Position numbers and translations under genes: made by a program | Shown: positions 1-64,000 of the stretch, piece after piece | Layout: the number at the start of each line of letters is the position of its first letter | How positions within the stretch are numbered: position 1 is the first letter of the stretch | The notes under the pieces: generated by a model | What the model was told of the DNA's origin: nothing | Seen by the model: only the letters and a program-made list of their open reading frames with translations | Databases searched by the model: none | Assembly (NCBI GenBank): GCA_963823505.1 | Contig: CAWGLY010000004.1 | Coordinates: forward strand, 68,807 to 132,806 | Length of the DNA: 64,000 bases | DNA from: an uncultured Acidimicrobiia bacterium | Lineage (GTDB): Bacteria > Actinomycetota > Acidimicrobiia > Spongiisociales > UBA5794 | Direction of reading: 5' to 3'

Positions 1-4
1 CAAC

Positions 5-727
5 GTGCTACCGGCAGCGCTGGCAGGCACGGGAGCCGACGCTCTTGTCACCGGGTCGGCGGCGGGCACGGCCGACTACGTGTCGATCATCGACGGCCGC
101 ACGCCGATCATCTTCACGTTCGTGCTGGGGCTCAGCTTCTTGCTCCTGATGCTGGTGTTTCGATCCATCGTCGTTCCGCTGAAGGCCATCGTGATGAACC
201 TGCTTTCCGTTGGGGCGGCGTACGGACTTCTCGTGCTCGTGTTCCAGCAAGGCGTCGGCGCCGACCTCTTCGGCTTCCAGCAGACCGACGTCATCGAGGC
301 GTGGATTCCGCTCTTCCTGTTCGCCGTCCTCTTCGGTCTGTCGATGGACTACCACATCTTCTTGTTGAGCCGCATCAAGGAGCGCTACGACGTCACAGGC
401 AACAACGACGAGTCCGTGGCGTTTGGGCTCGGGTCAACCGGGGCGATCATCACGGGTGCAGCTCTGATCATGGTTGCGGTGTTCGGCGGGTTTGCCGCAG
501 GCGACCTGGTGATGTTCCAGCAGATGGGGTTCGGGCTCGCAGTTGCCGTGATCCTCGACGCCACCATCGTGCGGTCGATCCTGGTCCCTGCAACGATGAC
601 GCTGCTGGGGGACCGCAACTGGTACTTCCCAAGCTGGCTGAGCTGGTTGCCTGAGATTCACGTCGAGGGTCGACCGGATCACGTCCCGACCGCAGTGGAG
701 TCTGAGCCGGAGCCCGTCCTGGTCTGA
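5..727 (+). CDS. MMPL/RND-superfamily membrane transporter, C-terminal fragment (gene starts upstream of window)
   Basis: The ORF runs from the window edge. It has an MMPL-type transmembrane region (SMDYHIFLLSRIKERYD, several TM helices). Internal antisense and alternate-frame ORFs are ignored. Confidence 0.75.
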   Translation: MLPAALAGTGADALVTGSAAGTADYVSIIDGRTPIIFTFVLGLSFLLLMLVFRSIVVPLKAIVMNLLSVGAAYGLLVLVFQQGVGADLFGFQQTDVIEAWIPLFLFAVLFGLSMDYHIFLLSRIKERYDVTGNNDESVAFGLGSTGAIITGAALIMVAVFGGFAAGDLVMFQQMGFGLAVAVILDATIVRSILVPATMTLLGDRNWYFPSWLSWLPEIHVEGRPDHVPTAVESEPEPVLV

Positions 728-1812
728 GCGTCTTCATCGCCGATGCCCGCCGACTCCCCGGCGGGCATCGCCGCGATGCGGGTGCGGATCCACTCGCCGA
801 AATGGGCGACGAGGCGCTCGGAGTCGAGGAAGAGTGTGCCGTGATCGTGAGTGGCCGCCTCCATGCCTCGGTGCACGGATTCGACGAGCGGCAGATCCTC
901 GGCTCCGACTTGGTCGTCGAATGCCAACATCGACTCGATCCACCCATCGTCTGCATCAGGACCGAAGAAGTAGTCCAGGAAGCGGTGGGTCGTGCCGGGC
1001 GACGTCGGGATCACCGGTCCGATCGACAGGTTCTGCCGTCCCGGCATGATGTTGATCGCCGTCGCAGGGTGGATCACGTGAAACTGACCGCGACCGACGG
1101 GACCCGACGGATCGAACGTCCCGGTCCAGCCGGGTCGAACCGGACCGTACTGCGTGGAGCCTGTCGGTGACGTGATCAGCCGGTAGTCGTCAGGACCCGT
1201 GTCGATGACCCGGGAGAACGCCGGATGCGCAACCCGGCAGTGGTAGCACTCGAGGAAGTTCTCGACACACACTTTCCAATTGCCGCGGTAGTCGGATTCC
1301 GTTCGCCTCCAGAACCGCAGGGCGTCGACATCGACCACTTCCGCCACACGTTCGGGCACGTCACCGATCCATTCCTCGAACGAGGCGTCGGGCTCCACGG
1401 CAACGAATAGGAACGGCCCCCACCGGCCGAGACCGATCGGGGAGAGGGCGTGGGTGGAGGGGTCGAAGTCGGGTTCCCTGTCGGAGCGGGGGGCGTTGCG
1501 AAGGCTCCCATCGAGGTCGTAGGTCCAGGCGTGATACGGACACTGCAGGGTCTCGCCTGCGGCAGCCGACGGGCACACGATCGAGCCGCGGTGCCGGCAC
1601 ACATTGACGAGAGCATGGAACGTATCGGCGGAATCGCGGGTCACCACCACCGGGACCCCGTTCACGTCGATCGGGAGGGCAGCCGCCTGCGCCGGGAACA
1701 TGCCGGTATGGCCGACGTAGTGCCACGCGCCGCGGAAGACCCGCAGTTGCTCTGCCTGGAGAATGGCCGGATCGGTGTACCACGACCACGGGAGCGTCTG
1801 CGCATTGGGCAT
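679..1812 (-). CDS. Rieske [2Fe-2S] aromatic ring-hydroxylating oxygenase alpha subunit
   Basis: Rieske motif CRHRG...CPYHAW is present and the catalytic domain follows it. The likely start is MPNAQTLPWSW (M98 of the 474-aa ORF); the upstream extension is low-complexity. Confidence 0.75.
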   Translation of the reverse strand: MPNAQTLPWSWYTDPAILQAEQLRVFRGAWHYVGHTGMFPAQAAALPIDVNGVPVVVTRDSADTFHALVNVCRHRGSIVCPSAAAGETLQCPYHAWTYDLDGSLRNAPRSDREPDFDPSTHALSPIGLGRWGPFLFVAVEPDASFEEWIGDVPERVAEVVDVDALRFWRRTESDYRGNWKVCVENFLECYHCRVAHPAFSRVIDTGPDDYRLITSPTGSTQYGPVRPGWTGTFDPSGPVGRGQFHVIHPATAINIMPGRQNLSIGPVIPTSPGTTHRFLDYFFGPDADDGWIESMLAFDDQVGAEDLPLVESVHRGMEAATHDHGTLFLDSERLVAHFGEWIRTRIAAMPAGESAGIGDEDAQTRTGSGSDSTAVGT

Positions 1813-1855
1813 GCACCGCAGGCTACCGGTGGTGGAGTGGGGTATCGTTGCGGGC

Positions 1856-2281
1856 ATGCCGCGACGAGACACGGACAGGAGTGCGCTTTCGACGGCGCTG
1901 GCCAGCCGGTTGCGCGACGTCGGCCTCGTGTGGCATCCGCAACCGGGAGACCGCTTTGCGATACCCGATCGTGGTCTCGACGAGCGACTCTTCGCCATCA
2001 GCGACATGGTGATCGAGGTGCGTGATCGTGTCGGCGATCGCGAGCTGGCCTTCAACGGCACCGTTGAATGGGCTCTCGATTCGATCCTGACCGACGAGGT
2101 CATCTGGGTGCCGACCGAGGGTCAGCTCCGCGAGCTGATCGGGGAGAGCTTCATCGCGCTCTACCAGGACGAAGCCATCTACGCCTGTGTCGCCCGCATC
2201 GACGGCGAGCCGAGAACGTTTGCCGCCTCGAGTGCCGCCGAGGCCTATGGGCAGGCGCTCCTGGCGCAGCTCACCGGCTAG
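1856..2281 (+). CDS. hypothetical protein
   Basis: This is a clean 141-aa frame starting at MPRRDTDRS and it does not overlap neighbours. No motif recognised. Confidence 0.4.
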   Translation: MPRRDTDRSALSTALASRLRDVGLVWHPQPGDRFAIPDRGLDERLFAISDMVIEVRDRVGDRELAFNGTVEWALDSILTDEVIWVPTEGQLRELIGESFIALYQDEAIYACVARIDGEPRTFAASSAAEAYGQALLAQLTG

Positions 2282-2338
2282 AGAGCTGCGGCTACGGGGC
2301 GCGGTTGCGCAGCTCGGATCGGTCGTCGCAGCTCGAGA

Positions 2339-4483
2339 TCAGCCACCGAAGAACCCGGTCAAGAGCCCTTCATAGACGACCGCTTGGCTCGGGTCGGCTG
2401 CGACGAGTACGACGCGCGTGCCGTCTGTGGCGGCCGCAAGTGGCGGATGCCCCAACCCGGGGACTTCAAAGCTCTGCCAAGCAGTTCCCTCGAGCGACCA
2501 CGCCACGACCTGCCCGTCGATCGTGCCGAAGGCGACGGTCATGTCCGCAAGTTGCACGATCGAAGTGATGAGATCGGGACTCCCTGCCAGATCGGCGGGA
2601 GTTGCGTCGAGCCAGGTGTCGCGGTCGGGGGAGATGGAAACCCACGAGTCGATCGAGGATTCGCTCTGGCTGGTGCCCCACACCACGACACGGTCGTCGG
2701 TGGTGATGGCGCAATCCTGGACCGAGGCGAACGAGCCGTCCGCCATTCGCACCGTCTGCGTCTCCCATGTCTCGCCGCCGTCTGTCGTGGTCGCGGCCTG
2801 GACCTCCACGCCGGACCCGTCGGTTTGCTCCAGATCCTGACGTCCACCGAGAGCGACCCAGACCTCGGGGTTGATCATGCACAGCGCATCGAGGTTGGTG
2901 AATTGTGAGGCGTCGTTGACGAAGGCCGCAGGCTGAACGACGGTCGGCGGCTGGGTGGTGTCGTTCCACACCACCATGGCGCCTCCCGACCTGCCGTCGA
3001 CTTCCGCATCGTCTCCGTACACGATCACCGTGTCTCCTGAAGCGGCAAGCCCGTTGGCGAAGAAGCCGGTCTCCGCCAGGGCGATGGGCTGCGACTGCCA
3101 CGGTTGCCCCTCGAGCAGAGTGAGAAGCGAAAGATCCGCATCGGTGTTGCTCAGCGCGGCGAAACGGTCATCAGTCACCGCAAGCTGCGCAGTGGGAGCG
3201 CCCACATCGCTCAGTTCCCAAGTGGCGGCGTTCGTCGATCGCCATGCCGGAGCCGGCACCTCGGCTGCGTTGCGCCCGATCACGACGAACACGTCATCGA
3301 GGGCCGCAGTGTCGAGGGCCGCAGGGGCGTCGGTGATGGTCGGTCCGATGGTGCTCGTCACCCAGTCGTTGCCGGCGAGCGTCGCAACCTCGCCGCCGGT
3401 GACGGCGACGAAATCCGACCCGATCCGCGTGGTCTGCACGGCGCCGGGAACCGCAGCTTGCCTGAGCAGCTCCCACGATGCCCCGTCGACAGATGTCCAC
3501 GCCGCGAATTGCGAGGTCGCCACGAATCCTGCCGAGTCACGTGTGACCGCTGTGATGGTCCGGCTCTGCGCATCGCCGCCAAAGCTTCCGATCTGCTCCC
3601 ACGTCAGCCCGTCGGTCGAGCGCCAGATGGCGGGCACCTGCTCGGTGCGGCCGGTTGCTCCGCCGGCGATGATCGTCGTACCGTCGTCGGCAATCGTGGA
3701 GATGGTGGCACCGGGGAAACGCACTGTTGTGTACGTTGCGCCATCTGCGGTCGACGTCAACAGAGCGGTGCCCTCCTCAAAGCCGGCCACTGTGATCTGG
3801 CTCGGGGTGACGGCAACGCCGACAATCGAATCCTCGAGGAGCGGGAATCCGGTTGCCTTGTCCCAATCTCCGCCCCGGTCGCTGATCCACAACGCTCGTT
3901 CGGTGCGGGATGCGGTCACTGCCGCATACCGGTCTCCGTCGGCGTCGACGGCGAGGACGCTTCCCTCCGCCTCGACTGGGAGCTCGAGAAGCTGCCACTG
4001 GCCGCCGTCCCGTTCCCATACCACCGGGTGCGGGTCGCCTTCCCGTGAGGAGCTGCCGCCTGCAAGCGTTACGGTGCCGGTCGAGACCACAGTCGCGACG
4101 CTGCCTGCTGCTCCGGGCTCGAGGCCCGGCAGGGTCGTGGCGGTGAGATCTCCCGCGGTTGGTCCCTCCCAGACCGTCGGGACTCGAACGCCGCCGGCGG
4201 AATCAAAATCGGAGCCGGCGACCACGATCGTGCCCGCCTCGGTCTCTGCAATGCCGGCGAGGCTGACCGGGCCGGACGGCAGCGTCATCCCGTCGGCACG
4301 AACGAGAGTGACCACGGGCGGGCGTGTCGTTGTGGTGGTCGAACTGGCCGTGGAGCTGTCGCCCCCTGCGCTTTCTGTCACCGGGCCGGTCGTTGAGGCT
4401 GAAGAGGTGTCGTCGCCACTGCAGGCGGTGAATGCCAGCAGTAACGCCGCGGCGCAGTATCGAACTCGTTGGGCCGTGAACAC
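2339..4483 (-). CDS. secreted BNR/Asp-box repeat lipoprotein (sialidase/Ycf48-like beta-propeller)
   Basis: A lipoprotein-type signal (AAALLLAFTAC) is present. Repeated S-x-D-x-G-x-T-W Asp-box motifs occur (STDGGETWE, STDGLTWEQ, SVDGASWEL, STNAATWEL). The GTG start was chosen behind an AGGAGC RBS; the long N-terminal extension in the ORF track is unlikely. Confidence 0.65.
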   Translation of the reverse strand: MFTAQRVRYCAAALLLAFTACSGDDTSSASTTGPVTESAGGDSSTASSTTTTTRPPVVTLVRADGMTLPSGPVSLAGIAETEAGTIVVAGSDFDSAGGVRVPTVWEGPTAGDLTATTLPGLEPGAAGSVATVVSTGTVTLAGGSSSREGDPHPVVWERDGGQWQLLELPVEAEGSVLAVDADGDRYAAVTASRTERALWISDRGGDWDKATGFPLLEDSIVGVAVTPSQITVAGFEEGTALLTSTADGATYTTVRFPGATISTIADDGTTIIAGGATGRTEQVPAIWRSTDGLTWEQIGSFGGDAQSRTITAVTRDSAGFVATSQFAAWTSVDGASWELLRQAAVPGAVQTTRIGSDFVAVTGGEVATLAGNDWVTSTIGPTITDAPAALDTAALDDVFVVIGRNAAEVPAPAWRSTNAATWELSDVGAPTAQLAVTDDRFAALSNTDADLSLLTLLEGQPWQSQPIALAETGFFANGLAASGDTVIVYGDDAEVDGRSGGAMVVWNDTTQPPTVVQPAAFVNDASQFTNLDALCMINPEVWVALGGRQDLEQTDGSGVEVQAATTTDGGETWETQTVRMADGSFASVQDCAITTDDRVVVWGTSQSESSIDSWVSISPDRDTWLDATPADLAGSPDLITSIVQLADMTVAFGTIDGQVVAWSLEGTAWQSFEVPGLGHPPLAAATDGTRVVLVAADPSQAVVYEGLLTGFFGG

Positions 4484-4547
4484 GATCGGTCGCTCCTGAT
4501 GCGAGGCTGGCGCAACGGTAACGCCTGGAGCGGGATGTGAGACCGAG

Positions 4548-5195
4548 ATGCACGTCATCTGCACGTATGCTCGGGACCATGTGCGGGATGACCGACGGAC
4601 GTGCCCGGATTGCCGTTGTGGCGAGGTAGCGGTGGGATTCACCCGACAGGAGCTCGAGTCATATCGGGACGCTTCAGTTCCTGACCTGGTTGGACCGGGG
4701 CTGCGTTTGCTGTTTGTCGGCATCAACCCGGGGCTGTGGACGGCGGCAACGCAGACGCACTTCGCGCATCCGGGGAACCGGTTCTACCCGGCCCTGCGGC
4801 TCGCCGGGGTCATCGAACGGGACATCGACCGATCGGCAGGCTTCACCGCGGACGACCGGGCCCACCTGATCGAGCGTGGCATTGGCATCACCAATCTCGT
4901 CAATCGGGCGACGGCACGGGCGAGCGAGCTGTCAGCCGAGGAACTGAAGGCAGGGGGGCAGACGTTGCGTGAATTCGTCGCCGAGCATCGACCGGGCGTG
5001 GTCGCCGTTGCCGGCGTGACCGCGTACCGCACCGCGTTCGGACGCCGGACCGCAACGCTGGGCCGGCAGCCGGAGTCGATCCATGGGGCCGAGCTGTGGG
5101 CGGTTCCCAACCCGAGCGGTCTCAACGCCCACGAGACCACCGAGTCCCTGGCTGCGTGGTATCGCCAGGTGGGTGAAGCCGCGGGCATCGTCTGA
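4548..5195 (+). CDS. mug: G/U mismatch-specific uracil-DNA glycosylase (Mug/family 2 UDG)
   Basis: The GINPG active-site motif is present and the uracil-DNA glycosylase fold is conserved along the length. The true start may be an internal GTG. Confidence 0.7.
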   Translation: MHVICTYARDHVRDDRRTCPDCRCGEVAVGFTRQELESYRDASVPDLVGPGLRLLFVGINPGLWTAATQTHFAHPGNRFYPALRLAGVIERDIDRSAGFTADDRAHLIERGIGITNLVNRATARASELSAEELKAGGQTLREFVAEHRPGVVAVAGVTAYRTAFGRRTATLGRQPESIHGAELWAVPNPSGLNAHETTESLAAWYRQVGEAAGIV

Positions 5196-5209
5196 GCGGA
5201 ACCGTCCGC

Positions 5210-5665
5210 TCAGCCGGCTTCGGCGGCAGCCTTGATGTCGTCCAGGTCCTGTTCGATAGCCTTGCGGGTGGACCCCTGGAACATCCTTCCTATTGTGGCT
5301 GCCATGATCTTGCCCATGATCCCGTCGGGCTCGGCGGCGAACGTCATCCCGACTCGGCAGCGGTCCTCGTCCGCAGCTTCGACAGACATCGTCGACACGT
5401 AGTGGGCTCCGCGAGCATCAGCCTCCACCGTGTACGACACGCCCGGTTCGATGTGGGTGACCACCATCTCTTCGGTCGCGGTCTTGCCAGACATGGTGCG
5501 GGTCTCCCGCCACTTGGTACCGACCCCGAACTCGGAGCCCCCGTCGAGGCGCTCGATCTTGTCGATGCCGGACATACGTGCCGCGGCACCATCGAGGTCG
5601 GTGATGATCTCCCACACCTTCGAAGCCGGCGCCCCGACGTTCTTCCGCATTGCCATCTCAGCCAT
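5210..5665 (-). CDS. SRPBCC-family (polyketide cyclase/START-like) protein
   Basis: About 150 aa with START/Bet-v1-like composition (KVWEIITDLDGAA...). The start was chosen at MAEMAMRK. Confidence 0.5.
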   Translation of the reverse strand: MAEMAMRKNVGAPASKVWEIITDLDGAAARMSGIDKIERLDGGSEFGVGTKWRETRTMSGKTATEEMVVTHIEPGVSYTVEADARGAHYVSTMSVEAADEDRCRVGMTFAAEPDGIMGKIMAATIGRMFQGSTRKAIEQDLDDIKAAAEAG

Positions 5666-5825
5666 GTGCCGCTCCTGTGGTCTGGGGTTTGGCCCAGAGA
5701 CTACATGGCGACCATGACGGGTCGGATGGGCAGCCGCTCTCATCGAATGTGATGAGGAGGTCCAGGGTCGGGCGGCTCATTGAGCCCCCGTGGGCGGTTC
5801 CGGGTGTAAGCACCGGCCGATCGGG

Positions 5826-5963
5826 AGTGTCTCACCTATGTCAGCCGGCGAACAGGGATTCGACGACAGACCGGCCCGGTAGGGCCCGGCGAGAGCCGGT
5901 GGGCCAAGGTTTGTGGAGGCGGACAAACGGGGCTCCTGTGGGAGCCCCTCCGCATTTCTGGGA
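5826..5963 (+). repeat. repeated structured element, copy A (candidate ncRNA or REP-like element)
   Basis: The conserved 5' core is gtgtctcacctatgtcagccggcga..ggattcg. The 3' hairpin is ggggctcc-tgtg-ggagcccc, followed by ctccgcatttctgg. It is homologous to the copies at 7556 and 25441. Confidence 0.6.
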
Positions 5964-6187
5964 GGTCTTCACGTCGCACGCTCCTCTTTCGCACGGTCTA
6001 CCGCACTTCGAGGGGGCCCAGGAATCGGGCGATGACACCGGCGTGATCGGGCGAGGTATGGCCACGCGGATGAGCCGCAAGGCTCATCGTGTGTGGACGG
6101 CCTGCCGCGTACCGTGGCGGCATGGGCCGAATCGTTGGAATGGATCGTGGCCGGGAACCCCGTGACGTCGCACGGCGTCCGACCTTC

Positions 6188-7486
6188 ATGAGAGCCAAGG
6201 TACTTCTGGGATTGGCCGCCGTCGTGTTGAGCGCGTGCGGCGGTGGGGCCACTGCGACTCCTGCGCAGCCGGGCGAGCGGGCGACCACGACAGCGTCCGT
6301 AACGCCGACCTCCTCAGCGACAACACAGCCAACGACGGTGCCGGGAGGCACTGCATCCGACCTCGCCCCGCTCAACGAGGCGAGGAGCCGCTGGGCTGCC
6401 GCAAATATGAGCACCTTCAGCTACGTGTTCGAGGACGATTGTGGCGAGTGCATGCCGGTTTCGCAGCAGGTCGTCGTGTGGGACGGCGTTCTCGCTTCAG
6501 GTGGCGAGCCGGTCCCTTCGATCGAGGCGATGTTCGATGCCATAGAGTCTGCGATTGCTGACGGCCAAGCGGTGGACGTCGTGTACGACGACGAGCTCGG
6601 GTTTCCCGTGGACCTGTGGATCGATCGGGAGGCCCGTGCATATGACGGCGGGATCCACTGGCTGATCGAGGGCTTTTCAGGTCGGCTGCCGGGTGACGGC
6701 AGCTCGCTCGACGGGCTCGACGCGGCAGAGGCAAGATGGCAGGCCATGCGGCCCTTGGCGTACTCCTTCCGCACCACCATCATCTGCGACTGCGAGCTCG
6801 ACGGTTGGCTGCGGACCCGGGTCGAGGGCGTCGAGATCGTCGATTGGGAGATGGATCTGACAGTCGGAGACTCAGCGAGCTTTTCCCCACTCACCGTTGA
6901 CGAGCTGCTCGCCGATCTCCGGGAGCTGTTCTCCGCCGGCGTCGAGCAGCAAGGGGTGCGGGTCGGCGGGTCGGCCGAGTACCACCCTGAGCTCGGGTAC
7001 CCCGTGTGGGTCGGCCTCGACATCGAGGTGCTCGACCCCGAGAGCGAACTCGCCGACCTGCCGCCGCGGCTGATCTTCAGTATCGACCAGTTCAACGCAG
7101 AGGAGCCGAGTGGAGATCTTGGTTCCGCGACGAACCTCGATGAATTCCAAGTGGCAAGAGAGCGCTGGGTGGCCACGGGCCTCGTCGACTATCAGTACTC
7201 GCTCACGGTCCACGACATTCTCAGCGGTGACTACAGCGACCCGTACACCGTGATCGTGCTCGATGGCGCCGTGGCGACGGTCACGGCCGCCGACAACACC
7301 ATCGACGATCCGGAGCTGCCTGCCCTGCCGATCAATGACCTCTTCGACCGCATCGAGGTGTGGAGCCAGTCGGGAACACCGGCCGATGTGATCTACCACG
7401 AGGTGCTCGGCTATCCGGTCGTCGTGGTGCGGCGGTCGGGAGATACGCCCCTTGCGTTCTCCATCAGCGACCTCGTCGAGCGCTGA
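6188..7486 (+). CDS. lipoprotein with three internal repeats of an unknown domain
   Basis: Signal peptide plus lipobox (MRAKVLLGLAAVVLSACGG). Three internal repeats carry a D-V-V/I-Y-x-E-L-G-F/Y-P-V motif (DVVYDDELGFPV, EYHPELGYPVWV, DVIYHEVLGYPVVV). Confidence 0.6.
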   Translation: MRAKVLLGLAAVVLSACGGGATATPAQPGERATTTASVTPTSSATTQPTTVPGGTASDLAPLNEARSRWAAANMSTFSYVFEDDCGECMPVSQQVVVWDGVLASGGEPVPSIEAMFDAIESAIADGQAVDVVYDDELGFPVDLWIDREARAYDGGIHWLIEGFSGRLPGDGSSLDGLDAAEARWQAMRPLAYSFRTTIICDCELDGWLRTRVEGVEIVDWEMDLTVGDSASFSPLTVDELLADLRELFSAGVEQQGVRVGGSAEYHPELGYPVWVGLDIEVLDPESELADLPPRLIFSIDQFNAEEPSGDLGSATNLDEFQVARERWVATGLVDYQYSLTVHDILSGDYSDPYTVIVLDGAVATVTAADNTIDDPELPALPINDLFDRIEVWSQSGTPADVIYHEVLGYPVVVVRRSGDTPLAFSISDLVER

Positions 7487-7555
7487 TTCCCGACCCGGGT
7501 CTGGCGCCTCATTTGCGCCGCCACAGCCGGTCGTGGTGTCAGATCGGGCCTGACC

Positions 7556-7668
7556 GTGTGTCGTACCTATGTCAGCAGCGAGTGAGGATTCGGGCAGACG
7601 GCGGGACGAAGGTCTCAGTACCAACGGCGGATGAACGGGGCTCCTACGGGGCCCCCTCCGCATTTCTG
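7556..7668 (+). repeat. repeated structured element, copy B (short variant)
   Basis: Core gtgtcgtacctatgtcagcagcgagtgaggattcg, then the 3' hairpin ggggctcc-tac-ggggcccc (G-U wobble compatible), then ctccgcatttctgg. Confidence 0.6.
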
Positions 7669-7735
7669 GCCCTCCATCTGGGGGGCAGGGCTGGCCCTCC
7701 ATCTGGGGGGCAGGGCTGGCCCTCCATCTACGCGG
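7668..7735 (+). repeat. 25-bp tandem direct repeat, about 2.6 copies (ggccctccatctggggggcagggct)
   Basis: Two perfect units and a partial third lie immediately 3' of element copy B. Confidence 0.7.
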
Positions 7736-7869
7736 CAGGGATCGCCCCCGGTGGGGGCAACACCGCATGCCAGTGACGGCAACACCCAGTAGCCGGACCG
7801 GGACCCCAAGGCGCACACTTGAACTCTCGGGGATGGTTCGCGCCATCCGTAGCTTCCAATGGGGGAACG

Positions 7870-9291
7870 ATGTCCAGCAAGGTAGACCCAGACGTAGACG
7901 TGCTCGTGATCGGTGGAGGCCCGTCCGGATCGACGGTGTCCACACTTCTGGCGCAGCATGGACATCGAGTGAGGGTGTTCGAACGGGCGAAATTCCCTCG
8001 CGAGCATGTTGGAGAATCGCTGCTGCCGTACTGCTTTGGCATCCTCGATGAATTGGGTGTCCTCGAGCAGATGAAGGACCAGGCGGTCCGCAAGCCTGGT
8101 GTGCGGTTCGTCGACGTCGATGGGCGGCATCACACCACCTGGTGCTTCGGTCATGTGATCAAGGATGAGAGTCATCTGTCGTTCCATGTGCGGCGCGACC
8201 GCTTCGACGACATGCTGCTCCGCAACGCCGAGTCTCATGGCGTCGACGTGTTGGAGGAGACCCGAGTGACGGCAGTCGAACTCGACGGTCCCGACGGGCT
8301 GGTCACGGTCACCGCAACCGGGCCTGACGGCGAGGAGCGCATCCACACCGGGAAGTACGTGGTCGACGCCAGTGGGCGGGACACGTTCATCGCCAACCGG
8401 ATGGGCTGGAAGAAGGCCCACGACGAGCTCGACCGAGTCGCCACCTCCACCCACTGGGAGGACGTCGAGTTCAACGGCGGTCTGGAGGAGGGACTGCTCC
8501 AGATCGTCTATTTGGGCGGCGAGAAGAAGGGGTGGATCTGGGTCATCCCCGTCGGCGCCACCCGCGTTTCGATCGGCATCGTCGTGAACAACGACTACTT
8601 CAAGGCGCAACGCAAGGCGCTGCGAGCCGCCGGATCCGAGGACTGGAAGCGGGACTTCTACGTGCAGGAGCTGGAGTCCTCGCCCTTCGTCGGTGAGGTG
8701 ATCGCTACCGGCCACATGGTGGCGGAGCCGGTGGTCAACGGCGACTATTCCTACAAGAGCGAGACGAAGTACGGAGACAACTTCGCCTTGGTCGGTGACG
8801 CGCACACGTTCATCGACCCCATCTTCGCCAGCGGCATCTTCCTGTCGATGAACAGCGCAAGCCTCGTTGCCGGGGCTTTGCACGAGGGTCTGACCACGTC
8901 GCCGGAGACCGGCAGGAAGGCACTCGACGGTGCGTACGAATCGATCGCCGGTGCCTACGGGCTGGTGGAGAAGGCCATCCGGCTGTTCTACGACCCGACC
9001 GCGATCAACTTCGCCCAGGCGGCTTCGGCCGAGGATCTCATCCACGAACGGCACAAGAATGCGCTTGCCAGCATGCACTACCTACTCGCCGGTGACTTCT
9101 TCAACCGCCACGAGGAGTACAGCAAGGTGATCGATCTCCTGGCTGACCCCAGCCTGTTTGCGAAGTACAAGTCGTTCGTGATCGATCGTCACGACGAGGC
9201 CACTTCATCGTGCGGCATGGACCGCGCCCAGGTGTTCAGCGAGTTCCTGCTCCGGGAGAGCGCCGCATCGTCTTCTTCCCCTCCCTCGTAG
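7870..9291 (+). CDS. FAD-dependent oxidoreductase, flavin-dependent halogenase/geranylgeranyl-reductase-like
   Basis: Dinucleotide-binding motif VLVIGGGPSGS near the N-terminus. GDAHTFIDPIFASGI is characteristic of the Trp-halogenase/GG-reductase clade. The long antisense ORF 7615..9078 is rejected. Confidence 0.75.
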   Translation: MSSKVDPDVDVLVIGGGPSGSTVSTLLAQHGHRVRVFERAKFPREHVGESLLPYCFGILDELGVLEQMKDQAVRKPGVRFVDVDGRHHTTWCFGHVIKDESHLSFHVRRDRFDDMLLRNAESHGVDVLEETRVTAVELDGPDGLVTVTATGPDGEERIHTGKYVVDASGRDTFIANRMGWKKAHDELDRVATSTHWEDVEFNGGLEEGLLQIVYLGGEKKGWIWVIPVGATRVSIGIVVNNDYFKAQRKALRAAGSEDWKRDFYVQELESSPFVGEVIATGHMVAEPVVNGDYSYKSETKYGDNFALVGDAHTFIDPIFASGIFLSMNSASLVAGALHEGLTTSPETGRKALDGAYESIAGAYGLVEKAIRLFYDPTAINFAQAASAEDLIHERHKNALASMHYLLAGDFFNRHEEYSKVIDLLADPSLFAKYKSFVIDRHDEATSSCGMDRAQVFSEFLLRESAASSSSPPS

Positions 9292-9416
9292 GCAGAGGTT
9301 CGGCCACGCCGGGGAGCGGTTCTGACCCGCATCGGCAACCAGCCGTGTCGATCGGCTAGCTCCCGCGTCTCGGCGCTTCGGCGTAGGATGCGTTTGGGAC
9401 TCGAGAGGGAGACGTC

Positions 9417-10313
9417 ATGAGGGACCGCCGCGGCACCCGCCGCCTTGGAATCGTGCTGTTGTTCGTTCTGGTCGCATCGATGGTTGCCTCGGTCGCCCAT
9501 GCGGCGCCGGCTGCCGGCGTGCACGAGCAGGACGTCGCCATTGCCGCTGGTGACCACGACATACCGGGCACGCTGACGATGCCGCAGGGCGTGCGCGGTC
9601 CGGTGCCTGCCGTGTTGATGTTGCACGGCTTCGGCAGTTCCAAGGACGAGGTTGGCGACATGTACGCCAGGGTTGCCGAGGACCTTGCAGCGCTCGGTGT
9701 CGCCAGCTTGCGTATCGACTTCGCCGGAGCTTCGGATGCCGCGCAGCCGTGGGTGGACAACACCTACGACGGCATGGTGGCGGACGGCAGAGTTGCCTTG
9801 GATTGGCTGATCGACCTCCGCCGCGTCGACGATGACCGCGTTGGCCTGCTCGGCTTCAGCCTGGGGACCAAAGTGGCGATGTCTGTGGCGGGCACCGATC
9901 CTCGGGTGGCGGCCTTTGCGTCGTGGTCGGGAAGTGCGGCCAACGGGAGTGAGGATTTCCAGTTCTACTTCGACGAGTACTACGACGATGCCCTGGCCAA
10001 CGGTTCGGTGGTGGTCGACCTCGGCTTCACCGTTGTCGAGCTCAGTATCGAATGGTTCGAGACGATCGCGGCCTCGAACAACCTCGATCTCATCGCCGGC
10101 TACGACAACCCGATCCTTGCCATCGCCGGCTCGGACGACGCCACGGTGGACCCTCGCTGGTCGAGGACGCTCATCCATGCCGCAGGCAGCGACGACACGA
10201 CGTTGCGGATCATTCGCGGGGCGGACCACATCTATCACGTGCTCAGTCCCGACCAATCCTTCGCCGAACGGGTGATGAGTCTCACCGCCAAGTGGTTTGC
10301 GTCACGCCTCTGA
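9417..10313 (+). CDS. secreted alpha/beta hydrolase (dienelactone hydrolase/peptidase S9-like)
   Basis: Signal peptide present. The nucleophile elbow is GFSLG, and HGFGSSKDE is present. Alpha/beta-hydrolase length. Confidence 0.7.
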   Translation: MRDRRGTRRLGIVLLFVLVASMVASVAHAAPAAGVHEQDVAIAAGDHDIPGTLTMPQGVRGPVPAVLMLHGFGSSKDEVGDMYARVAEDLAALGVASLRIDFAGASDAAQPWVDNTYDGMVADGRVALDWLIDLRRVDDDRVGLLGFSLGTKVAMSVAGTDPRVAAFASWSGSAANGSEDFQFYFDEYYDDALANGSVVVDLGFTVVELSIEWFETIAASNNLDLIAGYDNPILAIAGSDDATVDPRWSRTLIHAAGSDDTTLRIIRGADHIYHVLSPDQSFAERVMSLTAKWFASRL

Positions 10314-10349
10314 GGTGACGCGTTTTCCGCCGCACGCCTGAGGGCCGTC

Positions 10350-12035
10350 TCAGCGGCCGGTGCGGGCACGGATCCTGCGGAGCTGTCCGATCCTGCAGTC
10401 CACGAGGGTGTCCACCTCGGCGGAGGCGGCCGCATGGCCACTGACGGCTTCGACGAAGGCCTTGCCGTCGAGCTCGTACAGCTCGACGTCGGTGAGGGTG
10501 CGCACTGTGGCGGTGCGTTGCACGTGACGCAAGAGAGCGATTTCGCCGATCACGTCACCGGCACCCAAGGTTGTGACGAGCTGGCCATCGTGGACGACCG
10601 TCACCTCACCCGATTCGACGACGAAAACCGCGTTGCCGGCCGCACCCTCGCTGATGATTTCGGTCCCGGCGACAACAGTGCGCTGAGTGAGGCGCCGGGC
10701 GATGCGCTCGAGCGTGGGCACGGGCAACGCCGAGAACATGGGGCTGCGACGAAGCGTGTCGAGGCGTAGGTCGGGCACGTCGACCATCGCGTCGACCTGT
10801 TGCAGCTTCACGAGCACGGCAAGTCCGGCGACCGCCCCGATGACCCCGGAGCCGATCAGCGCCGCCTGCACGCCGAAGGCAACGACTCCCCACGACGCCA
10901 ACGCGGCGCCCACACCGAGAGCGCCCCAGTAGACACCTTCGAATGCCCCGAGCACCCTCCCCAGCTCGTCTTCCGGCACGGTGCGCTGGACCAGGGTCAT
11001 GGCGGCGATGTCCACCTGCGCTCCGGCGACGCCAATGGTGAAATGGGCGATGAGCACCGCAGCGGACACCGGAAGCAGACCATTCGCCGCCAACCCCAAT
11101 CCGAACACCACCACGCCGAGGGCGAGGTAGCGGCCGAAAGGTCGATTGCGGGCGAGCGACGCCATGGCGATGCTGCCGGCCAAGCCGCCGATGCCGAGCA
11201 CGGCGTTGAGCCAGCCGACACCTGCCTCACCCCAATCGATGAGATCAAAAGCCACCACTACCAGCAGCACTTCGCTGACGCCGACGAGGATCGACTCGAA
11301 CGCCCAAGTGCCGATCACCAACCCGGTGCCTGGGTTGCGCCGTATCGCCTTCAGTCCGTCGGCGAACTCACGCACGAAGGCGTTGGCGGTGCCTCGATCT
11401 GACGGCGGGCGACGATCGCTGTGGAGGTTGCCGGCCAGCCCGGCCGCGCCGAGCAAGACGGTGGCCGACACTACGAACACCCACGACGGCTCGGCAACGA
11501 GCAGGATGGCAGCGGCGGTCGCAGGCCCGATGATCGTGCCCAGGTTCTCGGTAGCGCTGGCCAGCGCGTTGGCCGTCGTGAGGTCGCTTGCGCTGCGAGC
11601 CAGCTCAGGCACGAGCGCGCCGTAGGCGGGGTAGAAGGTGGAGGCTGCGACTGCGTCGAGCGCAGCCAGCACGTACACGATGGTGGCAGCCGAGTCGGCT
11701 GAGATCGTATATGCCAGCGCCGCTGCGGTAGCCGTTCTCGCAAGGAATCCCATGGCGAGCACAGTCGACCGGGAGCGGCGGTCGGTGACCACGGCGACCA
11801 GCGGGCCGGACAGCAGCGCCGGCAAGGTTCGCACCACGGTGATGACTCCGACTCCGGCGGCGCCGCCGATGTCGAAGGCGTACACCGACAACGCGACAAG
11901 CACGGCGTACTCGACGGTGTTGTGGGCAAGGGAGGTGAGCTGGAGGCGGCGCAGGTTGCGATCGGCCACGCCGCTGCGGAGCGACGCGACCCGCAATTTC
12001 AGATGAAATACGATGGACGCCAGGTGGCGGGACAC
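10350..12035 (-). CDS. MFS transporter fused to a C-terminal cyclic-nucleotide-binding (Crp-like cNMP) domain
   Basis: About 12 TM helices (MFS), then GTEIISEGAAGNAVFVVESGEVTV...GAGDVIGEIALL, which is typical of a cNMP-binding beta-barrel. An alternative GTG start lies at 11969. Confidence 0.7.
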   Translation of the reverse strand: MSRHLASIVFHLKLRVASLRSGVADRNLRRLQLTSLAHNTVEYAVLVALSVYAFDIGGAAGVGVITVVRTLPALLSGPLVAVVTDRRSRSTVLAMGFLARTATAAALAYTISADSAATIVYVLAALDAVAASTFYPAYGALVPELARSASDLTTANALASATENLGTIIGPATAAAILLVAEPSWVFVVSATVLLGAAGLAGNLHSDRRPPSDRGTANAFVREFADGLKAIRRNPGTGLVIGTWAFESILVGVSEVLLVVVAFDLIDWGEAGVGWLNAVLGIGGLAGSIAMASLARNRPFGRYLALGVVVFGLGLAANGLLPVSAAVLIAHFTIGVAGAQVDIAAMTLVQRTVPEDELGRVLGAFEGVYWGALGVGAALASWGVVAFGVQAALIGSGVIGAVAGLAVLVKLQQVDAMVDVPDLRLDTLRRSPMFSALPVPTLERIARRLTQRTVVAGTEIISEGAAGNAVFVVESGEVTVVHDGQLVTTLGAGDVIGEIALLRHVQRTATVRTLTDVELYELDGKAFVEAVSGHAAASAEVDTLVDCRIGQLRRIRARTGR

Positions 12036-12143
12036 AGAACTCCCAGGTCCGGCGAGACCTTAGACGCCGGCGTGGTGAACGTTCCGGGCACTCGAATCGA
12101 CCGTGGGCATCCGGCAGAGGTTCACCCCATGGGATCCTCGCCG

Positions 12144-12881
12144 CTACGCACCCACCGCTCGAGCCGCCAACGTGGGATACGGCATCGACGTCGCAATCCC
12201 GAATTCCTGCTCGATGCGACGGCAGTAGTTTCTGTGCTCCAGGAGCGCCTCGGCGTGGCGGCCGTCGGCCTCGAGGGCGATGACGAGCAGTTGGGCAAAT
12301 CGGTCGCGCAATGGGTGGGTGTGCACCAGGTCACGCAGCTTGTCCAGGATGCAACTGGCATCGCTCAGACGGATAGCGGCCTCACACACATCGGCGAGCG
12401 CCGACAGACGCAGCTCTTCCAGCCGCGCCACGGCATGATTGAGGAACTCCGCGTAGTGGAGAGTGCCGAAGGCCGGCCCCCGCCACAAGCCGAGTGCCGC
12501 GTCGAGCGTGCGTCGGGCGCCGGCCGGGTCGTCGCCAAGCTGGATCCGGGCCATTCCCGAGAGCCGCTCGAAGCGGACAACATCGGTCTCTTCCGGATCG
12601 ATCGCAAGCAGGTAGCCGCCCGTGGTGGTTTGCACGGCGTCGGCCACAGCAGGTGCGAGCGCACGGAGCCGACTGACGTAGACGTGAACAGCATGCCCGG
12701 GATCTCTCGGAAGATCGTCTTCCCAGAGCGCTTCGATGATGACGTCGATCGAGACCTCGCGTTGTGGATGGAGAGCGAGCAGGGTGAAGACCGTCCGCAC
12801 CTGCCGCCGATGTATTGCGGTTTCTGTGCCATCCAACTCGAGCCGGATTGGGCCTAGGAGACCGATGTTGATGCCGCTCAT
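12144..12881 (-). CDS. SARP/AfsR-family transcriptional regulator (OmpR-type winged helix plus BTAD)
   Basis: INIGLLGPIRLE...RRQVRTVFTLLALH winged-helix region, followed by a BTAD helical domain. Start at MSGINIG. Confidence 0.75.
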   Translation of the reverse strand: MSGINIGLLGPIRLELDGTETAIHRRQVRTVFTLLALHPQREVSIDVIIEALWEDDLPRDPGHAVHVYVSRLRALAPAVADAVQTTTGGYLLAIDPEETDVVRFERLSGMARIQLGDDPAGARRTLDAALGLWRGPAFGTLHYAEFLNHAVARLEELRLSALADVCEAAIRLSDASCILDKLRDLVHTHPLRDRFAQLLVIALEADGRHAEALLEHRNYCRRIEQEFGIATSMPYPTLAARAVGA

Positions 12882-13009
12882 GTCGTCCCCTCTGAAAGAC
12901 GCTCCAGGTGCCGGGTCCTCGTCAGGATGCCCGGACGCCGTCAACCTACGGGAGCGAGCTTGGAAACGACTTGGAATGGGCGGCGCCTCGTACGACTGCG
13001 GTCGAGGCC

Positions 13010-15673
13010 TCAGCGGTCGTCACCGCAGGCAGGGTCAAACCGGCTTTCGCCCATCACGTTCGGCCAGCTCCGCGACAGGTCCCAACCGTCGAGCCACTCG
13101 CAGAGCCGGTCGGGCCAGAGCGTCCACTGTGAGTCCCACACCACGGCTCCACCGTTGATATCGACGGCGACGAGTTCGCGTCCCTCGTCGGCGAACACCA
13201 TCGCTCGGACCGCCCCCGAATGGCGCATCTCCCCGACCTGACTCCACGTTGCGACTTCCCACAGACGGATGGCGTTGTCCTGGCTACCCGAGGCGAGCGT
13301 AAGCCCGTCCGGCGACACGGCCATGCCTCGGATGGCGTTGGTGTGGGCGCTCCAGTCCCGGACGACCGTGCCGGTACCCGCATCGACGACAGTGATGACT
13401 CCCAGTTCGTCGCCGACCGCGACGAGGCCATCGCCCAGCGCAACCACTGCATTGGCCTCGTTTTCGACGATCGGGACATCGATCGTCTGCGTACGGGTCG
13501 TGAGGTCCCAGACGCGCAGATGCCCGTCGGCGCCGGCGGTGGCGAGGGTCTCATCGTCGAGGAAGGTCGCTGCCTTGAAGCCTTTGCGGTCCTCGACGGG
13601 CAAGCCAAAGGCGGGGTAGAGCGGCTGCAACGTGCGGGGATCTCTGATCACGATCGTGTAGTTGCCGCCAACGCTGACGACCGCTTCGCCACCGGGCGCC
13701 GTTTCGATGTCCCAGACGCCGCCCGGATGATCGGCCAAGAAGCGGACCCCTTCTTCGTCGGCAACTCCCAATTCCCCCTCACTCGTCCCGAAATACGCAG
13801 AACCGGGCTCGAGTCCGCTGGTCACGGAAAAGACGTAATCGTCGAGATCGAACGAACGGCCCTCTCCGCTGCTGCGGTCCCAGTGGTAGATCCCCGCCGC
13901 TCCTCCGATCCACGTTGCTTGATCGGTGACCACAACTGACCGGTAGTCGGCGGCGATGCTGCTGGGTGGCGGTTCGGTTCCGAGATGCAGCCGATAGAGA
14001 CGAACGCGATCGCTCACCGCTGCGACGAGAGAGTCGCCACCGGGAGAAAGGGCATGATGCTGCGTCGCCAGTGCTGTCGTGCTCCCGATGGGTACCGGGT
14101 TCGCCAGGTTGCCTTCGCTGTACGTCCACACCAACACCCCACCGGTACCGGACGAGATGAGTGTCCGACCGTCCGGCGAGAAGGACAGCGATCTCTGCTG
14201 GGCGTCCAGCGGGCCGATCGGCAGTCCGACCGGGGCCAGTGTGCCGGCGTCCCGGACGACGAGGGTCCGGTCTTGGTGCCCGGTGATCACATGATCGTCA
14301 CCTGGTGAGAAGGCCGCGCTCCACACAATCTGCTCCAGGTCCCCGAGGTGGTACGCCAGCAGATCTCCGCTCCTGATGTCCCAGGACGCAATCATCAGGG
14401 GAGAGCCCATCGTCAAGAGCCGCTTCCCATCTCCGCTGACGGCGACACGTCGGATCTCGAGCGTCTCGGCCCGTGTCTCCGACTCGGATAGGGGGATCTC
14501 GTCGAGGGCGTATTCCAGGACCATGGAAGGTCCGCCTGGTCCGACGCTGAACAAGGTCACCGAAGCCGTCGTGGCCACCACCACGGCGTCATCTGGGGCG
14601 ACCACGATGTCGACGATGAGATCGTCGGTGTGCATGATGGGCGTCGCGGCGCGTTGATCGACGTCCCACACCAGGATGTTCCCATCGCTGTCGCCCGTCA
14701 CCAATGAGCCATCGTTCGTGAAGGCGATCGCCGAACCATGACCCGAGAGTGGCAGCTCGCCCAAACGGGCCCCGTCGGCGACATCCAGCAGCACCACCTG
14801 ATTGGCTGCACCGGTCACGGCGGCGACGCCGCGGTCCCAGTCGACGGCAACGTGCCCGGCAGCGGATTCGCCGTCATCACCAACCGCTGCACCCCACACC
14901 TCGCGGCCGTTGACGATCCGGCCGATGGGAATCAAGGCCGTCGGCGACGCCTCGATGGCATGCGACTCTGCCAGCCCTATCGCTGCCCCTTCGGTATCGC
15001 CGATGGTCATGAGGTATTCGGCGTCGCCAACCAGCGCAAGTGCCGCCAGCGAGCGCGCCCGTGTCGCCGATGAGGTCGCAAGGACGGCAAGCACCATGGC
15101 GATGAGCGCGGCCGAAGCGAAGGCTCCCATGATCACGCGGCGGCGGGTGCGGCGGGACCGTGCCTCCTGGTCTCGGTGGGTGATTCCCGCATCGATGAAC
15201 TCGCGCTCTGAGCTGGTCAATGGGAACACTGGTTCTGCGGACCACTCCTCGAACTGCAGGAGCCGCCGGCCGCGGGGGAGCAGGTCGGCGTCGCGGGAGC
15301 CCTTCTCCCACTCGTCGACGGCCGCCGTCAGCCGGCGCTGGATGATCAGAGCCTCGCGTTGTTCCGAGATCCACGTCCTCAGCAGCGACCACTCGCGCAG
15401 CAGCGCCTCGTGAGCGACCTCGACCGTCGGGCCGCGGGACACCGGGTCGCGGTCAAACGTCACCAGCCGGGCTTCCCCGTAGTCGCTCAGCACCCGATCC
15501 AGCCCTTCTCTGTCGAGCCCGAGACTGCGAAGCTCAGACAGGCGGACTCGATGCCGCACGTCGTCGGCGTCATCGGTGACGGACACCAAGCGGAGGAACA
15601 CCTGCCGTGCGACCGCCTGGGTCGGCGCATCGAGACTCGGCGTAGATCTGCGTGGCTCGCTGTTCGACGGCAC
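13010..15673 (-). CDS. C-terminal part of the same giant protein: STAND helical region, transmembrane segment, WD40 beta-propeller repeats
   Basis: It begins, in the adjacent frame, with QAVARQVFLRLVSV, the canonical continuation of nSTAND NTPases. Multiple WD40 repeats end in WD/WS dipeptides (IRLWEV, LRVWDL, ILVWDV). Confidence 0.7.
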   Translation of the reverse strand: MPSNSEPRRSTPSLDAPTQAVARQVFLRLVSVTDDADDVRHRVRLSELRSLGLDREGLDRVLSDYGEARLVTFDRDPVSRGPTVEVAHEALLREWSLLRTWISEQREALIIQRRLTAAVDEWEKGSRDADLLPRGRRLLQFEEWSAEPVFPLTSSEREFIDAGITHRDQEARSRRTRRRVIMGAFASAALIAMVLAVLATSSATRARSLAALALVGDAEYLMTIGDTEGAAIGLAESHAIEASPTALIPIGRIVNGREVWGAAVGDDGESAAGHVAVDWDRGVAAVTGAANQVVLLDVADGARLGELPLSGHGSAIAFTNDGSLVTGDSDGNILVWDVDQRAATPIMHTDDLIVDIVVAPDDAVVVATTASVTLFSVGPGGPSMVLEYALDEIPLSESETRAETLEIRRVAVSGDGKRLLTMGSPLMIASWDIRSGDLLAYHLGDLEQIVWSAAFSPGDDHVITGHQDRTLVVRDAGTLAPVGLPIGPLDAQQRSLSFSPDGRTLISSGTGGVLVWTYSEGNLANPVPIGSTTALATQHHALSPGGDSLVAAVSDRVRLYRLHLGTEPPPSSIAADYRSVVVTDQATWIGGAAGIYHWDRSSGEGRSFDLDDYVFSVTSGLEPGSAYFGTSEGELGVADEEGVRFLADHPGGVWDIETAPGGEAVVSVGGNYTIVIRDPRTLQPLYPAFGLPVEDRKGFKAATFLDDETLATAGADGHLRVWDLTTRTQTIDVPIVENEANAVVALGDGLVAVGDELGVITVVDAGTGTVVRDWSAHTNAIRGMAVSPDGLTLASGSQDNAIRLWEVATWSQVGEMRHSGAVRAMVFADEGRELVAVDINGGAVVWDSQWTLWPDRLCEWLDGWDLSRSWPNVMGESRFDPACGDDR

Positions 15674-18557
15674 CGCGAACTCCGCCGACGCTGTTGTAGG
15701 CGGCGACGGTGATCGAGCCGTCGGTCGATGCTGCTACCAGACCGGCCAGCACGAACTGCATGAGCGGAAGTGCCCCCGGTTGGCCGCGCACGTCGGCCAC
15801 GATACGATCCGCCAGCCCCGGCTCGAGACGAATCCCTGCGGCTTCAGCCGGGCGGACGATGGCCTCGGTGAGCTGGTCGGCGTCGGGCGTTCCGATGGCC
15901 AGGTGCGCATCCCGGACTCGCCCAGACAGCATGTCGTCGACGAGCGGCCGGTCGAAGAAGTCGGCGCGTATCGTTGCGACGACCTCGAGCCGTGACTGTG
16001 GAGCATCCACAGCCTCGACGAGCGCCGCGACGAAAGCCCGGCGAGTGGCTTCGTCGGTGAGCGAATACAACTCCTCGAACTGGTCGATGACGAGCACGAG
16101 ATCGCCGCGGACTCCCTCCACTATGCGTGCGACGAGCCGCGAGAGCCCATCCACATGTGAGCGAAGACTGTCCGCAGCATTCTCCAGCGGCGTCGTCGCG
16201 ACCCGGCCCAGTGCGGTGGCGAGCTCATCGAACGGATGTTTGCCCGGCGTCATCACCACCGAGGTCCAAGTTGCGACGTTCCGGCCATGGTTCGAGGACA
16301 ACGCCGGCAGCAACCCGGCCCGCACCAGAGAGGACTTGCCCGATCCCGACGGTCCGACCACCGTCACGAACCGATGGTGGGCGACGAGGTCGGCGAGCTG
16401 CTGGATCTCGGTGTTCCGTCCGTAGAAGTCGCGGGCGTCCGCGACGTCGAATGCGGCCAGTCCCTTGTACGGGTTGCGTACCGCCACGGCAGCTACCGGG
16501 CCTGGGGAGACCGACAGGTCGCCGGCAGACTGCAGCGCCTCCAGGAACTCGCCAACGGACCCAAAGCGCTCACTCGGGTCTACGGCGCAAGCTCGCCGCA
16601 GCGCGTCGGCCATGCCGTGGGGGAGCTGGTCGGTGCCGGCGGTGTCGGGAAATCGACCCGTCAACAAAGCGACAGCCACCGCTCCGAGTGAGTAGATGTC
16701 GGTGCGCTCGTCGATGGGATCCCCGGAGCGCTCCTCGGGCGCCCGGAACGTGGGGGCCGTGGTCGGAATCTCGGAGACCTGTTTCAGGGTCGGTAGGGCA
16801 ACGCCGAAGTCGGCGACATAGGCATTGCCGTCCGCATCGAGGAGGATGTTGGCCGGTTTGATGTCGCGGTGGATCACCCCCTCCCGGTGGGCGTAGCTGA
16901 GCGCCGAGCCGACCTGAGCCAGCAACGTCATCGCACGCTCGACGGTCATCTCCCGGTCGGTTGCGTCGGCCAGGCTGCCGCCTGCCATGTGGGGCATCAC
17001 GAAGTAGGCCCCTTCGGCGTCACGCCAGAAATCGTGGAGGGAGACGATGTGGGGGTGCTCCAGCCTGGCGACGAGGCGGGCTTCGCTTTCGAACCTGCGC
17101 ACGTACTCGGGGTGGTTGGCGAAGTCGCCACGGATTGCCTTGATGGCGACCTCGCGGCCGACAGACGGCTGGTATGCCCGGTAGACCACGCCGAAGCGGC
17201 CGGCGCCGATCCGTTCTCGCAGCTCGTAGCCGCGGATGGCGTCGCCGGACCCACGTCCCATCTCGGTTGCGGAGGCGTCGGTGCGGAGAGCTGGGAAGTC
17301 GGAGTTCATGCCCTCTGCAACGAGTTGATACGCCGGCAGCGGCGCACCCAGCCCACGAAAGCCATGCTCGCCGAGGTTCAAGATCTGGATGCCGGCCTCG
17401 CTACGCAGTGCGTCCCGGGCCGCCTCAGTCAGGACGATTTGGCCAGGATGACCGGCGGCCATGAACCGCAACGCTCGGAGTAGCGGGGGGCCGTGGAAGT
17501 CACCGGCCTGGGCCTCCACCTCTCCGGCGTCAATCGCCATCCGGACCTCGACGGGCACGAGTCGGTCCCCTTCTGAGTTGAGCCGCCGATGGGCTGCGAC
17601 CGCCACCGTGGCGGCAGATCGCACGTCGGCAAACGCCGCCACGGTGGTGTCGCCGGTCCTGCGAAAGATCCGACCGCCGGCTGCTTCCACTGCGTCGGTG
17701 ATGACCCGGTCGTGAAGCGCCATTGCTTCGCGTACAGCCTCGCTGCGGAGCTCCCAGAGCTCGGCCGGCACCGAGACGTCGACGGCCAGGAACGTCACGT
17801 TCTGGGTCACCACGTCAGACGCACGCAGCAGATCCGGATCGTGGGTCAAGATCCGATGCTCGAGGTCCTGCAGTTCTGGCGAAGGGTCGACGCCGAGTTC
17901 TTCAACGAGCACATCACGGGTCGCCTGATAGGCGCGCAACGCTTCCGCTTGGCGCCCGTCGCGATAGAGGGCGAGCATGTGGCGCGCACGGGACCCTTCG
18001 TTCAGTGGGTGCTCCGCTGCCAGTGCTTCCAACTCGCCGATCACCTCACGGTGCCGGCCGTTGGCGAGATCGGCGTCGATGCGCGCCATCACAGTGGCGA
18101 TCCGCAAGTCCTCGAGTCGGCGCACTTCACCCTCGAGGCCTGGCACGTCGACGAGGTCCGCGTACGGCCGTCCCCGCCACAACGACAAGGCCTCCCGTAG
18201 CCGCTCGGCAGCTGCGGGTGCGTTGGTCGCCACCAGATCACGACCTTCGCTCGCCAGGCTCTCGAAGAGGACAGCATCGATGTCACCAGGCGTGGCCTCG
18301 AGTCGGTAGGTGCCGCCGTTCCGTTCGATACCGCCACCCAACACCGCTCTGAGGTTTGACACGTAGGAGTGGATCGAAGCGCGCACGGCACTCGGTGGCG
18401 ACTCACCCCACACCCCGTCGATGATCTGGTCTGTGGACACGGGTTTGGTGGCGGCGGCGATCAGCATCGCCAACACCGCACGCTGCTTGGGTCCGCCCAG
18501 TGGTGCAGGCGTCCCGTCGGACTCTGCAGCCATCGGCCCCAGCACCAGGAACCTCAT
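15570..18557 (-). CDS. N-terminal part of a giant signalling protein: SARP/BTAD, class III adenylate/guanylate cyclase, Ser/Thr protein kinase, STAND P-loop NTPase (reading frame broken at its 3' end)
   Basis: SARP region: MRFLVLGPMAAESDG...WRGRPYADL. Cyclase domain: VTFLAVDVSVP...RRTGDTTVAAFAD. Kinase motifs: GAGRFGVVYRA, HRDIKPANILL, DFGVA. Walker A: VVGPSGSGKSSLVRAGLLPAL. The ORF ends at a frameshift; see the finding. Confidence 0.75.
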   Translation of the reverse strand: MRFLVLGPMAAESDGTPAPLGGPKQRAVLAMLIAAATKPVSTDQIIDGVWGESPPSAVRASIHSYVSNLRAVLGGGIERNGGTYRLEATPGDIDAVLFESLASEGRDLVATNAPAAAERLREALSLWRGRPYADLVDVPGLEGEVRRLEDLRIATVMARIDADLANGRHREVIGELEALAAEHPLNEGSRARHMLALYRDGRQAEALRAYQATRDVLVEELGVDPSPELQDLEHRILTHDPDLLRASDVVTQNVTFLAVDVSVPAELWELRSEAVREAMALHDRVITDAVEAAGGRIFRRTGDTTVAAFADVRSAATVAVAAHRRLNSEGDRLVPVEVRMAIDAGEVEAQAGDFHGPPLLRALRFMAAGHPGQIVLTEAARDALRSEAGIQILNLGEHGFRGLGAPLPAYQLVAEGMNSDFPALRTDASATEMGRGSGDAIRGYELRERIGAGRFGVVYRAYQPSVGREVAIKAIRGDFANHPEYVRRFESEARLVARLEHPHIVSLHDFWRDAEGAYFVMPHMAGGSLADATDREMTVERAMTLLAQVGSALSYAHREGVIHRDIKPANILLDADGNAYVADFGVALPTLKQVSEIPTTAPTFRAPEERSGDPIDERTDIYSLGAVAVALLTGRFPDTAGTDQLPHGMADALRRACAVDPSERFGSVGEFLEALQSAGDLSVSPGPVAAVAVRNPYKGLAAFDVADARDFYGRNTEIQQLADLVAHHRFVTVVGPSGSGKSSLVRAGLLPALSSNHGRNVATWTSVVMTPGKHPFDELATALGRVATTPLENAADSLRSHVDGLSRLVARIVEGVRGDLVLVIDQFEELYSLTDEATRRAFVAALVEAVDAPQSRLEVVATIRADFFDRPLVDDMLSGRVRDAHLAIGTPDADQLTEAIVRPAEAAGIRLEPGLADRIVADVRGQPGALPLMQFVLAGLVAASTDGSITVAAYNSVGGVRGAVEQRATQIYAESRCADPGGRTAGVPPLGVRHR

Positions 18558-18807
18558 ACGGTCACCCTGAGAGGCTCAGCGGATAGGCGAGCCTCTTGGC
18601 GAGCCGGCCGTTGATGCCGGGGCCTGAGCGGCCCGCCCGAAGGGCAGGAGCGGACAGTATCTCTTCGTCCGGCGAGACGACAGCTTGCCCTATTCACTCG
18701 GCTCCTACGCGGCGGCCGCAATCGACAGTCCTGCACAGCCGACTCCCCTCTGTCACAACTACGACCCTACCGAAGGCGGCTTGAAGAGATCTTGGAACGG
18801 GTCTCGG

Positions 18808-19131
18808 TCAGTACAGGATGTCGAGTGCGTAGCGAAGCGCCCGGTCGACCGCCATCCGTTGGCCCTCATCGAGGCGACCGACGGGAGCGTCGTCGAGCGA
18901 ACTCGCAGGCACCGTGATCACGTTGTCACAATTCACTGCGCACGGTTCTGGGAGGCCTTGATCGGGCCCGATCTCGACCTCGGACCGAATCCCCCTGATC
19001 GTGCGTGTGATCGGAGCACACGTGACCGAGGTCAGCACCGCGATCGCTGCGTTTCGTGTGAGTACACACACAGGCCTTCGACCAGCCGGCGGGCCGAGGT
19101 CAGCCCAGTAGATGTCGTTGCGAGCTACCAC
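18808..19131 (-). CDS. mazF: type II toxin MazF/PemK-family mRNA interferase
   Basis: DIYWADLGPPAGRRPVCVLT is typical of MazF. It overlaps the upstream antitoxin by 7 nt. Confidence 0.75.
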   Translation of the reverse strand: MVARNDIYWADLGPPAGRRPVCVLTRNAAIAVLTSVTCAPITRTIRGIRSEVEIGPDQGLPEPCAVNCDNVITVPASSLDDAPVGRLDEGQRMAVDRALRYALDILY

Positions 19132-19370
19132 TCCGGGGCGGTTCCGGCAGCAAGTCGGCGAGCGGACTCAATCAACGATGGATCGGCTGGTTGGCGCCGG
19201 TAGGCAGCGACCAACTCCTGGTCGGCAGTTGCGAGTTCTTCGGCGCTGATCAATGCCTGGGCGCCTCGGCGGAGCAGCTCCGATCGGTTGGTGCCCAACC
19301 GAGTCGCGAGCGCGTCGAGTTGTTCGACGAGAGCATCGTCCAGCTGCACGAGAACTTGCCGTCTGGCCAT
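19125..19370 (-). CDS. mazE: ribbon-helix-helix antitoxin (MazE/CopG-like)
   Basis: An 81-aa RHH-type protein (MARRQVLVQLDDALVEQLDALA) immediately upstream of and overlapping mazF. Confidence 0.65.
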   Translation of the reverse strand: MARRQVLVQLDDALVEQLDALATRLGTNRSELLRRGAQALISAEELATADQELVAAYRRQPADPSLIESARRLAAGTAPEW

Positions 19371-19371
19371 G

Positions 19372-19391
19372 ACCATATGGTATCACATATG
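19372..19391. promoter_or_regulatory. two adjacent palindromic half-sites CCATATGG / CATATGG at the mazEF start (candidate antitoxin operator)
   Basis: The sequence ccatatggtatcacatatgg lies directly upstream of the mazE start codon. RHH antitoxins autoregulate through such repeats. Confidence 0.5.
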
Positions 19392-19530
19392 GGTTCGGGG
19401 GTTTGGGAGCTGCAAGTGCCGAGACGTCGGTTCTTCTATTTCGTAGACGTATCGCCGGCCAGTGACACGACCTCACTCGCCGGCGCGTGTGCGTAAGGTC
19501 GGTGGAGGGCATCTACTGGGAGGTTGGCGC

Positions 19531-19920
19531 ATGAAGCATCCGAACTTGGAGAACATCGAGAAGGCGTATGCCGCGTTTGCCGAGGGAGACATCGCCACGA
19601 TCATGGAGTTGTGGACGGACGACATCGTCTGGCACACGGCCGGGAACCACCCGCTGGCGGGCGATCATGCGGGGAAGGATGCGGTGGCCGCCTACCTCGG
19701 TGGTGTGGTGCAGACAACGGGCGGGACGTTCCGTGCCGAGCTGCAGCACGCCCTCGCCGATGACACCAATGGCTACAGCCTGCACAAGGGCACGGGGACG
19801 AAGGACGGGGAGGAGCTGGAGGGATGGTCCATCCTCGGGTATCGCTTCAGGGACGGCAAGGTCGACGAGATCTGGACCTTCGACTACGACCAGCGCATCA
19901 CCGACCGTCTCCTCGGCTGA
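19531..19920 (+). CDS. SnoaL-like/NTF2-fold protein (ketosteroid-isomerase-like)
   Basis: About 130 aa with NTF2-like features (KAYAAFAEGDIATIMELWTDDIVWH). Start at MKHPNLEN. Confidence 0.6.
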   Translation: MKHPNLENIEKAYAAFAEGDIATIMELWTDDIVWHTAGNHPLAGDHAGKDAVAAYLGGVVQTTGGTFRAELQHALADDTNGYSLHKGTGTKDGEELEGWSILGYRFRDGKVDEIWTFDYDQRITDRLLG

Positions 19921-20986
19921 TCTCGCCGGACTGCAGCAGGTCCCTGAGATCCGCCAGGAACCTGGCGGCCGGAGTCCCGTCGACAAATGCATGGTCGAAC
20001 GTCAGGCTCAGTGTCATCACCTTGCGCGCCACGACCTCGCCATCGCCGTCGAAGCCCGGCACGACGCGGACCGCACCGATGCCGAGTACCGCCACCTGCG
20101 GGAGGTTGATGATCGGGGTGAAGCCATCGATGCCGTATGCGCCGAGATTGGTCACGGTGAAGGTGCCACCTTCGTAGTCTGCCGTCGCCAGTTCGCCCGC
20201 TCGGGCCCGATCCGCCAAGCCGGCGATGGATGCGGCCACGTCATCGGCGGAAGCGCCGGCAGGATCCCGCACCACAGGGGTGACGAGTCCGCCGTCGGTC
20301 TGTATCGCCACCGCCACATGTGCAGTGTCCGATCCGGTGAATCGATCGCCGTCCCGCGTACCGTTCAGGTCGGGGTGGTCGCCCAACACGATGGCGGCGG
20401 CGCGGACGACCCATGCGGTGACGGGCGGGCCGGCCGTCTGTGTCACGTCGACGGTGGTGGTGAGGGTGACCGGCGCCGTTTCCCGTGCGCTGCGGCGCAT
20501 GTTGCGTGCGATCACGGCCCGCAACCCGCTCATTCCCGCGACGGCCGGGGCCTCGCCACTCGCTGCCGCATGAACGTCGGCCTCGGTGATGCGACCTGCC
20601 GGGCCCGTGCCGGCCACTGTGGTGAGGTCGACTCCGAGCTCCCGGGCCACCCGCTTCGCCGAGGGTGAGGCCACGACTCTCCGTGTCGCTGCAGCAGGGA
20701 CGGTTGCGCCGGCCGGGGAGCCGTGCGGAGGCGCAGTTGTTGCAGCCTCGCCTTCCTCAAACAGAGCACACATCGCAGCGCCCTGCGGCACGGGCTGGTT
20801 GATGGCGACCAGGCCACGCACGATCCCGTCGCCGGGGGCATGCACGTCCGCAGCGACCTTCTCCGCCTGGACTTCCGCAATCAGCTGGCCGGCGGTGACC
20901 CGACCGCCTTCGTCCACGAGCCACGCGGTGACGACCCCGTCATCACCTGGCTCGGTGATGACGGGCATCAACACCTCTGTCGACAT
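19898..20986 (-). CDS. acoC: dihydrolipoamide acyltransferase, E2 component of a 2-oxoacid/acetoin dehydrogenase complex
   Basis: The N-terminal lipoyl domain has the lysine in EVQAEKVAADV. An E3-binding region and a C-terminal catalytic domain with DHAFVDG follow. Confidence 0.8.
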   Translation of the reverse strand: MSTEVLMPVITEPGDDGVVTAWLVDEGGRVTAGQLIAEVQAEKVAADVHAPGDGIVRGLVAINQPVPQGAAMCALFEEGEAATTAPPHGSPAGATVPAAATRRVVASPSAKRVARELGVDLTTVAGTGPAGRITEADVHAAASGEAPAVAGMSGLRAVIARNMRRSARETAPVTLTTTVDVTQTAGPPVTAWVVRAAAIVLGDHPDLNGTRDGDRFTGSDTAHVAVAIQTDGGLVTPVVRDPAGASADDVAASIAGLADRARAGELATADYEGGTFTVTNLGAYGIDGFTPIINLPQVAVLGIGAVRVVPGFDGDGEVVARKVMTLSLTFDHAFVDGTPAARFLADLRDLLQSGEISRGDGR

Positions 20987-20996
20987 GGCGCCTCTT

Positions 20997-22016
20997 TCAG
21001 TCCGAGAGCAGCGACTTCACTCCCGCAACGATCTTGTCCGCGTCGGGCATCACGAACTGCTCGAGCACCCTGGCGTACGGGATCGGCACGTCCGGGATGG
21101 CGATGCGCGCAGGAGGTGCATCGAGATAGTCGAAGGCACCTTCTACGGCAGTGGTGATCACTTCGCCGGTCATCCCGAAGCTGCGGTAGTCCTCGTCGAC
21201 CACCAGCAGCCGGTGGGTCTTGCGCACCGATTCGAGGATCGCTTCCCGGTCGAGCGGCACGAGCGACCGGAGGTCGAGGACCTCTGTCGAGATGCCGTCG
21301 CCTTCCAGCCGCTCAGCCGCGTCGAGCGCACGGTGCACCGACAGGCTGATGGTGGCGACGGTGACGTCTGTGCCCTCCCGGGCGACGGCCGCCTTGCCGA
21401 TGGGCACGGTGTACGCCTCCTCCGGCACGGCACCGGTGGCGCGAGGGTTGTTCGTCATCCAGCCAAGGCCGAGGACGCCCTTGTGGAACATGTACAGCAC
21501 CGGGTTGTCGTCCCGAATGGCCGAGATCATCAGCCCTTTTGCGTCGTGAGGGTTCGAGGGAGCCACGACCTTCATTCCCGGCAGGTGAGCGAACGTGCCC
21601 CACAAGGTCTGGGAGTGCTGGCCGGCGTCTGAGTAGCCGCCGCCCACGGCGGTGGTCAGCACCATCGGCACCTTGATGTTGCCGCCCGAGAAGTAGTGGA
21701 TCTTCGCCATGTTGTTGTAGATCTGATCCATACACACGCCGAAGAAGTCGACGAACATCAACTCTGCGATCGGCCGCATCCCGTTGGTGGCCGCACCAAT
21801 CGCCGCTCCGATGAATCCTGTCTCCGAGATGGGCGTGTCCATGACCCGCTCAGGCCCGAAACGATCGAGGAGACCTTCCGTGGCGCCGAAGATCCCGCCG
21901 TATACGCCGATGTCCTCACCGAGGACGAAGACAGTTTCGTCCCGCTCCATCTCCTGGGCGATGGCCTCGGCGATGGCCTTCTGGGTGGTGAGCTTGCGCT
22001 CGGTCATCGTGGTCAT
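20997..22016 (-). CDS. acoB: TPP-dependent dehydrogenase E1 component, beta subunit
   Basis: Transketolase-like pyrimidine-binding and C-terminal domains; conserved along the length with PDH/acetoin E1-beta. Confidence 0.85.
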   Translation of the reverse strand: MTTMTERKLTTQKAIAEAIAQEMERDETVFVLGEDIGVYGGIFGATEGLLDRFGPERVMDTPISETGFIGAAIGAATNGMRPIAELMFVDFFGVCMDQIYNNMAKIHYFSGGNIKVPMVLTTAVGGGYSDAGQHSQTLWGTFAHLPGMKVVAPSNPHDAKGLMISAIRDDNPVLYMFHKGVLGLGWMTNNPRATGAVPEEAYTVPIGKAAVAREGTDVTVATISLSVHRALDAAERLEGDGISTEVLDLRSLVPLDREAILESVRKTHRLLVVDEDYRSFGMTGEVITTAVEGAFDYLDAPPARIAIPDVPIPYARVLEQFVMPDADKIVAGVKSLLSD

Positions 22017-22024
22017 CGTCCCTC

Positions 22025-23011
22025 CTATGCGAATACGTGGAGGAGCGCGTCCTCCGGGGCGGGCGCAGGGCTGGTGCGGGCGAAGGCGATGGCCGCATCC
22101 ACTTCGCCGTGCATCCGCTCGGCGATGGTGTCGCGGTCCGCGTCGGTCAGGACGCCCTCCTCGATGAGGCGGGCGCCGAACACGGTGATCGGATCCCGCT
22201 CGCCCATGGTCTCCTTGAACTCATCGCTGCGGTAGGCGTCGGCATCTCCCTCGAAGTGACCCCACAACCGGTCGGTCTTCACCTCGATGAGGCTGGGACC
22301 GCCGCCGGCGCGGGCCCTGGCGATGGCTTCGCGGGCGACCTCGTATACCGCAACGGGGTCGTTCTCCGGCACGAGCACCCCCGGCATGCCGTAGGCGGAG
22401 GCCCGGTCGCTGTTGTCGGGGATGGCCGTCGACGCCTCCTTCGGCACCGAGATTGCGTAGGCGTTGTCTTCGCAGATGAACACCACGGGGAGATTCCACA
22501 ACGCGGCCAGGTTCAGCGACTCGTGGAATGCACCCTGGTTGGCTGCGCCCTCGCCGAAGAACGAGATCGCCACGTTGTCCTTGCCCAGCTTCTTGAATGC
22601 GAGCGCGGCGCCGACCGCAACCGGCATGCCCTCGGCGATGATGCCGGAGCACCCGAAGTTGGGTGCAGCCGAGTAGAGGTGCATGTGGCCGCCCTTGCCG
22701 TGGCCAAGCCCAGTGTCCTTGCCGAATATCTCGGCGGCCATCTTGTTCAGGTCGAGGCCTTGGGCGATGGCGACGTGGTGCGGCCGGTGGGTGGCCGTGA
22801 TGGCGTCGCCTGCTTTCAGGTGCGGCATGACTCCGACGGCCACCGGTTCCTGCCCTGCTGCGAGGTGCATCTCGCCGGGAACCTCGCCGGCTGCGATATC
22901 GAAGGCGGGAAGCTTGTCCGCAAAGTAGATCTCGCGGATACGCTCCTCGAAGTAGCGGATCTTGACCATCGTCGTGTACATGTCGACCAGGTGCTCTCGA
23001 GGTATCTGCAT
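22025..23011 (-). CDS. acoA: TPP-dependent dehydrogenase E1 component, alpha subunit
   Basis: TPP-binding motif GDGAANQG-like (FFGEGAANQGAFHE). Start at MQIPREHL behind a GGAAGGGAG RBS. Confidence 0.85.
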   Translation of the reverse strand: MQIPREHLVDMYTTMVKIRYFEERIREIYFADKLPAFDIAAGEVPGEMHLAAGQEPVAVGVMPHLKAGDAITATHRPHHVAIAQGLDLNKMAAEIFGKDTGLGHGKGGHMHLYSAAPNFGCSGIIAEGMPVAVGAALAFKKLGKDNVAISFFGEGAANQGAFHESLNLAALWNLPVVFICEDNAYAISVPKEASTAIPDNSDRASAYGMPGVLVPENDPVAVYEVAREAIARARAGGGPSLIEVKTDRLWGHFEGDADAYRSDEFKETMGERDPITVFGARLIEEGVLTDADRDTIAERMHGEVDAAIAFARTSPAPAPEDALLHVFA

Positions 23012-23084
23012 GCAGGCTCCCTTCCGTCGGCGGCCCACCGCGCGCAGGCCGGACGTTCGCATGATCTCGTGTCGACCCTACGCG

Positions 23085-24122
23085 TCAGGAACGGCCGGTG
23101 GTCGGGCCGAACGGCACGTTCTCTTGCCGCGCCTGCGAGTTGGCGGCGAGCGCCCTCGACACCGAGAGGAGGAAGGCCCCAGCAGTGACCTCGATGAAGG
23201 GGTTGTCGCCGCGAACCAGGCGCCGCTCCCCGTCGAGGGCGACGACGCGGGTGGCCGGTTGCAGGTCGATCGTCGTGCCTTCGGGGATCGTGTCGTGTTC
23301 CGCCACCGAGATCTCGCCGACGAGCCCGGGCCCGAAGATCGCCCGCACGCGGTGCCCGCCACCGAAGCGGATGTAGCGGGCGTGTCGTGGCGGTATCGGG
23401 CCGAGGGCGGATGCGACCGATGCGATACCCACCGCTTCCGGGCGGGCGTTTGCGACGACGGCTTCAACCAGATCGTCCGGTTCCCACAGCGCCCGGGCCC
23501 CCGTCCAGTGGGTGCGCACGCCCACTGCGTCGACGACCGCAGTGCTGGGTTCTGCATCTCCGGTGCGGAGGATCATCGTGGTGAGCTGGTCGTACGTGTG
23601 GTCAGGCACACAGCCTGCCGCGGCCAGCGCGGTTGCGTAGCCCACCATCGTCGGCTCGTGACCGATGGCCACCGCATTGTTCGTGCCGGCAGCGAGGGGG
23701 ACGAGCCGGGCGTCCGGCCAGGCTTCGACGGCGGAGCGGATCGTGCCGTCTCCACCGACGGTGACGAGAGCGCGGGCTCCCATGGCGGCCAGGAGGCGGG
23801 CTGCGTCGTACGTGTCGCGCTCGGTGGCGGTGGCTGCCATGGGGAGGAAGCGCACCGGTGGGCTCGTGCCTCGCGACATGCGGAGCGCTCTTTGCACCAT
23901 GCCGCCCGAGTCGTCGAGCGCCACGACCTCGACGGGGGGCCCGGCGGTCATGCCGACGAGGAGCCGTGCGATGAGGTTGGCCTTCTCCTCGACGTCGACC
24001 ACGCGCGCCAGACCGACGAGGCGCCGGATGTCCTTCGACGCCATCGGGTTTGCGATCAACCCGACGACGGGCAGCCTCTCATCGACGGGGCCCGAACCTT
24101 CCGTAGCCGTCGCAGGTGACAT
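23085..24122 (-). CDS. acoX: ATP-NAD kinase/diacylglycerol-kinase-fold protein (AcoX-like), upstream in the E1-E2 operon
   Basis: GGDGT motif in the NAD-kinase fold. Its position upstream of the E1 alpha/beta/E2 genes matches acetoin operons. Start at MSPATATEG. Confidence 0.6.
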   Translation of the reverse strand: MSPATATEGSGPVDERLPVVGLIANPMASKDIRRLVGLARVVDVEEKANLIARLLVGMTAGPPVEVVALDDSGGMVQRALRMSRGTSPPVRFLPMAATATERDTYDAARLLAAMGARALVTVGGDGTIRSAVEAWPDARLVPLAAGTNNAVAIGHEPTMVGYATALAAAGCVPDHTYDQLTTMILRTGDAEPSTAVVDAVGVRTHWTGARALWEPDDLVEAVVANARPEAVGIASVASALGPIPPRHARYIRFGGGHRVRAIFGPGLVGEISVAEHDTIPEGTTIDLQPATRVVALDGERRLVRGDNPFIEVTAGAFLLSVSRALAANSQARQENVPFGPTTGRS

Positions 24123-24190
24123 GCCACCCACCCTATTGCCCCGTTGCCGCCGGCGCCCCTGCGGCTGGGCGCCACCGGCAGGCGTCGTCG

Positions 24191-24628
24191 TCAGTTGTCC
24201 AGCTCGATCGCCACCATCACGACGGCGTCCGCAACTCGAGCCAGCTCGGCATCGTCGGGGTGCCATCGTTTCCCGAAGAACTTCGGTCGACCTGAGGGCG
24301 TCGTGTAGGGGAATCGGCTCACGTACTCGCGGACATACCGGGCTCGCGCCGCAGCGTTGGTGATGAGGTGCGCCGTGCCCGCTCGATCCACGCCGCGCAG
24401 CCGGACCGTCACCGCCTCAGGAGTCTCGAAGTTGCGCCACCACGTCTTGCCGCCGGGTGCCCCTGCCCAGATGGCCAGCGTGGTGCCATCCTCGAGGTAC
24501 TGCAACGGCAGGGTGAACTGCTTGCCCGAGCGCCGGCCGGTGTAGGTGAGCAAGAGCAGGCTGCGGCTCATCATGCCGTGGAGCGGTGAACGCAGCACGG
24601 CTGCCATGATCGAGTTGCCAAAGCTCAC
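24191..24628 (-). CDS. deazaflavin(F420)-dependent nitroreductase-family protein (DUF385 family)
   Basis: The LLLLTYTGRRSGKQFTLPLQY signature of the F420-binding nitroreductase family is present. Confidence 0.7.
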   Translation of the reverse strand: MSFGNSIMAAVLRSPLHGMMSRSLLLLTYTGRRSGKQFTLPLQYLEDGTTLAIWAGAPGGKTWWRNFETPEAVTVRLRGVDRAGTAHLITNAAARARYVREYVSRFPYTTPSGRPKFFGKRWHPDDAELARVADAVVMVAIELDN

Positions 24629-24641
24629 GGTGCGCTCCTTC

Positions 24642-25220
24642 TCAACGTTCCAGCAGGTGATGGATCTCTCTCACTTCCTCCAGCAGCGCGTGCAGATCGG
24701 TCGTCCCGCCATTGCCTGTTGCCGGATCATGGTGCGGCTCCAGCCTTCTGATGCGGTTGCGCAACTCCTGGTGCAGCTCGGCGGGATGATGCTGTCCCGC
24801 AATGCGGCCCTCGTAGCCCGTGGCCGTCTGGTTCTGCCCGGCGGTCTGAACGTCGATCGAGCCGATGTGCAGCCACCGGTCGTACAGCGAGCGGTGGAGC
24901 CGGAAGTCGGTGATCATCCGGAACGGGATGTTCTGGTCGACCTTGGAGAGGATGCCCTTGTGGATGATGACCTCGTCCGCAGTGACCTCGTAGGACAGGT
25001 TGCGAATCCACAACCATGCGATGGGGGCACCGATGATCCACATCGCGGCCAGCGCCGAGCCGACGACGATCCACATGATGGGCACCGCCTGGCCCGGGTC
25101 GTCAGCGGCGAGATTGATGATGAGCGTGGCGACCCCGGCCCCGGCTGCGACGAACGTGGTGATCGTGGCGAACGTCATCCATGCCTTGGTGTAGAGCTTC
25201 CGCACGGGTGTGAGCTTCAT
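24642..25220 (-). CDS. membrane protein with bacterial PH (bPH_2/YdbS-like) domain
   Basis: Two TM helices followed by a PH-like domain (EVTADEVIIHKGILSKVDQNIPFRMITDF). Confidence 0.6.
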   Translation of the reverse strand: MKLTPVRKLYTKAWMTFATITTFVAAGAGVATLIINLAADDPGQAVPIMWIVVGSALAAMWIIGAPIAWLWIRNLSYEVTADEVIIHKGILSKVDQNIPFRMITDFRLHRSLYDRWLHIGSIDVQTAGQNQTATGYEGRIAGQHHPAELHQELRNRIRRLEPHHDPATGNGGTTDLHALLEEVREIHHLLER

Positions 25221-25440
25221 GCTTCCTCCTCGACAGCGCACCTCCCCATTGGACCTCAGTGGACTTGCGGCAGATAGGGGAAGTCGTCGATGGCGATCGG
25301 GACCGCAACCCGCGGCTCGCCGGACCGAGAGCGACGCCGGCGAGGGTTCCCGGCACGTTCCCTGCGATCACCCCTAGGTCGATCGGCTCGGGGTCGGTCG
25401 ACTCATTCCGGCTGGGAGGGTGACAGACGGGTGGTCGGGG

Positions 25441-25585
25441 AGTGTCTTACCTATGTCGGCAGCGAATGAGGATTCGGAAGCAGGCAGGCCCGGTAGGGAC
25501 CCGCAGGTAGGAACGGGTGGGCCAAGGTTTCATACAAAGGGCGGATGAACGGGGCTCCGAGAGGGGCCCCCTCCGCACGTCTGGG
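25441..25585 (+). repeat. repeated structured element, copy C
   Basis: Core agtgtcttacctatgtcggcagcgaatgaggattcg. It shares cccggtaggg and ggtgggccaaggttt with copy A. The 3' hairpin is ggggctcc-gaga-ggggcccc, then ctccgcacgtctgg. Confidence 0.6.
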
Positions 25586-25683
25586 GCCAGTCCGCCGGCA
25601 CAGCTCTTTGGTGACTTCAGACATGAACCCACCGAAACGCCCGCCCGCGCGGGCGGACGTTTGGTGCGAGCCGGGGTTCGTTC

Positions 25684-26511
25684 TCAGCTCTCGGTGAAGC
25701 GGAACGTCATGCGAGCCAAACCGAGGCCGATGACGATCCAGGCTCCGATCAGCGCCAGCTCCGAGCCGATGTCGCCGATCCCGGCACCCATCAGGGCGAT
25801 GGCTCGCATCGAGTCGATCAGCGGCGTCAGCGGCAGCAGATCGGCGATGGGTTGCAGCCATGCCGGCATCGAGTCGATCGGGAAGAAGCTGCCCGACAGG
25901 AACATCAGCGGGGTCGTCGCCAGCCCGGCCATGTTGTTGGCGGCGTCGACGCTTCTCACACGGCCGGCAATGGCGAAGCCCAACGACAAGAAGATCAGGT
26001 TGCCCAGCGCCGAGATGACGAACAGCAGTGGCCAGCCCGACCCGAGGCTGCCGCCGACGAGGAGGCCGACGAGCATGATGATGGCCGTCTGCACTGCAGC
26101 CAGCACGAGCCGGGCACCAACCTGGCCCACGATGAATCGCGACGGTGGCAGCGGCGTCACGACGATTCGCTTCAGGATCTTCAGTTCCCTGTAACGAGCG
26201 ACCGATGCTGCGGTGCCGACCATGGCGAAGTTCATCAGACCGATGGCCAGCAGGGCGGGGAGCACGTACTCGAAGTAGTCGACCCCCGGCAGCGCACCCT
26301 CGGCCGAGAAGCTGACGTCGAATACGGCAAAGGCGAGAACGAAGACGACGGGGAAGATCAAGGCCATCAAGAAGGCGGTCTTGTCGCGCACGAGCATCTT
26401 GACGGATGAGGTGAAGAGCTGGATGGTGGGCTTCACGGGTGGTGTCCTTTCAGGGTTGGTGCGGAGAGCTGCCGGGAGCTCATCGAGCGATACGGCTCGC
26501 CCTTCAGTCAC
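25684..26511 (-). CDS. ABC-2 type transporter permease
   Basis: Six TM helices with ABC-2 family composition. Overlaps the upstream ATPase gene by 8 nt. Confidence 0.75.
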   Translation of the reverse strand: MTEGRAVSLDELPAALRTNPERTPPVKPTIQLFTSSVKMLVRDKTAFLMALIFPVVFVLAFAVFDVSFSAEGALPGVDYFEYVLPALLAIGLMNFAMVGTAASVARYRELKILKRIVVTPLPPSRFIVGQVGARLVLAAVQTAIIMLVGLLVGGSLGSGWPLLFVISALGNLIFLSLGFAIAGRVRSVDAANNMAGLATTPLMFLSGSFFPIDSMPAWLQPIADLLPLTPLIDSMRAIALMGAGIGDIGSELALIGAWIVIGLGLARMTFRFTES

Positions 26512-27442
26512 GGAGCCGGCGTCCTGTCACGTTGAGGAACACGTCCTCGAGGGTCGGTGCGTGCACGGCGAGGTCGTCGACCTCGAAGCGCCGCACCGCG
26601 GCCAGCTGGAAGAGGGCGGGGACCGTCTGCTGGGGCGAACCGGTGCTGAGCACGTGGGAGGCAATGCCGTTGGCCTTGGTGGCGACGGCGGTGACGCCCG
26701 GCAACGTCGCCAGGACGTTGTCGCCGACTTCCTGCGGTGAGGTGAATACGACCGAGTGGTCGGTGGCGAGGGTGTTGATGAGACCGGCAGGGGTGTCGAG
26801 CGCCTGGATCTGGCCGGCGTCGATGATCGCCACCCGGTGGCTCAGTTCGCTCGCCTCTTCCATGTAGTGCGTCGTCAGCACAACGGTCTTGCCATCGTGC
26901 TCGTTGATGGTGCGGATCAGGTCCCACAGGTTGCGGCGCGCTTGCGGGTCGAGACCGGTCGTCGGCTCATCGAGAAAGACGATGTCGGGGTCGTTGACGA
27001 GGGCGGCAACGATCGAAAAGCGCTGTGCCTGGCCTCCTGACAACTGACCCACCAGCGCTCGGCGTTTCGGTAGCAGCCCCACCTTGTCCAGCAGCGCTCC
27101 GGCCGGAAGGGACCTCGGGTAGAAGGAGCCGAACAGGTCGAGCAGCTCCTGCAGCGTCAGGTATTCGAAGTACGACGAGGCTTGGAGCTGAACCCCGATC
27201 CGGGTCTTCACCGCCCCAGTGTCGACTTGCGAGTCGAGACCGAAGACGGACGTCGTCCCGCTGGACGCGGTGTTGAGTCCCTCGATGATCTCGAGCGTGG
27301 TGCTCTTGCCTGCGCCGTTCGGGCCGAGGATCCCGAACACCTCGCCTGCTGTGACGTCGAACGACAGGCCGTCGACGGCATTGAAGGCGCCTCCGTCGGG
27401 GTCGGGATACGTCTTGACCAGGTCCTGGACCCGGACGGCCAT
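26504..27442 (-). CDS. ABC transporter ATP-binding protein
   Basis: Walker A GPNGAGKST, signature LSGGQAQR, Walker B IVFLDEPTTGLD. Confidence 0.9.
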   Translation of the reverse strand: MAVRVQDLVKTYPDPDGGAFNAVDGLSFDVTAGEVFGILGPNGAGKSTTLEIIEGLNTASSGTTSVFGLDSQVDTGAVKTRIGVQLQASSYFEYLTLQELLDLFGSFYPRSLPAGALLDKVGLLPKRRALVGQLSGGQAQRFSIVAALVNDPDIVFLDEPTTGLDPQARRNLWDLIRTINEHDGKTVVLTTHYMEEASELSHRVAIIDAGQIQALDTPAGLINTLATDHSVVFTSPQEVGDNVLATLPGVTAVATKANGIASHVLSTGSPQQTVPALFQLAAVRRFEVDDLAVHAPTLEDVFLNVTGRRLRD

Positions 27443-27720
27443 CGTCTCGTGCGCATCGTTGTCGATGTCAGGTCTGGGGTTGGTCGAGCGTGGTCATGTT
27501 GGCTCCCTTCAGTGCTTGCCTGCAGCGTGCAACGTGGGGCTGACACCGCGCTGACCTCCCGCTGACAGCGGGCGAAGGGGCCGTCAGCGAGTCCTCAACC
27601 ATCGACCGCGGCCCTGGAGGACCGCGTTGAACGTGGCTCCTGGGCGAACGACCTCCCGGGCAGGCCTCGAGCTCTCGATCCGCGGCGACAGCGCCCGCGA
27701 CGGTGCCCTAGGTTGCGCCT

Positions 27721-30700
27721 GTGGAGATTCGCATCCTGGGCCCGATCGAGGCGACTGCCGGCGGCGAAGCATTGCCGCTCGGCGGGCTGCGGGAACGTGC
27801 CCTCTTGGCGGTCATGGCGCTGTCGCCCGGCCGGGTGCTCGGTTCGGACCGCCTGATCGACGAGCTGTGGGGCGAGGATCTCCCCGCCAATCCGGCCAAT
27901 GCCCTGCAGGCTCTGGTGTCGCGGCTGCGGCGGTCGGTTGGCGCCGAGGTCATCGTCACGCGCCCTCCGGGATACGTGCTCGACGTCCCGCCCGATGCGG
28001 TCGACGCCGTGCGTTTCCGGACCATGGTCGCGGCAGCACGACACGAGCCCGACCCGGCCGAGCGCGGGCGGCGATACCGGCAGGCGCTGGCGCTGTGGCG
28101 GGGACCGGCCCTGGCCGAGTTCACCGGCGAGGAGTCTCTCGTCCGTGAGCGCGCCCTCCTCGAGGAGCTGCGGTTGCAGGCCGTCGAAAGCCGAATCGCC
28201 GCGGATCTGGAGGTTGGAGACGCATCTGAGGTCGTTCCGGAGTTGGAACGGCTCATCGCCGATCACCCGTTGCGCGAGGGTCTGCGAGCCAGCCACATGC
28301 TGGCCTTGTACCGGCAGGGGAGACAGGCAGACGCGCTGCGCGCGTACACCGAGGCGAGCCGCCTCCTCGGCGAGGAGCTCGGCATCGAACCGGGCCCGGA
28401 GCTGCGGGCGATGGAGGAGGCGATCCTCATGCAAGAGCCCCGCCTGGGGGCGATGCCCGTCACGAGTCCACGGCGAGTGGCGGCACCGGCCCTTCCCGCC
28501 CGTATCGCCAGTTTTGTCGGACGGACCGAGGAGATGGCAGAGGTACGGGCTGCCTTCGGTGGGAGCCGTCTCGTCACGCTGACCGGAGCGGGCGGGGCCG
28601 GCAAGACCAGCCTCGCGATCGAGGCGGCTCGCGCGCTCGAGCAGGAGTATCCAGATGGGGTGTGGCTGATCGAGCTGGCACCGGTGATGGAGGCGACCAG
28701 CGTTCCCGACGCCTTGGTGGCGGCGCTCCACCTCGAGCTCGGTGGCGAGATCCGGGGGCGGCACGACCTCGATCCACTCGTCGCCGTGGTCGAGTTTCTC
28801 CGGCATCGCTCCGCGTTGCTCATCCTCGACAACTGTGAACACGTGGTGCACGCTGCGGCGGCGGCCGCTGAGCAGGTGCTGCTGGCGTGTCCGGCGGTCG
28901 ACGTGCTCGCCACGAGCCGGGATCGCCTTGGCATCCCTGGCGAGGTCTTGTGGCGGGTGCCGCCGCTCGGCGTAGGCGACGACCGGTCGGATGCGGTGAC
29001 GCTGTTCGTGGAACGGGCCCGGGCAGTCAATCCCTCGTTTGCACCCGATGCCGACGATGTGGCCGCCGTCGCCGATATCTGCCGGAGGGTCGACGGCATG
29101 CCGCTGGCGATCGAGCTGGCCGCCGCCCGCACCAGGACGCTGGCGGTCCACGAGATCGCCAGGCGGCTCCACGACGGCATCGGCGTCCTCAGCGGCGGCC
29201 CTCGCCACGGGTCGAAGCGGCAACAAACGCTGGCCGCAACGATCGACTGGAGCTATCGCCTGCTGCGTTCCGAGGATCGTGAGCTGTTCGCCCGGCTGGC
29301 GGCGTTCCGCAACAGCTTCTCCCTCGAGGCGGCGGAGAACGTGGCGCCTACGGGCTGGACGGCAGCGGCGGTTCTCGAGTCGATGGAGCGCCTCATCGAC
29401 GCCTCGATGGTGGCGCCTGTAGCGGCGGTGGCCTCGATGCGATACCGACTGTTGGACACGCTCGCCGCCTACGCAAGCGAACGGCTTGCCGAGACCGACG
29501 AGACCGACGAGGTCATCGCACGATTGCTCGACCACTACCTGGGCATGGTGGCGGATGCCGAAGACGGTCTGCGCGGTCCTGAGCAGCTCGAATGGATCGA
29601 ACGGATCGAAGCCGATCTCCCCACGGTGCGCAGCGTGCTCGATTGGGCTGCATCGCATGAGCCCACCGAGGGGTTGCGGCTGGCAGGGATGCTCGGTTGG
29701 TTCTGGTACCTGAGGGGCAGCGGCCAGGAAGCGCGGCAGCACTTCGAGACCTTGCTCGACGCAGTGGGCGAGGCAGTCGACGCTCGGACCCGGGCGCAGG
29801 CGCTCTTCTTCCGTGCGCTCCACGACCCGCACATCGAGGCAGCCCGGGAGGATTTTGAGGCTGCTCGCGACGCCTATCTCGAGGCCGGCGACACTGCTGG
29901 GGTGGCGCACTCGCTTGCGATGATGGCCGCATGGGGCTTCGATCGTGTGGAGACCGGGGCACTCATCGAAGAAGCTGCGGCGTTGTGCGCCGAGTCCGGC
30001 TACGCGTGGGGGGCGGCGCTGATCAGCTTCCTCTCGGCGGGCGTTGCCGCGGTCGCCAACGATGTCGACGCATCGGCCCGGTTCGCCGAGGATGCCGCAA
30101 CGCGGTTCGCTGCGCTCGGCGACCGCTGGGGACAGGGGTACAGCCTCTACTCGCTCGGCGTGGCCAGGCGTGCCATGGGTGACTATCCCGGAGCGTCTGC
30201 GGCGCTACTCGCCGCGCTGGATCATGCGCGCCCGATGCGGCTGCGCAGGGAGATGGCGCCGGTGCTGAGTGAGCTGGCCAGCATCGCCATGATGCAAGGC
30301 GAGTTCGCAGAGGCAGCGAGTCTCCTCGCCAGGGCACGGGAGTATGCGGATGAGGTTCCGTTCGCCGGGTCGCAGGGCATGGTGCGCAACGCCCAGGGTC
30401 GCCTTGCGCGCCTCCAGGGGGATCACGAGTCGGCGCGGCGGCTGCACCGTGAGGCGGTGGCGTTGTACGAGGAGAGCCGCAATCCGGGTGGGCTGGCCTA
30501 CTCGCTGTCGTGTCTGGGGTTCGCCGAGGAGTGGGGAGGTGACTTTGCGGCCGCGACGCGCCATCACCTCGATGCGCTGCACCACGCCGAGGCGTCCGGC
30601 GACGTGTTCGCCGTAGCGCTGGCGTTGGAGGGCGTGGGGGCAGCGGCGATCGTTGCGGGGGACGCCGGGCGCGGGGTGACGCTGGTGCATGCCGGGTTGG

Positions 30701-30882
30701 CGCTCCGCGAGGCCGCCGGTGTGCCGCTGCCGCCGGGCGAGTGGGTGGAGGTCGAGCGGGCGTTCGACGCCGCGCAGCACGTCCTCACTGCCGACGAGAT
30801 GGAGGCGGCTCGACAGTCAGCTCGCCGCCTGGACCTCGATCAGGCGACGGCGCTGGCTCGGCAGCAGCACCAAGCGCCGTGA
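27721..30882 (+). CDS. large SARP/AfsR-family regulator: winged helix plus BTAD, NB-ARC ATPase, TPR repeats
   Basis: Winged-helix region VEIRILGPIEATAGG, a BTAD domain, Walker A GAGGAGKTSLA, and a long TPR-like C-terminus. GTG start. Confidence 0.8.
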   Translation: MEIRILGPIEATAGGEALPLGGLRERALLAVMALSPGRVLGSDRLIDELWGEDLPANPANALQALVSRLRRSVGAEVIVTRPPGYVLDVPPDAVDAVRFRTMVAAARHEPDPAERGRRYRQALALWRGPALAEFTGEESLVRERALLEELRLQAVESRIAADLEVGDASEVVPELERLIADHPLREGLRASHMLALYRQGRQADALRAYTEASRLLGEELGIEPGPELRAMEEAILMQEPRLGAMPVTSPRRVAAPALPARIASFVGRTEEMAEVRAAFGGSRLVTLTGAGGAGKTSLAIEAARALEQEYPDGVWLIELAPVMEATSVPDALVAALHLELGGEIRGRHDLDPLVAVVEFLRHRSALLILDNCEHVVHAAAAAAEQVLLACPAVDVLATSRDRLGIPGEVLWRVPPLGVGDDRSDAVTLFVERARAVNPSFAPDADDVAAVADICRRVDGMPLAIELAAARTRTLAVHEIARRLHDGIGVLSGGPRHGSKRQQTLAATIDWSYRLLRSEDRELFARLAAFRNSFSLEAAENVAPTGWTAAAVLESMERLIDASMVAPVAAVASMRYRLLDTLAAYASERLAETDETDEVIARLLDHYLGMVADAEDGLRGPEQLEWIERIEADLPTVRSVLDWAASHEPTEGLRLAGMLGWFWYLRGSGQEARQHFETLLDAVGEAVDARTRAQALFFRALHDPHIEAAREDFEAARDAYLEAGDTAGVAHSLAMMAAWGFDRVETGALIEEAAALCAESGYAWGAALISFLSAGVAAVANDVDASARFAEDAATRFAALGDRWGQGYSLYSLGVARRAMGDYPGASAALLAALDHARPMRLRREMAPVLSELASIAMMQGEFAEAASLLARAREYADEVPFAGSQGMVRNAQGRLARLQGDHESARRLHREAVALYEESRNPGGLAYSLSCLGFAEEWGGDFAAATRHHLDALHHAEASGDVFAVALALEGVGAAAIVAGDAGRGVTLVHAGLALREAAGVPLPPGEWVEVERAFDAAQHVLTADEMEAARQSARRLDLDQATALARQQHQAP

Positions 30883-30890
30883 AGGGCCGG

Positions 30891-31292
30891 CTACGTTTCC
30901 GCAAGCCGTAGCGGGACGATGCGGGCCATGGCCCCGAAGTCGCGGTCGGCGGTCAGCAATTCGGACCCACTGCGGATGGCCACGTTGGCGATCATGCAGT
31001 CGATCAAGCCACGTGGGCTGATGCCTGCGGCCCGGCAGCTTCGATAGATCTTGGCGGCACCCTCGAAGTCGGCGACGGCGTCGAAGGGCACCCACCGGAA
31101 GGAGGTGAGGAGGCGGCGGAGCTGGTGCGTGCGATGGCCGTCGGCGGCGCCGGCGAGGACTTCCATCAGTACCGGCTCGGTGACCGCAAGGTCGTCACCA
31201 CCCTGCCGGATCAGATCGGTGAGGGACAGGTCGACACTCGAGCCGGTGGCGCGGTCGTATTCGACCCATGCCGACGTGTCGGCGAGGATCAC
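30891..31292 (-). CDS. vapC: PIN-domain toxin VapC
   Basis: PIN acidic residues are present (ILADTS...D...TADRDF). GTG start overlaps the vapB stop. Confidence 0.75.
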   Translation of the reverse strand: MILADTSAWVEYDRATGSSVDLSLTDLIRQGGDDLAVTEPVLMEVLAGAADGHRTHQLRRLLTSFRWVPFDAVADFEGAAKIYRSCRAAGISPRGLIDCMIANVAIRSGSELLTADRDFGAMARIVPLRLAET

Positions 31293-31483
31293 GGGCCCGT
31301 GTCGGCGGGCGGGTCGCCGATCGCGTGTGCGCCGCGCATCTCGAGCGCCTCTTTGATGGTCATCGGCTGACCGGCGAGTCGACGGAGGGCGAGATCGACG
31401 GCCTCCTTCTTGGTGTGCACGCCGAGGCGTTGCATGACGCGGGCGAGCAGCTCATCGTCGATATCGATGTTGGTTCTCGCCAT
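31289..31483 (-). CDS. vapB: VapB antitoxin (RHH/SpoVT-AbrB-like)
   Basis: MARTNIDIDDELLARVMQRLGV is the VapB signature. A 4-nt overlap with vapC. Confidence 0.7.
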   Translation of the reverse strand: MARTNIDIDDELLARVMQRLGVHTKKEAVDLALRRLAGQPMTIKEALEMRGAHAIGDPPADTGP

Positions 31484-31577
31484 TCTCCGAGCATACACCA
31501 TGTCTACACCTCGTACCTTCAACTGGTGTATCGGCCGGCGTGCAGTACCCGCCGGTGCAGCGCGCGAGGCTTGCGGG

Positions 31578-32114
31578 TCAGTCCAGTAGTCCAGCAGGGT
31601 CGAGCGTGACCTCGACCGGACCCGCATCGAGTGTTGCCTCCGAGCCTGGACCGTGTCGGGCCTGTTCGACGAGCACCCCGTCGACCAGTCGGTACACGAT
31701 GACGATGGGTCCCTCCGGATCGATGATCCAGTAACGCTCCAGGCCGGCGGCGGCGTACTTGGCCGCCTTGCGGATGATGTCGGCGGCCGGGTCCGTGGAG
31801 AGGATCTCGACGGCGACGTGAGGCGTGCTTGTGAGGCGGCTTGTCTCGCCGGCGTCGTCGAACACCATCAGGTCCGGTACAAACTCGTCGCTCCCCGGCT
31901 TCCACGCCCAGCCTTCTACGACCATTGTCGGCGGCCGCAGCGCCGCTTTCAACGCAATCGCAAGGTTGAGCGAGATCGTCTGGTGGGGCAACGTCGGCGA
32001 AGGGCTCATCACGAGCGCCCCGTCGATGTATTCGCCGCGGACGCCGGGACCCAAGGCCGCGTACTCGTCCCAGGACATCGCTGTCCGGTCACCGGGCCGC
32101 GTCGTGGTTGCCAT
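31578..32114 (-). CDS. Uma2-family (DUF820) putative restriction-endonuclease-like protein, paralog 1
   Basis: PD-(D/E)xK-like motifs conserved with the four paralogs downstream ([32 protein letters not shown]). A conserved leader lies upstream. Confidence 0.7.
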   Translation of the reverse strand: MATTTRPGDRTAMSWDEYAALGPGVRGEYIDGALVMSPSPTLPHQTISLNLAIALKAALRPPTMVVEGWAWKPGSDEFVPDLMVFDDAGETSRLTSTPHVAVEILSTDPAADIIRKAAKYAAAGLERYWIIDPEGPIVIVYRLVDGVLVEQARHGPGSEATLDAGPVEVTLDPAGLLD

Positions 32115-32256
32115 GTCATGCACCGTACACCTCCGGTGTCCTCCAAACGTCCGATCCTGTTGTTCCCATCCTGTCCGCCCGGTGTGACAGATCCACAGGG
32201 GTCGGGCTGCAGGTTGCGGGGTCACAGTGCGGTCATTGCGGCGCCGAGGTCGCGGC

Positions 32257-34005
32257 TCACGTGGAAGTCAGCGACTCCAGGAACTCATCCTGCAGCTCCC
32301 GGAAGACCCGGTTTCCTTCTCGCAGCTCCTGGCTGAGGGTGCGGAAGGTCTCGTCGAGGCGTGCGGCGTCGCTATCTTCCTCGATGGGAGACTGCCCGGA
32401 TTCGATCAAATCGATGAGCTGCTCCACAACGGCTGTTTGGTCCTCTTGGATCGTCCGGAGCGTTCCGTCGAGTTGCCACATCTCCCGATAGGCGTCGGGT
32501 GCGTCAGGTTTCTCCATGGCCTCATACTGCGCCGCCGTGACTTCGAGCTCATTGCGTGCTTCCGCCGCTGCCGTTCGAGCAGCGGCGACATCGTCCTCGA
32601 ACGGCTCTCCGGCGAGCTGGGCGTTCACCGCATCGATGTACGCCGAGAATGCGTCGTTGATGGGGGCGCTCACCTGGTTGATCAGGTCGGTGAGGATATT
32701 CGTGTCGTCCCTGAAAGCATCGATGTTGATGTCGTCGAGGATCTGATCGAGCTCGTCGCCGGTGTCCGCGAAGAGGCTTTCACCATTGACACTCTGGGCG
32801 AGGGTTCGCAGTTCATCCTGCGTTTCGTCGTCCACTCGGAAGCCAATCACCTGGAAGTCGAGTTGCACTCCGATGCCCTCAGCTTCTTTCTGCAATGCGG
32901 CGAGATCCCCTCCACAGCCATCGGACGATGACGTGATGACTACGACCTTCGTTGCGACGTGTTCTCGATCGACGTTCGACGGGTAGATCGTCGGATCTGC
33001 AAATACGTCCACAGATGCCCGGACGGCAGAAACCAGATCGGCGTCACCGGACGGCTCGATCCCCGCCACGGCCTCGGAGACGCGTTCGCCGTTGCCCACG
33101 CCCAATGGGACGAGCCGGGCGGGATCGTCGGCGCACTCGTTGCCGAACGCAGAGAGCCCGAGCGCGGTGTGGGTCGCTCCGTCGGTGAACGAGGCAACTG
33201 CGTCGTTGAGCTCGACCAGTCGAGGTGTGCCGTTGTACTCCGCCGCCATCGCCGACGAGCTGTCTACGACGAGCTCGATGTTGCGCGTCGAGGTCTTCGT
33301 GCCGCCGAGCAACGCCGCACCCAGCAGCACTGCAAGCGCAACGGCCACGACCCCACCACCGGCCACCGCCCGGCGGCTGCGCTCTTGCAGCCATGAATCA
33401 CCCCGCACGTCGAGGCTGCTCGGGTCGGTGCCGGGCTTCGCAACCAGGCAAGGGGTGGCACCGTCGGGCAAGTCGAGCATGTCGACCTCGTTGGTGCCCA
33501 GTTTGAACGCGGATTCGACGTCTTTCCCGTTTGAGATGCCACGGTAGAACCCTGCCGCAAACCGCCGGGCACCATCGTCGGTGATGGCTCGTCGGGTGCC
33601 GATCACCGCGGCAACGTGCGCAGCGATGGCCTCCGCCTGCTGTTCGGTGTAGCACGCGTTGAGCACGACACACTGCAAGCGATCTCCAACGATGGCCAGG
33701 AGATCTGCCAGCGCTTCGCCATCCACCGGCTGGCTGTTTCCAGACTCGTCCTGCAACACGATGCCGGCGGACTGGCCATGTCCGGAGAAGTGGACGATGT
33801 GCGGCTTGAGCCGCAGCAGGACCTCGCCGAGGTCGTCTCTGCGCGTCGCCCAGTGCGAGACGAAGGAGATCTTCGAGCCGTGCTTGCCTTCGCGAAGCCG
33901 CTGCTCGATGAGCCGTGCTTCCTCGCCAAGCCGCAGCGGCTCCGTGTCAACCGGATTCGCCGCCAAATAGAGGATTCGCACGCTCATTGGGCAGCCAACC
34001 TGCAC
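32257..34005 (-). CDS. membrane protein: N-terminal caspase-like CHAT-type domain (His/Cys dyad), one TM helix, vWA (MIDAS) domain, coiled-coil tail
   Basis: HFSGHG and LNACYT are dyad-like motifs in a CHAT/EAD-type module. TM helix VVAVALAVLLGAALLGG. The vWA domain has DSSSAM (DxSxS). The C-terminus is coiled-coil rich. Confidence 0.6.
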   Translation of the reverse strand: MQVGCPMSVRILYLAANPVDTEPLRLGEEARLIEQRLREGKHGSKISFVSHWATRRDDLGEVLLRLKPHIVHFSGHGQSAGIVLQDESGNSQPVDGEALADLLAIVGDRLQCVVLNACYTEQQAEAIAAHVAAVIGTRRAITDDGARRFAAGFYRGISNGKDVESAFKLGTNEVDMLDLPDGATPCLVAKPGTDPSSLDVRGDSWLQERSRRAVAGGGVVAVALAVLLGAALLGGTKTSTRNIELVVDSSSAMAAEYNGTPRLVELNDAVASFTDGATHTALGLSAFGNECADDPARLVPLGVGNGERVSEAVAGIEPSGDADLVSAVRASVDVFADPTIYPSNVDREHVATKVVVITSSSDGCGGDLAALQKEAEGIGVQLDFQVIGFRVDDETQDELRTLAQSVNGESLFADTGDELDQILDDINIDAFRDDTNILTDLINQVSAPINDAFSAYIDAVNAQLAGEPFEDDVAAARTAAAEARNELEVTAAQYEAMEKPDAPDAYREMWQLDGTLRTIQEDQTAVVEQLIDLIESGQSPIEEDSDAARLDETFRTLSQELREGNRVFRELQDEFLESLTST

Positions 34006-34188
34006 CGCGTTTCACGCACGATCCGCACGCGACGCGAATCGCCGGCTGCCCACCTCACTCTGGGCGTGAACATGCTCCCTCCGCCTCCTGTTGTCTGCTC
34101 GGTCACTGCACGAGACGTACACCATCGGCGCCGAGATACATCGAATCTCGATGCACCCGGAGCGCAATCCCGCCGGTAGGCTCTCGAC

Positions 34189-35277
34189 GTGCCCCATCAC
34201 ATCAAGACCCTCGAGGTCCGCCGCGACGACTTGCGCATGACACGGGTCGTCAGCGACCCGCTGCCGGAGGTCGGCGCAGGCGAGGTGTTGCTGGCGGTGG
34301 ACCGGTTCGGCCTCACGACGAACAACATCACGTACGGTGTTGCAGGCGACATGATCGGCTACTGGGGCTTCTTTCCGTCGACCGACGGTTGGGGTCGCAT
34401 CCCCGTGTGGGGGTTCGCCGACGTTGTGGCGAGCGACATCGAGGACTTGCCCGAGGGCACCCGCGTCTTCGGCTACCTCCCGATGTCGACGCACCTCGTC
34501 GTGGCGCCATCCAGGGTCTCGCCCCACGGGTTCACCGACGGCGCCGCCCACCGGAGCCAACTACCCGCTCTCTACAACCGGTATCAGCGCACCGATGCCG
34601 ACCCGATGTACCTGCCCGAAACCGAGGACCTGCAGGCGATTCTGTTTCCGCTGTTCGCCACGTCGTTCGTGATCGACGACTTCCTGGCCGACAACGACGA
34701 CTTCGGTGCCGACCGTATCGTGCTGACGAGCGCATCCAGCAAGACCGCTGCCGGGACCGCGCTGTGCATCTCGCAGCGGGAGGGGCATCGGCCGCAGGTG
34801 GTGGGGCTGACGTCGGCGCGGCATGTCGACCTCGTGGCAGGACTGGGCTGGTACGACCAGGTCGTTGGGTACGACGACATTGCGACGCTTGATCCGTCGC
34901 TGCTGAGCGTGCTGGTGGACATCGCCGGCAACGCCGAGGTGCGGTTGGCGGTTCACCAGCTCAGCGGCGACCGGCTGACGGCGAGCCACACCGTCGGCAT
35001 GACGCATTGGGAGGCGCGGCCGACATCGGCACCGCTGCCGGGCCCGACGCCGGCGATGTTCTTCGCCCCCACCCAGGTCGACAAGCGGATCGCCGAGTGG
35101 GGCGTGGCCGGCTACCAGGAGAGGTTCGGTGCCGCGTGGTCGCGGGCTGTCGCCGTGGCTCCGCAGTGGCTCGACATCGTCGACGTCGCCGGCTTCGATG
35201 CGCTGCAAGCCACCTACCGTCGCCTCCTCGAGGGCGCAGCGAGCCCGGCCGAGGGATTCATCGTGCACGTCGGGTGA
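34189..35277 (+). CDS. hypothetical protein (DUF2855-like, possible MDR/Rossmann-like fold)
   Basis: This is a clean 362-aa frame. Its composition resembles actinobacterial DUF2855 proteins. The assignment is tentative. Confidence 0.4.
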   Translation: MPHHIKTLEVRRDDLRMTRVVSDPLPEVGAGEVLLAVDRFGLTTNNITYGVAGDMIGYWGFFPSTDGWGRIPVWGFADVVASDIEDLPEGTRVFGYLPMSTHLVVAPSRVSPHGFTDGAAHRSQLPALYNRYQRTDADPMYLPETEDLQAILFPLFATSFVIDDFLADNDDFGADRIVLTSASSKTAAGTALCISQREGHRPQVVGLTSARHVDLVAGLGWYDQVVGYDDIATLDPSLLSVLVDIAGNAEVRLAVHQLSGDRLTASHTVGMTHWEARPTSAPLPGPTPAMFFAPTQVDKRIAEWGVAGYQERFGAAWSRAVAVAPQWLDIVDVAGFDALQATYRRLLEGAASPAEGFIVHVG

Positions 35278-35313
35278 GCTTGACGGGAGTCACGACGTCC
35301 TCGGACGGCGCAC

Positions 35314-35850
35314 TCAGTCCAGCAACTGGGCGGGGTCGAGCGTGACCTGCACCGGCCCGGCATCGAGTGTTGCCTCCGAGCCTGGACCGTGTCGCGCTTG
35401 TTCAACGAGCACGTCCTCCACGAGGTGGTAGACGATGACCTGGGGGCCATCGGGATCGATGATCCAGTAACGCTCCAGGCCTGCGGCGGCGTACTTGGCG
35501 GCTTTGCGGATGATGTCGGCGGCCAGATCGGACGAGAGGATCTCGACGGCGAGATGAGGCGTCTCCGTGAAGTGGGCCGTTTCGCCGGCATGGTCGAAGA
35601 CCAGGAGGTCCGGGACGAACTCGTCGCTTCCTGGTTTCCACGCCCAGCCCTCTACGACCATGGCGGGAGCGCGCAGCACCGTGTCGAGAGCAACCGCCAG
35701 CCTGAACGAGATTCTCTGGTGGGGGAGCGTTGGCGAGGGACGCATCACCAGGGCTCCGTCGATGTACTCGCCGCGGACCTCCGGGCCCAGCGCCATGTAG
35801 TCATCCCACGGCATGGGGACCCGGTCACCCGGTCGCATCGTCGTTGCCAT
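35314..35850 (-). CDS. Uma2-family (DUF820) protein, paralog 2
   Basis: About 75% identical to paralog 1 and shares the identical leader (gccatgtcatgcaccgtacacctcc). Confidence 0.7.
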   Translation of the reverse strand: MATTMRPGDRVPMPWDDYMALGPEVRGEYIDGALVMRPSPTLPHQRISFRLAVALDTVLRAPAMVVEGWAWKPGSDEFVPDLLVFDHAGETAHFTETPHLAVEILSSDLAADIIRKAAKYAAAGLERYWIIDPDGPQVIVYHLVEDVLVEQARHGPGSEATLDAGPVQVTLDPAQLLD

Positions 35851-36031
35851 GTCATGCACCGTACACCTCCGATGTCCTCCGCAGGTCGGCATCGTCCCCC
35901 GCATCGTGGTCGACGGGTGTGACGTGATCCGGCCACTGGAGCGTACTTCCAGCACGCCGCGGATCAGATGGGTAGGATCGAAATCAGGCGGCGGCGGTTC
36001 CGTCGTCTGGGCGCGACAGGGGAGGACACAG

Positions 36032-37654
36032 ATGCGTATGCGAATCGTTCTCGTTTCGGCGATGCTTCTCCTGGCGGCAGCGACACCGGTGCAGGCGAAG
36101 CCGCTACCGGAGCCGTTCGATGTCAGCCAGGCACAAGAGGTCGGCAGGGGCGCAGAGACCAACTCGCTCAACGGGATCTACGTGTCGCCCTACGACGGCA
36201 ACGTGTATGTCGCCAGCGTCGGCGGGGACGAGATCACCGTGCATGACCCCGAGACCGGAGATCTGCTCGACCGCATCGGTCCCGAGCGCGGGGTGCACGG
36301 TCCCGACGACGTCTTCGTCGCCGACGACGGAACGATCTACTGGACCGAGATCCTCCTGGGTTACGTCGGGATGCTCCGGCCGGGCGAGGAGCCCGTCTAT
36401 CGGTTCGTGGGACCGGGCGTGAACCCGATCACGATGTCCGACGACGGCCGTCTCTTCGTGGGACGCCTCTTCTTCGGCACGGGTCTGTACGAACTCGATG
36501 CCGACCTGGCAAACGATCCCGTGCTGCTGAACGAGGATCTCCAGGTCAACTCGTTCGACTTCGGGCCCGACGGCCACCTGTATGCCCCGTCGTTCTTCAC
36601 GGGCGAGGTCTTGAGGATCGACGTCGACTCTGCGGTCCCGGTGACGGCCGATGTCGTGGCGAGCGTCGGCGGGGTTTCGTCTGCCGTGAAGTTCAACTCG
36701 CTGGGCGAGGCCTACGCCGTGAACATCGGCGAGGGTCTCGTCTTGAAGCTCGACCTCTCGGGGGCGAACAACCACGAGGTCGTGCTGGACATCGAAGGCA
36801 CCATCGACAACATCGCATTCGCCACCGACGATCGCCTCTTCGTTGCGGCCGGCGTCGACAACCAGATCATCCGCGTCGACACCCGGGGTCGCGCCAAGGC
36901 CCTCACCCCGGCCGGTCTCGGACTTCCGGGCGGCGTCGCGGTGTCGCCGGACGGCACGGTGTGGGTCACCGAGCTCTTTGCGATGCGCGGCTTTGCGGGC
37001 AACAAGCGGTGGACGTCCTCGTTCTACGACCGGTTCGACCCGCCGGGTACGGGCTACGCCGGTTCGACGACCGTGTCGGCCGACGGCGACAACCTGATCA
37101 TCACGAGCGGCTTCGCCAACACCGTGCAGGTGATGGACCCTGCGACGGGCGCGATCTCGTTCGATGAGCGGAGGCTGGCCGTGGTGACCAATGCGGTCCG
37201 CCATGGCGAGGCGATCGCAGCGGCGCAGCTGGGCCTCGGCAACGTCGCCAACGCCGCCGATCCGGCTGAGGTGTTCATCGACGGTCTCGTCGTACCGTTG
37301 GGGTTGGCCTCCGATGGCGAGACGCTCTATGTGAGCGACTGGGCGACAGGCATCGTGTGGGCCGTGGGCGACACCGGACCGAGCGTGCTGGCGTCGGGGC
37401 TGCTGCTGCCGGAGGGTATCGCCGTGGACGGCGATCGCCTCCTCGTCGTCGAACCTCTCCTCGGGCAGGTGACGGCGATCGATCTGGCCACCGGAGCGAC
37501 GTTCCCCGTCATCGTCGGTCTCGACTACTCGGACCGGGTTCCGGAAGGGTTCTTCCCGTTCGGCAACATGGCCGGGGTAGCCGTCGGTGATCGGTCGATC
37601 TACGTATCGGACGACGGCGTCAACAAGGTCTACGAGTTCCCCAGGAACCCCTGA
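36032..37654 (+). CDS. secreted beta-propeller repeat protein (NHL/SMP-30/YncE-like)
   Basis: Signal peptide MRMRIVLVSAMLLLAAATPVQA behind a GGAGGA RBS. Repeated GxxxxSPDG/VSDDG blades occur. The antisense ORF 36104..38002 is rejected. Confidence 0.6.
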   Translation: MRMRIVLVSAMLLLAAATPVQAKPLPEPFDVSQAQEVGRGAETNSLNGIYVSPYDGNVYVASVGGDEITVHDPETGDLLDRIGPERGVHGPDDVFVADDGTIYWTEILLGYVGMLRPGEEPVYRFVGPGVNPITMSDDGRLFVGRLFFGTGLYELDADLANDPVLLNEDLQVNSFDFGPDGHLYAPSFFTGEVLRIDVDSAVPVTADVVASVGGVSSAVKFNSLGEAYAVNIGEGLVLKLDLSGANNHEVVLDIEGTIDNIAFATDDRLFVAAGVDNQIIRVDTRGRAKALTPAGLGLPGGVAVSPDGTVWVTELFAMRGFAGNKRWTSSFYDRFDPPGTGYAGSTTVSADGDNLIITSGFANTVQVMDPATGAISFDERRLAVVTNAVRHGEAIAAAQLGLGNVANAADPAEVFIDGLVVPLGLASDGETLYVSDWATGIVWAVGDTGPSVLASGLLLPEGIAVDGDRLLVVEPLLGQVTAIDLATGATFPVIVGLDYSDRVPEGFFPFGNMAGVAVGDRSIYVSDDGVNKVYEFPRNP

Positions 37655-37721
37655 CCGAGGCTCGAACAGGCAGCTGCGGGTCCGGGAGGGCCCGCCGCTT
37701 GCCATGTCACGGCACGCGCGG

Positions 37722-38120
37722 CTACGCCCGCAGCTCCACGAAGCCGGCTGCGCCGAAATCCCCGTCGAAGGCGAGCGCCGACGTGATGCGCTCACGACGC
37801 ATCGTTGCGAAGCTCGTTGCGTCGACGAACGAGTATTCCCGCTCATCGTGCCGTCGGAGCCATGTAGCCGCATCGCTCTCGTCTTCGGCGCTCGAGTGGA
37901 TTGCATGAATGCGTGGCGAGGCGTCGACGGCGTCGAGTAGGGCCACGGCAGCACCGTGGCCGGCCCGCCGTCTGAGGTAGGTCCAGGATTCGCCGACGAC
38001 ATGGTTCGTCGTGAGCCACCCGGCTGCGGCGTGCCGATTGGCGAGTTCGACGGCCTCGGCGTGGTGGGGATCCTTGGCGAGCAGCAAGCCCACGAAGAAC
38101 GAGGTGTCGACGAAGATCAT
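37722..38120 (-). CDS. vapC: PIN-domain toxin VapC (second pair)
   Basis: MIFVDTSFFVGLL is the PIN N-terminus and conserved acidic residues are present. Overlaps the upstream antitoxin. Confidence 0.75.
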   Translation of the reverse strand: MIFVDTSFFVGLLLAKDPHHAEAVELANRHAAAGWLTTNHVVGESWTYLRRRAGHGAAVALLDAVDASPRIHAIHSSAEDESDAATWLRRHDEREYSFVDATSFATMRRERITSALAFDGDFGAAGFVELRA

Positions 38121-38332
38121 CGGCCGTATACGACCTCGTCGATGCTCGCCGGCTCGGCATCCACCGACCCGATCAAGCGAAAGAGGGGATCGCTGCTCAA
38201 TGGCGGCAGCGGCTCCAGCGCAGTACGCAGGATCCGACGGATGACCGCCGCCTTGGATATGCCCTCGTCACGGGCGACCCGTCCGACGGACTCGTCGAGG
38301 TCCTCGTCGATCATGATCTGGAGTCGTTTCAT
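38117..38332 (-). CDS. vapB: CopG/RHH-family antitoxin VapB (second pair)
   Basis: A 71-aa protein (MKRLQIMIDEDLDESVGRVARDEGISKAAVIRRILR) with a 4-nt overlap with vapC. Confidence 0.7.
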   Translation of the reverse strand: MKRLQIMIDEDLDESVGRVARDEGISKAAVIRRILRTALEPLPPLSSDPLFRLIGSVDAEPASIDEVVYGR

Positions 38333-38484
38333 GGGTAGAAGCTTACATCACTCTCCTTACGCTGACGTAGGATTCCTCCGCTACCGGCGGCCCGATGAGG
38401 CAGGTGAGTTCAGCATGCAGTGGGAGAGTGACAGAAACCTGCTGATGTCTCGCCGGAACCCTTCGTCCACCGCTCGCTGGGGTG

Positions 38485-40153
38485 TCACCCCGCGACGGCC
38501 ACGGCTGCCGGCTCGTCCTGCGCCGGTGCGGTGGTCTGCGCTTCGTGGCCGCCTGCGACGCCGGCCATGGACACGCCGACCAGCTCCCCAGCCAGCACCA
38601 GGAGCAAACCCACGACGACGAAGGTCTCGGGCAGCTCCGAGCCGGGGTTGCCCGGCCGGGGTTGGGCCAGCGACAAGAAGATGTCGACCGCCGGCACCAC
38701 CATCACGGCGGTCACTGCGGACACGACTACCAGCCGCACCCATCGCGCCACCTCACCCGCCGCCGGCCACGCCACGAGCGCGATGCCGGCCACGATCGCC
38801 GGCCAGGTGAAGAGGTAGGCCGCCCCCGGCATCCCCACCGCCGCCACTACAGCGAACGCAGCCCACACCAGCACGACACCTCCGGGTGCGGGCCTACTTC
38901 GGCGGCGTGCCAGCCAGAGCCGCATCGCCAGGCCCGCAGCTCCTATCCCCGCCAGGTACAGGTATGCCTCGCCTGCGCCCATTTCGGGTCGGGCTGCTGC
39001 GATGCCCATCCACACCAGCCCCGCTACGAGTGCGGCCCCCACCGCACCGAGCGTCAACCATGTCGCGCTGGCCAGTACGGCCCGGAGCCGGAGGCCTCGG
39101 CGCCGCACGTCGACGGCCACCGTAGCCGCCGCCATCGCAGCGGCCACCAAAGCCAGCGGCAGCGTCCACATGCTCCGGTAGCGCACCAGCACCCCAGGCC
39201 ACACGGTGAAGAACGTGGCGTCGGCGGTCGACGGTGTCTCGGTCAGGTCCATGTTCCCCAGCTCGTGCGCCATGCCCACTGCATAGTCACCGTGATGCTG
39301 CACGCTGGCGAGCGACACACTGTCGAGCGCGTCCCGCGGCGTGTGGTAGATCGAGGAGCCCCGCAGGTAGGCGACGTTGAGGCCTCGCACACCGGCTGCG
39401 TTGAACGGGTCGAGGTCGGTGCCGATCTCGCCCATCAGCTCGACGGTGGCGGTGAGGAACGAGAAGGCAACCGGCCGCGAGGTCGCGGAGGCCAGCCGGT
39501 CGATCGTCCACGCTTGCGCTACGCCGGTTTCCGCCGCGATCGATGGGCCCGAACCTCCCAGCGCCTCGAAGTTCATCACGAATGCGACGTCGTCCATCCA
39601 CGGGTGTTGCGTGACGAACGCAGTCGAGCCGTACCGCGGCGCCGGCTCTTCCGCATCGGTGAACAGCACCACCACGTCGTTGCCCAACGGCTCACCCGCA
39701 ACCAGCGCCCGGGCGGTCTCCAGCAGCACCGCCACGCCTGATGAGTTGTCGTTCGCCCCGGGCGTCGGTGGATCGGTGTCGTAGTGCGCCATCAACACCA
39801 CCGCCCCCGTCGTCGACGTTCCGCGGATGCGAGCCATCACGTTGACCACCTCGACGGTCGTGGCAGACGGCGAGAAGTAGTCCGGAGCCTCGACCGCCTG
39901 CAATTCGGGATCGAGGCCGAGCGACTCGAGCTGTGCCACCAGGTAGCCGCGCACTGCTTGGTTCTCCTCAGATCCCATTGGATGTGGGTCTGCGGGCGAC
40001 GGCGGCCACATGGGTCATGGCCCGGTCGGCGGAGAACTCGTCGGGTGCAGGGTCGGCCGGTATCGACGGCGTGGCGAGGGTCCGTGCGCCGAGCAGCAGC
40101 GCCGCTCCCACGGCTGCGGCGCACCACGCATATCGCCCAGCACGGCTGATCAC
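38485..40153 (-). pseudogene. M28-family zinc aminopeptidase with C-terminal multi-TM region; N-terminal signal peptide lies in a different frame (frameshift near 39980-40010)
   Basis: M28 motifs AHYDTD, NDNSSG and FTDAEE lie in frame 38485..40011. The signal peptide plus peptidase start (AAAVGAALLLGARTLA...AMTHVAAVARRP) lies in ORF 39968..40153. Confidence 0.6.
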
Positions 40154-40257
40154 CCCGCAACCGTCCCACGCCTGGCGGCGGCGCGGCTAGGGCCCAACGA
40201 TGCCTACCCGAGTGAGGACCCGGCGCCGGCGGCGTTGTGGCGGGCGTTGGGATGGTG

Positions 40258-40800
40258 TCAGCCGAGGAGATCCGCAGGGTCGAAGGTGACGCTTGCTGGT
40301 CCCATGTCGAGCGTGATCGCCTCGCCGGGTCCATGCCGTGCCCGCTCGACGAGCACGCCGTCGACAAGGCGGTACACGATCACCAGGGGCCCGTCGGGAT
40401 CGATGATCCAGTAGCGCTCGAGCTCAGCGGCGGCGTACTTGTGTGCCTTGCGAATGATGTCGGCGGCCGGGTCGGACGACAGGATCTCGACCGCCAGATG
40501 TGGGGTTGCCGTGAGGCGCCGGTCGTCGTAGTGCTCGTCGACGGCATACATCATCACGTCCGGGATGAACTCGTCGCGGCCCGGTTTCCATCCCCACGCC
40601 TCCCGCACTTGGACGCCGTCGGGGAGGACCCGCTCGATGAGGTTGGCCAGGCGGCGTGAGATGTCCTGATGCCGCCCCGTGGGTGAAGGGCTCATCACGA
40701 GTGCCCCGTCGACGTATTCGCCGCGGACGTCGGGGTCGAGCGCCTCGTAGTCGTCCCAGGACATCGGGATTCGGTCCCCGGGTTGCATCGTCGTGGCCAT
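40258..40800 (-). CDS. Uma2-family (DUF820) protein, paralog 3
   Basis: Same family motifs and leader as paralogs 1 and 2. The 332-aa ORF in the track is an upstream run-on. Confidence 0.7.
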
Positions 40801-40999
40801 GTCATGCACCGTACACCTCCGGTGTCCTCCGGTGGTCAATGCGGCCATGGTGCCGGGTGGGTGTGACAGGAATCCGGTGGGGGATGGGCGTTTGGACGTA
40901 TCAGCACCACAGGAGCCGCCTCCCGTCGCACGGCAGAGTCCACCAGTTGGGTGAGACGCGTGCCATGCTTGGAGTACGAAGGCGAAAGGGAGGGATTCG

Positions 41000-41488
41000 A
41001 TGAAGGGGAATGTGCGATTCGTGGCGGTTGTGGCGCTGCTCGTGCTTGCAGCGGCGTGCGGGGGCGATGACTCAGCCGATGCAGGAGACGACGCAGGCGG
41101 CGGCAGCGATGCGCAGACCGCAACGACGTTCCCGTCGACCGTCGGCGACATTCCGGGCGTCAGCGGCGAATGCGAGGCGCTCGCCAACCTGTCGCTGGCC
41201 ATCTCCGGCGTTCTCACCGGGACCTTCGACGGCCTGCCTGATGACGTGGTGGGCAACCTGCCGGGCGATGCGCAGGCTGATGGCGAGATCGTCGCCGACG
41301 CAGTTCAGGAGTTCAGCGATCGCCTCGACGAACTCGGCATCGATCTGTCCCAGGGTCTGGGGAACCTCAGCGCAGAGCAGCTCCAGGCGTTCAGCGACAT
41401 CTCGGGCGAGGTGTTCAACGACGACGTCGACGCCGCAGTCAACCGGATCGGCATCACCATGGCCGACGACTGCGCCCCGGGCGGCTGA
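41000..41488 (+). CDS. acidic lipoprotein
   Basis: Signal plus lipobox ([12 protein letters not shown]). Asp/Gly-rich mature protein. Confidence 0.55.
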
Positions 41489-41587
41489 GAGAAGGCGCTG
41501 CGGGAGGGCAGGCCCACCGGGGAGCGGGTGCGCCCGCAACGCAGCGCGGAGTCGCATAGGGTGCGATCACCGAAGCGAAGGGATGAG

Positions 41588-42001
41588 ATGGAGATCGACA
41601 CCGCCCTCGAGTTTGCCGCCGCCACGAAGAAGGGCGTACTGGCGACTCACAAGCGAGACGGCCGCCCGCAGCTGTCGAATGTCGTGTTCGCCGTCGCCGA
41701 CGGCGAGGTTCGGATCTCTGTCACGGACGGTCGGGCGAAGACCGCCAACCTGCGCCGCGACCCGCGGGCCTCGCTCCACGTCACCTCCGCGGACTTCTGG
41801 TCCTACGTCGTCATCGACGCCGACGTGGAGTTGACCGACGTGATGACGGACCCCGGCGACGAGGCAGCGGAGCTGCTCCGCAGCACGTACCGTGCCGTCT
41901 CGGGCGAGCACCCGGATTGGGACGAGTTCGACCAGGCCATGATCGACGACCGCCGCCTCGTCGTCCGGCTCCGGCCCAACCACGCCTACGGCATGGGGTG
42001 A
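41588..42001 (+). CDS. PPOX-class F420-dependent oxidoreductase (pyridoxamine-5'-phosphate-oxidase fold)
   Basis: GVLATHKRDGRPQLSNVVFAV and LRRDPRASLHV are typical of the Rv1155/F420 PPOX family. Start at MEIDTALEF. Confidence 0.65.
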   Translation: MEIDTALEFAAATKKGVLATHKRDGRPQLSNVVFAVADGEVRISVTDGRAKTANLRRDPRASLHVTSADFWSYVVIDADVELTDVMTDPGDEAAELLRSTYRAVSGEHPDWDEFDQAMIDDRRLVVRLRPNHAYGMG

Positions 42002-42101
42002 GCCGAAGAGGTTCGGGACTCCACGGGACTCGGAAAGGTCATGCGGCCGAGCGTACCGGCTGTGCCATCGACGGACGATGGAACCGGGAAAGGAGGCAAC
42101 C

Positions 42102-42602
42102 ATGAAGCGGTTGCTCACTGCACTCGCTGCCTTGCTGCTCCTCATCGTGACGGCGGCGCCCGCCTCGGCCGAGGTGGAGCGGATTCCAATCGAGGTCGAG
42201 ACCGAGGTCGTCGGCATCGTTGACTTCGGCAGCTACAGCGAGACCGGTCAGGTGATCCATGTCGTGGACATCGTGTGGCTGTTCAACGGCACTGGCCACG
42301 ATCTCTTCGAAGGCGAGCTCTACACGACGCTCAGCTTCACGGCCAACCGGGTGACTGGCAAGGGTGCCGGCCACGGAACCTTCGTCGCTCTGTCTTCGAA
42401 CTACCCCGATTCCGGATGGGAGGGAACGCTCCTGACGAAGTACGAGAACTTCGACTTCAACACAGGGTTCGGGGACCTGACGACCGATAGCGTATCCCAC
42501 GGCTTCGGTGCGTTCGAAGGGATGCAGATGCGCCTCGAGAGCGGTGCCGAAGGTGGACTGGTCGGCGAGATTCTGATTCCGCCGTCGGCTCCCGGCGTCT
42601 GA
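42102..42602 (+). CDS. secreted hypothetical protein
   Basis: Signal peptide MKRLLTALAALLLLIVTAAPASA. No recognised motif. Confidence 0.5.
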   Translation: MKRLLTALAALLLLIVTAAPASAEVERIPIEVETEVVGIVDFGSYSETGQVIHVVDIVWLFNGTGHDLFEGELYTTLSFTANRVTGKGAGHGTFVALSSNYPDSGWEGTLLTKYENFDFNTGFGDLTTDSVSHGFGAFEGMQMRLESGAEGGLVGEILIPPSAPGV

Positions 42603-42636
42603 GTCGCCGGTCACCCGGCGCCCGCGGTCGTGGTGC

Positions 42637-43183
42637 CTAGTCCAGCAATCGAGCCGGATCGAAAGTCACCTCGCAAGGCCCGACGTCGAGGGTCACCACC
42701 GCTCCCGGTCCGTGCCGCCCTTGCTCGACGAACACGCCGTCGATGAGATGGTGGACGATGACCTCGGGACCTTCCGGGTCGATGATCCAGTAGCGCTCGA
42801 GGCCCGTCGCCGCGTACTTGGCGGCCTTGCGGACGATGTCGGCGGCAGGGTCCGTGGACAGCACCTCGACGGCGAGGTTCGGTGTCGCTCCGAGGCGGCG
42901 GTCGTCGTAGTGCTCGTCGACTCCGAAGACCACGACGTCGGGGATGAACTCGTCGCTGCCGGGCTTCCATCCCCAACCTTGTCTCACCCGAACACCGTCC
43001 GGCAAAGCCTCGCTCTATCACGTTGGTCAGGCGATGCGAGATGTCCTGGTGACGGCCGCTCGGGGCGGGCGACATCACCAGCTCCCCGTCGATGTATTCG
43101 CCGCGCACGTCGGGCCCCAGCGCCTCGTACTCGTCCCACGACATCGGGATCCGGTCTCCCGGTCGCATCGTCGTCGTTGCCAT
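42637..43183 (-). pseudogene. Uma2-family (DUF820) paralog 4, disrupted by a single-nucleotide insertion
   Basis: The N-terminal half is in frame 42611..43240 and the C-terminal half in frame 42637..43005. The shift falls at NVIER|LPDGVRV within a T-run. Confidence 0.6.
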
Positions 43184-43236
43184 GTCATGCACCGTACACC
43201 TCCGATGTCCTCCAGGGTTGTGTGGTGACGGTCCGA

Positions 43237-43600
43237 TCATCTCAGCTGCGGGTGACAGATTCGGAGGCCACTGTCGCGTCTCGGCTGGACCAAGGTCATC
43301 GGCGGAGAAGGCGGACGAGCCGGCCGATGGCCCACGGCATGTATTGCGTAGTCCCGCCGCCGGTACAGCGCGGACACCGGTGCCAGCACGATGTGCTGCA
43401 TACCGGCATCCGCATAGTCACGGAGTTGGGTCGCGACCGCCTGGGGCGTGCCGAAGAGGAAGGAAGAGCGAACGATCTTTCTGGGCACGCAGGAGAACGG
43501 CGGCCTCCAGCGCCGCCCGGTCGATCGTCTCGGGCTCGGCGTCGATGTAGCCGCGGAACTCCGGATCGAGCAACGCATCCAGGCCGATCCGGAGCGTCAT
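43237..43600 (-). pseudogene. remnant of a luciferase-like (LLM) F420-dependent oxidoreductase, C-terminal fragment
   Basis: [25 protein letters not shown] and LDALLDPEFRGYIDAEPE are typical of the LLM C-terminus. No N-terminal domain is present. Confidence 0.4.
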
Positions 43601-43705
43601 GCACGCTCTCCGAATCGAGCTATTGCGACTGTGAGCTCGGCGAGCAAGGCGCCGTAGGGCCGAAGGGCATCAGCGGTTTGTGGTGGTCGTGCCCGTACAG
43701 GCGCG

Positions 43706-44251
43706 TCAGCCGACGAGCCGGTCTGGGACCAGGGTCACGATGGTCTCGCCGATGTCGATGGTGACGAGCTCGGCGCCCGTGTGCCGGCCGGCTTCGGTGT
43801 AGGCGGCGGTGCCGGGGACGAGGTTGTACTCGATGATCTCCGGGCCCTCGGGGTCGACCACCCAGTAGCGGGGAAGTCCGGCGGCGGCGTACTTGTGGAG
43901 CTTGCGCAGCAGGTCTCGGCCCCGGTCCGACGACAGGATCTCCACCACGAGGTGCGGGGTGCCGGTGAAGCGGTGCAGCACATCGGCACGGCTTCCGCTG
44001 TAGACGATGAGGTCGGGAATGAACTCGTCGTCTCCGGGCTTCCACGCAAACTCGTGGCTCACGAGCACGCCAGGCGGCACCGCCGCCTCGAGGATCGCCC
44101 GTAGGCGGTGCTCGATGTCTTGGTGCCGGTTGGTGGGCGACGGGCTCACGACGAAGGCGCCGTCGATGTATTCGCCCCTCGGATACACCGGGAGGGCTGC
44201 GTATTCGTCCCACGACATGGGCAACCGATCGCCGGCCTGCAATGTAGACAT
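43706..44251 (-). CDS. Uma2-family (DUF820) protein, paralog 5 (divergent, different leader)
   Basis: Family motifs [15 protein letters not shown] and [15 protein letters not shown] are present. The start was chosen by alignment with the paralogs ([17 protein letters not shown]); in-frame starts exist at 44281 and 44305. Confidence 0.6.
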
Positions 44252-44303
44252 AGCGTCATTCACGATACCCCTCGCCGTCATGTCCTCCTCTCGGTTTCCT
44301 GCC

Positions 44304-45233
44304 ATGCAACGTATGCGGAGGGTGCGACAGGAACGGAGGCGGTCAGACGAGGGCATCGCAACGGGCGGCGGGTACCGGGCGATAGGGCGCACCCTGCCTA
44401 CGCTCACGATCGTGAACGACACCGAACCGAGCCTGAAGCTACGCATTCGCCACATCATCTTCGATCACGACACGCCGGCGGCGAAGACGTTCGACGTGGT
44501 GCTGATGGTGCTGATCGTCTTCAGTGTGCTGCTCGTGATGCTGGAGACGGTCGAGGAGATCGAGGCGCGCTACGGCACGCTGCTGCTGGTGCTGGAGTGG
44601 ATCGTGACGATCCTCTTCTCGATCGAGTACATCCTCCGGCTGGGACGGTCGAGAACCGGCGGCAGTACGCCACGAGCTTCTTCGGCGATCATCGATCTGC
44701 TGTCGATCCTGCCGGTGTATCTGAGTCTGATCCTGCCGGGTGCGCAGTCGCTGCTCGTGATCCGTTCGTTGCGCCTGCTGCGGGTGTTCCGAGTGTTCAA
44801 GATGGCGCCGTGGCTGAGCGAGGCGAACTACCTGACCCGGGCAATCCGGGCCAGCTCCCGCAAGATCGTGGTGTTTCTCATCGTCGTCGTCCTGATCAAC
44901 GTCATCGTGGGGTCAACGATGTACGTCATCGAAGGCCCGGAGCACGGCTACGACTCGATGTTCCGCGGCGTCTACTGGTCGATCGTGACGATGAGCACTG
45001 TCGGCTTCGGCGACATCGCGCCGTCGACACCGCTCGGCCAGGTCTTGGCGGCGATCCTGATGATCACCGGCTATGCCGTCATCGCCGTCCCCACCGGGAT
45101 CGTGGCGGCTGAAGTGGCGTCGACCGGCAACGAGCAGCGTGAGCTGTCATGCCCCGGCTGCGGTTCGGCGGCCCACGGTGCGACGGCGCGGTTCTGTGAT
45201 GCGTGCGGCACGGCGCTGCCGGGGCGGGGGTGA
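44304..45233 (+). CDS. voltage-gated K+ channel (6TM, S4 sensor, TVGFGD filter) with C-terminal zinc ribbon
   Basis: S4 segment [13 protein letters not shown]. Pore with TVGFGD. A C-terminal CPGCG...CDACG motif is present. The start is uncertain (M92, M100 or M103 of the ORF). Confidence 0.7.
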
Positions 45234-45293
45234 TGGCAGACGCGGAAGTCGCCCCGGCGCGAGGCCGGGGCGACTCTCGCATTGCTGTCTTGG

Positions 45294-46160
45294 CTACAGG
45301 TCCGACAGATCGAAGATCCCGAGCACGAAGTGATCGCCTGCCGCGGCGGGCACTCCGGGGAACGGAAAGATCGGGAGTCCGGGGTTGATGCCGTGGGTCA
45401 TGCCGTCGGTGTGGATGATCAGCAGCATGAACGCCGCCGGCACCGGGCTGCGGACCAGCTCGGGCACTCCGTCGGCGTCGAGCACCTGGAATCCGTTGCT
45501 GTCAAAGACCCGCAGGTAGGAGCTGCCTACGGCCTGAGTCTTACCCAAACAGCACGTCGGCTGCTCGCCGCCGCTTCCGGCCGGTGCGTCCGCTTGATGC
45601 GTGTTCGTCAGCGTGTTGCGCAGCGGACCCTGGTTGGCGGCGAGCGGGTTGTAGTCCAATTCGATCTTCAGCTCGCCGTTGCCGTTCGGTTGCACAACCA
45701 TCTGGTTGGGTTCGATGCCAAGCCCCTCGGTGAAGGCGGCCGTCGTCGCGGCGACCGGAGCCGAAACACCTGCAATGCCCGGCGATACGCCATCACCGAA
45801 GATCGGGTCGGGCGGAACCACGCCGGGGCCCGGGTAGTAGTACGAGATCCAGGCCGTGATGACCCAATCTGGGTCGAGGCCGTCAGCGGCGAACTTGGCG
45901 ACGGCGGTGCCATCGTCCTCGATCTCGAGCTTCAACTCACCCGACGTCCCGTCCAGTGTCGCCGGGTCGAGGCCTGCGGGAACGATGCACGGAGGCACCG
46001 TCGGTGCCCCGGGGGCCGGGAAGCAGGTCATGGGGATCTTGTGGTTGATCGTGTTGCCTGCATAGGCGCCCACTGCGGGGTCGACGATCACCAAGAGCCC
46101 GGCGAGTAGAGCCAGCGCAATCAAGAACCTGCCACCGCGCCTGGGATGAATCCGTACCAC
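45294..46160 (-). CDS. secreted/membrane-anchored hypothetical protein
   Basis: N-terminal hydrophobic anchor FLIALALLAGLLVIV. Pro/Gly-rich; no motif. Confidence 0.5.
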   Translation of the reverse strand: MVRIHPRRGGRFLIALALLAGLLVIVDPAVGAYAGNTINHKIPMTCFPAPGAPTVPPCIVPAGLDPATLDGTSGELKLEIEDDGTAVAKFAADGLDPDWVITAWISYYYPGPGVVPPDPIFGDGVSPGIAGVSAPVAATTAAFTEGLGIEPNQMVVQPNGNGELKIELDYNPLAANQGPLRNTLTNTHQADAPAGSGGEQPTCCLGKTQAVGSSYLRVFDSNGFQVLDADGVPELVRSPVPAAFMLLIIHTDGMTHGINPGLPIFPFPGVPAAAGDHFVLGIFDLSDL

Positions 46161-46325
46161 TGCATGCCCTCCTGGTGCGTCACCTCCGGCCGATCCGGAG
46201 GCGTGCGCCGACGGTGACAGAGGGGTGTAACCGGGCGGTCACCGGGGGGTCGCCAAGACGACTCCGCGATAGTCAGTGGCCGCCTCAGCATCGAGCTGGG
46301 GCGGCCACTCTGCCGAAGTGTTGCG

Positions 46326-48701
46326 TCAGTTCACGCTGATGCAGGTGAACGATTCGGGTGCAGGCTCGTATGCGTCCAGCAGGGCTCCCGGTACGTTTTC
46401 CCGATACGAGTCGGCGTAGTAGTTAACTGCGCACCACTTGTCATCTGGCTCGACGTAAGTCCTTTCGTTGCCGGCGAGTAGCCACAGATTGCCGTTGATG
46501 TCTTCGGCCACTGTTCCTACCCCCGGTTCTGGGAGCAGGTACTCGCCCGTGGTGCATTCATCGATCGAGTCACCTTCCACCATGCCGAGGATGATTCCTA
46601 GCTCATCTACGGGGTACCGGTAGCTCAAGCATTCAAAGACCCCGGGTGCGAGCGGGTGGTACAGCCCGGTTAAGTAGTCGAAGAACCACTCGTCGCCATT
46701 CGCTTCTCGGACGAGTTCGCCCGGGCCGAGGTCAGTTGTTACACCGGAGCCGGGATCGCCTCCGGGGTTTGTGAGCTCCTCAACCCATTCGCTCTGACAC
46801 TGCAGGTCCAATCGCCACCCCGCGTCGTTGAAAATCGAGAGACAGTGCGACCCGACCGGAAAACCGCCATACGATGTCGGCTTTGCAGCGGCGTACTCCA
46901 TGAATACGAGGCCATTCGGCAGCTGGAGGGTCCCGATCAGATCCACGGCGACAGTTCCCGCCTTGAGTATGTCCTGTCCGGTGTTGACGGTGCTCGTGAT
47001 AGCTTCGATCGAGGCCTTCCAACGCTCCGTGGCGCGAAGCGCATAGGTCCTTGTGGCCTCACCACCGAATTGCCCGATCGCCTCGATGAGGTCGTCGTAG
47101 GAATCGGGAAGACAAGAGCCCAGTGCGGGGACCAGACCTGCAAGGTGCGAGTTCGATGCAGTCCAGGCGCACTCTGCGAGTTCGTACGTCTCATCGTCGA
47201 ATACGAATTCGATCGCACTGCCGTCGGGAAACAGATCACCCATCCAGTCGAAGATTTCGCCAACAGTCACGTCAAGTGCGATCGCGACCGAGGTGCGCAG
47301 CTGGCTGGCAGAGAAGTTGACGCTCGCCACGGTGGAGGGCCATGTCGCATGGTTCACGCTCACCACCGGGGATGCTGGGCTCAATCGAACGTGCAGTTCA
47401 CCCTCCGGCGCAACCGCCGGACCAAACGCGACGATCTCAGCAATGATGTCTGATCCTCCTACTTCGCTGAGATCGACTGCCGAGGCTGGATTGGCAAGCA
47501 CCAACGTTCGGTCGAAGATGACCGTCGACCGGTTCCGAAGCTTGACGACGGCATCGCTGGCAGAGAACAGCGAGCATGCTCCGAACAGCGGACCTCCGGC
47601 AATGCCGGGATCGACCATCCCTCCTTCGATCGACACCCGAGCGACGGCGGACGGTGAGCAATCTGGAGGCGAAATCGCTGTTCCTCCCGCCCAGTCGATC
47701 ACGTCGTAGAAGCGGTTGTACCAGGGCGTCTCAATCGTCTCTACGGTTGACAGCGATGTGAGCGGAGTCGACACCATATTGGCTGTGAATGTCAGTCCGT
47801 GGTCGGGTGTGATCAGTTCGGTGCCATCGACCGTCTCGTGATAGACGGCCGGAACTGTCGGTAGGCCGAGTCCGTCCCACTGGAAAGTATCCCTCGGTAG
47901 GCCGACCTCCACCTCGCCGATCCACGGACCCTCGATGTGGGCATCCATGCGCGGCCAATCTGCGGTCTCGCTGATATCCGGAAGGACCGTCACTGACGCC
48001 CAAGCGCCGACGGGGTCCGTGATCGCACCTGGCGGGACGGCAAGGGAGTAGTTTCCCCGGCTGCCCTCAATGTCGACCTCCGCCCCTATGGAGGCATAGA
48101 CCCACCGGTACGCCACAGAGTTCCCGTCGTCATCCACTGCTTCGAACGGCGCCGGGGTGATGCACAGGTCACCGGCGAGCTTCTTCAGGCGACCATCGCC
48201 CACCCCGGAGATGATCGTCGCATGCTCCAAGGTCGGGAACGGATGAAGCGCCCGCCACTCGACGAGGCTCTCGGCCACGGGCTCCGACGCAAAGACGTCG
48301 GCGATCTCATCGACGCTTGCCGTTTGGAGGTCGATCTGCTCATCCGACTCGCAGACGTCTGCTGGAATCGGGGGCGGCAGAGTGAGGGTGGCGCATGCAT
48401 CAACCGCTGCGATGAGCTGGCTCATCCGGCCTGGCCCAATCCCAGCGACGATCAGCGCATCCTCGAGCGAGTAGTGAGGCCGAGATTCCACGATCCGTTC
48501 TGCTATCGGCGTGGCGACATCGAGGGTTGTCTGCAGATCCTCCAGCGACGCCGTGTTCATGTCGAGTTGCCCCTCGGCGCAAACCAACTCCACGACCGGG
48601 ATTGCTGCGCCGGGATCCGTTGTAACACCACCTTGCGCCGACGCACGATCGGTTGATGCAACCAAGACTGATCCGACCAGCAAAGAAATGACCAACGGCA
48701 T
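46326..48701 (-). CDS. large secreted protein with two ComEA-like helix-hairpin-helix DNA-binding repeats and a long C-terminal domain
   Basis: Signal peptide MPLVISLLVGSVLVAS. Two HhH repeats of ComEA type (LDMNTASLEDLQTT...IVAGIGPGRMSQLI; IDLQTASVDEIADV...IISGVGDGRLKKL). Confidence 0.6.
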   Translation of the reverse strand: MPLVISLLVGSVLVASTDRASAQGGVTTDPGAAIPVVELVCAEGQLDMNTASLEDLQTTLDVATPIAERIVESRPHYSLEDALIVAGIGPGRMSQLIAAVDACATLTLPPPIPADVCESDEQIDLQTASVDEIADVFASEPVAESLVEWRALHPFPTLEHATIISGVGDGRLKKLAGDLCITPAPFEAVDDDGNSVAYRWVYASIGAEVDIEGSRGNYSLAVPPGAITDPVGAWASVTVLPDISETADWPRMDAHIEGPWIGEVEVGLPRDTFQWDGLGLPTVPAVYHETVDGTELITPDHGLTFTANMVSTPLTSLSTVETIETPWYNRFYDVIDWAGGTAISPPDCSPSAVARVSIEGGMVDPGIAGGPLFGACSLFSASDAVVKLRNRSTVIFDRTLVLANPASAVDLSEVGGSDIIAEIVAFGPAVAPEGELHVRLSPASPVVSVNHATWPSTVASVNFSASQLRTSVAIALDVTVGEIFDWMGDLFPDGSAIEFVFDDETYELAECAWTASNSHLAGLVPALGSCLPDSYDDLIEAIGQFGGEATRTYALRATERWKASIEAITSTVNTGQDILKAGTVAVDLIGTLQLPNGLVFMEYAAAKPTSYGGFPVGSHCLSIFNDAGWRLDLQCQSEWVEELTNPGGDPGSGVTTDLGPGELVREANGDEWFFDYLTGLYHPLAPGVFECLSYRYPVDELGIILGMVEGDSIDECTTGEYLLPEPGVGTVAEDINGNLWLLAGNERTYVEPDDKWCAVNYYADSYRENVPGALLDAYEPAPESFTCISVN

Positions 48702-48984
48702 GAGATGCCGGTGCAACGAAACAGACACTTTGAGCCCCCCTCTACGTGTCGAATTCTCTCCTTTCGCATCATCAGCCATATGCCCTAGCGCATCATCATC
48801 AAAATTGATGAAACTCCATCCGAATGAAATCAACCCGTGAGCTTCACGGCCCGCCCTTGATCTCGAACCACCAGTTGCTCGCTAGACGAAGCCACCGGAC
48901 CCTGACGCCCAGTGACCATTGCCCAGTGCCGCCCATCCATGCGCGCTGTAGGCTCGTGGTCGCCAGGACTCCCGAGGGGGGAGA

Positions 48985-50944
48985 GTGGAACATCACTCTG
49001 AGCTGACCAACTTCATCTGGACCGTCGCCGATCTGCTCCGCGGCGACTACAAGCAGTCCGAGTACGGGCGCGTCATCCTGCCGCTCACGGTGATCCGCCG
49101 CCTCGACTCGGTCCTCGCACCGACCAAGGCCAAGGTCCTCGCCGAGCACGACCGCTACCGGGACAAGCTCGGCGACGAGGCTCTCGCCGACCTCCTCAAC
49201 CGGGCCGCCGGGCACACCTTCCACAACACCTCGACGCCTCGACTTCGAGACCCTGGTCGCCGACGCCCCCAACATCGCCGCCAACCTGAAGTCCTACCTC
49301 GCCGGGTTCTCCGAGAACGCCCGGCGGATCCTCGACAACTTCCGGTTCAACGAGCACATCAACCGGCTCGACCGGGCCGGGATCCTCTACCTCATCATCC
49401 AGCGGTTCAACCAGGTCGACCTCCACCCCGACCGGGTCTCCAACGTCCAGATGGGCTACATCTACGAGGACCTCATCCGCCGCTTCTCGGAGCAGTCCAA
49501 CGAGACCGCCGGCGAGCACTTCACCCCCCGTGAGGTCATCAAGCTCATGGTCAACCTGCTCTTCGCCCCCGACCAGGACGTGCTCACCGACCGCCACATC
49601 GTCCGCACCATCTACGACCCCGCCTGCGGCACCGGCGGCATGCTGTCGGTCGCCGAGAACCACCTCCGCAACCTCAACCCCGACGCCACCCTCGAAGCCT
49701 TCGGCCAGGAGATCAACCCCGAGACCTACGCCACCTGCGTCTCCGACATGATGTTGAAGGGCCACGACACCGACAACATCGTCTTCGGCAACACCTTCAC
49801 CGAAGACGGCCTCCCCACCAAACGCTTCGACTACATGCTCACCAACCCGCCCTTCGGCGTCGACTGGAAGAAGTACCAGCAGCAGGTCAAGGACGAGCAC
49901 GAGCAACACGGCTGGCAGGGACGATTCGGCGCCGGCCTGCCCCGAGTCTCCGACGGATCGCTCCTCTTCCTCCAACACATGATGTCGAAGATGAAGGCGC
50001 CCCAGCACGGCGGCAGCCGCCTCGCCATCGTCTTCAACGCCTCGCCGCTGTTCACCGGCGCCGCCGGCTCCGGCGAGTCGGAGATCCGCCGCTGGATCAT
50101 CGAGAACGACTGGCTCGACGCCATCGTCGCCCTGCCCGACCAGCTCTTCTACAACACCGGCATCTCCACCTACGTCTGGGTGCTCACCAACCGCAAGACC
50201 GACGCCCGCAAAGGCAAGGTCCAGCTCATCGACGCCCGCGACCTGTTCCAGAAGATGCGCAAGAGCCTCGGCGACAAACGCAACGAGCTGTCCGACGACC
50301 ACATCGCCGAGATCACCCAGATCTACGCCGACTTCGCCGAGTCCGACCGCTCGAAGATCTTCCCCAACGAGCACTTCGGCTTCCGCCGCATCACCGTCGA
50401 GCGCCCGATGCGGGGCAGTTGGGTCATCGACGACGAGGCGATCGAGTCGATCCAGGCACACCGGTCGTTCGAGAAGATGAAGCCCGACCAGCAGGCGGCG
50501 CTGCTCGATGCGGTGACGGCGATCCGGGACGACTACGGCACCGACGAGGCGGCGCTGGTCGACAAGCTGAAGGCGGCCACCGCCGAGCGAGGGCTCAAGC
50601 TGACGGCGACGATCAAGAAGCTGGTGCTCGGCGCCGCCTACCGCTACGACCCCGACGGCGAGCTGCTCCTCGACAAGGACGGCAACCCGCAGCCCGACTC
50701 CGATCTGCGCGACTACGAGAACGTGCCGCTCGCCGAGACGATCGAGGAGTACATGCAGCGCGAGGTGCTGCCCCATGTCCCCGGCGCCTGGGTCGACGAG
50801 TCGAAGACCAAGATCGGCTACGAGATCCCCTTCACTCGGGAGTTCTACGTCTACGAGCCGCCCCGACCGCTGGCGGAGATCGACGCCGAGATTGAGGCGC
50901 TCGAGGGCGAGATCCTGGAGCTGCTCCGCGAGGTCGCGACTTGA
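48985..50944 (+). pseudogene. hsdM: type I restriction-modification DNA methyltransferase HsdM, single frameshift near 49235
   Basis: N-terminus FIWTVADLLRGDYKQSEYGRVILPLTV (frame 48985). The remainder, with NPPFG and DPACGTGG, is in frame 49451..50944. A 1-nt insertion falls after FHNTS. Confidence 0.8.
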
Positions 50945-51039
50945 CCGTTCAACTCGCGGCCGCCGTGTCCGTTGACAGCGCCGACGTACTCGCAGATCCG
51001 ATGGACGGCTCGACGCTCTCCGGTCGCTCCGTGACGGCA

Positions 51040-52230
51040 CGTTGAGTCGACGGCACCGGTCGCCTCGTCGACTGGACTGGCGATCGCCCGGAGCACACGA
51101 TCGAATCGGACGAGGCGGCCAGACGGCTTCGACGCATCGTGGCGGGCGACACGATCATGCTCGACGAAGTCGCGGACGTACCTGCACGAGGTCTGGCATG
51201 TCTGATCGGTCCGGACCACTGCTCGCTCACGAGCTAGTGGTCGTGCGTCCGAACCGCATGGATCTCGACAGCACGCTACCTCTACTACGTCGTTCTGTCG
51301 TCTACGTTCGTCGAAGTGGTCGGATGCGCTCGTCCTATGGCACGACGATGCCGCGCACCTCAGTCGGAAGCGCCGTGGCAAGCTCGAGAGTCGAGCTGCC
51401 GTCCCTGCCGGCAACTCAGCAGCACCATCGCCGACTTCCTTGATCGGGAGACGGGGCGGATTGATGCGTTGGTGGAGAAGAAGCGGCGGCTGATCGAGCT
51501 GCTCGAAGAGAAGCGGACGGCGCTGATCAGCCACGTCGTCACCAAGGGCCTCGACCCAACCGTCCCGATGAAGGACTCCGGCATCCCCTGGCTCGGCGAG
51601 ATCCCAGCGCATTGGGAGCGTTACCAAGCACGTGCTCGTCCACATTGCCGAAGGTCAGGTCGGAGCATCGACGTCTCGAGCCGTCGGACGCATCGATGCC
51701 GCTCGTAGCATCCGTAACTACATGCGTCCAGGCCGAGTCGACGAGTTGACCGACGTCGCATCATGCTCCAGGAGCAGGATGCCATCAGCGGTAAGTACCT
51801 GTGCGAAGCCGGGCGATCGTCGATCTATTCGAAGATCCGCACCCGGCCGACGAAGGTTGTGTTGGCTCCAGGCGAGTGCCTCTGTAGCGCCGACATCGTA
51901 CCCAATGCGTGTCGCCATGGGCTTCGCCCCGGGTTCTTGCGTTGGTGCTTGCTAGGCGATCGCTTCTCGACGCAGGCCGCAGCTTGGGTCTCTGAACGGT
52001 GCGGCTATGCCGAAGGTCAACCGGGGACGCTCGTCGACGTGACGATTCCCGAGCCGCCCGGCGACGAGCAGGCCAGCGATGTCTGGGACTTGCAGGAGCG
52101 CTGGAGCAGACTGGACGAGTGATGCGGCTTGATCGAGCAGCAGCTCGACCTGCTCGCCGAGTACCGCCAAGCCCTCATCACCGCCGCCGTGACCGGCCAG
52201 ATCGACGTCGAGCGCCGAGACGCCCGAGCC
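51040..52230 (+). pseudogene. hsdS: type I R-M specificity subunit HsdS, fragmented by multiple frameshifts
   Basis: Conserved HsdS pieces lie in different frames: GTTMP...[70 protein letters not shown]. Confidence 0.65.
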
Positions 52231-52245
52231 CGAGGAGGCACTGGC

Positions 52246-55200
52246 ATGAGCGTCCACAAGGAGGGCACCTTCGAGGCGGCGATCGAGTCGCACCTCCTCG
52301 CCAACGGCTACTTGTCTCGCCGACTCCGTACGACGCCGACCTCGCCCTCGACACCGGCCACCTGTTCGCCTTCATCGAGGCGACCCAGCCCGAAGCCTGG
52401 GCCGAATACGTCAGCCTCCACGGCGACCAGGCACGCTCCACCCTCCTCAAGCGCATCGTCTCCGAGCTGGACCGCCAAGGCTCGCTCGGAGTACTGCGCA
52501 ACGGCGTCGTCGACTACGGACAGACGTTCAAGCTCGCCTTCTACCGGCCCGCCACCACGCTGGCTCCCGACGTGCAGCAGCTGTACGACGCCAACCGGCT
52601 TGTCGGTGATGCGGCAGGTGCCGCTGTCGGGCACGCAACGAGACCGTCGACATGGTGCTGTTCGTCAACGGCATACCTGTCGTCACCATCGAGTTGAAGA
52701 CGCCGACCACCAACCAGACCGTCGAGGACGCCGTCAAGCAGTACAAGGCACGAGACCATCGCCAGCAGCTGTTCCGCTACGCCGAGCGGGCGCTCGTCCA
52801 CTTCGCCGTCGATCCCGAGTCTGCCTACATGGCGACCAGGCTCAGCGGCAAGCAGACCCGGTTCCTGCCGTTCAACATCGGCCGGGACGGCGGCGCCGGC
52901 AACCCCGACAACCCCGCCGGCTACAAGACCGCCTACCTGTGGGAAGACGTCTGGCAACGCGACTCGCTGCTCGACCTGGTGCAGCGCTTCATCAACATCG
53001 AGTACCCGCCCGGCACCAAGAAGAAGGACCCGAAGAAGGGCGTCCACATCTTCCCTCGCTATCACCAGCGGGACGTCGTGAGGCAACTCGAAGCCCACGC
53101 CCGCCAGACCGGACCCGGCCACAACTACCTGGTGCAGCACTCGGCCGGGTCGGGCAAGTCGAACTCGATCGCCTGGACCGCCCACCGGCTCTACTCGCTG
53201 CACAACGAGGCCAACGAGCGGGTGTTCCACTCGGTGGTGGTGATCACCGACCGGCGGGTGCTCGACCAGCAGCTCCAGGACACGATCTACGGCATCGAGC
53301 ACCAGTTCGGTGTGGTGCACCGCATCGACGAGAACTCGCAGCAGCTCGCCGATGCGCTGGCGACCGGGGCGCCGATCATCATCTCGACGCTGCAGAAGTT
53401 CCCGGTGGTGATCGAGAAGATCGGCGGCCTGCCCGACCGCAACTACGCCGTGATCGTCGACGAGGCCCATTCCAGCCAGACCGGCGAGGCGGCCCGCAAG
53501 CTGCGCCAGGTGCTCACCACCGGCGGCATCGCCAACCTGCGCCGACGACGACGAGGAAGGCATCGACACCGAAGAGGCGGTGCTGCGGGTCATCGAAGCG
53601 TCGGGCCGCCAGCCCAACCTGAGCTTCTTCGCCTTCACCGCCACCCCGAAGCCGAAGACGCTGGAGATGTTCGGCACGGTCGGCGACGACGGCAAGCCCC
53701 GCCCGTTCCACGTGTACTCGATGCGCCAGGCCATCGAGGAGGGCTTCATCCTGGATGTGCTCGCCAACTACACGACGTACGACCGGTTCTTCAAGCTCAC
53801 CAAGGCCATCGAGGACGACCCGGAGTTCGAGTCACGCAAGGCGCAGCGGGCGATCGCCCGGTTCGTGCGACTTCCACCCCACCAACCTGGCGCAGAAGGC
53901 CGAGGTGATCGTCGAGCACTTCCGCCAGCACGTCCGGCACCGGATCGACGGGCGGGCCAAGGCGATGGTGGTGACGAAGCTCGCGGCTGCAGGCGGTGCG
54001 CTTCTAGCAGGCGATCAACGAGTACTGCGACGCCAACGAGTACCACGACATCGGGACGCTGGTGGCGTTCTCCGGGTCGCTGGACGACGTGACGGCGGTC
54101 GCGTACACCGAGACGTCGCTGAACGGGTTCTCCGAGCGGGAGCTGCCCGGCCAAGTTCGACACCGACGAGTACCAGGTGCTGGTGGTGGCCGAGAAGTAC
54201 CAGACCGGGTTCGACCAGCCGCTGCTGCACACGATGTACGTGGACAAGAAGCTCGACGGGGTGCAGGCCGTGCAGACGCTGTCCCGGCTGAACCGCACCA
54301 TGCCCGGGCAAGGACGGACACGTTCGTCCTCGACTTCGTCAACGACGCCGAGGACATCCAGGGCGGCCTTCGAGCCGTACTACGAGGCAGACGGTGCTGG
54401 AGTCGCGGACGGATCCCAGCAATGCTGTACGACTTGAAGCACACGCTGGATGAGTGGGGGATCTACTGGCCACAGGAGGTGGAGGACTTCGCGGCGATCT
54501 TCTTCAAGCGGACGATGGACGCAAGCGACCAGGGACTCCTGTACGCCATCGTCGACAAGGCGGTGAGCCGTTTCGCAACGAGCTGCAGCATGACGAAGAA
54601 CGAGAGGACTTCAAGAGCCTGCTCGACTCGTACTTGCGGATGTATGGGTTCCTCACCCACGTTGTCAGCTTCAAGGACACGAGCCTGGAGAAGCTCTACG
54701 CCTATGGCAAGTGGCTGCGCCGGCTGCTGCCCAGTAGCCGGGAAGTCTCGATCGTCGACCTCGGTGAGGACATCGATCTGGCTGCGATCCGCATCCAGTT
54801 TGCCGGTTCCGGCGCCATCGAGCTTGGCGAAGGACGGGAGCTGACGCCGCCCCGGCCGGGTGGCCGGAAGGCGGAGGAGCTGTATGTCTCACTTAGCGAG
54901 CTGATCAAGGAGTTCAACCAGCGGTTTGGCACCGATTTCACCGAGGCCGACATGTTGCTGCCAGAGGCGGTCCACTTGGACATGCTGGCAGACGACAGAC
55001 TGGCCGAGCAGGCCAGGGCCAACACGCCGGCGAACTTCCGCATCGTGTACGAGGATGCCTACCGGGATGCGCTGTTCGACCGTAAGGACCGCAATGAGGA
55101 GGTGTTCCTCAAGCTGGTCGACAACAACAAGCTGCTGCAGGCGATGATGGATGCGTACTTCCAGGCGACGTACAAGAAGCTGCAGGACCAGAAGACCGCG

Positions 55201-55692
55201 CCGGAGCTGATCGAGGCAGGCGAGTCCGACAGGGTCGAGTTCAAAGCGTCGGCGCGGTGGGGCTACAAGGCAGGCAAGCTGCTGCCGGAGGTCGAAGATG
55301 CCTTCGTGAAGACGGTCGCAGGCTTCCTGAATGCCGATGGCGGCACGCTGCTGATTGGTGTCGAGGACCGCACGGGCGGGGTGGTCGGCTTGGACCGGGA
55401 CGTGGCATCGGTGAAGGGCAAGGACCTCGACGGCTACGAGAACTGGATGACCGACAAGCTGGTGGCTGCGCTCGACCCGGGTGCGACGTCGGTGGCTCGA
55501 GTTGCAGTGTCGTTCGCTTCGGTCGACGGGGTTGAGGTGGCTCGCCTCGAGGTGGCGCCGAGCCCCGAGCCTGTCTACGCCAAGACATCGAAGAGCAGCG
55601 AAGCCTTCTACGCCCGTATCAACAACTCAACGAGGGAGCTATCGCCAAGCGAGACGGTCAAGTACGTAGGCGAAAGGTGGGGTACGGGATGA
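52246..55692 (+). pseudogene. hsdR: type I R-M restriction subunit HsdR with C-terminal Schlafen/AlbA_2-like domain, at least 6 frameshifts
   Basis: Start MSVHKEGTFEAAIESHLLANGY. Helicase motifs (SAGSGKSNSIAWTA, DEAH as VIVDEAHSSQ, TATPKPKT) and HsdR C-terminal pieces are spread over four or more frames. The tail ESDRVEFK...FLNADGGTLLIGVED is AlbA_2/Schlafen-like. Confidence 0.7.
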
Positions 55693-55735
55693 GTGGAGCA
55701 CCTTTGATTTCGAAGACCGTTCGAAGGAGGATGCA

Positions 55736-56629
55736 ATGCCGCTCTACGAGGTGAAAGAAAGCGAACTGGTTGGTTTTCGGAAGCTCCACGGAGGCGCCGA
55801 CCTCTATGAGCAAGAGATCGAAGACCTGCTTTGGTCCAACCTCGATGACTTCACAGGAGAGTCCTTCTTCCGTATTCAGCGCCAAGCCCTAATCAAGGGT
55901 GGGGGCCGTCCAGACATCGTTGCGCTCGATGACACGGCGCGTGTGGTCGTTATCGAGGTGAAGCGCGATGTAGACCGGGGGCAGCTCGCACAATGCCTCG
56001 AATACGCCGGATGGGCCAAGACCACATCGCTCGACGAGCTGGCCGGGTTGTACTTCCGGGGACCGGACAAGTTCTTTAGCGATTGGCAGGAGTTCACGGA
56101 GTCAGACGCCCCGGTCGTCATCAATTCCAATCCGCGCCTAATCCTCGTGGCTCGCGACTTCCACGATCGTACGTTCTCTGCGTTTGAGTTCCTTACCCAG
56201 GGTCAGCTGCCTATCGGCCTCATCCGGGTCGCCGTCTACGAGGATGCGAGCGGCCGTAGGTTCGTCGACGTCGAGGGCGACCACGAGCCCGAGTTCGCCG
56301 CAAGCCAAGAGGCTGCTGGCATCGACCACACCAAGATTGTCGGGCGGAGGATCAGGCTTGCAGACCTGTTGGATGCCGGACTTCTTGAGGTCGGCGACGC
56401 GTTGACCTGGAAGCGGCCGAAGCTCGGGGACTCCTACACGGCCCACGTGAATGCGCAGGGAGCGATTCAGCTCCCTGATGGACGATCGTTCACGTCGCCG
56501 TCCCGGGCAGCAATGGAGGCGGCCGACATCGTGTCGTACGACGGTTGGTACGCGTGGCGGCTCGATCGGAATGGCAAGCTGGTGAACGATCTCCGCAAGG
56601 AGCTCGTCGACGAACGCAATTCAAACTGA
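55736..56629 (+). CDS. NucS/DUF91-like PD-(D/E)xK nuclease with C-terminal RAMA-like (putative modified-DNA reader) domain
   Basis: DIVALDD...VVIEVKR...QCLEY gives the D-EVK and QxxxY motifs of NucS-type nucleases. The C-terminus has SPSRAA and DGWYAWR motifs reminiscent of RAMA domains. Intact frame; lower GC than the flanks. Confidence 0.55.
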   Translation: MPLYEVKESELVGFRKLHGGADLYEQEIEDLLWSNLDDFTGESFFRIQRQALIKGGGRPDIVALDDTARVVVIEVKRDVDRGQLAQCLEYAGWAKTTSLDELAGLYFRGPDKFFSDWQEFTESDAPVVINSNPRLILVARDFHDRTFSAFEFLTQGQLPIGLIRVAVYEDASGRRFVDVEGDHEPEFAASQEAAGIDHTKIVGRRIRLADLLDAGLLEVGDALTWKRPKLGDSYTAHVNAQGAIQLPDGRSFTSPSRAAMEAADIVSYDGWYAWRLDRNGKLVNDLRKELVDERNSN

Positions 56630-56644
56630 TTGGTAGGAGTTCAA

Positions 56645-57316
56645 ATGGCGCTTGCGAACGGAGTGTCGGAATTCGTTGAGAGACAACGCTCGCTGTACGG
56701 CAAAGACCTGGTCCCGTCTCGACGGGATGCCGAACAGCAAGCCAGAGAACTGCTGGACGATCGCGCTGGCACGATGACCGAGGACGACGCTCTCGAGCTT
56801 GGGCGACTCCTTAACTCTGGGTCGTGGGACGGCCGCCCGATGCGCAATCGCTTCGCACCCATGTTCCAGGGCGGCGCCATTGCGAAACTGACGGCGGACC
56901 TCGACCGCTTCAATGCAGTGACTGCTGGATTGTGGCGGGGCTCAGACGAGGAGGCGCTCAGCGCCCTTGACCGCATCTACAAGGACCACTCCACCCTGCC
57001 GAGCGCAGGAAGGTCCTATCCCTCGATCCTGATGTACCTTCGAGACCCGGAGCGGTTCGCAGTGCACTACAGCTCCACTGACGAGGGCCTGACGGCACTC
57101 GTCGGTGTGGAATTGCCGGACCGGCAGATTGGCAAGGACGGATTTCTCGCCTTCTGTGCACAAGTGCGGAAACTCCGAGTCGAGTACGACCTCGCCCCGC
57201 AAGAGGTCGATGCCGTCCTAGCGTCGGCCCAGAGAGAGCTGTGCACTTCGACGAGCGTCGACACTGATGAAGTGCCAGTCGTGGGCGCAGGCGCTGTCCG
57301 GGGAGGAGACGCATGA
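56645..57316 (+). CDS. hypothetical protein (defence-island resident)
   Basis: An intact 224-aa frame immediately downstream of the NucS-like gene. No recognised motif. Confidence 0.4.
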   Translation: MALANGVSEFVERQRSLYGKDLVPSRRDAEQQARELLDDRAGTMTEDDALELGRLLNSGSWDGRPMRNRFAPMFQGGAIAKLTADLDRFNAVTAGLWRGSDEEALSALDRIYKDHSTLPSAGRSYPSILMYLRDPERFAVHYSSTDEGLTALVGVELPDRQIGKDGFLAFCAQVRKLRVEYDLAPQEVDAVLASAQRELCTSTSVDTDEVPVVGAGAVRGGDA

Positions 57317-58560
57317 CCCCGGAGGAGTTCAGTCGGAGCTGGGGGGCCTCACCGAAGAGGCTGAAGCGATGGCTGCGGGACACCTTCCCGCGACCTCCGG
57401 GAGAGGAGAACCAACCGTGGATCATGTCCGAAGATCAGATCGCTCAGGCACGGCGGCCTTCACGTCCAGTGAGACAACGCCGTGGGACGAGTTCATCCAC
57501 TGGGCTGCGCGGTTCTTCCAGCGGCCCGACTACGACAGCATCGAACGCAACTACAAGCTCGAGATCGCAGACCACCTCCGCTCCGTCAGGGAGGCTGTGC
57601 GCCGAGCGGACGAGGACTGGCCGGTGAAGCTGAAGCGTGCGTTTGGGTCGCCCAACAACCTCACGTACTTCATTACCCACACGACATACCTTGACTGGGT
57701 CAACTCCAATCCTGACGAGGCGCGGGCAGGGCTGCTCGCGATCTGGGACGAAGACGCCGGAATCCAGGAGCGGCTCCTCGGGTTCCTTGATTCACTTCCG
57801 CACGAGGCGCTTGCAGGCGGGGCATCGGCAATCGTCTGCAGATTGCCTCGTTCCTCCTGCTCGCTGATCCGACCGAGTTCGTGATCTTCCGCCCTTCGCC
57901 GATTCAACGAAGGGTGTCGCCGTCGGGAGTTCCCGGTTGGCACCGAGGTTGACGAGTATCTGAGGGCGCTCTGCCTTCGTCGATAAGGTGGTCGAGGAGT
58001 GCGCCCGGGGATTGGAGCTCAGGGACCAATTCGACGCGCAAGGTCTCGTGTGGTCGGTAGTCACGCAGAGGAGGCCTGATCCATCGACAGAGGAGCACGG
58101 AAGCCCTGCACCGCTTCCGTGGCGAACCTACCACGGTCTGGTGGGTGAATCAGGGGATCAACGAAGAGTGGGAAGCCGGCGTAGTGACGCTCCGTTGCGG
58201 AACAAATCAGGACGACCTCCAGCACTGGACGAACCTGTACGCGCCCCGTCGATGTGATCGTGCTCACTACGTTGCAGGCGAGGTCCGGGCAATCAGCAAG
58301 TGCCCAAAGTGCACGGCAGCCAACCGTCGGAAAGAGTGAGGGTCGATTGGAGCTCGTCCGACTCCGCTACCACGACCTCGAGGTTCCGATCGGCAAAGAC
58401 GAGATTCCTCGGAGTGGAGCTCGAGGATCGGGCCCATTCAATCGGAAGGGCGAGGTCAAACAGGGCTACGTCTACCTGGAGCCGGAACGTGCCGCGATCT
58501 CGGATTCGCTGCGCCGACGCGGGCCCGGTTCGCCGACCGGTGGCCCGACGGGTCGCCTTG
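57313..58560 (+). pseudogene. degraded gene, possibly an N-terminal sensor (DUF3578/MrcB_N-like) region of a McrB-type protein; multiple frameshifts
   Basis: Fragments PWDEFIHWAARFFQRPDYDSIERNYKLEIADHLRSVREAV and IASFLLLADPTEFVIFRP lie in different frames. There is no long intact ORF. Confidence 0.3.
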
Positions 58561-58567
58561 GGCGCCC

Positions 58568-59950
58568 GTGCAGAGGACGACGTGGCTGTTCCAGGCCAAT
58601 CCACAAGTCTGGAATCTCGAAGAGAAGCTCGAACCGATGCAGATCGGCGACGAAGACACGTGGACGGTCTCTCGGTACAAAGCAGAGATTGCGGAAGGCG
58701 ACCGCGTGCTGCTCTGGCAATCTGGACCGCACGCAGGGTTGTATGCCGTCGGTCAGGTTGTCGGGGAGCTGTTCGAGCGCGACATCGAAGAGTCCCAAGC
58801 CAGCGGAGACAGCACCACCGCCATCGCCTATCGCCTGACCCGCAAGGTCGATCCACCGATTCTCCGGTCCGACGTCGTCAACCATCCGGTGCTCAAGGGC
58901 CTCCAGATCATCACGGCACCGCAGGGCTCGAACTTCAGAGTCACCGACGAGCAATGGGTGGAGCTGAAGAGGCTCATCGACGGCGGTCAGCGAATCGAGA
59001 AGGGTGTCGAAGAGCTCCCGGCGCGGACCTTCGACGAGATCTCGCTGTACATCGCCAATCAGGGACTCATCCTGACGGAACGCACGCTCCGGCGGTTCCA
59101 CGTTTCGCTCGCGACCCGTGGCTTCGTGGTGCTCAGCGGCGTCAGCGGTACGGGGAAGACGTGGCTCACCGAGGTGTACGCCGACGCCATCGGGGCGCGC
59201 TACCTGCTGGTTCCGGTCGCTCCCAACTGGACGACCAATGAAGATCTGCTGGGCTACCTCAACCCGCTGGACTCGGTTTACCACGACACAGTCTTCGGTC
59301 AGTTCCTGCGGGAGGCTGCCGAGGAGTGGGCCGCCGCAACCTCGGCCCAGCGAGAACCTCGCAAGTTCATCCTGACGCTGGACGAGATGAACCTGGCACG
59401 CGTGGAGTACTACTTCGCCAAGTTCCTCTCCGCAATGGAAGTGCGCTCACGCCGGGGGACCGCCGGCATCGAGCTTGCCCCCGACAAAACCGTAGAACTC
59501 ACCCCCAATCTGCTCTTCATCGGCACTGTCAACATCGACGAGACCACGCACGGTTTTGCGGACAAGGTGTTCGACAGGGCACAGCTGATCGAGCTCGAGG
59601 CGCCTCGCGAGGCGATCGCAGACCACATTGGCCAAGCGGCGTTTCGGGACACGCTGCTCGATGTCTACGACGCCGTGGCGACAGCCAAGCCTTTTGCGTT
59701 CCGGGTCGTCGACGAGATCAAGAGCTACGTTGGCGAGTCCGAGGGCCTCGACGTCGACTGGCCGGAATCTGTCGATGAGCAGATTCTCCAGAAGGTCCTC
59801 CCCAAGCTCACAGGAGCCGACCCGGCAGTGCGGTTTGCCCTGGAACAGCTCGTCAACATGGCCGAAGAGAATGGCTTGGGTTTGACCCTGGCCAAAGGGA
59901 AGCGGATGCTCGATGACTACGACCGAGACGGTTTCACCTCCTACTTCTGA
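58568..59950 (+). CDS. mcrB: McrB-family GTPase (AAA+) with N-terminal EVE/PUA-like modified-base-binding domain
   Basis: N-terminal EVE-like domain: WLFQANPQVWNLEE...RVLLWQSGPHAGLYAVGQV. AAA+ Walker A GVSGTGKT. McrB-specific motifs: NWTTNEDLLGY, TVNIDET. Confidence 0.8.
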   Translation: MQRTTWLFQANPQVWNLEEKLEPMQIGDEDTWTVSRYKAEIAEGDRVLLWQSGPHAGLYAVGQVVGELFERDIEESQASGDSTTAIAYRLTRKVDPPILRSDVVNHPVLKGLQIITAPQGSNFRVTDEQWVELKRLIDGGQRIEKGVEELPARTFDEISLYIANQGLILTERTLRRFHVSLATRGFVVLSGVSGTGKTWLTEVYADAIGARYLLVPVAPNWTTNEDLLGYLNPLDSVYHDTVFGQFLREAAEEWAAATSAQREPRKFILTLDEMNLARVEYYFAKFLSAMEVRSRRGTAGIELAPDKTVELTPNLLFIGTVNIDETTHGFADKVFDRAQLIELEAPREAIADHIGQAAFRDTLLDVYDAVATAKPFAFRVVDEIKSYVGESEGLDVDWPESVDEQILQKVLPKLTGADPAVRFALEQLVNMAEENGLGLTLAKGKRMLDDYDRDGFTSYF

Positions 59951-61505
59951 CCTCGCGTTCCTCGATCGGACCGGGGTCGTCGTCGACGTCCCCGCCGAGT
60001 GGGAGCCCGCGCACGTGGTGCTTCCCGTTGAGGCGCAGGATGTGTCCGGCGTCGCCGTGATGGTGAACGGCCGGCCAGTCGAGGTGATCGTCAAATCGGT
60101 GGCAGGGTCGCTGCGCGTTGTGGCGCTCTGGCAACGCGCCGGGCCCGGATGGTTCGACATCGAGGTCACGCTCCCCAGTCACAATCTGCGGCGCCGGATC
60201 CGGGTGGAGCCAGGCAAGATCGACCATGCGGCGTTCGCACACCTCCTCCAGGATCTGGAGATCCGCCTTCCCGTCGCACTGGCCATCGCGCTGCGGGACG
60301 GTGGAGCCCGATTGGGTGTCCACCTCACTGATCCGGCCGAGCAAACGCTGGCCACGGAGGTCGCTCGCCTGCGGCGGGCTGTCGAAGGCGGAGGGAGGCC
60401 GGGGCTGGTCTCTGTGCTCGAAGAACTCGCCGAAGACCCTCATCGGATGCTCGTCAATGTGGGCCAGTGGGTGCGACGGGAGAGGGCCAGGCGACCGCAC
60501 GGTGCAGATCTGGCGCGATCGTTGTGGCGGGCCGGAAATGTCGAAGACGGGAAGATCCAGCAGGTTCTGGATCGGCGGGTAGAGCACACGGTCGATCTGT
60601 ACGAAAACCGATTGGTCAAGGCGTTCACGACCGAGGTCGACCGGCGGCTGCGGCGGCTCGGCGGTGTCCTCTCGGAGAGCGGGAACACGGATCTCCACGA
60701 CGAGATCTCCGGCTTGCTCGTCAAACTGACGAGGGCACAGCGGGCAGCCTTCTTCCTCAGTGAGGTTGGCCAGCTCCGCAGCGCGCCTGATCGAGTGACG
60801 ATGGTGCTCCTCAAACGCAGGGAGTATCGGGCGGCGTACGAGGGCTTCCTCGAGTTCCGCCGGCGGATGAGCGTGCACCTCGACGAGCCTGCGCTGGCCG
60901 AGCCATTGCGAAACCTGCCCTACCTGTATCAAGTGTGGGGTGCGTTGTTGGTGGTCGAGGCGGTCCTGGCGGCCGGCGTCGCCTCCGGTTTCCGTGTGGT
61001 GAGCCAGCGGATCGTCTGGCCCAATCGTGGCGGGATGTACCTCAAGGTTCTGAAAGACAACCAACCGGCAGTGGAGCTTCGCAATTCTGTGGGGGATCGG
61101 CTGCGACTGTACTCAGAGCGGCAGTACGGCGGACAGACAAGTCCCTTCCGCTCGATCAGCTTTGCGCAACGTCCCGACGTTGCCTTGGAACTCCAGCGAT
61201 TCGACGGGACACATGAGGTGTATCTGTTCGACCCGAAGTACAAGCTCGACAGCGAGTTCGGCGCCGACGCAGCGGATGGCAAGCCGAAGAAGGTCGACAT
61301 CGACAAGATGCATGCATACCGGGACGCCATCCGAGACACCGAGGGCCTGCACTTGGTCCGACACGCCGCGACGCTGTATCCGGGAACCTCTGTGACCTAC
61401 GGCTCAGATGTCGCTGCGCTGCGGATGTATCCGGGGGAGGAAAGCGAGTTGCACCGATGGTTGGTGCGGGACCTGTCGGACTGGATCATGGGAGGCGGAC
61501 TATGA
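59913..61505 (+). CDS. mcrC: McrC-like nuclease (DUF2357 plus PD-(D/E)xK)
   Basis: Overlaps the mcrB stop. The C-terminal PD-(D/E)xK motif is DVALEL...VYLFDPKYK. The upstream region is DUF2357-like. Confidence 0.7.
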   Translation: MTTTETVSPPTSDLAFLDRTGVVVDVPAEWEPAHVVLPVEAQDVSGVAVMVNGRPVEVIVKSVAGSLRVVALWQRAGPGWFDIEVTLPSHNLRRRIRVEPGKIDHAAFAHLLQDLEIRLPVALAIALRDGGARLGVHLTDPAEQTLATEVARLRRAVEGGGRPGLVSVLEELAEDPHRMLVNVGQWVRRERARRPHGADLARSLWRAGNVEDGKIQQVLDRRVEHTVDLYENRLVKAFTTEVDRRLRRLGGVLSESGNTDLHDEISGLLVKLTRAQRAAFFLSEVGQLRSAPDRVTMVLLKRREYRAAYEGFLEFRRRMSVHLDEPALAEPLRNLPYLYQVWGALLVVEAVLAAGVASGFRVVSQRIVWPNRGGMYLKVLKDNQPAVELRNSVGDRLRLYSERQYGGQTSPFRSISFAQRPDVALELQRFDGTHEVYLFDPKYKLDSEFGADAADGKPKKVDIDKMHAYRDAIRDTEGLHLVRHAATLYPGTSVTYGSDVAALRMYPGEESELHRWLVRDLSDWIMGGGL

Positions 61506-61828
61506 GGCAAGTGATTGCGTCGGCCTGGCACGGTGGCTACTCATCGACCAGCGACGGTACATACGGTGTTCGGTTTCGCGGAGATGATCGATACGCGATG
61601 GTCGACGGCGACCGGGCCACGGTCATACTGCGGTTGTCGGGCAGAGCGTCAGCAGTAACGGTCGACGTGACCCCGGGCTTCTGGCGGAAGTGCCCGGAAC
61701 TCCGCCATCGTGAGATCGGACGATGGCTTCGCGAGCTCGGCCTGGTGCCATGGCCGAAGGGTCGGCCCCCGAAGCTTCGTGTGTCTCGCACGGAAGGCAA
61801 GGCTGAGCTGTACGTCGAACCGGCGTAG
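61502..61828 (+). CDS. small hypothetical protein translationally coupled to mcrC
   Basis: The ATGA overlap puts its start on the mcrC stop. A 108-aa intact frame (MRQVIASAWHGGYSS...). Confidence 0.45.
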   Translation: MRQVIASAWHGGYSSTSDGTYGVRFRGDDRYAMVDGDRATVILRLSGRASAVTVDVTPGFWRKCPELRHREIGRWLRELGLVPWPKGRPPKLRVSRTEGKAELYVEPA

Positions 61829-61949
61829 GAGCGATGGCCGGCGGATCGACCGTCCTACAGCGGCGGGTCGTCCAGACTCTCGACGGCCACGCGAGACGGT
61901 CGATTCATTGTCGGTGACGATTCTGAGGTTCCGTTCGTCCACGTGCCGA

Positions 61950-62324
61950 TCACAGAACGATTGCCTCGCTGAGGGGTTTGTCGAGGTATGCAAACCATCC
62001 GGCGAGTGGGGCGCAAAGCGGGCCGACGACGACCTTGTTGATGCGCCCCCGACGGTTCTCGATGACGCACCAACGAACAAGAGGGTCCTGGTCGTGCATG
62101 GCGATGACCTGCTCGACGGCTTGCCTCGTTGTATCAGCATTGAGGTGGATGCGGTGATCGCCGACGGTCGAGTAGACCCAAGGTTGGCCGCCGAAGGAGG
62201 CGGTGCTTCCGATCGTGTTTGCCTTCGATTCGCTGAGCCACCAACCCAGAGCGTCGAGCAGTTCCGTCTTGCTCGTCAACTGCAGCCGCCGAGGGAGATG
62301 TCCCTGTGCGTCCAGTTCGTACAT
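61950..62324 (-). CDS. hypothetical protein
   Basis: An intact frame starting at MYELDAQGHLPRR. The upstream part of the 188-aa ORF is low-complexity. Confidence 0.35.
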   Translation of the reverse strand: MYELDAQGHLPRRLQLTSKTELLDALGWWLSESKANTIGSTASFGGQPWVYSTVGDHRIHLNADTTRQAVEQVIAMHDQDPLVRWCVIENRRGRINKVVVGPLCAPLAGWFAYLDKPLSEAIVL

Positions 62325-62576
62325 GGAATGCGTCCTTTCGCGAGGTCGGTTGCCCCATGCTCTACGTTCGCCTCGACTTCTCCCAAATGATCGTCGGCTG
62401 CGCACAAGGGACAGAAAGCAGGCATGGTTCGATCCTTCCTGGTCTTCACGAACTCTCGCAGCCGATGCCGTCGTTGTCGCCATCGAGGCCGTATTCGTCC
62501 CAGCCCACCACCGCACCGTCGTGGTTGTGGTCCACGTGCATTTGGCGAGGGAAAACGTCGTCGTGGTCCGCCCCCC

Positions 62577-62753
62577 TCATCGCCTCCGGTCGTGGACGGA
62601 TATCGAGACGATCGGGGAATCGGCGGCTCCCACCCGCAGCGCCTCCTTCAGGAGGGCCTCGACTTCCGCCTTCGACAGCACCGGTGTCGGCAGGAACTCG
62701 TCGGTGAGCTTGACCCTGATGGATGCGCCGTATTCCTTCGTCGGTTCGGCCAT
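62577..62753 (-). CDS. small hypothetical protein (DUF3107-like?)
   Basis: A 58-aa frame, MAEPTKEYGASIRVKLTDEFLPTPVLSKAEVEALLKEALRV. The upstream ORF portion is low-complexity. Confidence 0.3.
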   Translation of the reverse strand: MAEPTKEYGASIRVKLTDEFLPTPVLSKAEVEALLKEALRVGAADSPIVSISVHDRRR

Positions 62754-62860
62754 GCGAATCTCCTCGTGCGACCGGCCCAAGCTACCGCGCTGACGGAGAA
62801 TCCACCCCTCGCGCGCACTCCTAACCTCCGCGTGGTAGCGCGCCGAGCCAGGGAGCATCG

Positions 62861-64000
62861 ATGACCCTTCTCCATCCCCGTCACCTCGATCGGTCTTACC
62901 CCGACGAGCGGTCCGCCGAGGTGATGGCCAAACTCGTCGAGTTCTTCGAGGCGAAGGGCAAAGCCGCGCCTCAAGGACGACGACCACGATGCCGTCTGGT
63001 ACCAGGACTTCCTCGACTTCGTCGCCGCCGAGGGCATCTTCGCCACCATGTGCACGCCCGCCGGCTACGGCGCCGCCGACGCCCGCTGGGACACCTGGCG
63101 CATCTGCGAGTTCGCCGAGATCCTCGGCTTCTACGGCCTGCCCTACTGGTACACCTGGCAGGTCACCGTGCTCGGCCTCGGGCCCATCTGGATGTCCGAC
63201 AACGAGGCCGTCAAGCAGCGGACGGCGCAGCTCGCTGCAGGACGGCGCCATCTTCGCCTTCGGGCTGTCGGAGAAGGCGCACGGCGCCGACCTCTACTCC
63301 TCGGAGATGACGCTCACCCCCACCGGCGACGGCACCTACGTGGCCAACGGCTCCAAGTACTACATCGGCAACGGCAACCAGGCCGCCCTCGTCTCCACCT
63401 TCGGCAAGATGGCCGACACCGGCGAGTACGTGTTCTTCGCCGCCGAATCCGAGCCACCCCAACTACCGGCTGGTCAAGAACGTCGTCCACTCCCAGAACT
63501 ACGTGTCCGAGTTCGAGCTGGACGACTACCCGGTCACCGACGCCGACATCCTCCACGGCGGCGACGACGCCTGGGACGCCGCCCTCAACACCGTCAACAT
63601 CGGCAAGTACAACCTGGGCTGGGCGTCGATCGGCATCTGCACCCACGCCTTCTACGAGGCGATCCACCACGCCGCCCACCGCCACCTCTACGGCATGGCC
63701 GTCACCGACTTCCCCCACGTCAAGCGGCTCTTCACCGACGCCTACGCCCGCCTCGTCGCCATGAAGCTGTTCGCGCTGCGGGCCGCCGACTACATGCGGT
63801 CCGCCGCCGCCGACGACCGCCGCTACCTGCTGTACAACCCGGTGGTGAAGATGAAGGTCACCACCCAGGGCGAGGACGTCATCAACCACCTGTGGGACGT
63901 CATCGCCGCCAAGGGCTTCGAGAAGGACATGTACTTCGAGATGGCGGCCCGCGACATCCGGGCGCTGCCCAAGCTCGAGGGCACGGTGCACGTCAACATC
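62861..64000 (+). pseudogene. acyl-CoA dehydrogenase-family gene, at least 3 frameshifts, continues beyond window
   Basis: ACAD-like segments lie in three frames: ERSAEVMAKLVEFFEAKGKA; MCTPAGYGAADARWDTWRICEFAE...LGPIWMSDNEAVKQRTAQL; GAIFAFGLSEKAHGADLYSSEMTLTP...YYIGNGN; then NLGWASIGICTHAFYEAIHHA. Confidence 0.6.

Follow-up and report, generated by a model that had tools for sequence, protein, structure and literature searches.

A candidate family of structured non-coding RNAs with a shared multi-helix fold in Acidimicrobiia

Background

What is an element that occurs three times on the same strand within 64 kb of a single genome, and does it act as RNA, as DNA or merely as a repeat? The question arises in the Acidimicrobiia, abundant and mostly uncultured Actinomycetota of soils and waters. 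To our knowledge almost nothing is known about regulatory RNAs of this class, and a search of the literature for RNA motifs in Acidimicrobiia found nothing relevant. A sequence-only reading of the 64-kb stretch analyzed here (the window) had described the three copies and had argued for a role at the RNA level, offering a small RNA, an attenuator or terminator, or a REP/MIRU-like element as options. Here we follow up those proposals.

Copies of the element and their relatives

We confirmed three plus-strand repeats in the window, at the places first reported, by covariance-model matches with E-values of 1e-20 to 1e-41. The core RNA of copy A, with helices P1, P2, P3 and P4 and the tail UCUGG, spans 5825-5963 (137.9 bits, E 1e-34); that of copy B, which is without P3, spans 7556-7671 (82.9 bits, E 4e-20); and that of copy C spans 25440-25586 (163 bits, E 3e-41). 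With filters off, the same model found no fourth copy in the window better than E 0.17. The 5' core, the GGATTCG motif and the tail CTCCGCA(TT/CG)TCTGG are present as described, as are the blocks CCCGGTAGGG and GGTGGGCCAAGGTTT particular to A and C. Mean column identity of the three copies is 75% in a MAFFT alignment, and an independent repeat finder regained the blocks common to them (D1, D4, D8, D9, D10 and D13).

Three further copies in two other Acidimicrobiia metagenome genomes bring the set to six copies in three genomes, with covariance-model scores of 76-149 bits across the family. Copy D lies in an Acidimicrobiia MAG (locus L001), and copies E and F, reached via loci around SnoaL and signal-peptidase homologues, belong to one species (loci L034/L035, with E in L034). 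The RNA measures about 115-150 nt; a closing helix, P0, would, if real, extend it to about 165 nt. Within a genome, pairwise identities are 0.76 (A-C), 0.77 (A-B) and 0.64 (E-F), with an overall range of 55-77%, and those across genomes are not below them (0.83 for C-D, 0.84 for B-D); the copies at large, three of them per 64 kb in the window, are 55-85% identical to one another. As identity within genomes is no higher than between them, the copies are probably old paralogs.

At gathering thresholds, Rfam 15 (4227 families) gave no match anywhere in the window, and relaxed searches placed no family on the element, whether around A, B and C (E up to 10) or around E and F (E up to 1); the sole overlaps were two partial, chance-level ones (E>2) on copy A, to CC2171 and Manganese. 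Scanning GTDB genomes for a strict 5'-core pattern returned one true match, copy D, and a 4.2-Mb MAG contig held a single strict-pattern match. Scans of the same strict 5'-core type gave 4 matches in JGI metagenomes and 25 in viral contigs, all by chance; such scans under-count, since copies E and F show that the 5' core is not invariant. A 3'-block pattern had no match in viral contigs, and BLAST of the 216-nt unit found none among plasmids and phages. Some 190 kb of additional Acidimicrobiia DNA likewise lacked the element. It was not found in loci around SnoaL and signal-peptidase homologues (L036-L051), nor around two DUF6174 homologues (L032, L033), where the intergenic spaces are too short or unrelated. 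Its distribution is thus patchy, the element being missing at orthologous spots in four relatives (L032, L033, L047, L051). Hence neither of the outcomes that the sequence-only reading had named as counting against it, a match to a known family or hundreds of unstructured copies, was found in the DNA searched. Given the lack of a known-family match and the occurrence in only a few uncultured Acidimicrobiia genomes, we regard the element as a credible new orphan RNA.

A common fold supported by compensatory changes

All six copies fit one fold: inside P1 lie the P2 hairpin and, optionally, a P3 hairpin, and P4 comes after P1. As we model it, P1 (ACCU/AGGU) would close a three-way junction bearing P2 and, where present, P3; P2 would display a conserved GAGG(A) loop, and P3 would hold a conserved GGUAGGG internal loop together with a freely covarying inner stem. 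A variable linker would then lead to P4, the long GC hairpin, which is highly conserved and has the internal loop UGAAC, and the strands GAGUGUCU and CAnnUCUGG would flank the whole.

In copy C (plus strand throughout) P1 joins 25449-25452 to 25525-25528; P2 joins 25455-25457 to 25483-25485 and carries a hairpin, 25463-25467 with 25472-25476, around the loop GAGG; P3 joins 25487-25491 to 25519-25523, with an inner stem of 25499-25503 and 25514-25518; and P4 is built from 25541-25545 with 25572-25576 and from 25551-25558 with 25563-25570, around the loop GAGA. Copy A has the GGUAGGG internal loop and the inner stem CCGGC-GAGA-GCCGG in P3, and the loop UGUG in P4. In copy B, 8 nt replace P3, P2 includes a G-U pair (CGAGU/AUUCG), and P4 has the loop UAC and a U-G pair. 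Terminal loops are of the GNRA or UUCG kind: GAGA in P4 of C and P3 of A, UUCG in P4 of D. P4 may be an internal helix inside the further closing helix P0: complementary plus-strand segments, suggestive only, are UGGUC (25432-25436) and GGCCA (25585-25589) in copy C, and GGGCC (7546-7550) and GGCCC (7668-7672) at the equivalent positions of copy B.

The sequence-only reading had rested its case for structure on the 3' hairpin. Its three variants of that hairpin do exist, but the compensatory change claimed for them does not: GGAGCCCC versus GGGGCCCC opposite GGGGCTCC is a one-sided change from U-A to U-G, and a lone wobble substitution in a single hairpin does not amount to covariation. The broader claim of structural covariation survives on other helices, as true compensatory double changes occur in P1, P2 and P3. 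The usual ACCU/AGGU of P1 becomes AUCU/AGAU in E and UACCG/CGGUA in F, and the inner stem of P3 reads CCGGC/GCCGG in A, ACCCG/CGGGU in C and AUCUGC/GCAGAU in D. Across the six sequences, which come from three related genomes, standard pairs make up 93.6% of 203 pair cells against 34-56% in slid controls; 8 pairs are changed on both sides, compared with a mean of 2.7 in shuffles (0 of 500 reach 8) and 1-3 in slid controls; and the covariation score is 0.162 against 0.03-0.06 in slid controls, all of these values being favored by an alignment that was fitted to the model. Compensatory substitutions thus keep base pairs across homologues, which is the generic mark of a structured functional RNA.

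Read as the plus strand, the pair cells include 11 G-U and 3 A-C pairs; together with the GNRA and UUCG loops this points to the plus strand as the RNA strand. Nor is the element coding, as its conserved core contains indels of lengths not divisible by three: a 1-nt indel in copy A moves GGATTCG into another frame, and other indels measure 1, 4 and 5 nt. The ATG in ACCTATGTC opens short plus-strand ORFs, and a peptide product is ruled out by that same frameshift in copy A. The common multi-helix fold, the G-U excess, the loop types and the non-triplet indels all support the original proposal of function at the RNA level. On this basis A, B and C appear to be genuine copies of a non-coding RNA of about 115-165 bases with a conserved multi-helix fold.

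Upstream boxes and transcription signals

The core as first described is sound, yet it is not the whole unit: conservation reaches about 60-75 nt further upstream and includes two boxes in A, B and C that had been missed. In copy A (5765-5811, plus strand) box1, GGGTCGGGCGGCTCATT (5765-5781), is separated by a 22-nt spacer from box2, GTGTAAGC (5804-5811); in copy B (7497-7543, plus strand) box1, GGGTCTGGCGCCTCATT (7497-7513), and box2, GTGTCAGA (7536-7543), have the same spacer. The upstream region of copy C (25377-25427, plus strand) contains a 10-bp palindrome or hairpin (25377-25386 with 25394-25403), a box1 ending in CTCATT (to 25407), a 12-nt spacer and the box2 GTGACAGA (25420-25427), and it is kept in D and E despite different flanking genes. 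Boxes at fixed spacing thus accompany five of the six copies (A-E), F being without them, and their pattern is nearly exclusive to the copies in about 300 kb. On the minus strand, box1 also begins a mini-ORF, MSRPTPSRST* in C and MSRTTRSRST* in D.

Could the element instead work as DNA, a regulator or recombinase binding its clustered sites or palindromes and the RNA structure being incidental? Box1 holds the palindromic half-site motif GTCGAnCG, the two box spacers (12 and 22) differ by exactly 10 bp, that is one helical turn, and P4 is a near-perfect palindrome. Against this, the double changes in P1, P2 and P3 keep pairing and not sequence, G-U pairs outnumber A-C pairs, and GNRA and UUCG loops are present, and we find such a reading hardly credible.

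A promoter scan found no sigma-70-type promoter at any copy. Box2 and the start of the core resemble the ECF41-type promoter consensus, TGTCACA-N16+/-1-CGTC (PMC3426412), in both hexamers and in spacing: they read TGTCAGA-N15-TGTC in B and E, TGACAGA-N15-TGTC in C and D, and TGTAAGC-N16-TGTC in A. The match is however imperfect, a sigma factor gene is absent from the window, and F has no boxes. Moreover, the likeness conflicts with P1, since the usual distance from the -10 element would put the start inside this helix and lose its covarying 5' strand.

At the other end, a terminator scan found no canonical site at any of the three window copies. The GC hairpin of P4 is followed by CAUUUCUGG or CACGUCUGG, without a U tract, and we rejected it as a canonical intrinsic terminator. 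Actinobacterial terminators can lack U tracts, so P4 might still serve in termination.

Genomic neighborhoods and competing interpretations

The copies are always intergenic, and their neighbors are unrelated genes without a common function. Copies A and B do lie, as reported, upstream of plus-strand genes, for DUF6174 and a halogenase-like FAD enzyme respectively. The placement of copy C between two convergent genes had been misread: both flanking protein genes, a bPH_2 gene (24642-25241) and an ABC-2 permease (25684-26511), are on the minus strand. For C, D, E and F the stop of a gene convergent with the copy lies 12-98 nt downstream, and these four have no downstream gene on their own strand.

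This arrangement bears directly on whether the element works in cis, as a leader or an aptamer of the riboswitch kind whose expression platform is the GC hairpin. Two nested three-way junctions whose strands are conserved, along with a peripheral hairpin that can be dispensed with, do recall an aptamer, and A and B precede genes; but four of the six copies have no gene to control, A and B are themselves separated by some 200 nt or more from the publicly annotated start codons, the neighboring genes share no function, and the P4 sequence neither overlaps P1 in a switch-like way nor runs into a U tract. A leader or riboswitch is therefore largely refuted by gene context and strikes us as very unlikely. 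The attenuator among the original options falls with it, as C-F end at convergent genes, and the small RNA family is the option that fits best.

The element lies in a region rich in conflict and defense genes (STAND NTPases, CHAT, Uma2 nucleases, type I R-M and McrBC-like systems), and this, together with the multi-copy, highly structured nature of the element and its conserved internal loops, would suit the RNA part of a system encoded elsewhere, for example a recombinase or nuclease that uses a guide or bridge-type RNA, or else a small self-cleaving ribozyme, the copies being orphans or satellites. None of the six copies adjoins a conserved protein gene, however; no Rfam ribozyme or known guide-RNA model matches; and nothing resembling a variable guide is seen beyond the P3 stem and the linkers. 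We judge this interpretation quite improbable.

More serious is the reading of the element as an old, low-copy, non-autonomous interspersed repeat of the REP, BOX or MITE kind, spread or shuffled between intergenic sites, whose hairpins act only when co-transcribed, as transcript-end stabilizers or terminators for convergent genes. It would account for the multi-copy yet patchy occurrence, the exclusively intergenic position with unrelated flanks, the modular build with an optional P3, and the four copies abutting the 3' ends of convergent genes. A mobile element would also suit two of the placements: copy E occupies a segment that varies between strains, and copy B borders a 2.9-kb indel. Further, a variable tandem repeat grows out of the end of copy B: the 25-bp repeat noted there earlier is indeed present (TRF, period 25; 7666-7747, plus strand; 3.3 units of CTGGCCCTCCATCTGGGGGGCAGGG), begins in the last bases of the copy, has a unit resembling the element's own 3' end (CCCTCC..TCTGG), and varies in unit number by strain, a 99.2%-identical strain contig having exactly one fewer.

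Other observations weigh against such a repeat. Near-identical copies are lacking, numbers are low (three in 64 kb, and the one strict-pattern match in 4.2 Mb), and plasmid, phage and viral collections provide no genuine match. The annotated ORFs of the window include no transposase or RAYT gene, and four compensated helices with conserved unpaired blocks exceed what a simple terminator needs. Alignment of the C, D and E boundaries showed no terminal inverted repeats or target-site duplications, and with copies so few and divergent we rejected a MITE. The absence of terminal repeats and the unraised within-genome identity likewise argue against a recently active mobile repeat, and we consider the interspersed-repeat explanation unlikely, though it merits a serious hearing. 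No tRNA or tmRNA genes were found as potential integration targets.

We posit, with about even confidence, that the copies are paralogous non-coding RNA genes or gene-like units on the plus strand, restricted to this lineage and giving rise to a trans-acting or protein-binding small RNA. Nearly all blocks, paired and unpaired, are conserved, and not one short seed alone; because of this, and because the neighbors are unrelated and a downstream gene is usually missing, the RNA would work in trans, folded into a particle with a protein or some other partner bound to it, rather than serving as leader of an adjacent gene. Its likeliest contact surfaces would be the G-rich loops GAGGA, GGUAGGG and GGAUGAA; complements of the conserved loops showed no informative clustering near gene starts in the window. 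Transcription of the element, the ends of its transcript and its binding partner are what we infer from sequence. A bolder proposal, which we hold as possible but rather doubtful, is that of a new class of compact multi-junction RNA in an Acidimicrobiia sub-lineage, with P0/P1/P4 and P1/P2/P3 three-way junctions and conserved junction strands, which would bind a protein or small ligand in trans, would be neither a base-pairing small RNA nor a repeat, and whose paralogs would share an alternative-sigma-type promoter.

Comparison with known systems

A family supported by covariation and without a relative among the 4227 Rfam models is a new orphan among bacterial structured RNAs, and its sequence and structure model can be searched for in new genomes and metatranscriptomes. 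With six copies from three genomes its reach is limited, making it a useful catalog entry and lead and not a field-changing one.

With REP/BIME, BOX and MIRU elements it shares an intergenic, structured and modular build with one optional module, frequent placement at convergent gene ends and a variable-number tandem repeat beside one copy. It differs in its low copy number and strong divergence, in lacking inverted pairing, tandem arrays and a pair of short palindromes headed by GTAG, and in showing covariation over four helices. REPs and REPINs are short palindromes of about 20-40 nt, usually arranged as inverted pairs, whereas P3 has one or two GGTAGG motifs, which are directly oriented and lack a CTAC partner arm. 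REPs and REPINs number tens to hundreds per genome; the count of the element is low in the DNA searched here. MIRU-type repeats are head-to-tail tandem units of about 40-100 bp between operon genes, whereas the element is never tandem, only the 25-bp array being so. The REP- or MIRU-like option of the earlier reading thus holds for the intergenic and modular traits, but the element appears to lack the features that define these classes.

A possible likeness to the protein-sequestering RNAs of the CsrB/RsmZ type lies in repeated GGA motifs in loops, with 3-4 sites per copy: GAGGA in the P2 loop (ACAGGGAU in copy A), UAGGGA in the P3 internal loop, UAGGAA in the P3 loop of C, and GGAUGA in P4. 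The element has only these 3-4 motifs, however, its fold is compact and built on junctions, unlike a string of hairpins, and tblastn with two CsrA proteins found no CsrA gene in the 313 kb searched.

Finally, families of paralogous small RNAs with co-conserved promoters are represented by the cia-dependent csRNAs of Streptococcus, Qrr of Vibrio and LhrC of Listeria. To these the element has no known sequence homology; their conservation is concentrated in a short seed, they work through base pairing, and their regulator is usually known, whereas in the putative RNA described here no seed or target is identifiable and almost the whole fold is conserved. What it has in common with them is several dispersed or neighboring copies per genome, each of about 100-150 nt, with common upstream boxes spaced at a fixed distance, a strong hairpin at the 3' end and unrelated neighbors.

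Six copies of the element share a common fold

The three repeated stretches proposed by the sequence-only reading are present, all on the + strand; they align with a mean column identity of 75% (MAFFT), and their shared blocks, labeled D1, D4, D8, D9, D10 and D13, were recovered by an independent repeat finder. A first covariance model, derived from window copies C and A plus an outside copy, D, retrieved C at 25440-25586 (163 bits, E 3e-41), A at 5825-5963 (138 bits) and B at 7556-7671 (83 bits, E 4e-20). A second, broader model with all filters off detected no fourth copy in the 64-kb window, the next match having an E of 0.17.

Together with D and two further outside copies, E and F, all six are compatible with one structure. 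Helix P1 (ACCU/AGGU) closes a three-way junction; P2 is built from GUC/GAC, two more pairs and a hairpin, CGAAU/AUUCG, that presents GAGG; P3 has an outer stem GGCCC/GGGCC, a conserved internal loop GGUAGGG and a variable inner stem, and is wholly absent from copy B. A linker varying from 8 to 14 nt leads into P4, which begins with GCGGA/UCCGC and continues through an internal loop UGAAC into GGGGCUCC/GGGGCCCC; the tail reads CAnnUCUGG. In a model-guided alignment of the six copies, 93.6% of the 203 pair cells hold standard pairs, eight pairs show double-sided changes (none of 500 shuffles reaches eight, and slid controls give 1-3), and the covariation score of 0.162 exceeds the 0.03-0.06 of slid controls, these statistics resting on an alignment fitted to the model and on only six sequences, drawn from three related genomes. 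Covariation is seen in P1 (AUCU/AGAU in E; UACCG/CGGUA in F) and in the inner stem of P3 (CCGGC/GCCGG in A; ACCCG/CGGGU in C; AUCUGC/GCAGAU in D). The hairpin difference earlier taken as compensatory alters one side only, turning a U-A into a U-G pair. We regard the structural evidence as good for so few sequences, and the distribution as narrow.

Among the pairs, G-U cells (11) outnumber A-C cells (3), and the terminal loops include GAGA (P4 of C, P3 of A) and UUCG (P4 of D); hence, it is the + strand that folds. That the copies are instead sites acting at the level of DNA appears very improbable. A protein-coding reading is excluded by indels of 1, 4 and 5 nt within conserved blocks, copy A having a 1-nt insertion between ATGTC and GGATTCG.

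Upstream boxes and a possible closing helix

The conserved unit reaches further upstream than first delimited, to two boxes common to five of the six copies (A-E) and missing from F. Box1 (GGGTCGnnCGnCTCATT) is separated from box2 (GTGwmAGm) by a spacer of 12 nt in C, D and E and of 22 nt in A and B, and box2 is followed, after 12-13 nt, by GAGTGTC. The pattern TG[AT][AC]AG-N14-16-GTGTC has seven matches in about 300 kb, five of them element copies. The only other window match to box2-N-GTGTC (TGTCAG-N15-GTGTC), at 27567-27542 (-) upstream of the ABC transporter operon adjoining C, could be due to chance, with 0.2 expected per window. Box2 and the TGTC resemble the ECF41 promoter consensus, TGTCACA-N16+/-1-CGTC (PMC3426412), but a start at the usual distance would drop the covarying 5' strand of P1, and we therefore hold the reading as an ECF41-like promoter to be unproven. 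No sigma-70-type promoter was found at any copy.

On extended sequences RNAalifold proposed an additional helix, P0, in which the 12-nt spacer pairs with the bases right after UCUGG: UGGUC/GGCCA in C, UCGGC/GCCGA in D, an 11-bp helix in E and, in a register shifted by two, GGGCC/GGCCC in B, with none in A. P0 appears in the minimum-energy structures predicted for B, D and E, its paired cells amount to 74% versus 62% in shuffled sequences, and its covariation score is 0.44 versus 0.22, a value reached by 10 of 500 shuffles. These figures are no more than suggestive of a closing helix; were P0 real, the GC hairpin would be an internal helix of an RNA of about 165 nt rather than a terminator.

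Box1 (CTCATT) also shows 7-10 bp of complementarity with the 5' half of P2, in copies B, C, D and E. C (window 25406-25374, -) and D (4167-4199, +, of its locus) share a 10-codon ORF that begins in box1, with the peptides MSRPTPSRST* and MSRTTRSRST*, a stop at the same position and several differences of synonymous type; E has a related beginning, MSRAARYRST. This stretch may encode a peptide, form a hairpin or be bound by a protein.

A narrow known distribution

The window has a G+C content of 65.7%, and its proteins find their best named relatives in metagenome-assembled genomes (MAGs) of Acidimicrobiia. An exact scan for the 5' core in one genome per species returned a single locus, copy D in the Acidimicrobiia MAG locus L001; comparable scans of JGI metagenomes and viral contigs gave chance matches only, BLAST against plasmids and phages gave no match to the element, and none came from viral contigs scanned with the best-conserved 3' block. 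By searching the DNA around homologues of neighboring proteins with a covariance model, we recovered E (14833-14979) and F (8710-8858) in L034, a locus of one further species, with F also present in the related locus L035; about 190 kb from other relatives yielded no copy. Exact-pattern scans under-count the family, because E (ATCTCTGTC) and F (TACCGAAGCC) depart from the 5' core. The element is clearly not ubiquitous.

Genomic neighborhoods and the question of mobility

The genes beside the six copies are mutually unrelated: those for an SRPBCC protein and DUF6174 flank A, DUF6174 and a halogenase-like FAD enzyme B, bPH_2 and an ABC-2 transporter C, and a signal peptidase and an acetyltransferase F, with an FAD monooxygenase gene and a Uma2 fragment around E and a phosphoesterase gene after D. 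Copy C had been placed between two convergent genes; both neighbors (bPH_2, 24642-25241; ABC-2 permease, 25684-26511) are on the minus strand. The stop codon of a gene convergent with the element lies 12-98 nt past C, D, E and F, leaving no downstream gene for a leader to regulate, and we consider a cis-acting leader improbable. Between C and the end of the permease gene, a GC-rich hairpin at 25638-25659, followed on both strands by T-rich runs (TTTGGTG, +; TTTCGGTGGGTT, -), forms a bidirectional terminator-like site.

The element is absent around DUF6174 in two related loci (L032, L033) and after the signal peptidase gene in two others (L047, L051); the E-bearing segment of L034 is missing from the 98%-identical L035, and B borders a 2.9-kb segment missing in L032. 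Comparing window 7487-10349 with 4983-7940 of L032 (GCA_041597755.1, a distant relative), we observed that in the latter DUF6174 is directly followed by an MFS/cNMP-binding gene, and thus B, its tandem repeat and the halogenase-like and hydrolase genes constitute a 2.9-kb insertion or deletion. The absences in relatives, the strain-variable segment of E and the indel edge at B leave room for mobility. The boundaries of C, D and E carry neither terminal inverted repeats nor target duplications, and no two of the six copies are near-identical. Identity within genomes (A-C 0.76, A-B 0.77, E-F 0.64) does not exceed that between them (C-D 0.83, B-D 0.84), a divergence pattern that points to old paralogs under selection and not to a recent burst. 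An old, low-copy structured repeat is an unlikely identity for the element, if still an appreciable one.

The tandem repeat noted after B lies at 7666-7747 (period 25, 3.3 units) and starts directly from the 3' end of the copy; its variable-number unit, CTGGCCCTCCATCTGGGGGGCAGGG, resembles the end of the element itself (CCCTCC..TCTGG). In a JGI metagenome contig (L031) of 99.2% identity, the array is shorter by exactly one 25-bp unit, and A and B carry no substitution.

In all three carrier genomes a conserved SnoaL_2 gene lies 1-6 kb from a copy (window 19447-19920; L001 411-917; L034 10001-10390). No copy is present at SnoaL loci from other relatives (L036, L037, L047, L050 and L051), and the proximity may merely reflect a shared, rearranged variable region.

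Other features of the window

An ORF with BTAD, Ser-Thr kinase and nSTAND1 domains at 15570-18557 (-) overlaps another at 13010-15673 (-) carrying the rest of nSTAND1 and WD40, a single nSTAND1 domain being split across the two; 13010-18557 looks like one gene, about 1880 aa in length, that a frameshift or an assembly error has split. Five paralogous Uma2 (PF05685) nuclease-like genes with similar 3' ends lie within 13 kb, all on the minus strand (31578-32225, 35314-36171, 40258-41256, 42611-43240 and 43706-44458); the Uma2-type fragment of L034 (15016-15279) directly follows E. A defense island at 49451-61505 encodes a type I R-M methylase, an HsdR-like helicase, a Schlafen/AlbA_2 protein, a RAMA-domain protein and a McrBC-like pair (EVE + AAA_5; DUF2357 + PD-(D/E)XK). 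The 2.4-kb stretch 2339-4726 holds long overlapping ORFs of 795 aa (-) and 514 aa (+), which match no Pfam family and lack a clear codon-position G+C signal.

Proposed mode of action and comparison with known families

We propose, with a confidence that stands evenly balanced, that the element represents a family of structured small RNAs that act in trans and are restricted to one lineage. The folded RNA might bind a protein or other partner via its G-rich loops GAGGA, GGUAGGG and GGAUGAA; since nearly the whole fold is kept, rather than one seed, such a binding particle seems likelier than a classical base-pairing small RNA. One concrete version would be a CsrA-type sponge: the loops carry GGA motifs, but no CsrA gene was found in the 313 kb searched. 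That the RNA is part of a system whose genes lie elsewhere, or is a ribozyme, we consider improbable.

No Rfam 15 family matched at any threshold tried, and the defining features of intrinsic terminators, riboswitches, MITEs, REP/REPIN and MIRU elements are each absent or only partly present. The element is a credible new RNA family, comparable to paralogous small-RNA gene families in genomic layout and to orphan structured RNA motifs in how far its structure is conserved.

Follow-up and report, generated by a model that had tools for sequence, protein, structure and literature searches.

On the minus strand of the 64-kb stretch of DNA that was analysed (the window), a giant multidomain gene, a small SARP gene and a gene for an MFS transporter with a C-terminal cyclic-nucleotide-binding (cNMP-binding) domain follow one another in the same direction, and the only supported tie between them is a shared SARP-box promoter (Table 1). 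Because this box is common to the giant gene and the small SARP alone in the window, any coupling between the genes is probably transcriptional rather than second-messenger. On balance, and by a narrow measure, we favour an explanation in which a cNMP-tuned exporter and a giant STAND receptor are connected in cis through the SARP box. Each of the three genes is a member of a recognisable kind, and their adjacency is specific to this lineage. Taken together, we conclude that the locus is a fresh member of a kind that is already known but uncharacterised.

Table 1. Features of the locus, with positions in the window
Feature	Position	Strand	Details and source
MFS (DHA/MFS_3-type) transporter with C-terminal cyclic-nucleotide-binding domain	10350..12035	-	561 aa; Pfam, AF2, Foldseek
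cNMP-binding domain, phosphate-binding cassette intact, GEIALLRHVQRTATV	10443..10682	-	residues 452-531; PF00027, homolog alignment
Spacer from small SARP stop to MFS start	12036..12143	-	108 nt, without terminator or SARP box
Stand-alone small SARP regulator, Trans_reg_C (winged-helix) + BTAD	12144..12881	-	245 aa; Pfam
SARP-box promoter of small SARP, TTCCAAGtcgtTTCCAAGctcgctcccgTAGGTT	12943..12976	-	61 nt before ATG; pattern scan
Giant multidomain STAND signalling gene, one +1 frameshift	13010..18557	-	~1849 codons; Pfam, NCBIfam, homolog alignment
WD40 beta-propeller region	13124..14827	-	WD40 4.8e-29, with matches to many other beta-propeller families
One hydrophobic helix, predicted transmembrane, between nSTAND1 and WD40	15065..15139	-	Kyte-Doolittle scan
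nSTAND1 NTPase with Walker A GPSGSGKSS, interrupted by the frameshift	15287..16472	-	Pfam
Frameshift junction, frame -3 to -1	15634..15639	-	homolog alignment across junction
Ser/Thr protein kinase domain	16641..17228	-	residues 444-639; Pkinase 2.4e-43
Class III cyclase-homology domain, degenerate here	17262..17789	-	residues ~257-432; PDB homology, residue alignment
SARP module of giant gene, Trans_reg_C + BTAD	17811..18557	-	residues 1-249; BTAD 7.3e-44
SARP-box promoter of giant gene, TTCCAAGatctCTTCAAGccgccttcggTAGGGT	18764..18797	-	206 nt before ATG; pattern scan

SARP-box promoters and the small SARP

The SARP box is built from heptamer direct repeats with an 11-nt period, followed by a -10-like hexamer. 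We described it by the IUPAC pattern YYYYRAG-N4-YYYYRAG-N10-TANNNT, which was derived from four of the sites. The pattern has exactly two matches in the 64 kb, both on the minus strand, one in the intergenic region ahead of the giant gene and one in that ahead of the small SARP, and it had 0 matches in 100 shuffles; when two mismatches were allowed, no further box appeared in the window. The two sites are near-identical (TTCCAAG-N4-TTCCAAG and TTCCAAG-N4-CTTCAAG), with the same 10-nt spacer and a TAGGKT hexamer (TAGGTT at 12943, TAGGGT at 18764). In SARP target promoters, direct repeats stand 11 or 22 bp apart, and 8 bp separate the 3' repeat from the -10 element (PMC10936776). Both window sites show this layout, as the gap to TAGGKT is 8 nt when the repeat is read as YYRAGNN, and the same gap is present in L010, L093 and L094.

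Homologs of the giant gene also carry the box. L010 and L093, the latter a locus that comprises the gene itself alone, each have one box directly 5' of the giant homolog, and no match was found in the 91 other loci. The sole prospective test was L094, which was fetched after the pattern had been fixed; at 2841-2874 it has a box without any mismatch, shortly before the homolog start at 2889, and a second match at 2626-2659. The 206 nt that separate the box from the ATG of the giant gene in the window exceed the distance in the homologs. A further repeat, two copies of GGCGAGCC with 12-nt spacing at 18586-18605, is unconserved and has a period unlike that of the SARP box.

The small SARP has the domain order of its family, an OmpR-type winged-helix followed by BTAD. 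The BTAD match is strong (E=2.8e-30, 106 bits against a cut-off of 22.1), the Trans_reg_C match is borderline (26.7 bits against 26.2), and the NCBIfam models for AfsR and BagI/FevR match the SARP region. A Shine-Dalgarno-like GAGGGGA lies just 5' of the ATG at 12881. The protein shows 30% identity to the SARP domain of the giant gene, which rules out a recent duplicate of that domain, and 35% to the SARP domain of an AfsR-like gene, and because of these values it is not a recent local duplicate. The AfsR-like gene, a third SARP gene, is located ~15 kb off at 27712-30882.

The MFS gene had been described as lying immediately downstream of the giant gene, which is wrong, as the small SARP intervenes. 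RNA folding of the spacer ahead of the MFS gene was no better than that of shuffled sequence (z=0.53), and its sole repeat, a 7-nt inverted pair 39 nt apart, was dismissed as an RNA structure on this result. A promoter and terminator scan of 10000-19500 found no sigma-70 consensus promoter and two terminator-like sites, of which one falls inside the coding region of the MFS gene and the other, on the plus strand, near 19420; none lies between the three genes. An Rfam scan of the whole window returned no RNA family.

We also considered whether the three genes share a location by coincidence, with no functional relation, such that related SARP domains see similar repeats and each autoregulates separately. 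The neighbourhoods of the three closest relatives of the transporter (62, 61 and 56% identity) are entirely different and hold genes unrelated to those in the window, which is consistent with coincidence, as is the synteny shared with a close relative, which comprises only a DUF6174 gene on the other flank of the MFS gene. The region also carries a mazEF-like toxin-antitoxin pair and varied metabolic genes besides the third SARP gene. However, the SARP domains are merely 30% identical and yet the boxes are near-identical, and the pair remains unique in the window even at the relaxed threshold. Coincidence is therefore a minor possibility in our estimate, albeit one that retains some weight.

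The giant gene and its cyclase-homology domain

The giant gene comprises two halves, ORFs 15570-18557(-) and 13010-15673(-), which are joined by a +1 frameshift. The nSTAND1 match is broken at this point, with profile positions 1-270 (277 bits) in the upstream ORF and 270-378 (90 bits) in the downstream ORF, and the halves together cover the profile. Five intact homologs of 1872-2110 aa (P0132, P0134, P0139, P0143 and P0145) are colinear across the junction, and dropping T from 'GAG T CTC GAT' at 15634-15639 restores ...QIYAELDAPTQAV... in the translation. The site is neither a homopolymer nor a slippery heptamer, and we rejected programmed frameshifting because the junction has no slippery sequence. 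Assembly-wide indel errors are unsupported as the source, given that 10 other ORFs of the window have no split domains. The frameshift represents either very recent decay or a single base-call error.

The kinase of the giant protein displays VAIK, HRDIKPAN and DFG motifs, as read from the translation. A hydrophobic segment comparable to the predicted helix was detected by Kyte-Doolittle analysis in 20 of 22 giant homologs, at residues 900-1200; if this helix spans the membrane, the WD40 region would be extracytoplasmic. The giant family consists of recurrent ~1,900-aa receptors that combine SARP, cyclase, kinase, STAND NTPase, predicted membrane helix and WD40.

The preliminary description assigned a class III adenylate cyclase domain to the giant gene, and of this assignment the homology stands but the catalytic residue set and the PF00211 match do not. 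In a phmmer search against the PDB, the cyclase region matched class III cyclases (3mr7, 1.2e-9; Ma1120, 2e-9; LipJ, 1ybt, 1e-4), and the NCBIfam LipJ model matched at 2.4e-8, which indicates homology to solved cyclase catalytic domains. PF00211 gave no match at E<=10 to the isolated region (residues 240-433), and it does match the giant homologs P0132, P0134, P0143 and P0145. The catalytic positions read D, R (for Lys), D, D, L (for Asn) and R: the two metal Asp persist, as do the substrate Asp and the Arg, the substrate Lys has become Arg, the transition-state Asn has become Leu, which occurs in 0 of 149 other homologs, and the D-x-E-[GD]-S-T motif is lost. Across the giant family, Asn is retained in 18 of 22 members, Arg in 22 of 22 and Lys in 16 of 22. 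Judged by these residues, the cyclase domain of the window's copy appears inactive. The frameshift, together with the loss of the transition-state Asn and other active-site motifs, makes the giant gene doubtful as a source of cAMP.

These results bear on the model of the preliminary description, in which the giant cyclase makes local cAMP that gates the neighbouring MFS-cNMP protein as a dedicated circuit. A cyclase-homology domain and an intact cNMP sensor do share a strand, with 1 kb between them, the canonical catalytic residues are kept in most members of the giant family, and the common SARP box suggests co-regulation. The degenerate active site and the frameshift argue against such a circuit, as does the lack of conserved synteny with cyclase-domain genes in the relatives, a check proposed in the preliminary description: among 87 loci related to the MFS-cNMP gene, a cyclase-homology gene of any kind lies within 10 kb at 8, a SARP neighbour is present at 1, and a kinase, nSTAND or WD40 neighbour, or a giant-type gene, at 0. 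Conversely, neither an MFS-cNMP gene nor a small SARP neighbours the giant homolog at any of 3 loci, all on short contigs. One of the three closest transporter relatives has a cyclase gene nearby, 5.4 kb away. Cyclase-domain density around the MFS-cNMP genes of these loci was 18/Mb within 5 kb compared to 4-8/Mb at 5-10 kb, an enrichment that was not significant (9 vs 1-2 events, p ~0.1-0.25 by binomial estimate). At the distant loci L009, L027, L039, L045, L047 and L075, a cyclase gene lies 0-5 kb downstream of the MFS-cNMP gene, which is in keeping with a circuit; given this slightly higher density of cyclase genes inside 5 kb, a loose functional tie of the transporter to cyclases may exist in some clades. 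In addition, cAMP is diffusible, and for this reason signalling needs no gene adjacency. We consider a local cAMP circuit unlikely, and the claim should not be carried forward.

The MFS-cNMP transporter and its neighbourhoods

Profile searches bore out the domains first proposed for the locus, namely MFS plus cNMP-binding, SARP, and cyclase homology within the giant gene. The transporter belongs to the MFS superfamily by profile and by its 12-helix, two-bundle fold. It matches MFS_1 (PF07690; E=7e-34, 117.7 bits against a cut-off of 33.4, residues 40-366) and MFS_3 (PF05977; E=2.5e-13, 49.8 bits against 27). Its AlphaFold2 model (mean pLDDT 90.7, pTM 0.88) shows a membrane bundle of helices, after which come a beta-roll and a C-helix, with residues 1-418 almost wholly helical. 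With Foldseek, the membrane part of the model matched MdfA, VMAT and NorA (TM-score normalised to target ~0.8), and the tail matched the CNB domains of PKA-R, GlxR and PycTIR. The NCBIfam models revealed a weak likeness to EntS and ryptide exporters. We conclude that the protein is a drug/H+-antiporter-like exporter.

The PF00027 profile, which had been suggested as a check on the tail, gave a clear match (E=1.6e-18, 66.9 bits against a cut-off of 27.5). All elements of the phosphate-binding cassette are present (G497-E498...R507-T508-A509), and G497, E498, R507 and A509 are invariant across 38 family members. In our reading of the motif, RTA would not discriminate between cAMP and cGMP. Because its model is confident and its ligand pocket is both defined and invariant, the MFS-cNMP family is a tractable case in which a second messenger would directly gate a secondary transporter.

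The fusion, which had been described as uncommon, is common, with at least 590 metagenome matches. It has already been recognised in the literature, in a review (PMC10710835) that refers to the survey by Willson et al. (2019) of MFS proteins with C-terminal regulatory domains, cyclic-nucleotide-binding domains included. Post-translational gating has been proposed where regulatory domains of other kinds are joined to the C-terminus of MFS proteins. A Foldseek search found no PDB entry that spans both the MFS and the cNMP-binding domains. To our knowledge, no MFS-cNMP fusion has experimental evidence of cNMP binding or gating. Rv3239c and Rv3728 of M. tuberculosis are annotated as MFS plus cNMP-binding.

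With a five-sequence alignment as seed, only two genome loci related to the transporter were found, both in Acidimicrobiia MAGs, and by these relatives the window would come from an Acidimicrobiia-like genome. At most related metagenome loci, a sigma / RiPP-precursor / protease / GAF cassette ends in the transporter, and this cassette is absent from the window. In one relative (L005), DUF6174 directly abuts the MFS gene, and the hydrolase and FAD-enzyme genes are absent.

These neighbourhoods also touch on the possibility that the small SARP serves as pathway-specific activator, and the MFS protein as export pump, of a small secondary-metabolite locus, which would take in a convergent halogenase/monooxygenase-like FAD gene (7819-9291), an alpha/beta-hydrolase gene (9417-10313) and DUF6174 (6074-7486). 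MFS pumps are typical exporters, and here the transporter resembles, if weakly, exporters such as EntS. Tailoring-type enzymes adjoin, and the cassette that ends with the transporter in the main metagenome clade is RiPP-like. In addition, SARPs are classically cluster-situated activators, as stated in the introduction of PMC10936776. However, the nearby ORFs scanned include no core enzyme (PKS, NRPS or RiPP maturase), no SARP box precedes the genes at 6074-10313, and L005 does without the two enzyme genes, which together make a metabolite locus improbable.

A model of the locus and its likeness to known systems

In the explanation that we favour, the cytoplasmic cNMP-binding domain would bind cAMP or cGMP drawn from the cell's general pool, which would allosterically tune MFS transport, a post-translational gating suggested by analogy with other fused regulatory domains. 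The giant protein would act as a STAND receptor in which the predicted membrane helix parts the cytoplasmic modules from WD40. Signal sensing by the WD40 propellers could lead to nSTAND1 oligomerisation, which in turn may render the kinase active and place SARP domains side by side on DNA. The SARP domain of the giant protein would autoactivate its own promoter and, in this genome, also drive the small SARP. We assign it the role of activator because the box is conserved at giant homologs that lack the small SARP on their short contigs; the putative binder of the box could equally be the small SARP. The MFS-cNMP gene, 108 nt downstream, is perhaps driven by read-through from the small SARP, although it has a TAAGGT hexamer of its own in the spacer, -10-like by eye, and no SARP box.

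A more elaborate version has the five-module receptor use one SARP box to switch on both itself and a small-SARP/exporter operon, with members that have an intact cyclase also making the cyclic nucleotide that opens the exporter and the window's copy having recently decayed. A single sensor would then govern both the expression and the activity of the transporter, which amounts to a coherent feed-forward loop; we view this version as quite unlikely. A Pycsar-like anti-phage module, in which a cyclase makes a cyclic nucleotide on infection and is paired with a membrane effector with a cNMP-binding domain, is scarcely credible: the cNMP-binding domain matches the PADLOC PycTIR and Pycsar-effector models (1e-12 to 1e-9), the kinase of the giant gene matches PD-T4-6 and mad6, and a toxin-antitoxin pair adjoins, but we rejected a defence role as the PADLOC matches cover single generic domains only (kinase and cNMP-binding), the would-be effector has all 12 helices of an MFS transporter where Pycsar has short TM or TIR effectors, the MFS-cNMP family occurs mostly in the sigma/peptide/protease cassette, and, in place of the two-gene cyclase-effector operon of Pycsar, the cyclase forms part of a giant multidomain gene that the small SARP separates from the MFS gene.

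The conserved SARP-box promoter of the giant family predicts autoregulation and gives 'large SARP' signalling beyond Streptomyces a cis-element that can be tested. The giant gene is most readily compared with AfsR of Streptomyces coelicolor, a 'large' SARP of SARP-NOD-TPR type (PMC10936776), with which it has in common an N-terminal SARP, a STAND NTPase and a repeat sensor. In AfsR targets the direct repeats recur every 11 bp and the 3' one lies 8 bp away from the -10 element, like the boxes of the window, and Ser/Thr phosphorylation is regulatory for AfsR (PMC10936776); it would likewise have a role for the giant protein. Unlike AfsR, the giant gene carries, between SARP and NTPase, a cyclase-homology domain and a kinase of its own, and it has nSTAND1 instead of NB-ARC, WD40 instead of TPR, a predicted membrane helix, and a length of ~1850 aa rather than 993 aa. 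The true AfsR-like gene of the window is separate from it.

The giant gene also resembles the TOMM kinase/cyclase fusion of NCBIfam (TIGR03903) in its cyclase-homology, P-loop NTPase and kinase domains, but the domain order and partners differ, and the kinase-region match reaches 114.7 bits against a cut-off of 705. Another combination of cyclase and P-loop NTPase is found in the Rv0386-type cyclase-ATPase-HTH proteins. Unlike the class III cyclase-STAND/AAA fusions, the cyclase domain of the giant gene has neither the catalytic Asn nor the Lys. Domains of this kind are expected to act as dimers, consistent with oligomerisation-driven activation.

The transporter shares with other MFS proteins that have C-terminal cNMP-binding domains the 12-helix core, the cytoplasmic cNMP domain and the presumed allosteric post-translational control, and it differs from them in belonging to an MFS_3/EntS-like clade, at ~550 aa and without further domains. 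Its tail has the beta-roll, G-E...R-T-A cassette and C-terminal helix of cNMP-gated channels and CRP/PKA-type sensors (GlxR, PKA-R), and it superimposes on the PKA regulatory subunit with an rmsd of 1.7 A over 122 residues (31% identity). In contrast to those channels and CRP-type proteins, whose output is a channel pore or a DNA-binding domain, the output here is a secondary transporter.

Transporter with a cyclic-nucleotide-binding tail

The preliminary description placed an MFS permease with a C-terminal cNMP-binding domain beside a SARP regulator, and domain searches upheld both assignments. The permease matches MFS_1 (7e-34) and MFS_3 (2.5e-13) in Pfam, and residues 452-531 match cNMP_binding (PF00027; 1.6e-18, 66.9 bits against a cut-off of 27.5). 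Its phosphate-binding cassette reads GEIALLRHVQRTATV, and within it G497, E498, R507 and A509 are invariant in an alignment of 38 fusion homologs. From that alignment, AlphaFold2 gave a confident model (mean pLDDT 90.7, pTM 0.88) that comprises a membrane bundle of helices, a beta-roll and a long C-helix. Using Foldseek, we found that the modeled membrane part is similar to MdfA, VMAT1/2 and NorA (TM-score normalised to target ~0.8) and, on this model, resembles drug/H+-antiporter-type MFS proteins. The modeled tail matched cAMP-binding domains, namely those of GlxR, the PKA regulatory subunit (rmsd 1.7 A over 122 residues, 31% identity) and a PycTIR cNMP-binding domain, and no single solved chain spanned both membrane part and tail.

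Features of the window, with strand and supporting details
Feature	Coordinates	Strand	Details
ORF of 814 aa	2339-4783	-	GC3 0.76, coding-like; no Pfam family at E<=0.001
DUF6174 gene	6074-7486	+	convergent with MFS-cNMP gene
FAD-dependent halogenase/monooxygenase-like gene	7819-9291		between DUF6174 and MFS-cNMP genes
Alpha/beta-hydrolase gene	9417-10313		between DUF6174 and MFS-cNMP genes
MFS-cNMP transporter	10350-12035	-	561 aa
Small SARP	12144-12881	-	BTAD 2.8e-30; Trans_reg_C barely over cut-off
Giant gene	13010-18557	-	halves: ORFs 15570-18557 and 13010-15673
SARP box of giant gene	18780-18797	-	between MazF-like gene stop and giant gene start
PemK/MazF toxin	18808-19131	-	4.3e-14; overlaps antitoxin gene
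RHH/CopG antitoxin	19125-19376	-	RHH_1 8.5e-8
AfsR-like "large SARP", third SARP gene	27712-30882	+	1056 aa; Trans_reg_C, BTAD, P-loop NTPase, TPR
CHAT (caspase-like protease) + VWA protein	32257-34011	-	584 aa; combination typical of conflict or signalling systems

A metagenome scan recovered at least 590 confirmed relatives of the transporter. The fusion of MFS and cNMP-binding domains is already on record in a 2019 survey cited in a review, and that review states that no UspA fusion has been characterised for transporter regulation (PMC10710835). We found no characterised MFS-cNMP member in the literature; the gene belongs to an already known, unstudied kind of transporter. In many loci, a second copy or fragment lies beside the first (L008 12272-12932, L024, L037, L041, L043, L049, L054 and L085), and some tblastn matches take up ~2.0-2.1 kb to cover 543 residues, suggesting that tandem paralogs, insertions or frameshifted copies are present.

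We also clustered the flanking ORFs of 88 loci, the metagenome part of which represents the best 80 of at least 590 relatives. In the main metagenome clade, whose members share 35-38% identity with the window protein, the transporter is the last gene of a conserved co-directional cassette, after a sigma-70/ECF-type factor, Frankia_peptide (PF14407), FTCD_C, Peptidase_S8 and GAF in that order (e.g., L056 ~3400-11659, L086, L013 and L015, within L013-L092), sometimes followed by a LipJ-like hydrolase-cyclase gene. Of the 88 loci, 52 have the S8 protease as a neighbor, 22 have GAF and 21 have the sigma factor. PF14407 belongs to a set of RiPP precursor families that were defined in 2009 (PMC8939145; PMC12353581). 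We found no description of this cassette. It resembles an export cassette for a RiPP-like peptide in which two domains are sensors of the cyclic-nucleotide type, and it suggests peptide export as a likely ancestral role of the family. No part of it occurs within 10 kb of the window transporter gene, the context of which is therefore atypical.

Gene neighborhood and the cyclase-homology domain

It had been proposed that the transporter, the SARP regulator and a class III cyclase encoded by the giant gene form a local second-messenger circuit. The synteny is not conserved among relatives, and the proposal thus fails the test that was set to refute it. The closest transporter homologs are from Acidimicrobiia MAGs, and cyclase, SARP and STAND genes were absent within +-10 kb in L001 (62% identity) and on the 15.8-kb contig of L005 (61% identity). 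In a third locus, L004 (56% identity), a cyclase gene encoding 386 aa lies 5.4 kb from the transporter, and among four more distant long-contig loci, cyclases were present in L008 and L009 and absent from L011 and L012. The only neighbor common to the window and a close relative is the DUF6174 gene (49% identity to L005 9506-10780(-)), which is convergent with the transporter gene in both, adjoining it in L005 and lying 2.9 kb away in the window.

For a wider census, an HMM from 150 cyclase-domain matches was searched against six-frame ORFs of 87 transporter loci, the metagenome loci again being the best 80. Seven of the 87 contain a cyclase-homology domain, and an eighth, L008, has one running off the locus end. 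Normalised for available flank, cyclase density was 15.7/Mb within 2 kb of the transporter, 21.3/Mb between 2 and 5 kb and 4.2/Mb between 5 and 10 kb, with nine events within 5 kb versus one (two with L008) beyond (p ~0.11-0.25, binomial estimate). Because several loci are also mutually related, this enrichment is suggestive at most. Window segments searched against the same ORFs yielded one SARP match (L026) and no kinase, nSTAND1 or WD40 neighbor.

The cyclase assignment stood as homology but probably not as enzyme activity. The region matches solved class III cyclases in phmmer (3mr7 1.2e-9, Ma1120 2e-9, LipJ 1e-4) and has 21,928 relatives among 1.84 billion representatives. Among the best 150 of these, 22 are proteins of >1,700 aa, with the domain mostly at ~residues 250-450. 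All five giant homologs scanned share the architecture, four of them matching PF00211, to which the window region gave no match even at E<=10. We compared the window copy with 149 homologs (from the best 150) and two solved cyclases. Both metal Asp residues, the substrate Asp and the transition-state Arg are retained, the substrate Lys is Arg, and the transition-state Asn is Leu, which none of the 149 other homologs listed has at that column. In addition, the motif D-[IL]-E-[GD]-S-T, which follows the first metal Asp, has been lost, and DVSVPA stands in its place. In class III cyclases, loss of the transition-state Asn cuts turnover by one to two orders of magnitude. Judged from these residues, the window domain is probably not an active enzyme. 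The 22 giants among the matches listed keep Lys in 16, Asn in 18, Arg in 22 and the second metal Asp in 16; ~1/4 of family members among those matches depart from the catalytic residue set at one position or more, which suggests that the domain may often be non-catalytic, serving, e.g., in dimerisation. The PADLOC matches are generic single domains and so give no support to a Pycsar-type defence reading.

SARP boxes upstream of the small SARP and giant genes

On the minus strand, the giant, small SARP and transporter genes are co-directional in that order. A short-repeat scan of three intergenic regions revealed a CTTGGAA repeat (two copies, 11-nt spacing) ahead of the small SARP, the ATG of which (12881) is preceded by Shine-Dalgarno-like GAGGGGA; on the coding strand the box reads TTCCAAGtcgtTTCCAAGctcgctcccgTAGGTT. 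A mismatch search returned a second-best window site, TTCCAAGatctCTTCAAGccgccttcggTAGGGT, which begins 11 nt past the stop codon of the MazF-like toxin. The toxin and antitoxin genes form a type II pair (18808-19376(-)) directly upstream of the giant gene. Regions upstream of giant homologs in L010 (CCTCAAGttttTCTCAAGccccgtcctgTACGTT) and L093 (CCTTGAGaagcCCTTGAGgtgccgcccaTACCGT) have the same layout. The pattern YYYYRAG-N4-YYYYRAG-N10-TANNNT, fixed from the window, L010 and L093 sites before L094, matched twice in the window versus zero times in 100 shuffles, gained no window site when two mismatches were tolerated, and had no match in 91 other loci. In L094, a 0-mismatch box (2841-2874(+)) lies just upstream of the start of the giant homolog P0145 (2889), and another lies at 2626-2659(+). 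A 1-mismatch box (2118-2151(-)) faces a divergent 311-aa gene (1103-2038) with no Pfam family, which suggests that the giant-family regulon includes variable neighboring genes. A tRNA-like sequence was seen by eye between the L094 boxes (~2230-2305). In the register YYRAGNN, the repeats recur every 11 bp, and 8 bp separate the 3' one from the -10 element, which is the architecture stated for SARP target promoters (PMC10936776).

The giant homologs of L010 (P0132, 61% identical to the window giant over 980 aa), L093 (P0134) and L094 have unrelated neighbors, with no MFS-cNMP or small SARP gene on these contigs of 5.8-11.6 kb. Because the boxes are conserved there, the simplest reading is that the SARP domain of the giant protein would autoregulate its own promoter; the small SARP could instead be the box binder. 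Under autoregulation by the giant protein, the small SARP would have joined the regulon in the window genome, perhaps together with the transporter gene 108 nt downstream, and we detected no terminator or significant RNA structure in that spacer. A SARP-box link between transporter and giant receptor is credible but unproven.

Frameshift and architecture of the giant gene

The nSTAND1 profile of the giant gene is broken at position 270, with one part in each ORF half, and five intact homologs (1872-2110 aa) are colinear with the window copy, its frame changing from -3 to -1 at 15634-15639. Removing the T from the site "GAG T CTC GAT" gives ...QIYAELDAPTQAV.... The site has no homopolymer or slippery heptamer, the 887 codons that follow remain open and coding-like (GC3 0.78), and ten other window ORFs have no split domains, which suggests that the shift either arose by mutation very recently or is an isolated error of base calling. 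We conclude that a giant SARP-STAND receptor of a recurrent type is present here in a copy that is decaying or miscalled. The domain order of the giant gene is SARP (Trans_reg_C + BTAD), cyclase-homology, Ser/Thr kinase (retaining VAIK, HRDIKPAN and DFG), nSTAND1 (Walker A GPSGSGKSS), one strongly hydrophobic helix and WD40 propellers. By hydropathy scan, 20 of the 22 giant homologs carry a comparable segment after the NTPase; if this predicted helix spans the membrane, then the WD40 region would be extracytoplasmic.

The window's own AfsR-like protein has a SARP domain 43% identical to that of the giant and a P-loop NTPase with AAA_22, NB-ARC and weak nSTAND1 matches, and no TTCCAAG-type box lies upstream of its gene. 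Compared with AfsR-type "large SARPs", the giant is alike in logic, proceeding from SARP to STAND NTPase to repeat sensor. However, it adds an in-line cyclase-homology domain and a kinase, its NTPase is of the nSTAND1 type, its repeats are WD40, and a membrane helix is predicted.

What the first reader, a model, noticed from the sequence alone, without database searches (positions are those of the whole stretch)
13010..18557. About 1850-aa single-polypeptide signalling machine (SARP, adenylate cyclase, Ser/Thr kinase, STAND NTPase, WD40) split by one nucleotide
Two long ORFs on the minus strand overlap at 15570-15673 in adjacent frames. The upstream one ends ...QIYAES. The downstream one reads ...SLDAPTQAVARQVFLRLVSV, the canonical continuation of a STAND NTPase. 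Removing one T from GCC GAG T CTC GAT restores a continuous frame. The reconstructed protein joins a DNA-binding SARP/BTAD module, a class III nucleotidyl cyclase, a Hanks-type kinase, a P-loop STAND core, a TM segment and a WD40 propeller. That combination and order is unusual. Mycobacterial cyclases such as Rv0386 carry AC, NB-ARC, TPR and HTH in a different order. Either a regulator that integrates cAMP synthesis, phosphorylation and NTP-dependent oligomerisation has been inactivated, or this is a sequencing indel.
Basis: partly seen in the sequence, partly recalled or inferred. Interest (0 to 1): 0.8.

Follow-up and report, generated by a model that had tools for sequence, protein, structure and literature searches.

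The report
Frameshifted giant SARP–kinase–STAND–WD40 receptor gene
The two long reverse-strand reading frames are one roughly 1,850-residue signalling gene broken by a single extra base; the gene belongs to a large but unstudied family of actinobacterial membrane receptors, so the break is ordinary and the domain combination is not rare.

Summary
ORFs 15570-18557 and 13010-15673 on the minus strand are two halves of one gene. Removing the T at window base 15635 gives an 1848-aa protein that aligns without a gap to over 100 intact homologs.

The domain order is:
- SARP (wHTH plus BTAD)
- class III cyclase-homology domain
- Hanks kinase
- nSTAND1 NTPase
- one transmembrane helix
- tandem WD40 propellers

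The claim that the architecture is unusual is not supported:
- 110 of the 120 closest database proteins are full-length proteins over 1700 aa with this layout.
- About 77 of the best 150 cluster representatives at 50% identity carry it.
- A further 50 representatives have the same layout without the cyclase.
- The named hits come from Acidimicrobiia, Thermoleophilia and Gaiellaceae metagenome-assembled genomes.

No relative is split at this point.

In this copy the cyclase is degenerate (K299R, N360L, phosphate-binding motif lost). The kinase and P-loop motifs are intact.

A real recent inactivating mutation and an assembly indel cannot be separated without reads. I lean slightly towards a real mutation.

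The more interesting result concerns the whole family. A conserved transmembrane helix and paired C-terminal cysteines predict an extracytoplasmic WD40 sensor. That would make these proteins membrane-spanning STAND receptors, a class no paper I found describes.

The parts
13010..18557 (-). Whole gene, including the stop codon at 13010-13012. It encodes 1848 aa once base 15635 is skipped.
   Evidence: The repaired protein aligns over aa 1-1099 at about 61% identity to P0001 and P0002, and over the full length at 42% to P0006.
15635..15635 (-). The extra nucleotide: T on the minus strand, within GAG-T-CTC. It causes the frame change between codons 974 (Glu) and 975 (Leu). It is not in a homopolymer.
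15570..15634 (-). Out-of-frame tail of the upstream ORF (SRCADPGGRTAGVPPLGVRHR, then stop TGA at 15570-15572). It has no homology to any relative.
   Evidence: In one search the matches of relatives end at query residues 971-985, mostly 972-977.
18333..18494 (-). OmpR-type winged helix-turn-helix DNA-binding domain (aa 22-75) of the SARP module.
   Evidence: Pfam Trans_reg_C, E 1.1e-8, 35.4 bits against a cutoff of 26.2.
17847..18281 (-). BTAD (bacterial transcriptional activator domain), aa 93-237.
   Evidence: Pfam PF03704, E 4.5e-44, full profile 1-146.
17298..17810 (-). Class III nucleotidyl-cyclase homology domain (aa ~250-420), catalytically degenerate in this copy. The six catalytic positions read D260, R299, D303, D353, L360, R364. 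The canonical set is D-K-D-D-N-R.
   Evidence: - No Pfam PF00211 hit at E<=1.
- NCBIfam LipJ cyclase, E 2.4e-8.
- PDB class III cyclases 3mr7, 4wp3 (Ma1120) and 1ybt (LipJ), E 1e-9 to 1e-4.
- Hexad comparison with 120 homologs.
16488..17228 (-). Hanks-type Ser/Thr protein kinase domain (aa 444-~690), with all catalytic motifs intact.
   Evidence: Pfam Pkinase, E 6.4e-43. K473, E492, H563-R564-D565, N570, D583-F584-G585 and E608 are present and match the family consensus.
15287..16472 (-). nSTAND1 NTPase module (aa 696-1090). Walker A GPSGSGKS is at 16332-16355 and Walker B VLVIDQFEE at 16071-16097. The frameshift cuts it between the NTPase core and the winged-helix part that carries the conserved VAHEAL motif.
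   Evidence: Pfam PF20703, 388 bits, profile 1-378 of 379. Motifs are invariant in 118 homologs. The AF2 model of the downstream part starts with a winged-helix fold.
15077..15136 (-). Predicted single transmembrane helix (aa 1141-1160, VIMGAFASAALIAMVLAVLA), preceded by RSRRTRRR. It lies inside a 70-residue continuous helix (aa 1115-1184, window 15005-15214).
   Evidence: - Kyte-Doolittle 19-residue mean of 2.59, the only such segment in the protein apart from one marginal window at aa 1313 (1.67).
- All 110 full-length homologs have one hydrophobic segment at the same position.
- AF2 models a long helix here.
13133..14902 (-). Tandem WD40 beta-propellers (aa ~1219-1808, about 14 blades).
   Evidence: - Pfam WD40, 102 bits, 5 stretches.
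- AF2 model with pLDDT 90.5 and pTM 0.77.
- Foldseek best hits are double seven-bladed propellers: 2ymu, 1nr0, 4nsx; Apaf-1 3sfz also matches.
13013..13126 (-). C-terminal helical cap (aa 1811-1848) carrying the only two cysteines of the post-membrane part, C1819 and C1844.
   Evidence: A C-terminal cysteine pair was present in all six homologs whose C-terminal sequence was inspected (P0001, P0002, P0005, P0006, P0016, P0033).

Best explanation
The two ORFs are one gene.

Shown:
- The gene is a member of a large family of about 1,850-1,950-residue proteins. The named database hits come from Acidimicrobiia, Thermoleophilia and Gaiellaceae metagenome-assembled genomes.
- It is interrupted by a single extra T at window base 15635, inside the nSTAND1 NTPase module.

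Inferred for this locus:
- I take the extra base as a real and recent inactivating mutation, so the locus is a young pseudogene. No second lesion has accumulated.
- The cyclase module had already lost catalytic residues before the break.

Inferred mechanism for the intact protein:
- The N-terminal ~1,140 residues are cytoplasmic: SARP DNA-binding module, cyclase, Ser/Thr kinase and nSTAND1 NTPase.
- A single transmembrane helix follows.
- The two WD40 propellers with a disulfide-capped C-terminus lie outside the membrane and act as the ligand sensor.
- Ligand-driven clustering, together with NTP-dependent oligomerisation of the STAND module, would bring the cytoplasmic modules together.
- All three output modules are of kinds that work when brought together. 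Class III cyclases form their active sites across a dimer. Hanks kinases trans-autophosphorylate. SARPs bind tandem direct repeats at promoters.
- The outputs would therefore be transcription activation, phosphorylation and, in most family members, cAMP.

Consequence of the frameshift:
- The upstream product would be a soluble 974-residue fragment with 21 junk residues. It would lack the winged-helix part of the NTPase, the membrane anchor and the sensor.
- The rest of the gene would need an internal restart to be made at all.
For: One gene, one extra base:
-.
- nSTAND1 is matched end to end only after repair.
- Homology of all relatives to the upstream ORF stops at residues 971-985, mostly 972-977.

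A widespread family, always as a single ORF:
- 110 of the 120 top hits are over 1700 aa.
- About 77 full-architecture clusters appear among the 150 best representatives.
- No relative of the downstream ORF starts at the split point. Every hit apart from the source record's own P0122 is 951-1551 aa and has nSTAND1 listed among its Pfam domains.

A real lesion rather than an error:
- The inserted base is not in a homopolymer.
- The other ~55 kb of coding sequence in the window shows no isolated frame break. Housekeeping genes give full-length Pfam matches.
- The same window holds another decayed gene, an HsdR-like gene with at least one frameshift. This genome therefore carries real pseudogenes.
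- This copy has 27 departures at 321 columns conserved in at least 93% of sequences. The median is 5, and 9 of the 27 fall in the cyclase. N360L is unique among the 121 sequences.
- Broken copies of the family recur in other assemblies: P0085, P0099 and P0117.

Topology and mechanism:
- There is a single strongly hydrophobic helix after an arginine cluster.
- That helix is conserved in 110 of 110 homologs.
- It is present in 109 of 110 members of the broader kinase/HTH/cyclase-nSTAND1-WD40 set.
- Cysteine density is 5.2 per 1000 residues after the helix and 1.8 before it. The number of cysteines after the helix is even in 109 of 110 homologs.
- The AF2 model shows a 70-residue helix and then two propellers.
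- The kinase and Walker motifs are intact.
- The cyclase hexad D-K-D-D-N-R is kept in 99 of 120 homologs.
Against: Real lesion versus error:
- No reads are available, so a consensus or assembly indel cannot be excluded.
- Apart from this one base the 5.5-kb gene is flawless. It keeps a strong codon-usage signal on both sides and intact kinase and P-loop motifs. That is exactly what an assembly error in a live gene would look like.
- The elevated divergence may be a lineage trait. P0006 is an intact ORF and the closest relative of the C-terminal half, and it has 65 departures.

Topology and mechanism:
- The topology rests on hydrophobicity, the positive-inside rule and cysteine statistics, not on experiment.
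- The even cysteine count partly reflects one inherited cysteine pair, so the homologs are not independent observations.
- No member of the family has been studied. No conserved gene neighbourhood gives functional hints.
Confidence: 0.5

Rival explanations
1. Sequencing or assembly indel. The organism carries an intact 1848-codon gene, and the extra T exists only in the consensus of the metagenome-assembled contig. Everything said about the family and the mechanism would still hold, and the protein would be functional.
For: - There is only one lesion in 5.5 kb.
- Codon-position composition and codon usage are fully coding-like on both sides.
- All kinase and NTPase catalytic motifs are intact.
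- The sequence sits on a 137,948-bp contig deposited in NCBI/ENA with unnamed proteins, which looks like a metagenome-assembled genome.
- Other members of the family in assemblies also end in out-of-frame tails: P0085, P0099 and P0117. That is compatible with error-prone assembly of long GC-rich genes.
- From my own knowledge and untested here: the insertion lies within GAGTC/TCGA, sequence contexts that match known methyltransferase motifs, where nanopore base-calling errors cluster.
Against: - The base is not in a homopolymer, the usual site of indel errors.
- No isolated frame break was seen in the other genes of the window, so the per-base indel rate of this assembly looks low.
- The only other broken region, the HsdR-like gene, carries several breaks clustered in 3.6 kb. 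That looks like real decay rather than scattered error.
Confidence: 0.4
2. A genuine, functional two-gene arrangement. A soluble SARP-cyclase-kinase-NTPase-core protein and a separately translated membrane protein (winged helix, transmembrane helix, WD40) would work together as a split receptor.
For: - The source record annotates two proteins, P0121 of 995 aa and P0122 of 863 aa.
- GTG codons occur in the downstream frame near the junction. One, at 15673, is preceded by GGAG with a 5-nt spacer.
Against: - No relative is split here. Apart from P0122 itself, all 119 listed hits to the downstream ORF have nSTAND1 listed among their Pfam domains, and most also carry an N-terminal kinase, HTH or cyclase module.
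- All full-length homologs are single ORFs.
- The cut falls inside a single Pfam domain, between the NTPase core and its winged-helix subdomain.
- The GGAG is simply the conserved Gly-Gly-Val codons present in all homologs.
- The upstream ORF ends in 21 residues with no homology.
Confidence: 0.05
3. Programmed +1 ribosomal frameshifting. It would produce the full-length protein from the split frames and allow regulated expression.
For: A +1 shift is formally what is needed, and the 0 frame stays open for 21 more codons.
Against: - There is no slippery or stop-codon-stimulated motif at GAG UCU CGA.
- The site is not conserved. Every one of more than 100 homologs reads straight through in one frame with no indel at this position.
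Confidence: 0.02

Closest known systems
Uncharacterised database family annotated as 'protein kinase', 'BTAD domain-containing putative transcriptional regulator' or 'serine/threonine protein kinase/DNA-binding SARP family transcriptional activator/WD40 repeat protein' (for example P0001, P0002, P0005, P0006; Acidimicrobiia, Thermoleophilia and Gaiellaceae MAGs)
   Same: - Same domain order over the whole length.
- 55-61% identity over aa 1-1100 to P0001 and P0002.
- 42% identity over the full length to P0006.
- Same transmembrane helix position and same C-terminal cysteine pair.
   Different: - This copy is frameshifted at codon 974/975.
- Its cyclase hexad is D-R-D-D-L-R where the family has D-K-D-D-N-R.
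- Its closest relative in the WD40 part, P0006, has lost the cyclase residues altogether (E-A-R-E-A-G). In the sequence of P0006 the kinase HRD motif reads HGD.
AfsR-type 'large SARP' regulators of Streptomyces (SARP, NB-ARC-type NTPase, TPR); structure paper PMC10936776, cited in PMC13581612
   Same: - Both have an N-terminal OmpR-type wHTH plus BTAD, followed by a STAND-class P-loop NTPase and a C-terminal repeat sensor.
- The logic of NTP-dependent control of a SARP activator is the same.
- A canonical example, SARP-AAA-TPR of 1053 aa, lies in the same window at 27721..30882. Its SARP module is 43% identical to this one.
   Different: - The NCBIfam AfsR model matches only the first 250 residues (185 bits against a cutoff of 1430).
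- The NTPase is nSTAND1, not NB-ARC.
- The sensor is WD40, not TPR.
- A cyclase and a kinase are inserted between the SARP and the NTPase.
- A transmembrane helix separates the NTPase from the sensor.
Kinase-nSTAND1-WD40, XRE-HTH-nSTAND1-WD40 and cyclase-nSTAND1-WD40 proteins of Chloroflexota, Myxococcota and Cyanobacteria. nSTAND1 was defined in Kaur et al., eLife 2021 (PMC8195603).
   Same: - Same nSTAND1, hydrophobic helix and tandem WD40 chassis.
- 25-30% identity over 90-98% of the downstream ORF.
- The hydrophobic helix is present in 109 of 110.
   Different: - They carry a single N-terminal output module and are 1,300-1,550 aa long. Here three modules (SARP, cyclase, kinase) are stacked.
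- PMC8195603 discusses nSTAND1 in the context of conflict systems with effector-associated domains, not transcription factors.
Receptor Ser/Thr kinases with an extracellular beta-propeller, such as M. tuberculosis PknD (comparison from my own knowledge)
   Same: Cytoplasmic Hanks kinase, single transmembrane helix and extracytoplasmic beta-propeller sensor. This is an analogous topology.
   Different: - The NCBIfam PknD model scores 107 bits against a cutoff of 839, so this is not a member.
- The PknD propeller is of the NHL type.
- PknD has no SARP, cyclase or STAND module.
Mycobacterial cyclase-NTPase-TPR-LuxR proteins (Rv0386 type) and the TOMM kinase/cyclase fusion (TIGR03903)
   Same: A class III cyclase and/or a kinase combined with a STAND-like ATPase and a repeat domain in one polypeptide.
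   Different: - TIGR03903 scores 115 bits against a cutoff of 706, so this is not a member.
- The domain order is different, and the DNA-binding domain is of a different type and position (LuxR at the C-terminus there, SARP at the N-terminus here).
- Those proteins have no transmembrane helix and no WD40.
- The Rv0386 comparison rests on memory only.
Apaf-1 (PDB 3sfz)
   Same: The AF2 model of the downstream part (winged helix, helical region, two propellers) aligns to full-length Apaf-1 over 939 alignment columns, E 2.6e-28.
   Different: - TM-scores are low (0.27-0.32) and the similarity is driven by the propellers.
- Apaf-1 is soluble and its propellers bind a cytosolic ligand and fold back on the NOD. 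Here a predicted membrane-spanning helix intervenes.

Membership tests
SARP (Streptomyces antibiotic regulatory protein) DNA-binding module | OmpR-type winged HTH (Pfam Trans_reg_C) directly followed by BTAD (PF03704) | tested here: met
   Trans_reg_C covers aa 22-75 at 35.4 bits (cutoff 26.2). BTAD covers aa 93-237 at 150.8 bits (cutoff 22.1), full profile.
AfsR equivalog (NCBIfam NF053617) | Whole-protein score above the curated cutoff, which implies the SARP plus NB-ARC plus TPR architecture | tested here: not met
   184.9 bits against a cutoff of 1430. Only model positions 29-278 of 986 are matched.
nSTAND1 NTPase (PF20703) | Full-length match to the profile, with Walker A GxxGxGKS and Walker B hhhhDQFEE | tested here: met
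K741, D825 and E828 are present and invariant in 118 homologs.
Class III nucleotidyl cyclase (PF00211) | Sequence membership by Pfam gathering score | tested here: not met
   There is no PF00211 hit at E<=1 on aa 238-450. Homology is shown only by NCBIfam LipJ (E 2.4e-8) and by PDB cyclases 3mr7 and 4wp3 (E ~1e-9). Many homologs do carry PF00211.
Class III nucleotidyl cyclase (PF00211) | Catalytic hexad: two metal-binding Asp, substrate-specifying Lys and Asp, transition-state Asn and Arg | tested here: not met
   This copy reads D260-R299-D303-D353-L360-R364. 99 of 120 homologs have D-K-D-D-N-R. No homolog has Leu at the Asn position. The (G/D)-S-T motif after the first Asp is replaced by V-P-A. 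The assignment of roles to these positions follows established knowledge of class III cyclases.
Hanks-type Ser/Thr protein kinase (PF00069) | Profile match plus the catalytic residues: Gly-loop, VAIK Lys, alphaC Glu, HRD, Asn, DFG, APE | tested here: met
   147.5 bits against a cutoff of 31.7. All listed residues are present.
WD40 beta-propeller | WD40 repeats that fold into propellers | tested here: met
   PF00400 scores 102.4 bits in 5 stretches. The AF2 model has pLDDT 90.5 with about 14 four-stranded blades. The best Foldseek hits are tandem seven-bladed WD40 proteins.
Single-pass membrane receptor (N-in, C-out) | One transmembrane helix, positive-inside flank, extracytoplasmic C-terminal domain | tested here: inconclusive
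   - Hydrophobic segment at aa 1141-1160, Kyte-Doolittle mean 2.59, after RSRRTRRR.
- Conserved in 110 of 110 homologs.
- Cysteine enrichment and an even cysteine count after the helix.
- There is no experimental or dedicated topology-predictor test.
TOMM kinase/cyclase fusion (TIGR03903) | Whole-protein score above the cutoff | tested here: not met
   114.7 bits against a cutoff of 705.75.
PknD-type receptor kinase (NCBIfam PRK13184) | Whole-protein score above the cutoff | tested here: not met
   107.3 bits against a cutoff of 839. Only the kinase domain is matched.
Pseudogene (real frameshift) | The extra base is present in the organism's DNA | not testable with these tools
   No reads are available. 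The source contig could not be retrieved. No ortholog closer than 61% identity exists in any collection searched.
Conserved split or programmed frameshift | Relatives share the split or a frameshift signal at the same position | tested here: not met
   All 118 aligned homologs are continuous with no indel at the junction. No stand-alone homolog of the downstream ORF was found.

The most novel reading that the evidence does not exclude
The family, of which this locus is one broken member, may be an undescribed class of membrane-spanning STAND receptors. An extracytoplasmic, disulfide-capped double WD40 propeller would be coupled through one transmembrane helix to a cytoplasmic nSTAND1 NTPase. 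That NTPase would drive up to three outputs in the same polypeptide: SARP transcription activation, Ser/Thr phosphorylation and cAMP synthesis. Known STAND proteins such as Apaf-1, NLRs, MalT, AfsR and Avs are described as soluble sensors of intracellular ligands. A STAND module that reads an extracellular signal would therefore be a new signalling logic. It would also apply to the much larger kinase/HTH/cyclase-nSTAND1-WD40 group in Chloroflexota, Myxococcota and Cyanobacteria.
Probability: 0.4. Interest if true: 0.6.

Novelty: new member of a known kind. Interest (0 to 1): 0.3.

Why it matters
For this locus, little. It is a single-base break in one copy of a gene family already represented hundreds of times in public databases. 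It should be annotated as a frameshifted gene or pseudogene rather than as two proteins, which is how the source record has it.

For the family, it matters more:
- These are among the largest one-polypeptide signalling proteins in Actinomycetota.
- No paper found in the searched library describes them.
- The conserved transmembrane helix and cysteine pattern suggest that a STAND NTPase is being used as a transmembrane receptor module. That idea can be tested directly with topology reporters and with an intact homolog such as P0001.

Tried and rejected
- **Searching for an intact or identically split close ortholog.** I searched the 5.8-billion protein collection, GTDB species genomes and JGI metagenome contigs. 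Nothing was closer than 61% identity, so the frameshift cannot be judged by comparison.
- **Retrieving the source contig to learn the assembler or sample.** Look-ups of P0121, P0122 and P0243 all returned 'not on record'. Cluster names gave no organism.
- **Looking for a conserved gene neighbourhood.** The contexts of P0006, P0002 and P0005 share nothing with each other or with this window. The adjacent cNMP-binding MFS transporter and small SARP are therefore not conserved partners.
- **Looking for other frameshifts as a gauge of assembly quality.** Six same-strand overlapping ORF pairs turned out to be unrelated adjacent genes. Only the HsdR-like region is also broken.
- **Comparing nSTAND1 with solved structures by sequence.** Only trivial P-loop matches to ABC ATPases and UvrA appeared.
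- **Literature.** Searches for the architecture gave nothing specific: SARP+WD40+kinase+STAND; BTAD+WD40+adenylate cyclase; STAND NTPase+transmembrane helix+WD40. nSTAND1 appears only in five papers, none treating this family.
- **Programmed frameshifting and a functional split.** I rejected both for lack of any conservation.


Full report
**Observation**

The window has two long ORFs on the minus strand. ORF 15570..18557 encodes 995 aa and ORF 13010..15673 encodes 887 aa. They overlap by 104 nt in adjacent frames.

Deleting the T after GAG gives a single 1848-codon frame with no internal stop. tblastn of the repaired protein against the window places aa 1-974 on 18557..15636 and aa 975-1848 on 15634..13013. 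The skipped base is therefore 15635.

Two further lines locate the break at the same place:
- A codon-usage Viterbi segmentation trained on the other long genes of the window switches frame at 15634/15635.
- In an exhaustive HMMER search of 1.84 billion cluster representatives, the matches of full-length relatives to the 995-aa ORF end at query residues 971-985, mostly 972-977. The last ~20 residues are out-of-frame junk.

The repaired junction ...RATQIYAE|LDAPTQAVARQVFLRLV... aligns without a gap to 15 homologs. One inserted nucleotide is therefore more parsimonious than a 2-nt deletion. The inserted T is not in a homopolymer.

**What the gene encodes**

Pfam on the repaired protein gives the following:

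| Module | Residues | Score |
|---|---|---|
| Trans_reg_C | 22-75 | 35.4 bits |
| BTAD | 93-237 | E 4.5e-44 |
| Pkinase | 444-639 | E 6.4e-43 |
| nSTAND1 | 696-1090 | E 8.9e-116, profile 1-378 of 379 |
| WD40 | several stretches between ~1240 and 1810 | 102 bits |

The nSTAND1 match runs straight across the junction, so the frameshift cuts a single domain.

The segment between BTAD and the kinase does not reach Pfam PF00211 even at E<=1. It is nevertheless homologous to class III cyclases. NCBIfam LipJ matches at E 2.4e-8. The PDB cyclases 3mr7, Ma1120 (4wp3) and LipJ (1ybt) match at E 1e-9 to 1e-4.

I aligned this segment with the 120 best homologs and read off the six catalytic positions of class III cyclases. 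These are two metal-binding Asp, substrate Lys and Asp, and transition-state Asn and Arg; the role assignment follows established knowledge. 99 of 120 homologs have D-K-D-D-N-R. This copy has D260-R299-D303-D353-L360-R364. It has also lost the (G/D)-S-T motif after the first Asp. No other sequence has Leu at the Asn position. The 'adenylate cyclase' of this copy is thus a degenerate cyclase-homology domain.

The kinase and the NTPase are in good order. The kinase keeps every catalytic motif: Gly-loop, K473, E492, HRD 563-565, N570, DFG 583-585 and APE. The NTPase keeps Walker A K741 and Walker B D825/E828.

**Membrane helix and sensor**

The only strongly hydrophobic segment of the protein is aa 1141-1160. 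Its 19-residue Kyte-Doolittle mean is 2.59, and it is preceded by RSRRTRRR; one marginal window at aa 1313 scores 1.67. All 110 full-length homologs have exactly such a segment about 405 residues after Walker A. So do 109 of 110 members of the broader nSTAND1-WD40 set found with the downstream ORF.

The DNA-binding, kinase and ATPase modules must be cytoplasmic. A single membrane pass would therefore put the C-terminal ~690 residues outside the membrane.

Cysteine statistics fit this topology:
- The cytoplasmic part is nearly free of cysteine, at 1.8 per 1000 residues, against 5.2 after the helix.
- This copy has one cysteine before the helix and two after it, C1819 and C1844. Both lie in a C-terminal cap.
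- A C-terminal cysteine pair was present in all six homologs whose C-termini I inspected.
- 109 of 110 homologs have an even number of cysteines after the helix.

The even count is supportive rather than decisive, because it partly reflects one inherited pair.

An AlphaFold2 model of the annotated downstream protein (P0122, 863 aa), built with a 90-sequence alignment, is confident (pLDDT 90.5, pTM 0.77). In order it shows:
- a winged-helix fold,
- a helical region,
- one continuous 70-residue helix containing the hydrophobic segment,
- about 14 beta-blades,
- two terminal helices.

The best Foldseek hits in the PDB are tandem seven-bladed WD40 proteins (2ymu, Aip1 1nr0, Utp21 4nsx). Full-length Apaf-1 (3sfz) also matches. 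By sequence the nSTAND1 module has no solved relative.

**How common the architecture is**

- The 120 best hits in a 5.8-billion protein collection are almost all 1,850-1,950-residue proteins with BTAD, Pkinase, nSTAND1 and WD40, and most also have PF00211. Where a source names them, they come from Acidimicrobiia, Thermoleophilia and Gaiellaceae metagenome-assembled genomes. JGI annotates them as 'serine/threonine protein kinase/DNA-binding SARP family transcriptional activator/WD40 repeat protein'.
- Identity is 55-61% over aa 1-1100 to the best of them. Only P0006 resembles the WD40 half, at 44%.
- Among the 150 best cluster representatives at 50% identity, about 77 carry the complete SARP-cyclase-kinase-nSTAND1-C-terminal layout. 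A further 50 carry the same layout without the cyclase, at about 1,700 aa.
- The downstream ORF also finds a much wider set in Chloroflexota and elsewhere. There the same nSTAND1-helix-WD40 chassis carries a kinase alone, an XRE-type HTH or a cyclase at the N-terminus.

The combination is therefore a populated family built on a modular chassis, not a rarity.

No paper in the searched library treats it. nSTAND1 was named in Kaur et al. 2021 (PMC8195603) in the context of conflict systems. The 2026 STAND survey (PMC13581612) mentions transcription-factor STANDs such as AfsR only as non-defence examples.

**Real mutation or artefact**

This cannot be settled here. No reads are available. The source contig could not be retrieved. 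No ortholog closer than 61% exists in the protein collection, the GTDB genomes or the JGI metagenomes.

The source record annotates two proteins, P0121 and P0122, on a 137,948-bp contig.

For a real lesion:
- The base is not in a homopolymer.
- The rest of the window shows no isolated frame break, and housekeeping genes give full-length domain matches.
- A second gene in the window is clearly decayed. This is an HsdR-like type I restriction subunit. Its SWI2_SNF2 profile match stops at position 144 in one frame and resumes at 144 in another, and it shows several further frame changes.
- This copy departs from family-invariant residues more than most: 27 departures at 321 conserved columns against a median of 5, and 9 of the 27 fall in the cyclase.

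For an artefact:
- There is a single lesion in 5.5 kb.
- Coding statistics are perfect on both sides.
- Kinase and P-loop motifs are intact.
- Several other members of the family in public assemblies also end in out-of-frame tails: P0085, P0099 and P0117.

I put a real, recent pseudogene at about 0.5 and an assembly error at about 0.4.

A working two-gene split and programmed +1 frameshifting are both unlikely. No relative is split or carries an indel at this site. The cut falls inside one domain. There is no frameshift-prone motif.

**Mechanism (inferred)**

The family looks like a single-pass receptor. An extracytoplasmic double propeller senses a ligand. The signal passes through the long helix to the nSTAND1 NTPase. 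NTP-dependent oligomerisation of that module would juxtapose the cytoplasmic modules.

Each output is of a kind that is switched on by proximity. Class III cyclases form their active sites across a dimer. Hanks kinases trans-autophosphorylate. SARPs bind tandem repeats at promoters.

Three observations suggest the cyclase is the most dispensable output. It is absent in the ~1,700-aa sister architecture, degenerate in this copy, and fully degenerate in P0006.

In this locus the frameshift would leave a soluble SARP-cyclase-kinase-NTPase-core fragment. It would lack the winged-helix subdomain with the conserved VAHEAL motif, the anchor and the sensor. That fragment is most likely non-functional.

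Gene neighbourhoods of homologs are not conserved. The neighbouring cNMP-binding MFS transporter and small SARP in this window are probably coincidental.

**Verdict**

'One gene split by one base' is right and the domain list is right, with a degenerate cyclase. 'Unusual architecture' is wrong.
- The locus is a new, broken member of a known but unstudied kind.
- Interest in the locus itself is low.
- The family-level inference of a membrane-spanning STAND receptor is the part worth following up.

Noticed in passing
window 52652-54092 (+), within the wider region 50938-54576: An HsdR-like type I restriction subunit appears broken. ORF 52652-53908 matches HSDR_N only from profile position 131 and SWI2_SNF2 over 8-144 of 221. 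ORF 53580-54092, in another frame, continues SWI2_SNF2 at 144-195 (E 0.003). Codon-usage segmentation shows about ten frame changes in 3.6 kb. The neighbouring N6_Mtase (HsdM-like, 49451-50944) looks intact. This is probably a decayed restriction gene.
   Followed up: partly
window 27721-30882 (+): A canonical 'large SARP' of the AfsR type: Trans_reg_C, BTAD, AAA_16/AAA_22 and TPR, 1053 aa. Its SARP module is 43% identical to that of the frameshifted gene. The two are likely paralogous in the DNA-binding part.
   Followed up: partly
window 12144-12944 (-): A stand-alone small SARP (Trans_reg_C plus BTAD, 266 aa) lies immediately downstream of the big gene on the same strand. It is 30% identical to the big gene's N-terminus.
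   Followed up: partly
window 10350-12035 (-): An MFS transporter fused to a C-terminal cyclic-nucleotide-binding domain (MFS_1 plus cNMP_binding, 561 aa) lies two genes downstream of a cyclase-containing gene. The pairing is not seen next to the three homologs examined.
   Followed up: partly
window 18808-19131 (-): A MazF/PemK-type toxin gene lies directly upstream of the big gene. Its antitoxin was not looked for.
   Followed up: no
window 58568-61505 (+): A McrBC-like restriction pair: EVE plus AAA_5 (460 aa), followed by DUF2357 plus PDDEXK_7 (530 aa). Together with the type I R-M remnants, a Schlafen AlbA_2 protein (54454-55692) and a RAMA-domain protein (55736-56629), this end of the window looks like a defence island. 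Its GC content is slightly lower, 0.61-0.65.
   Followed up: no
window 32257-34005 (-) and 30891-32225 (-): A CHAT plus VWA protein of 582 aa, whose CHAT match starts only at profile position 108. Next to it lie a Uma2 nuclease (31578-32225) and a VapB antitoxin (31289-31627). ORF 30891-31292, just downstream, was not examined.
   Followed up: no
homologs P0001-P0120 (family alignment): 17 of 118 homologs have Gly in place of Arg, and 17 have Asn in place of Asp, in the kinase HRD motif. These may form a pseudokinase subgroup (the two counts were made per column). P0006 has lost the cyclase residues, and in its sequence the kinase motif reads HGD, yet it keeps an intact 1826-aa ORF.
   Followed up: partly
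L082 (contig_93877 of ERZ25039469), 6001-11522: Homolog P0085 is another broken copy. It is N-terminally truncated and ends out of frame after ...EVAHEA. It is followed by three small unannotated ORFs and an IS110 transposase. P0099 and P0117 also end in out-of-frame, arginine-rich tails.
   Followed up: partly
broader nSTAND1-WD40 proteins P0123-P0241: The hydrophobic helix between nSTAND1 and the WD40 repeats is present in 109 of 110 kinase-, HTH- or cyclase-nSTAND1-WD40 proteins from other phyla. 86 of 110 have an even number of cysteines after it. The predicted membrane-spanning topology may therefore apply to the whole chassis.
   Followed up: partly
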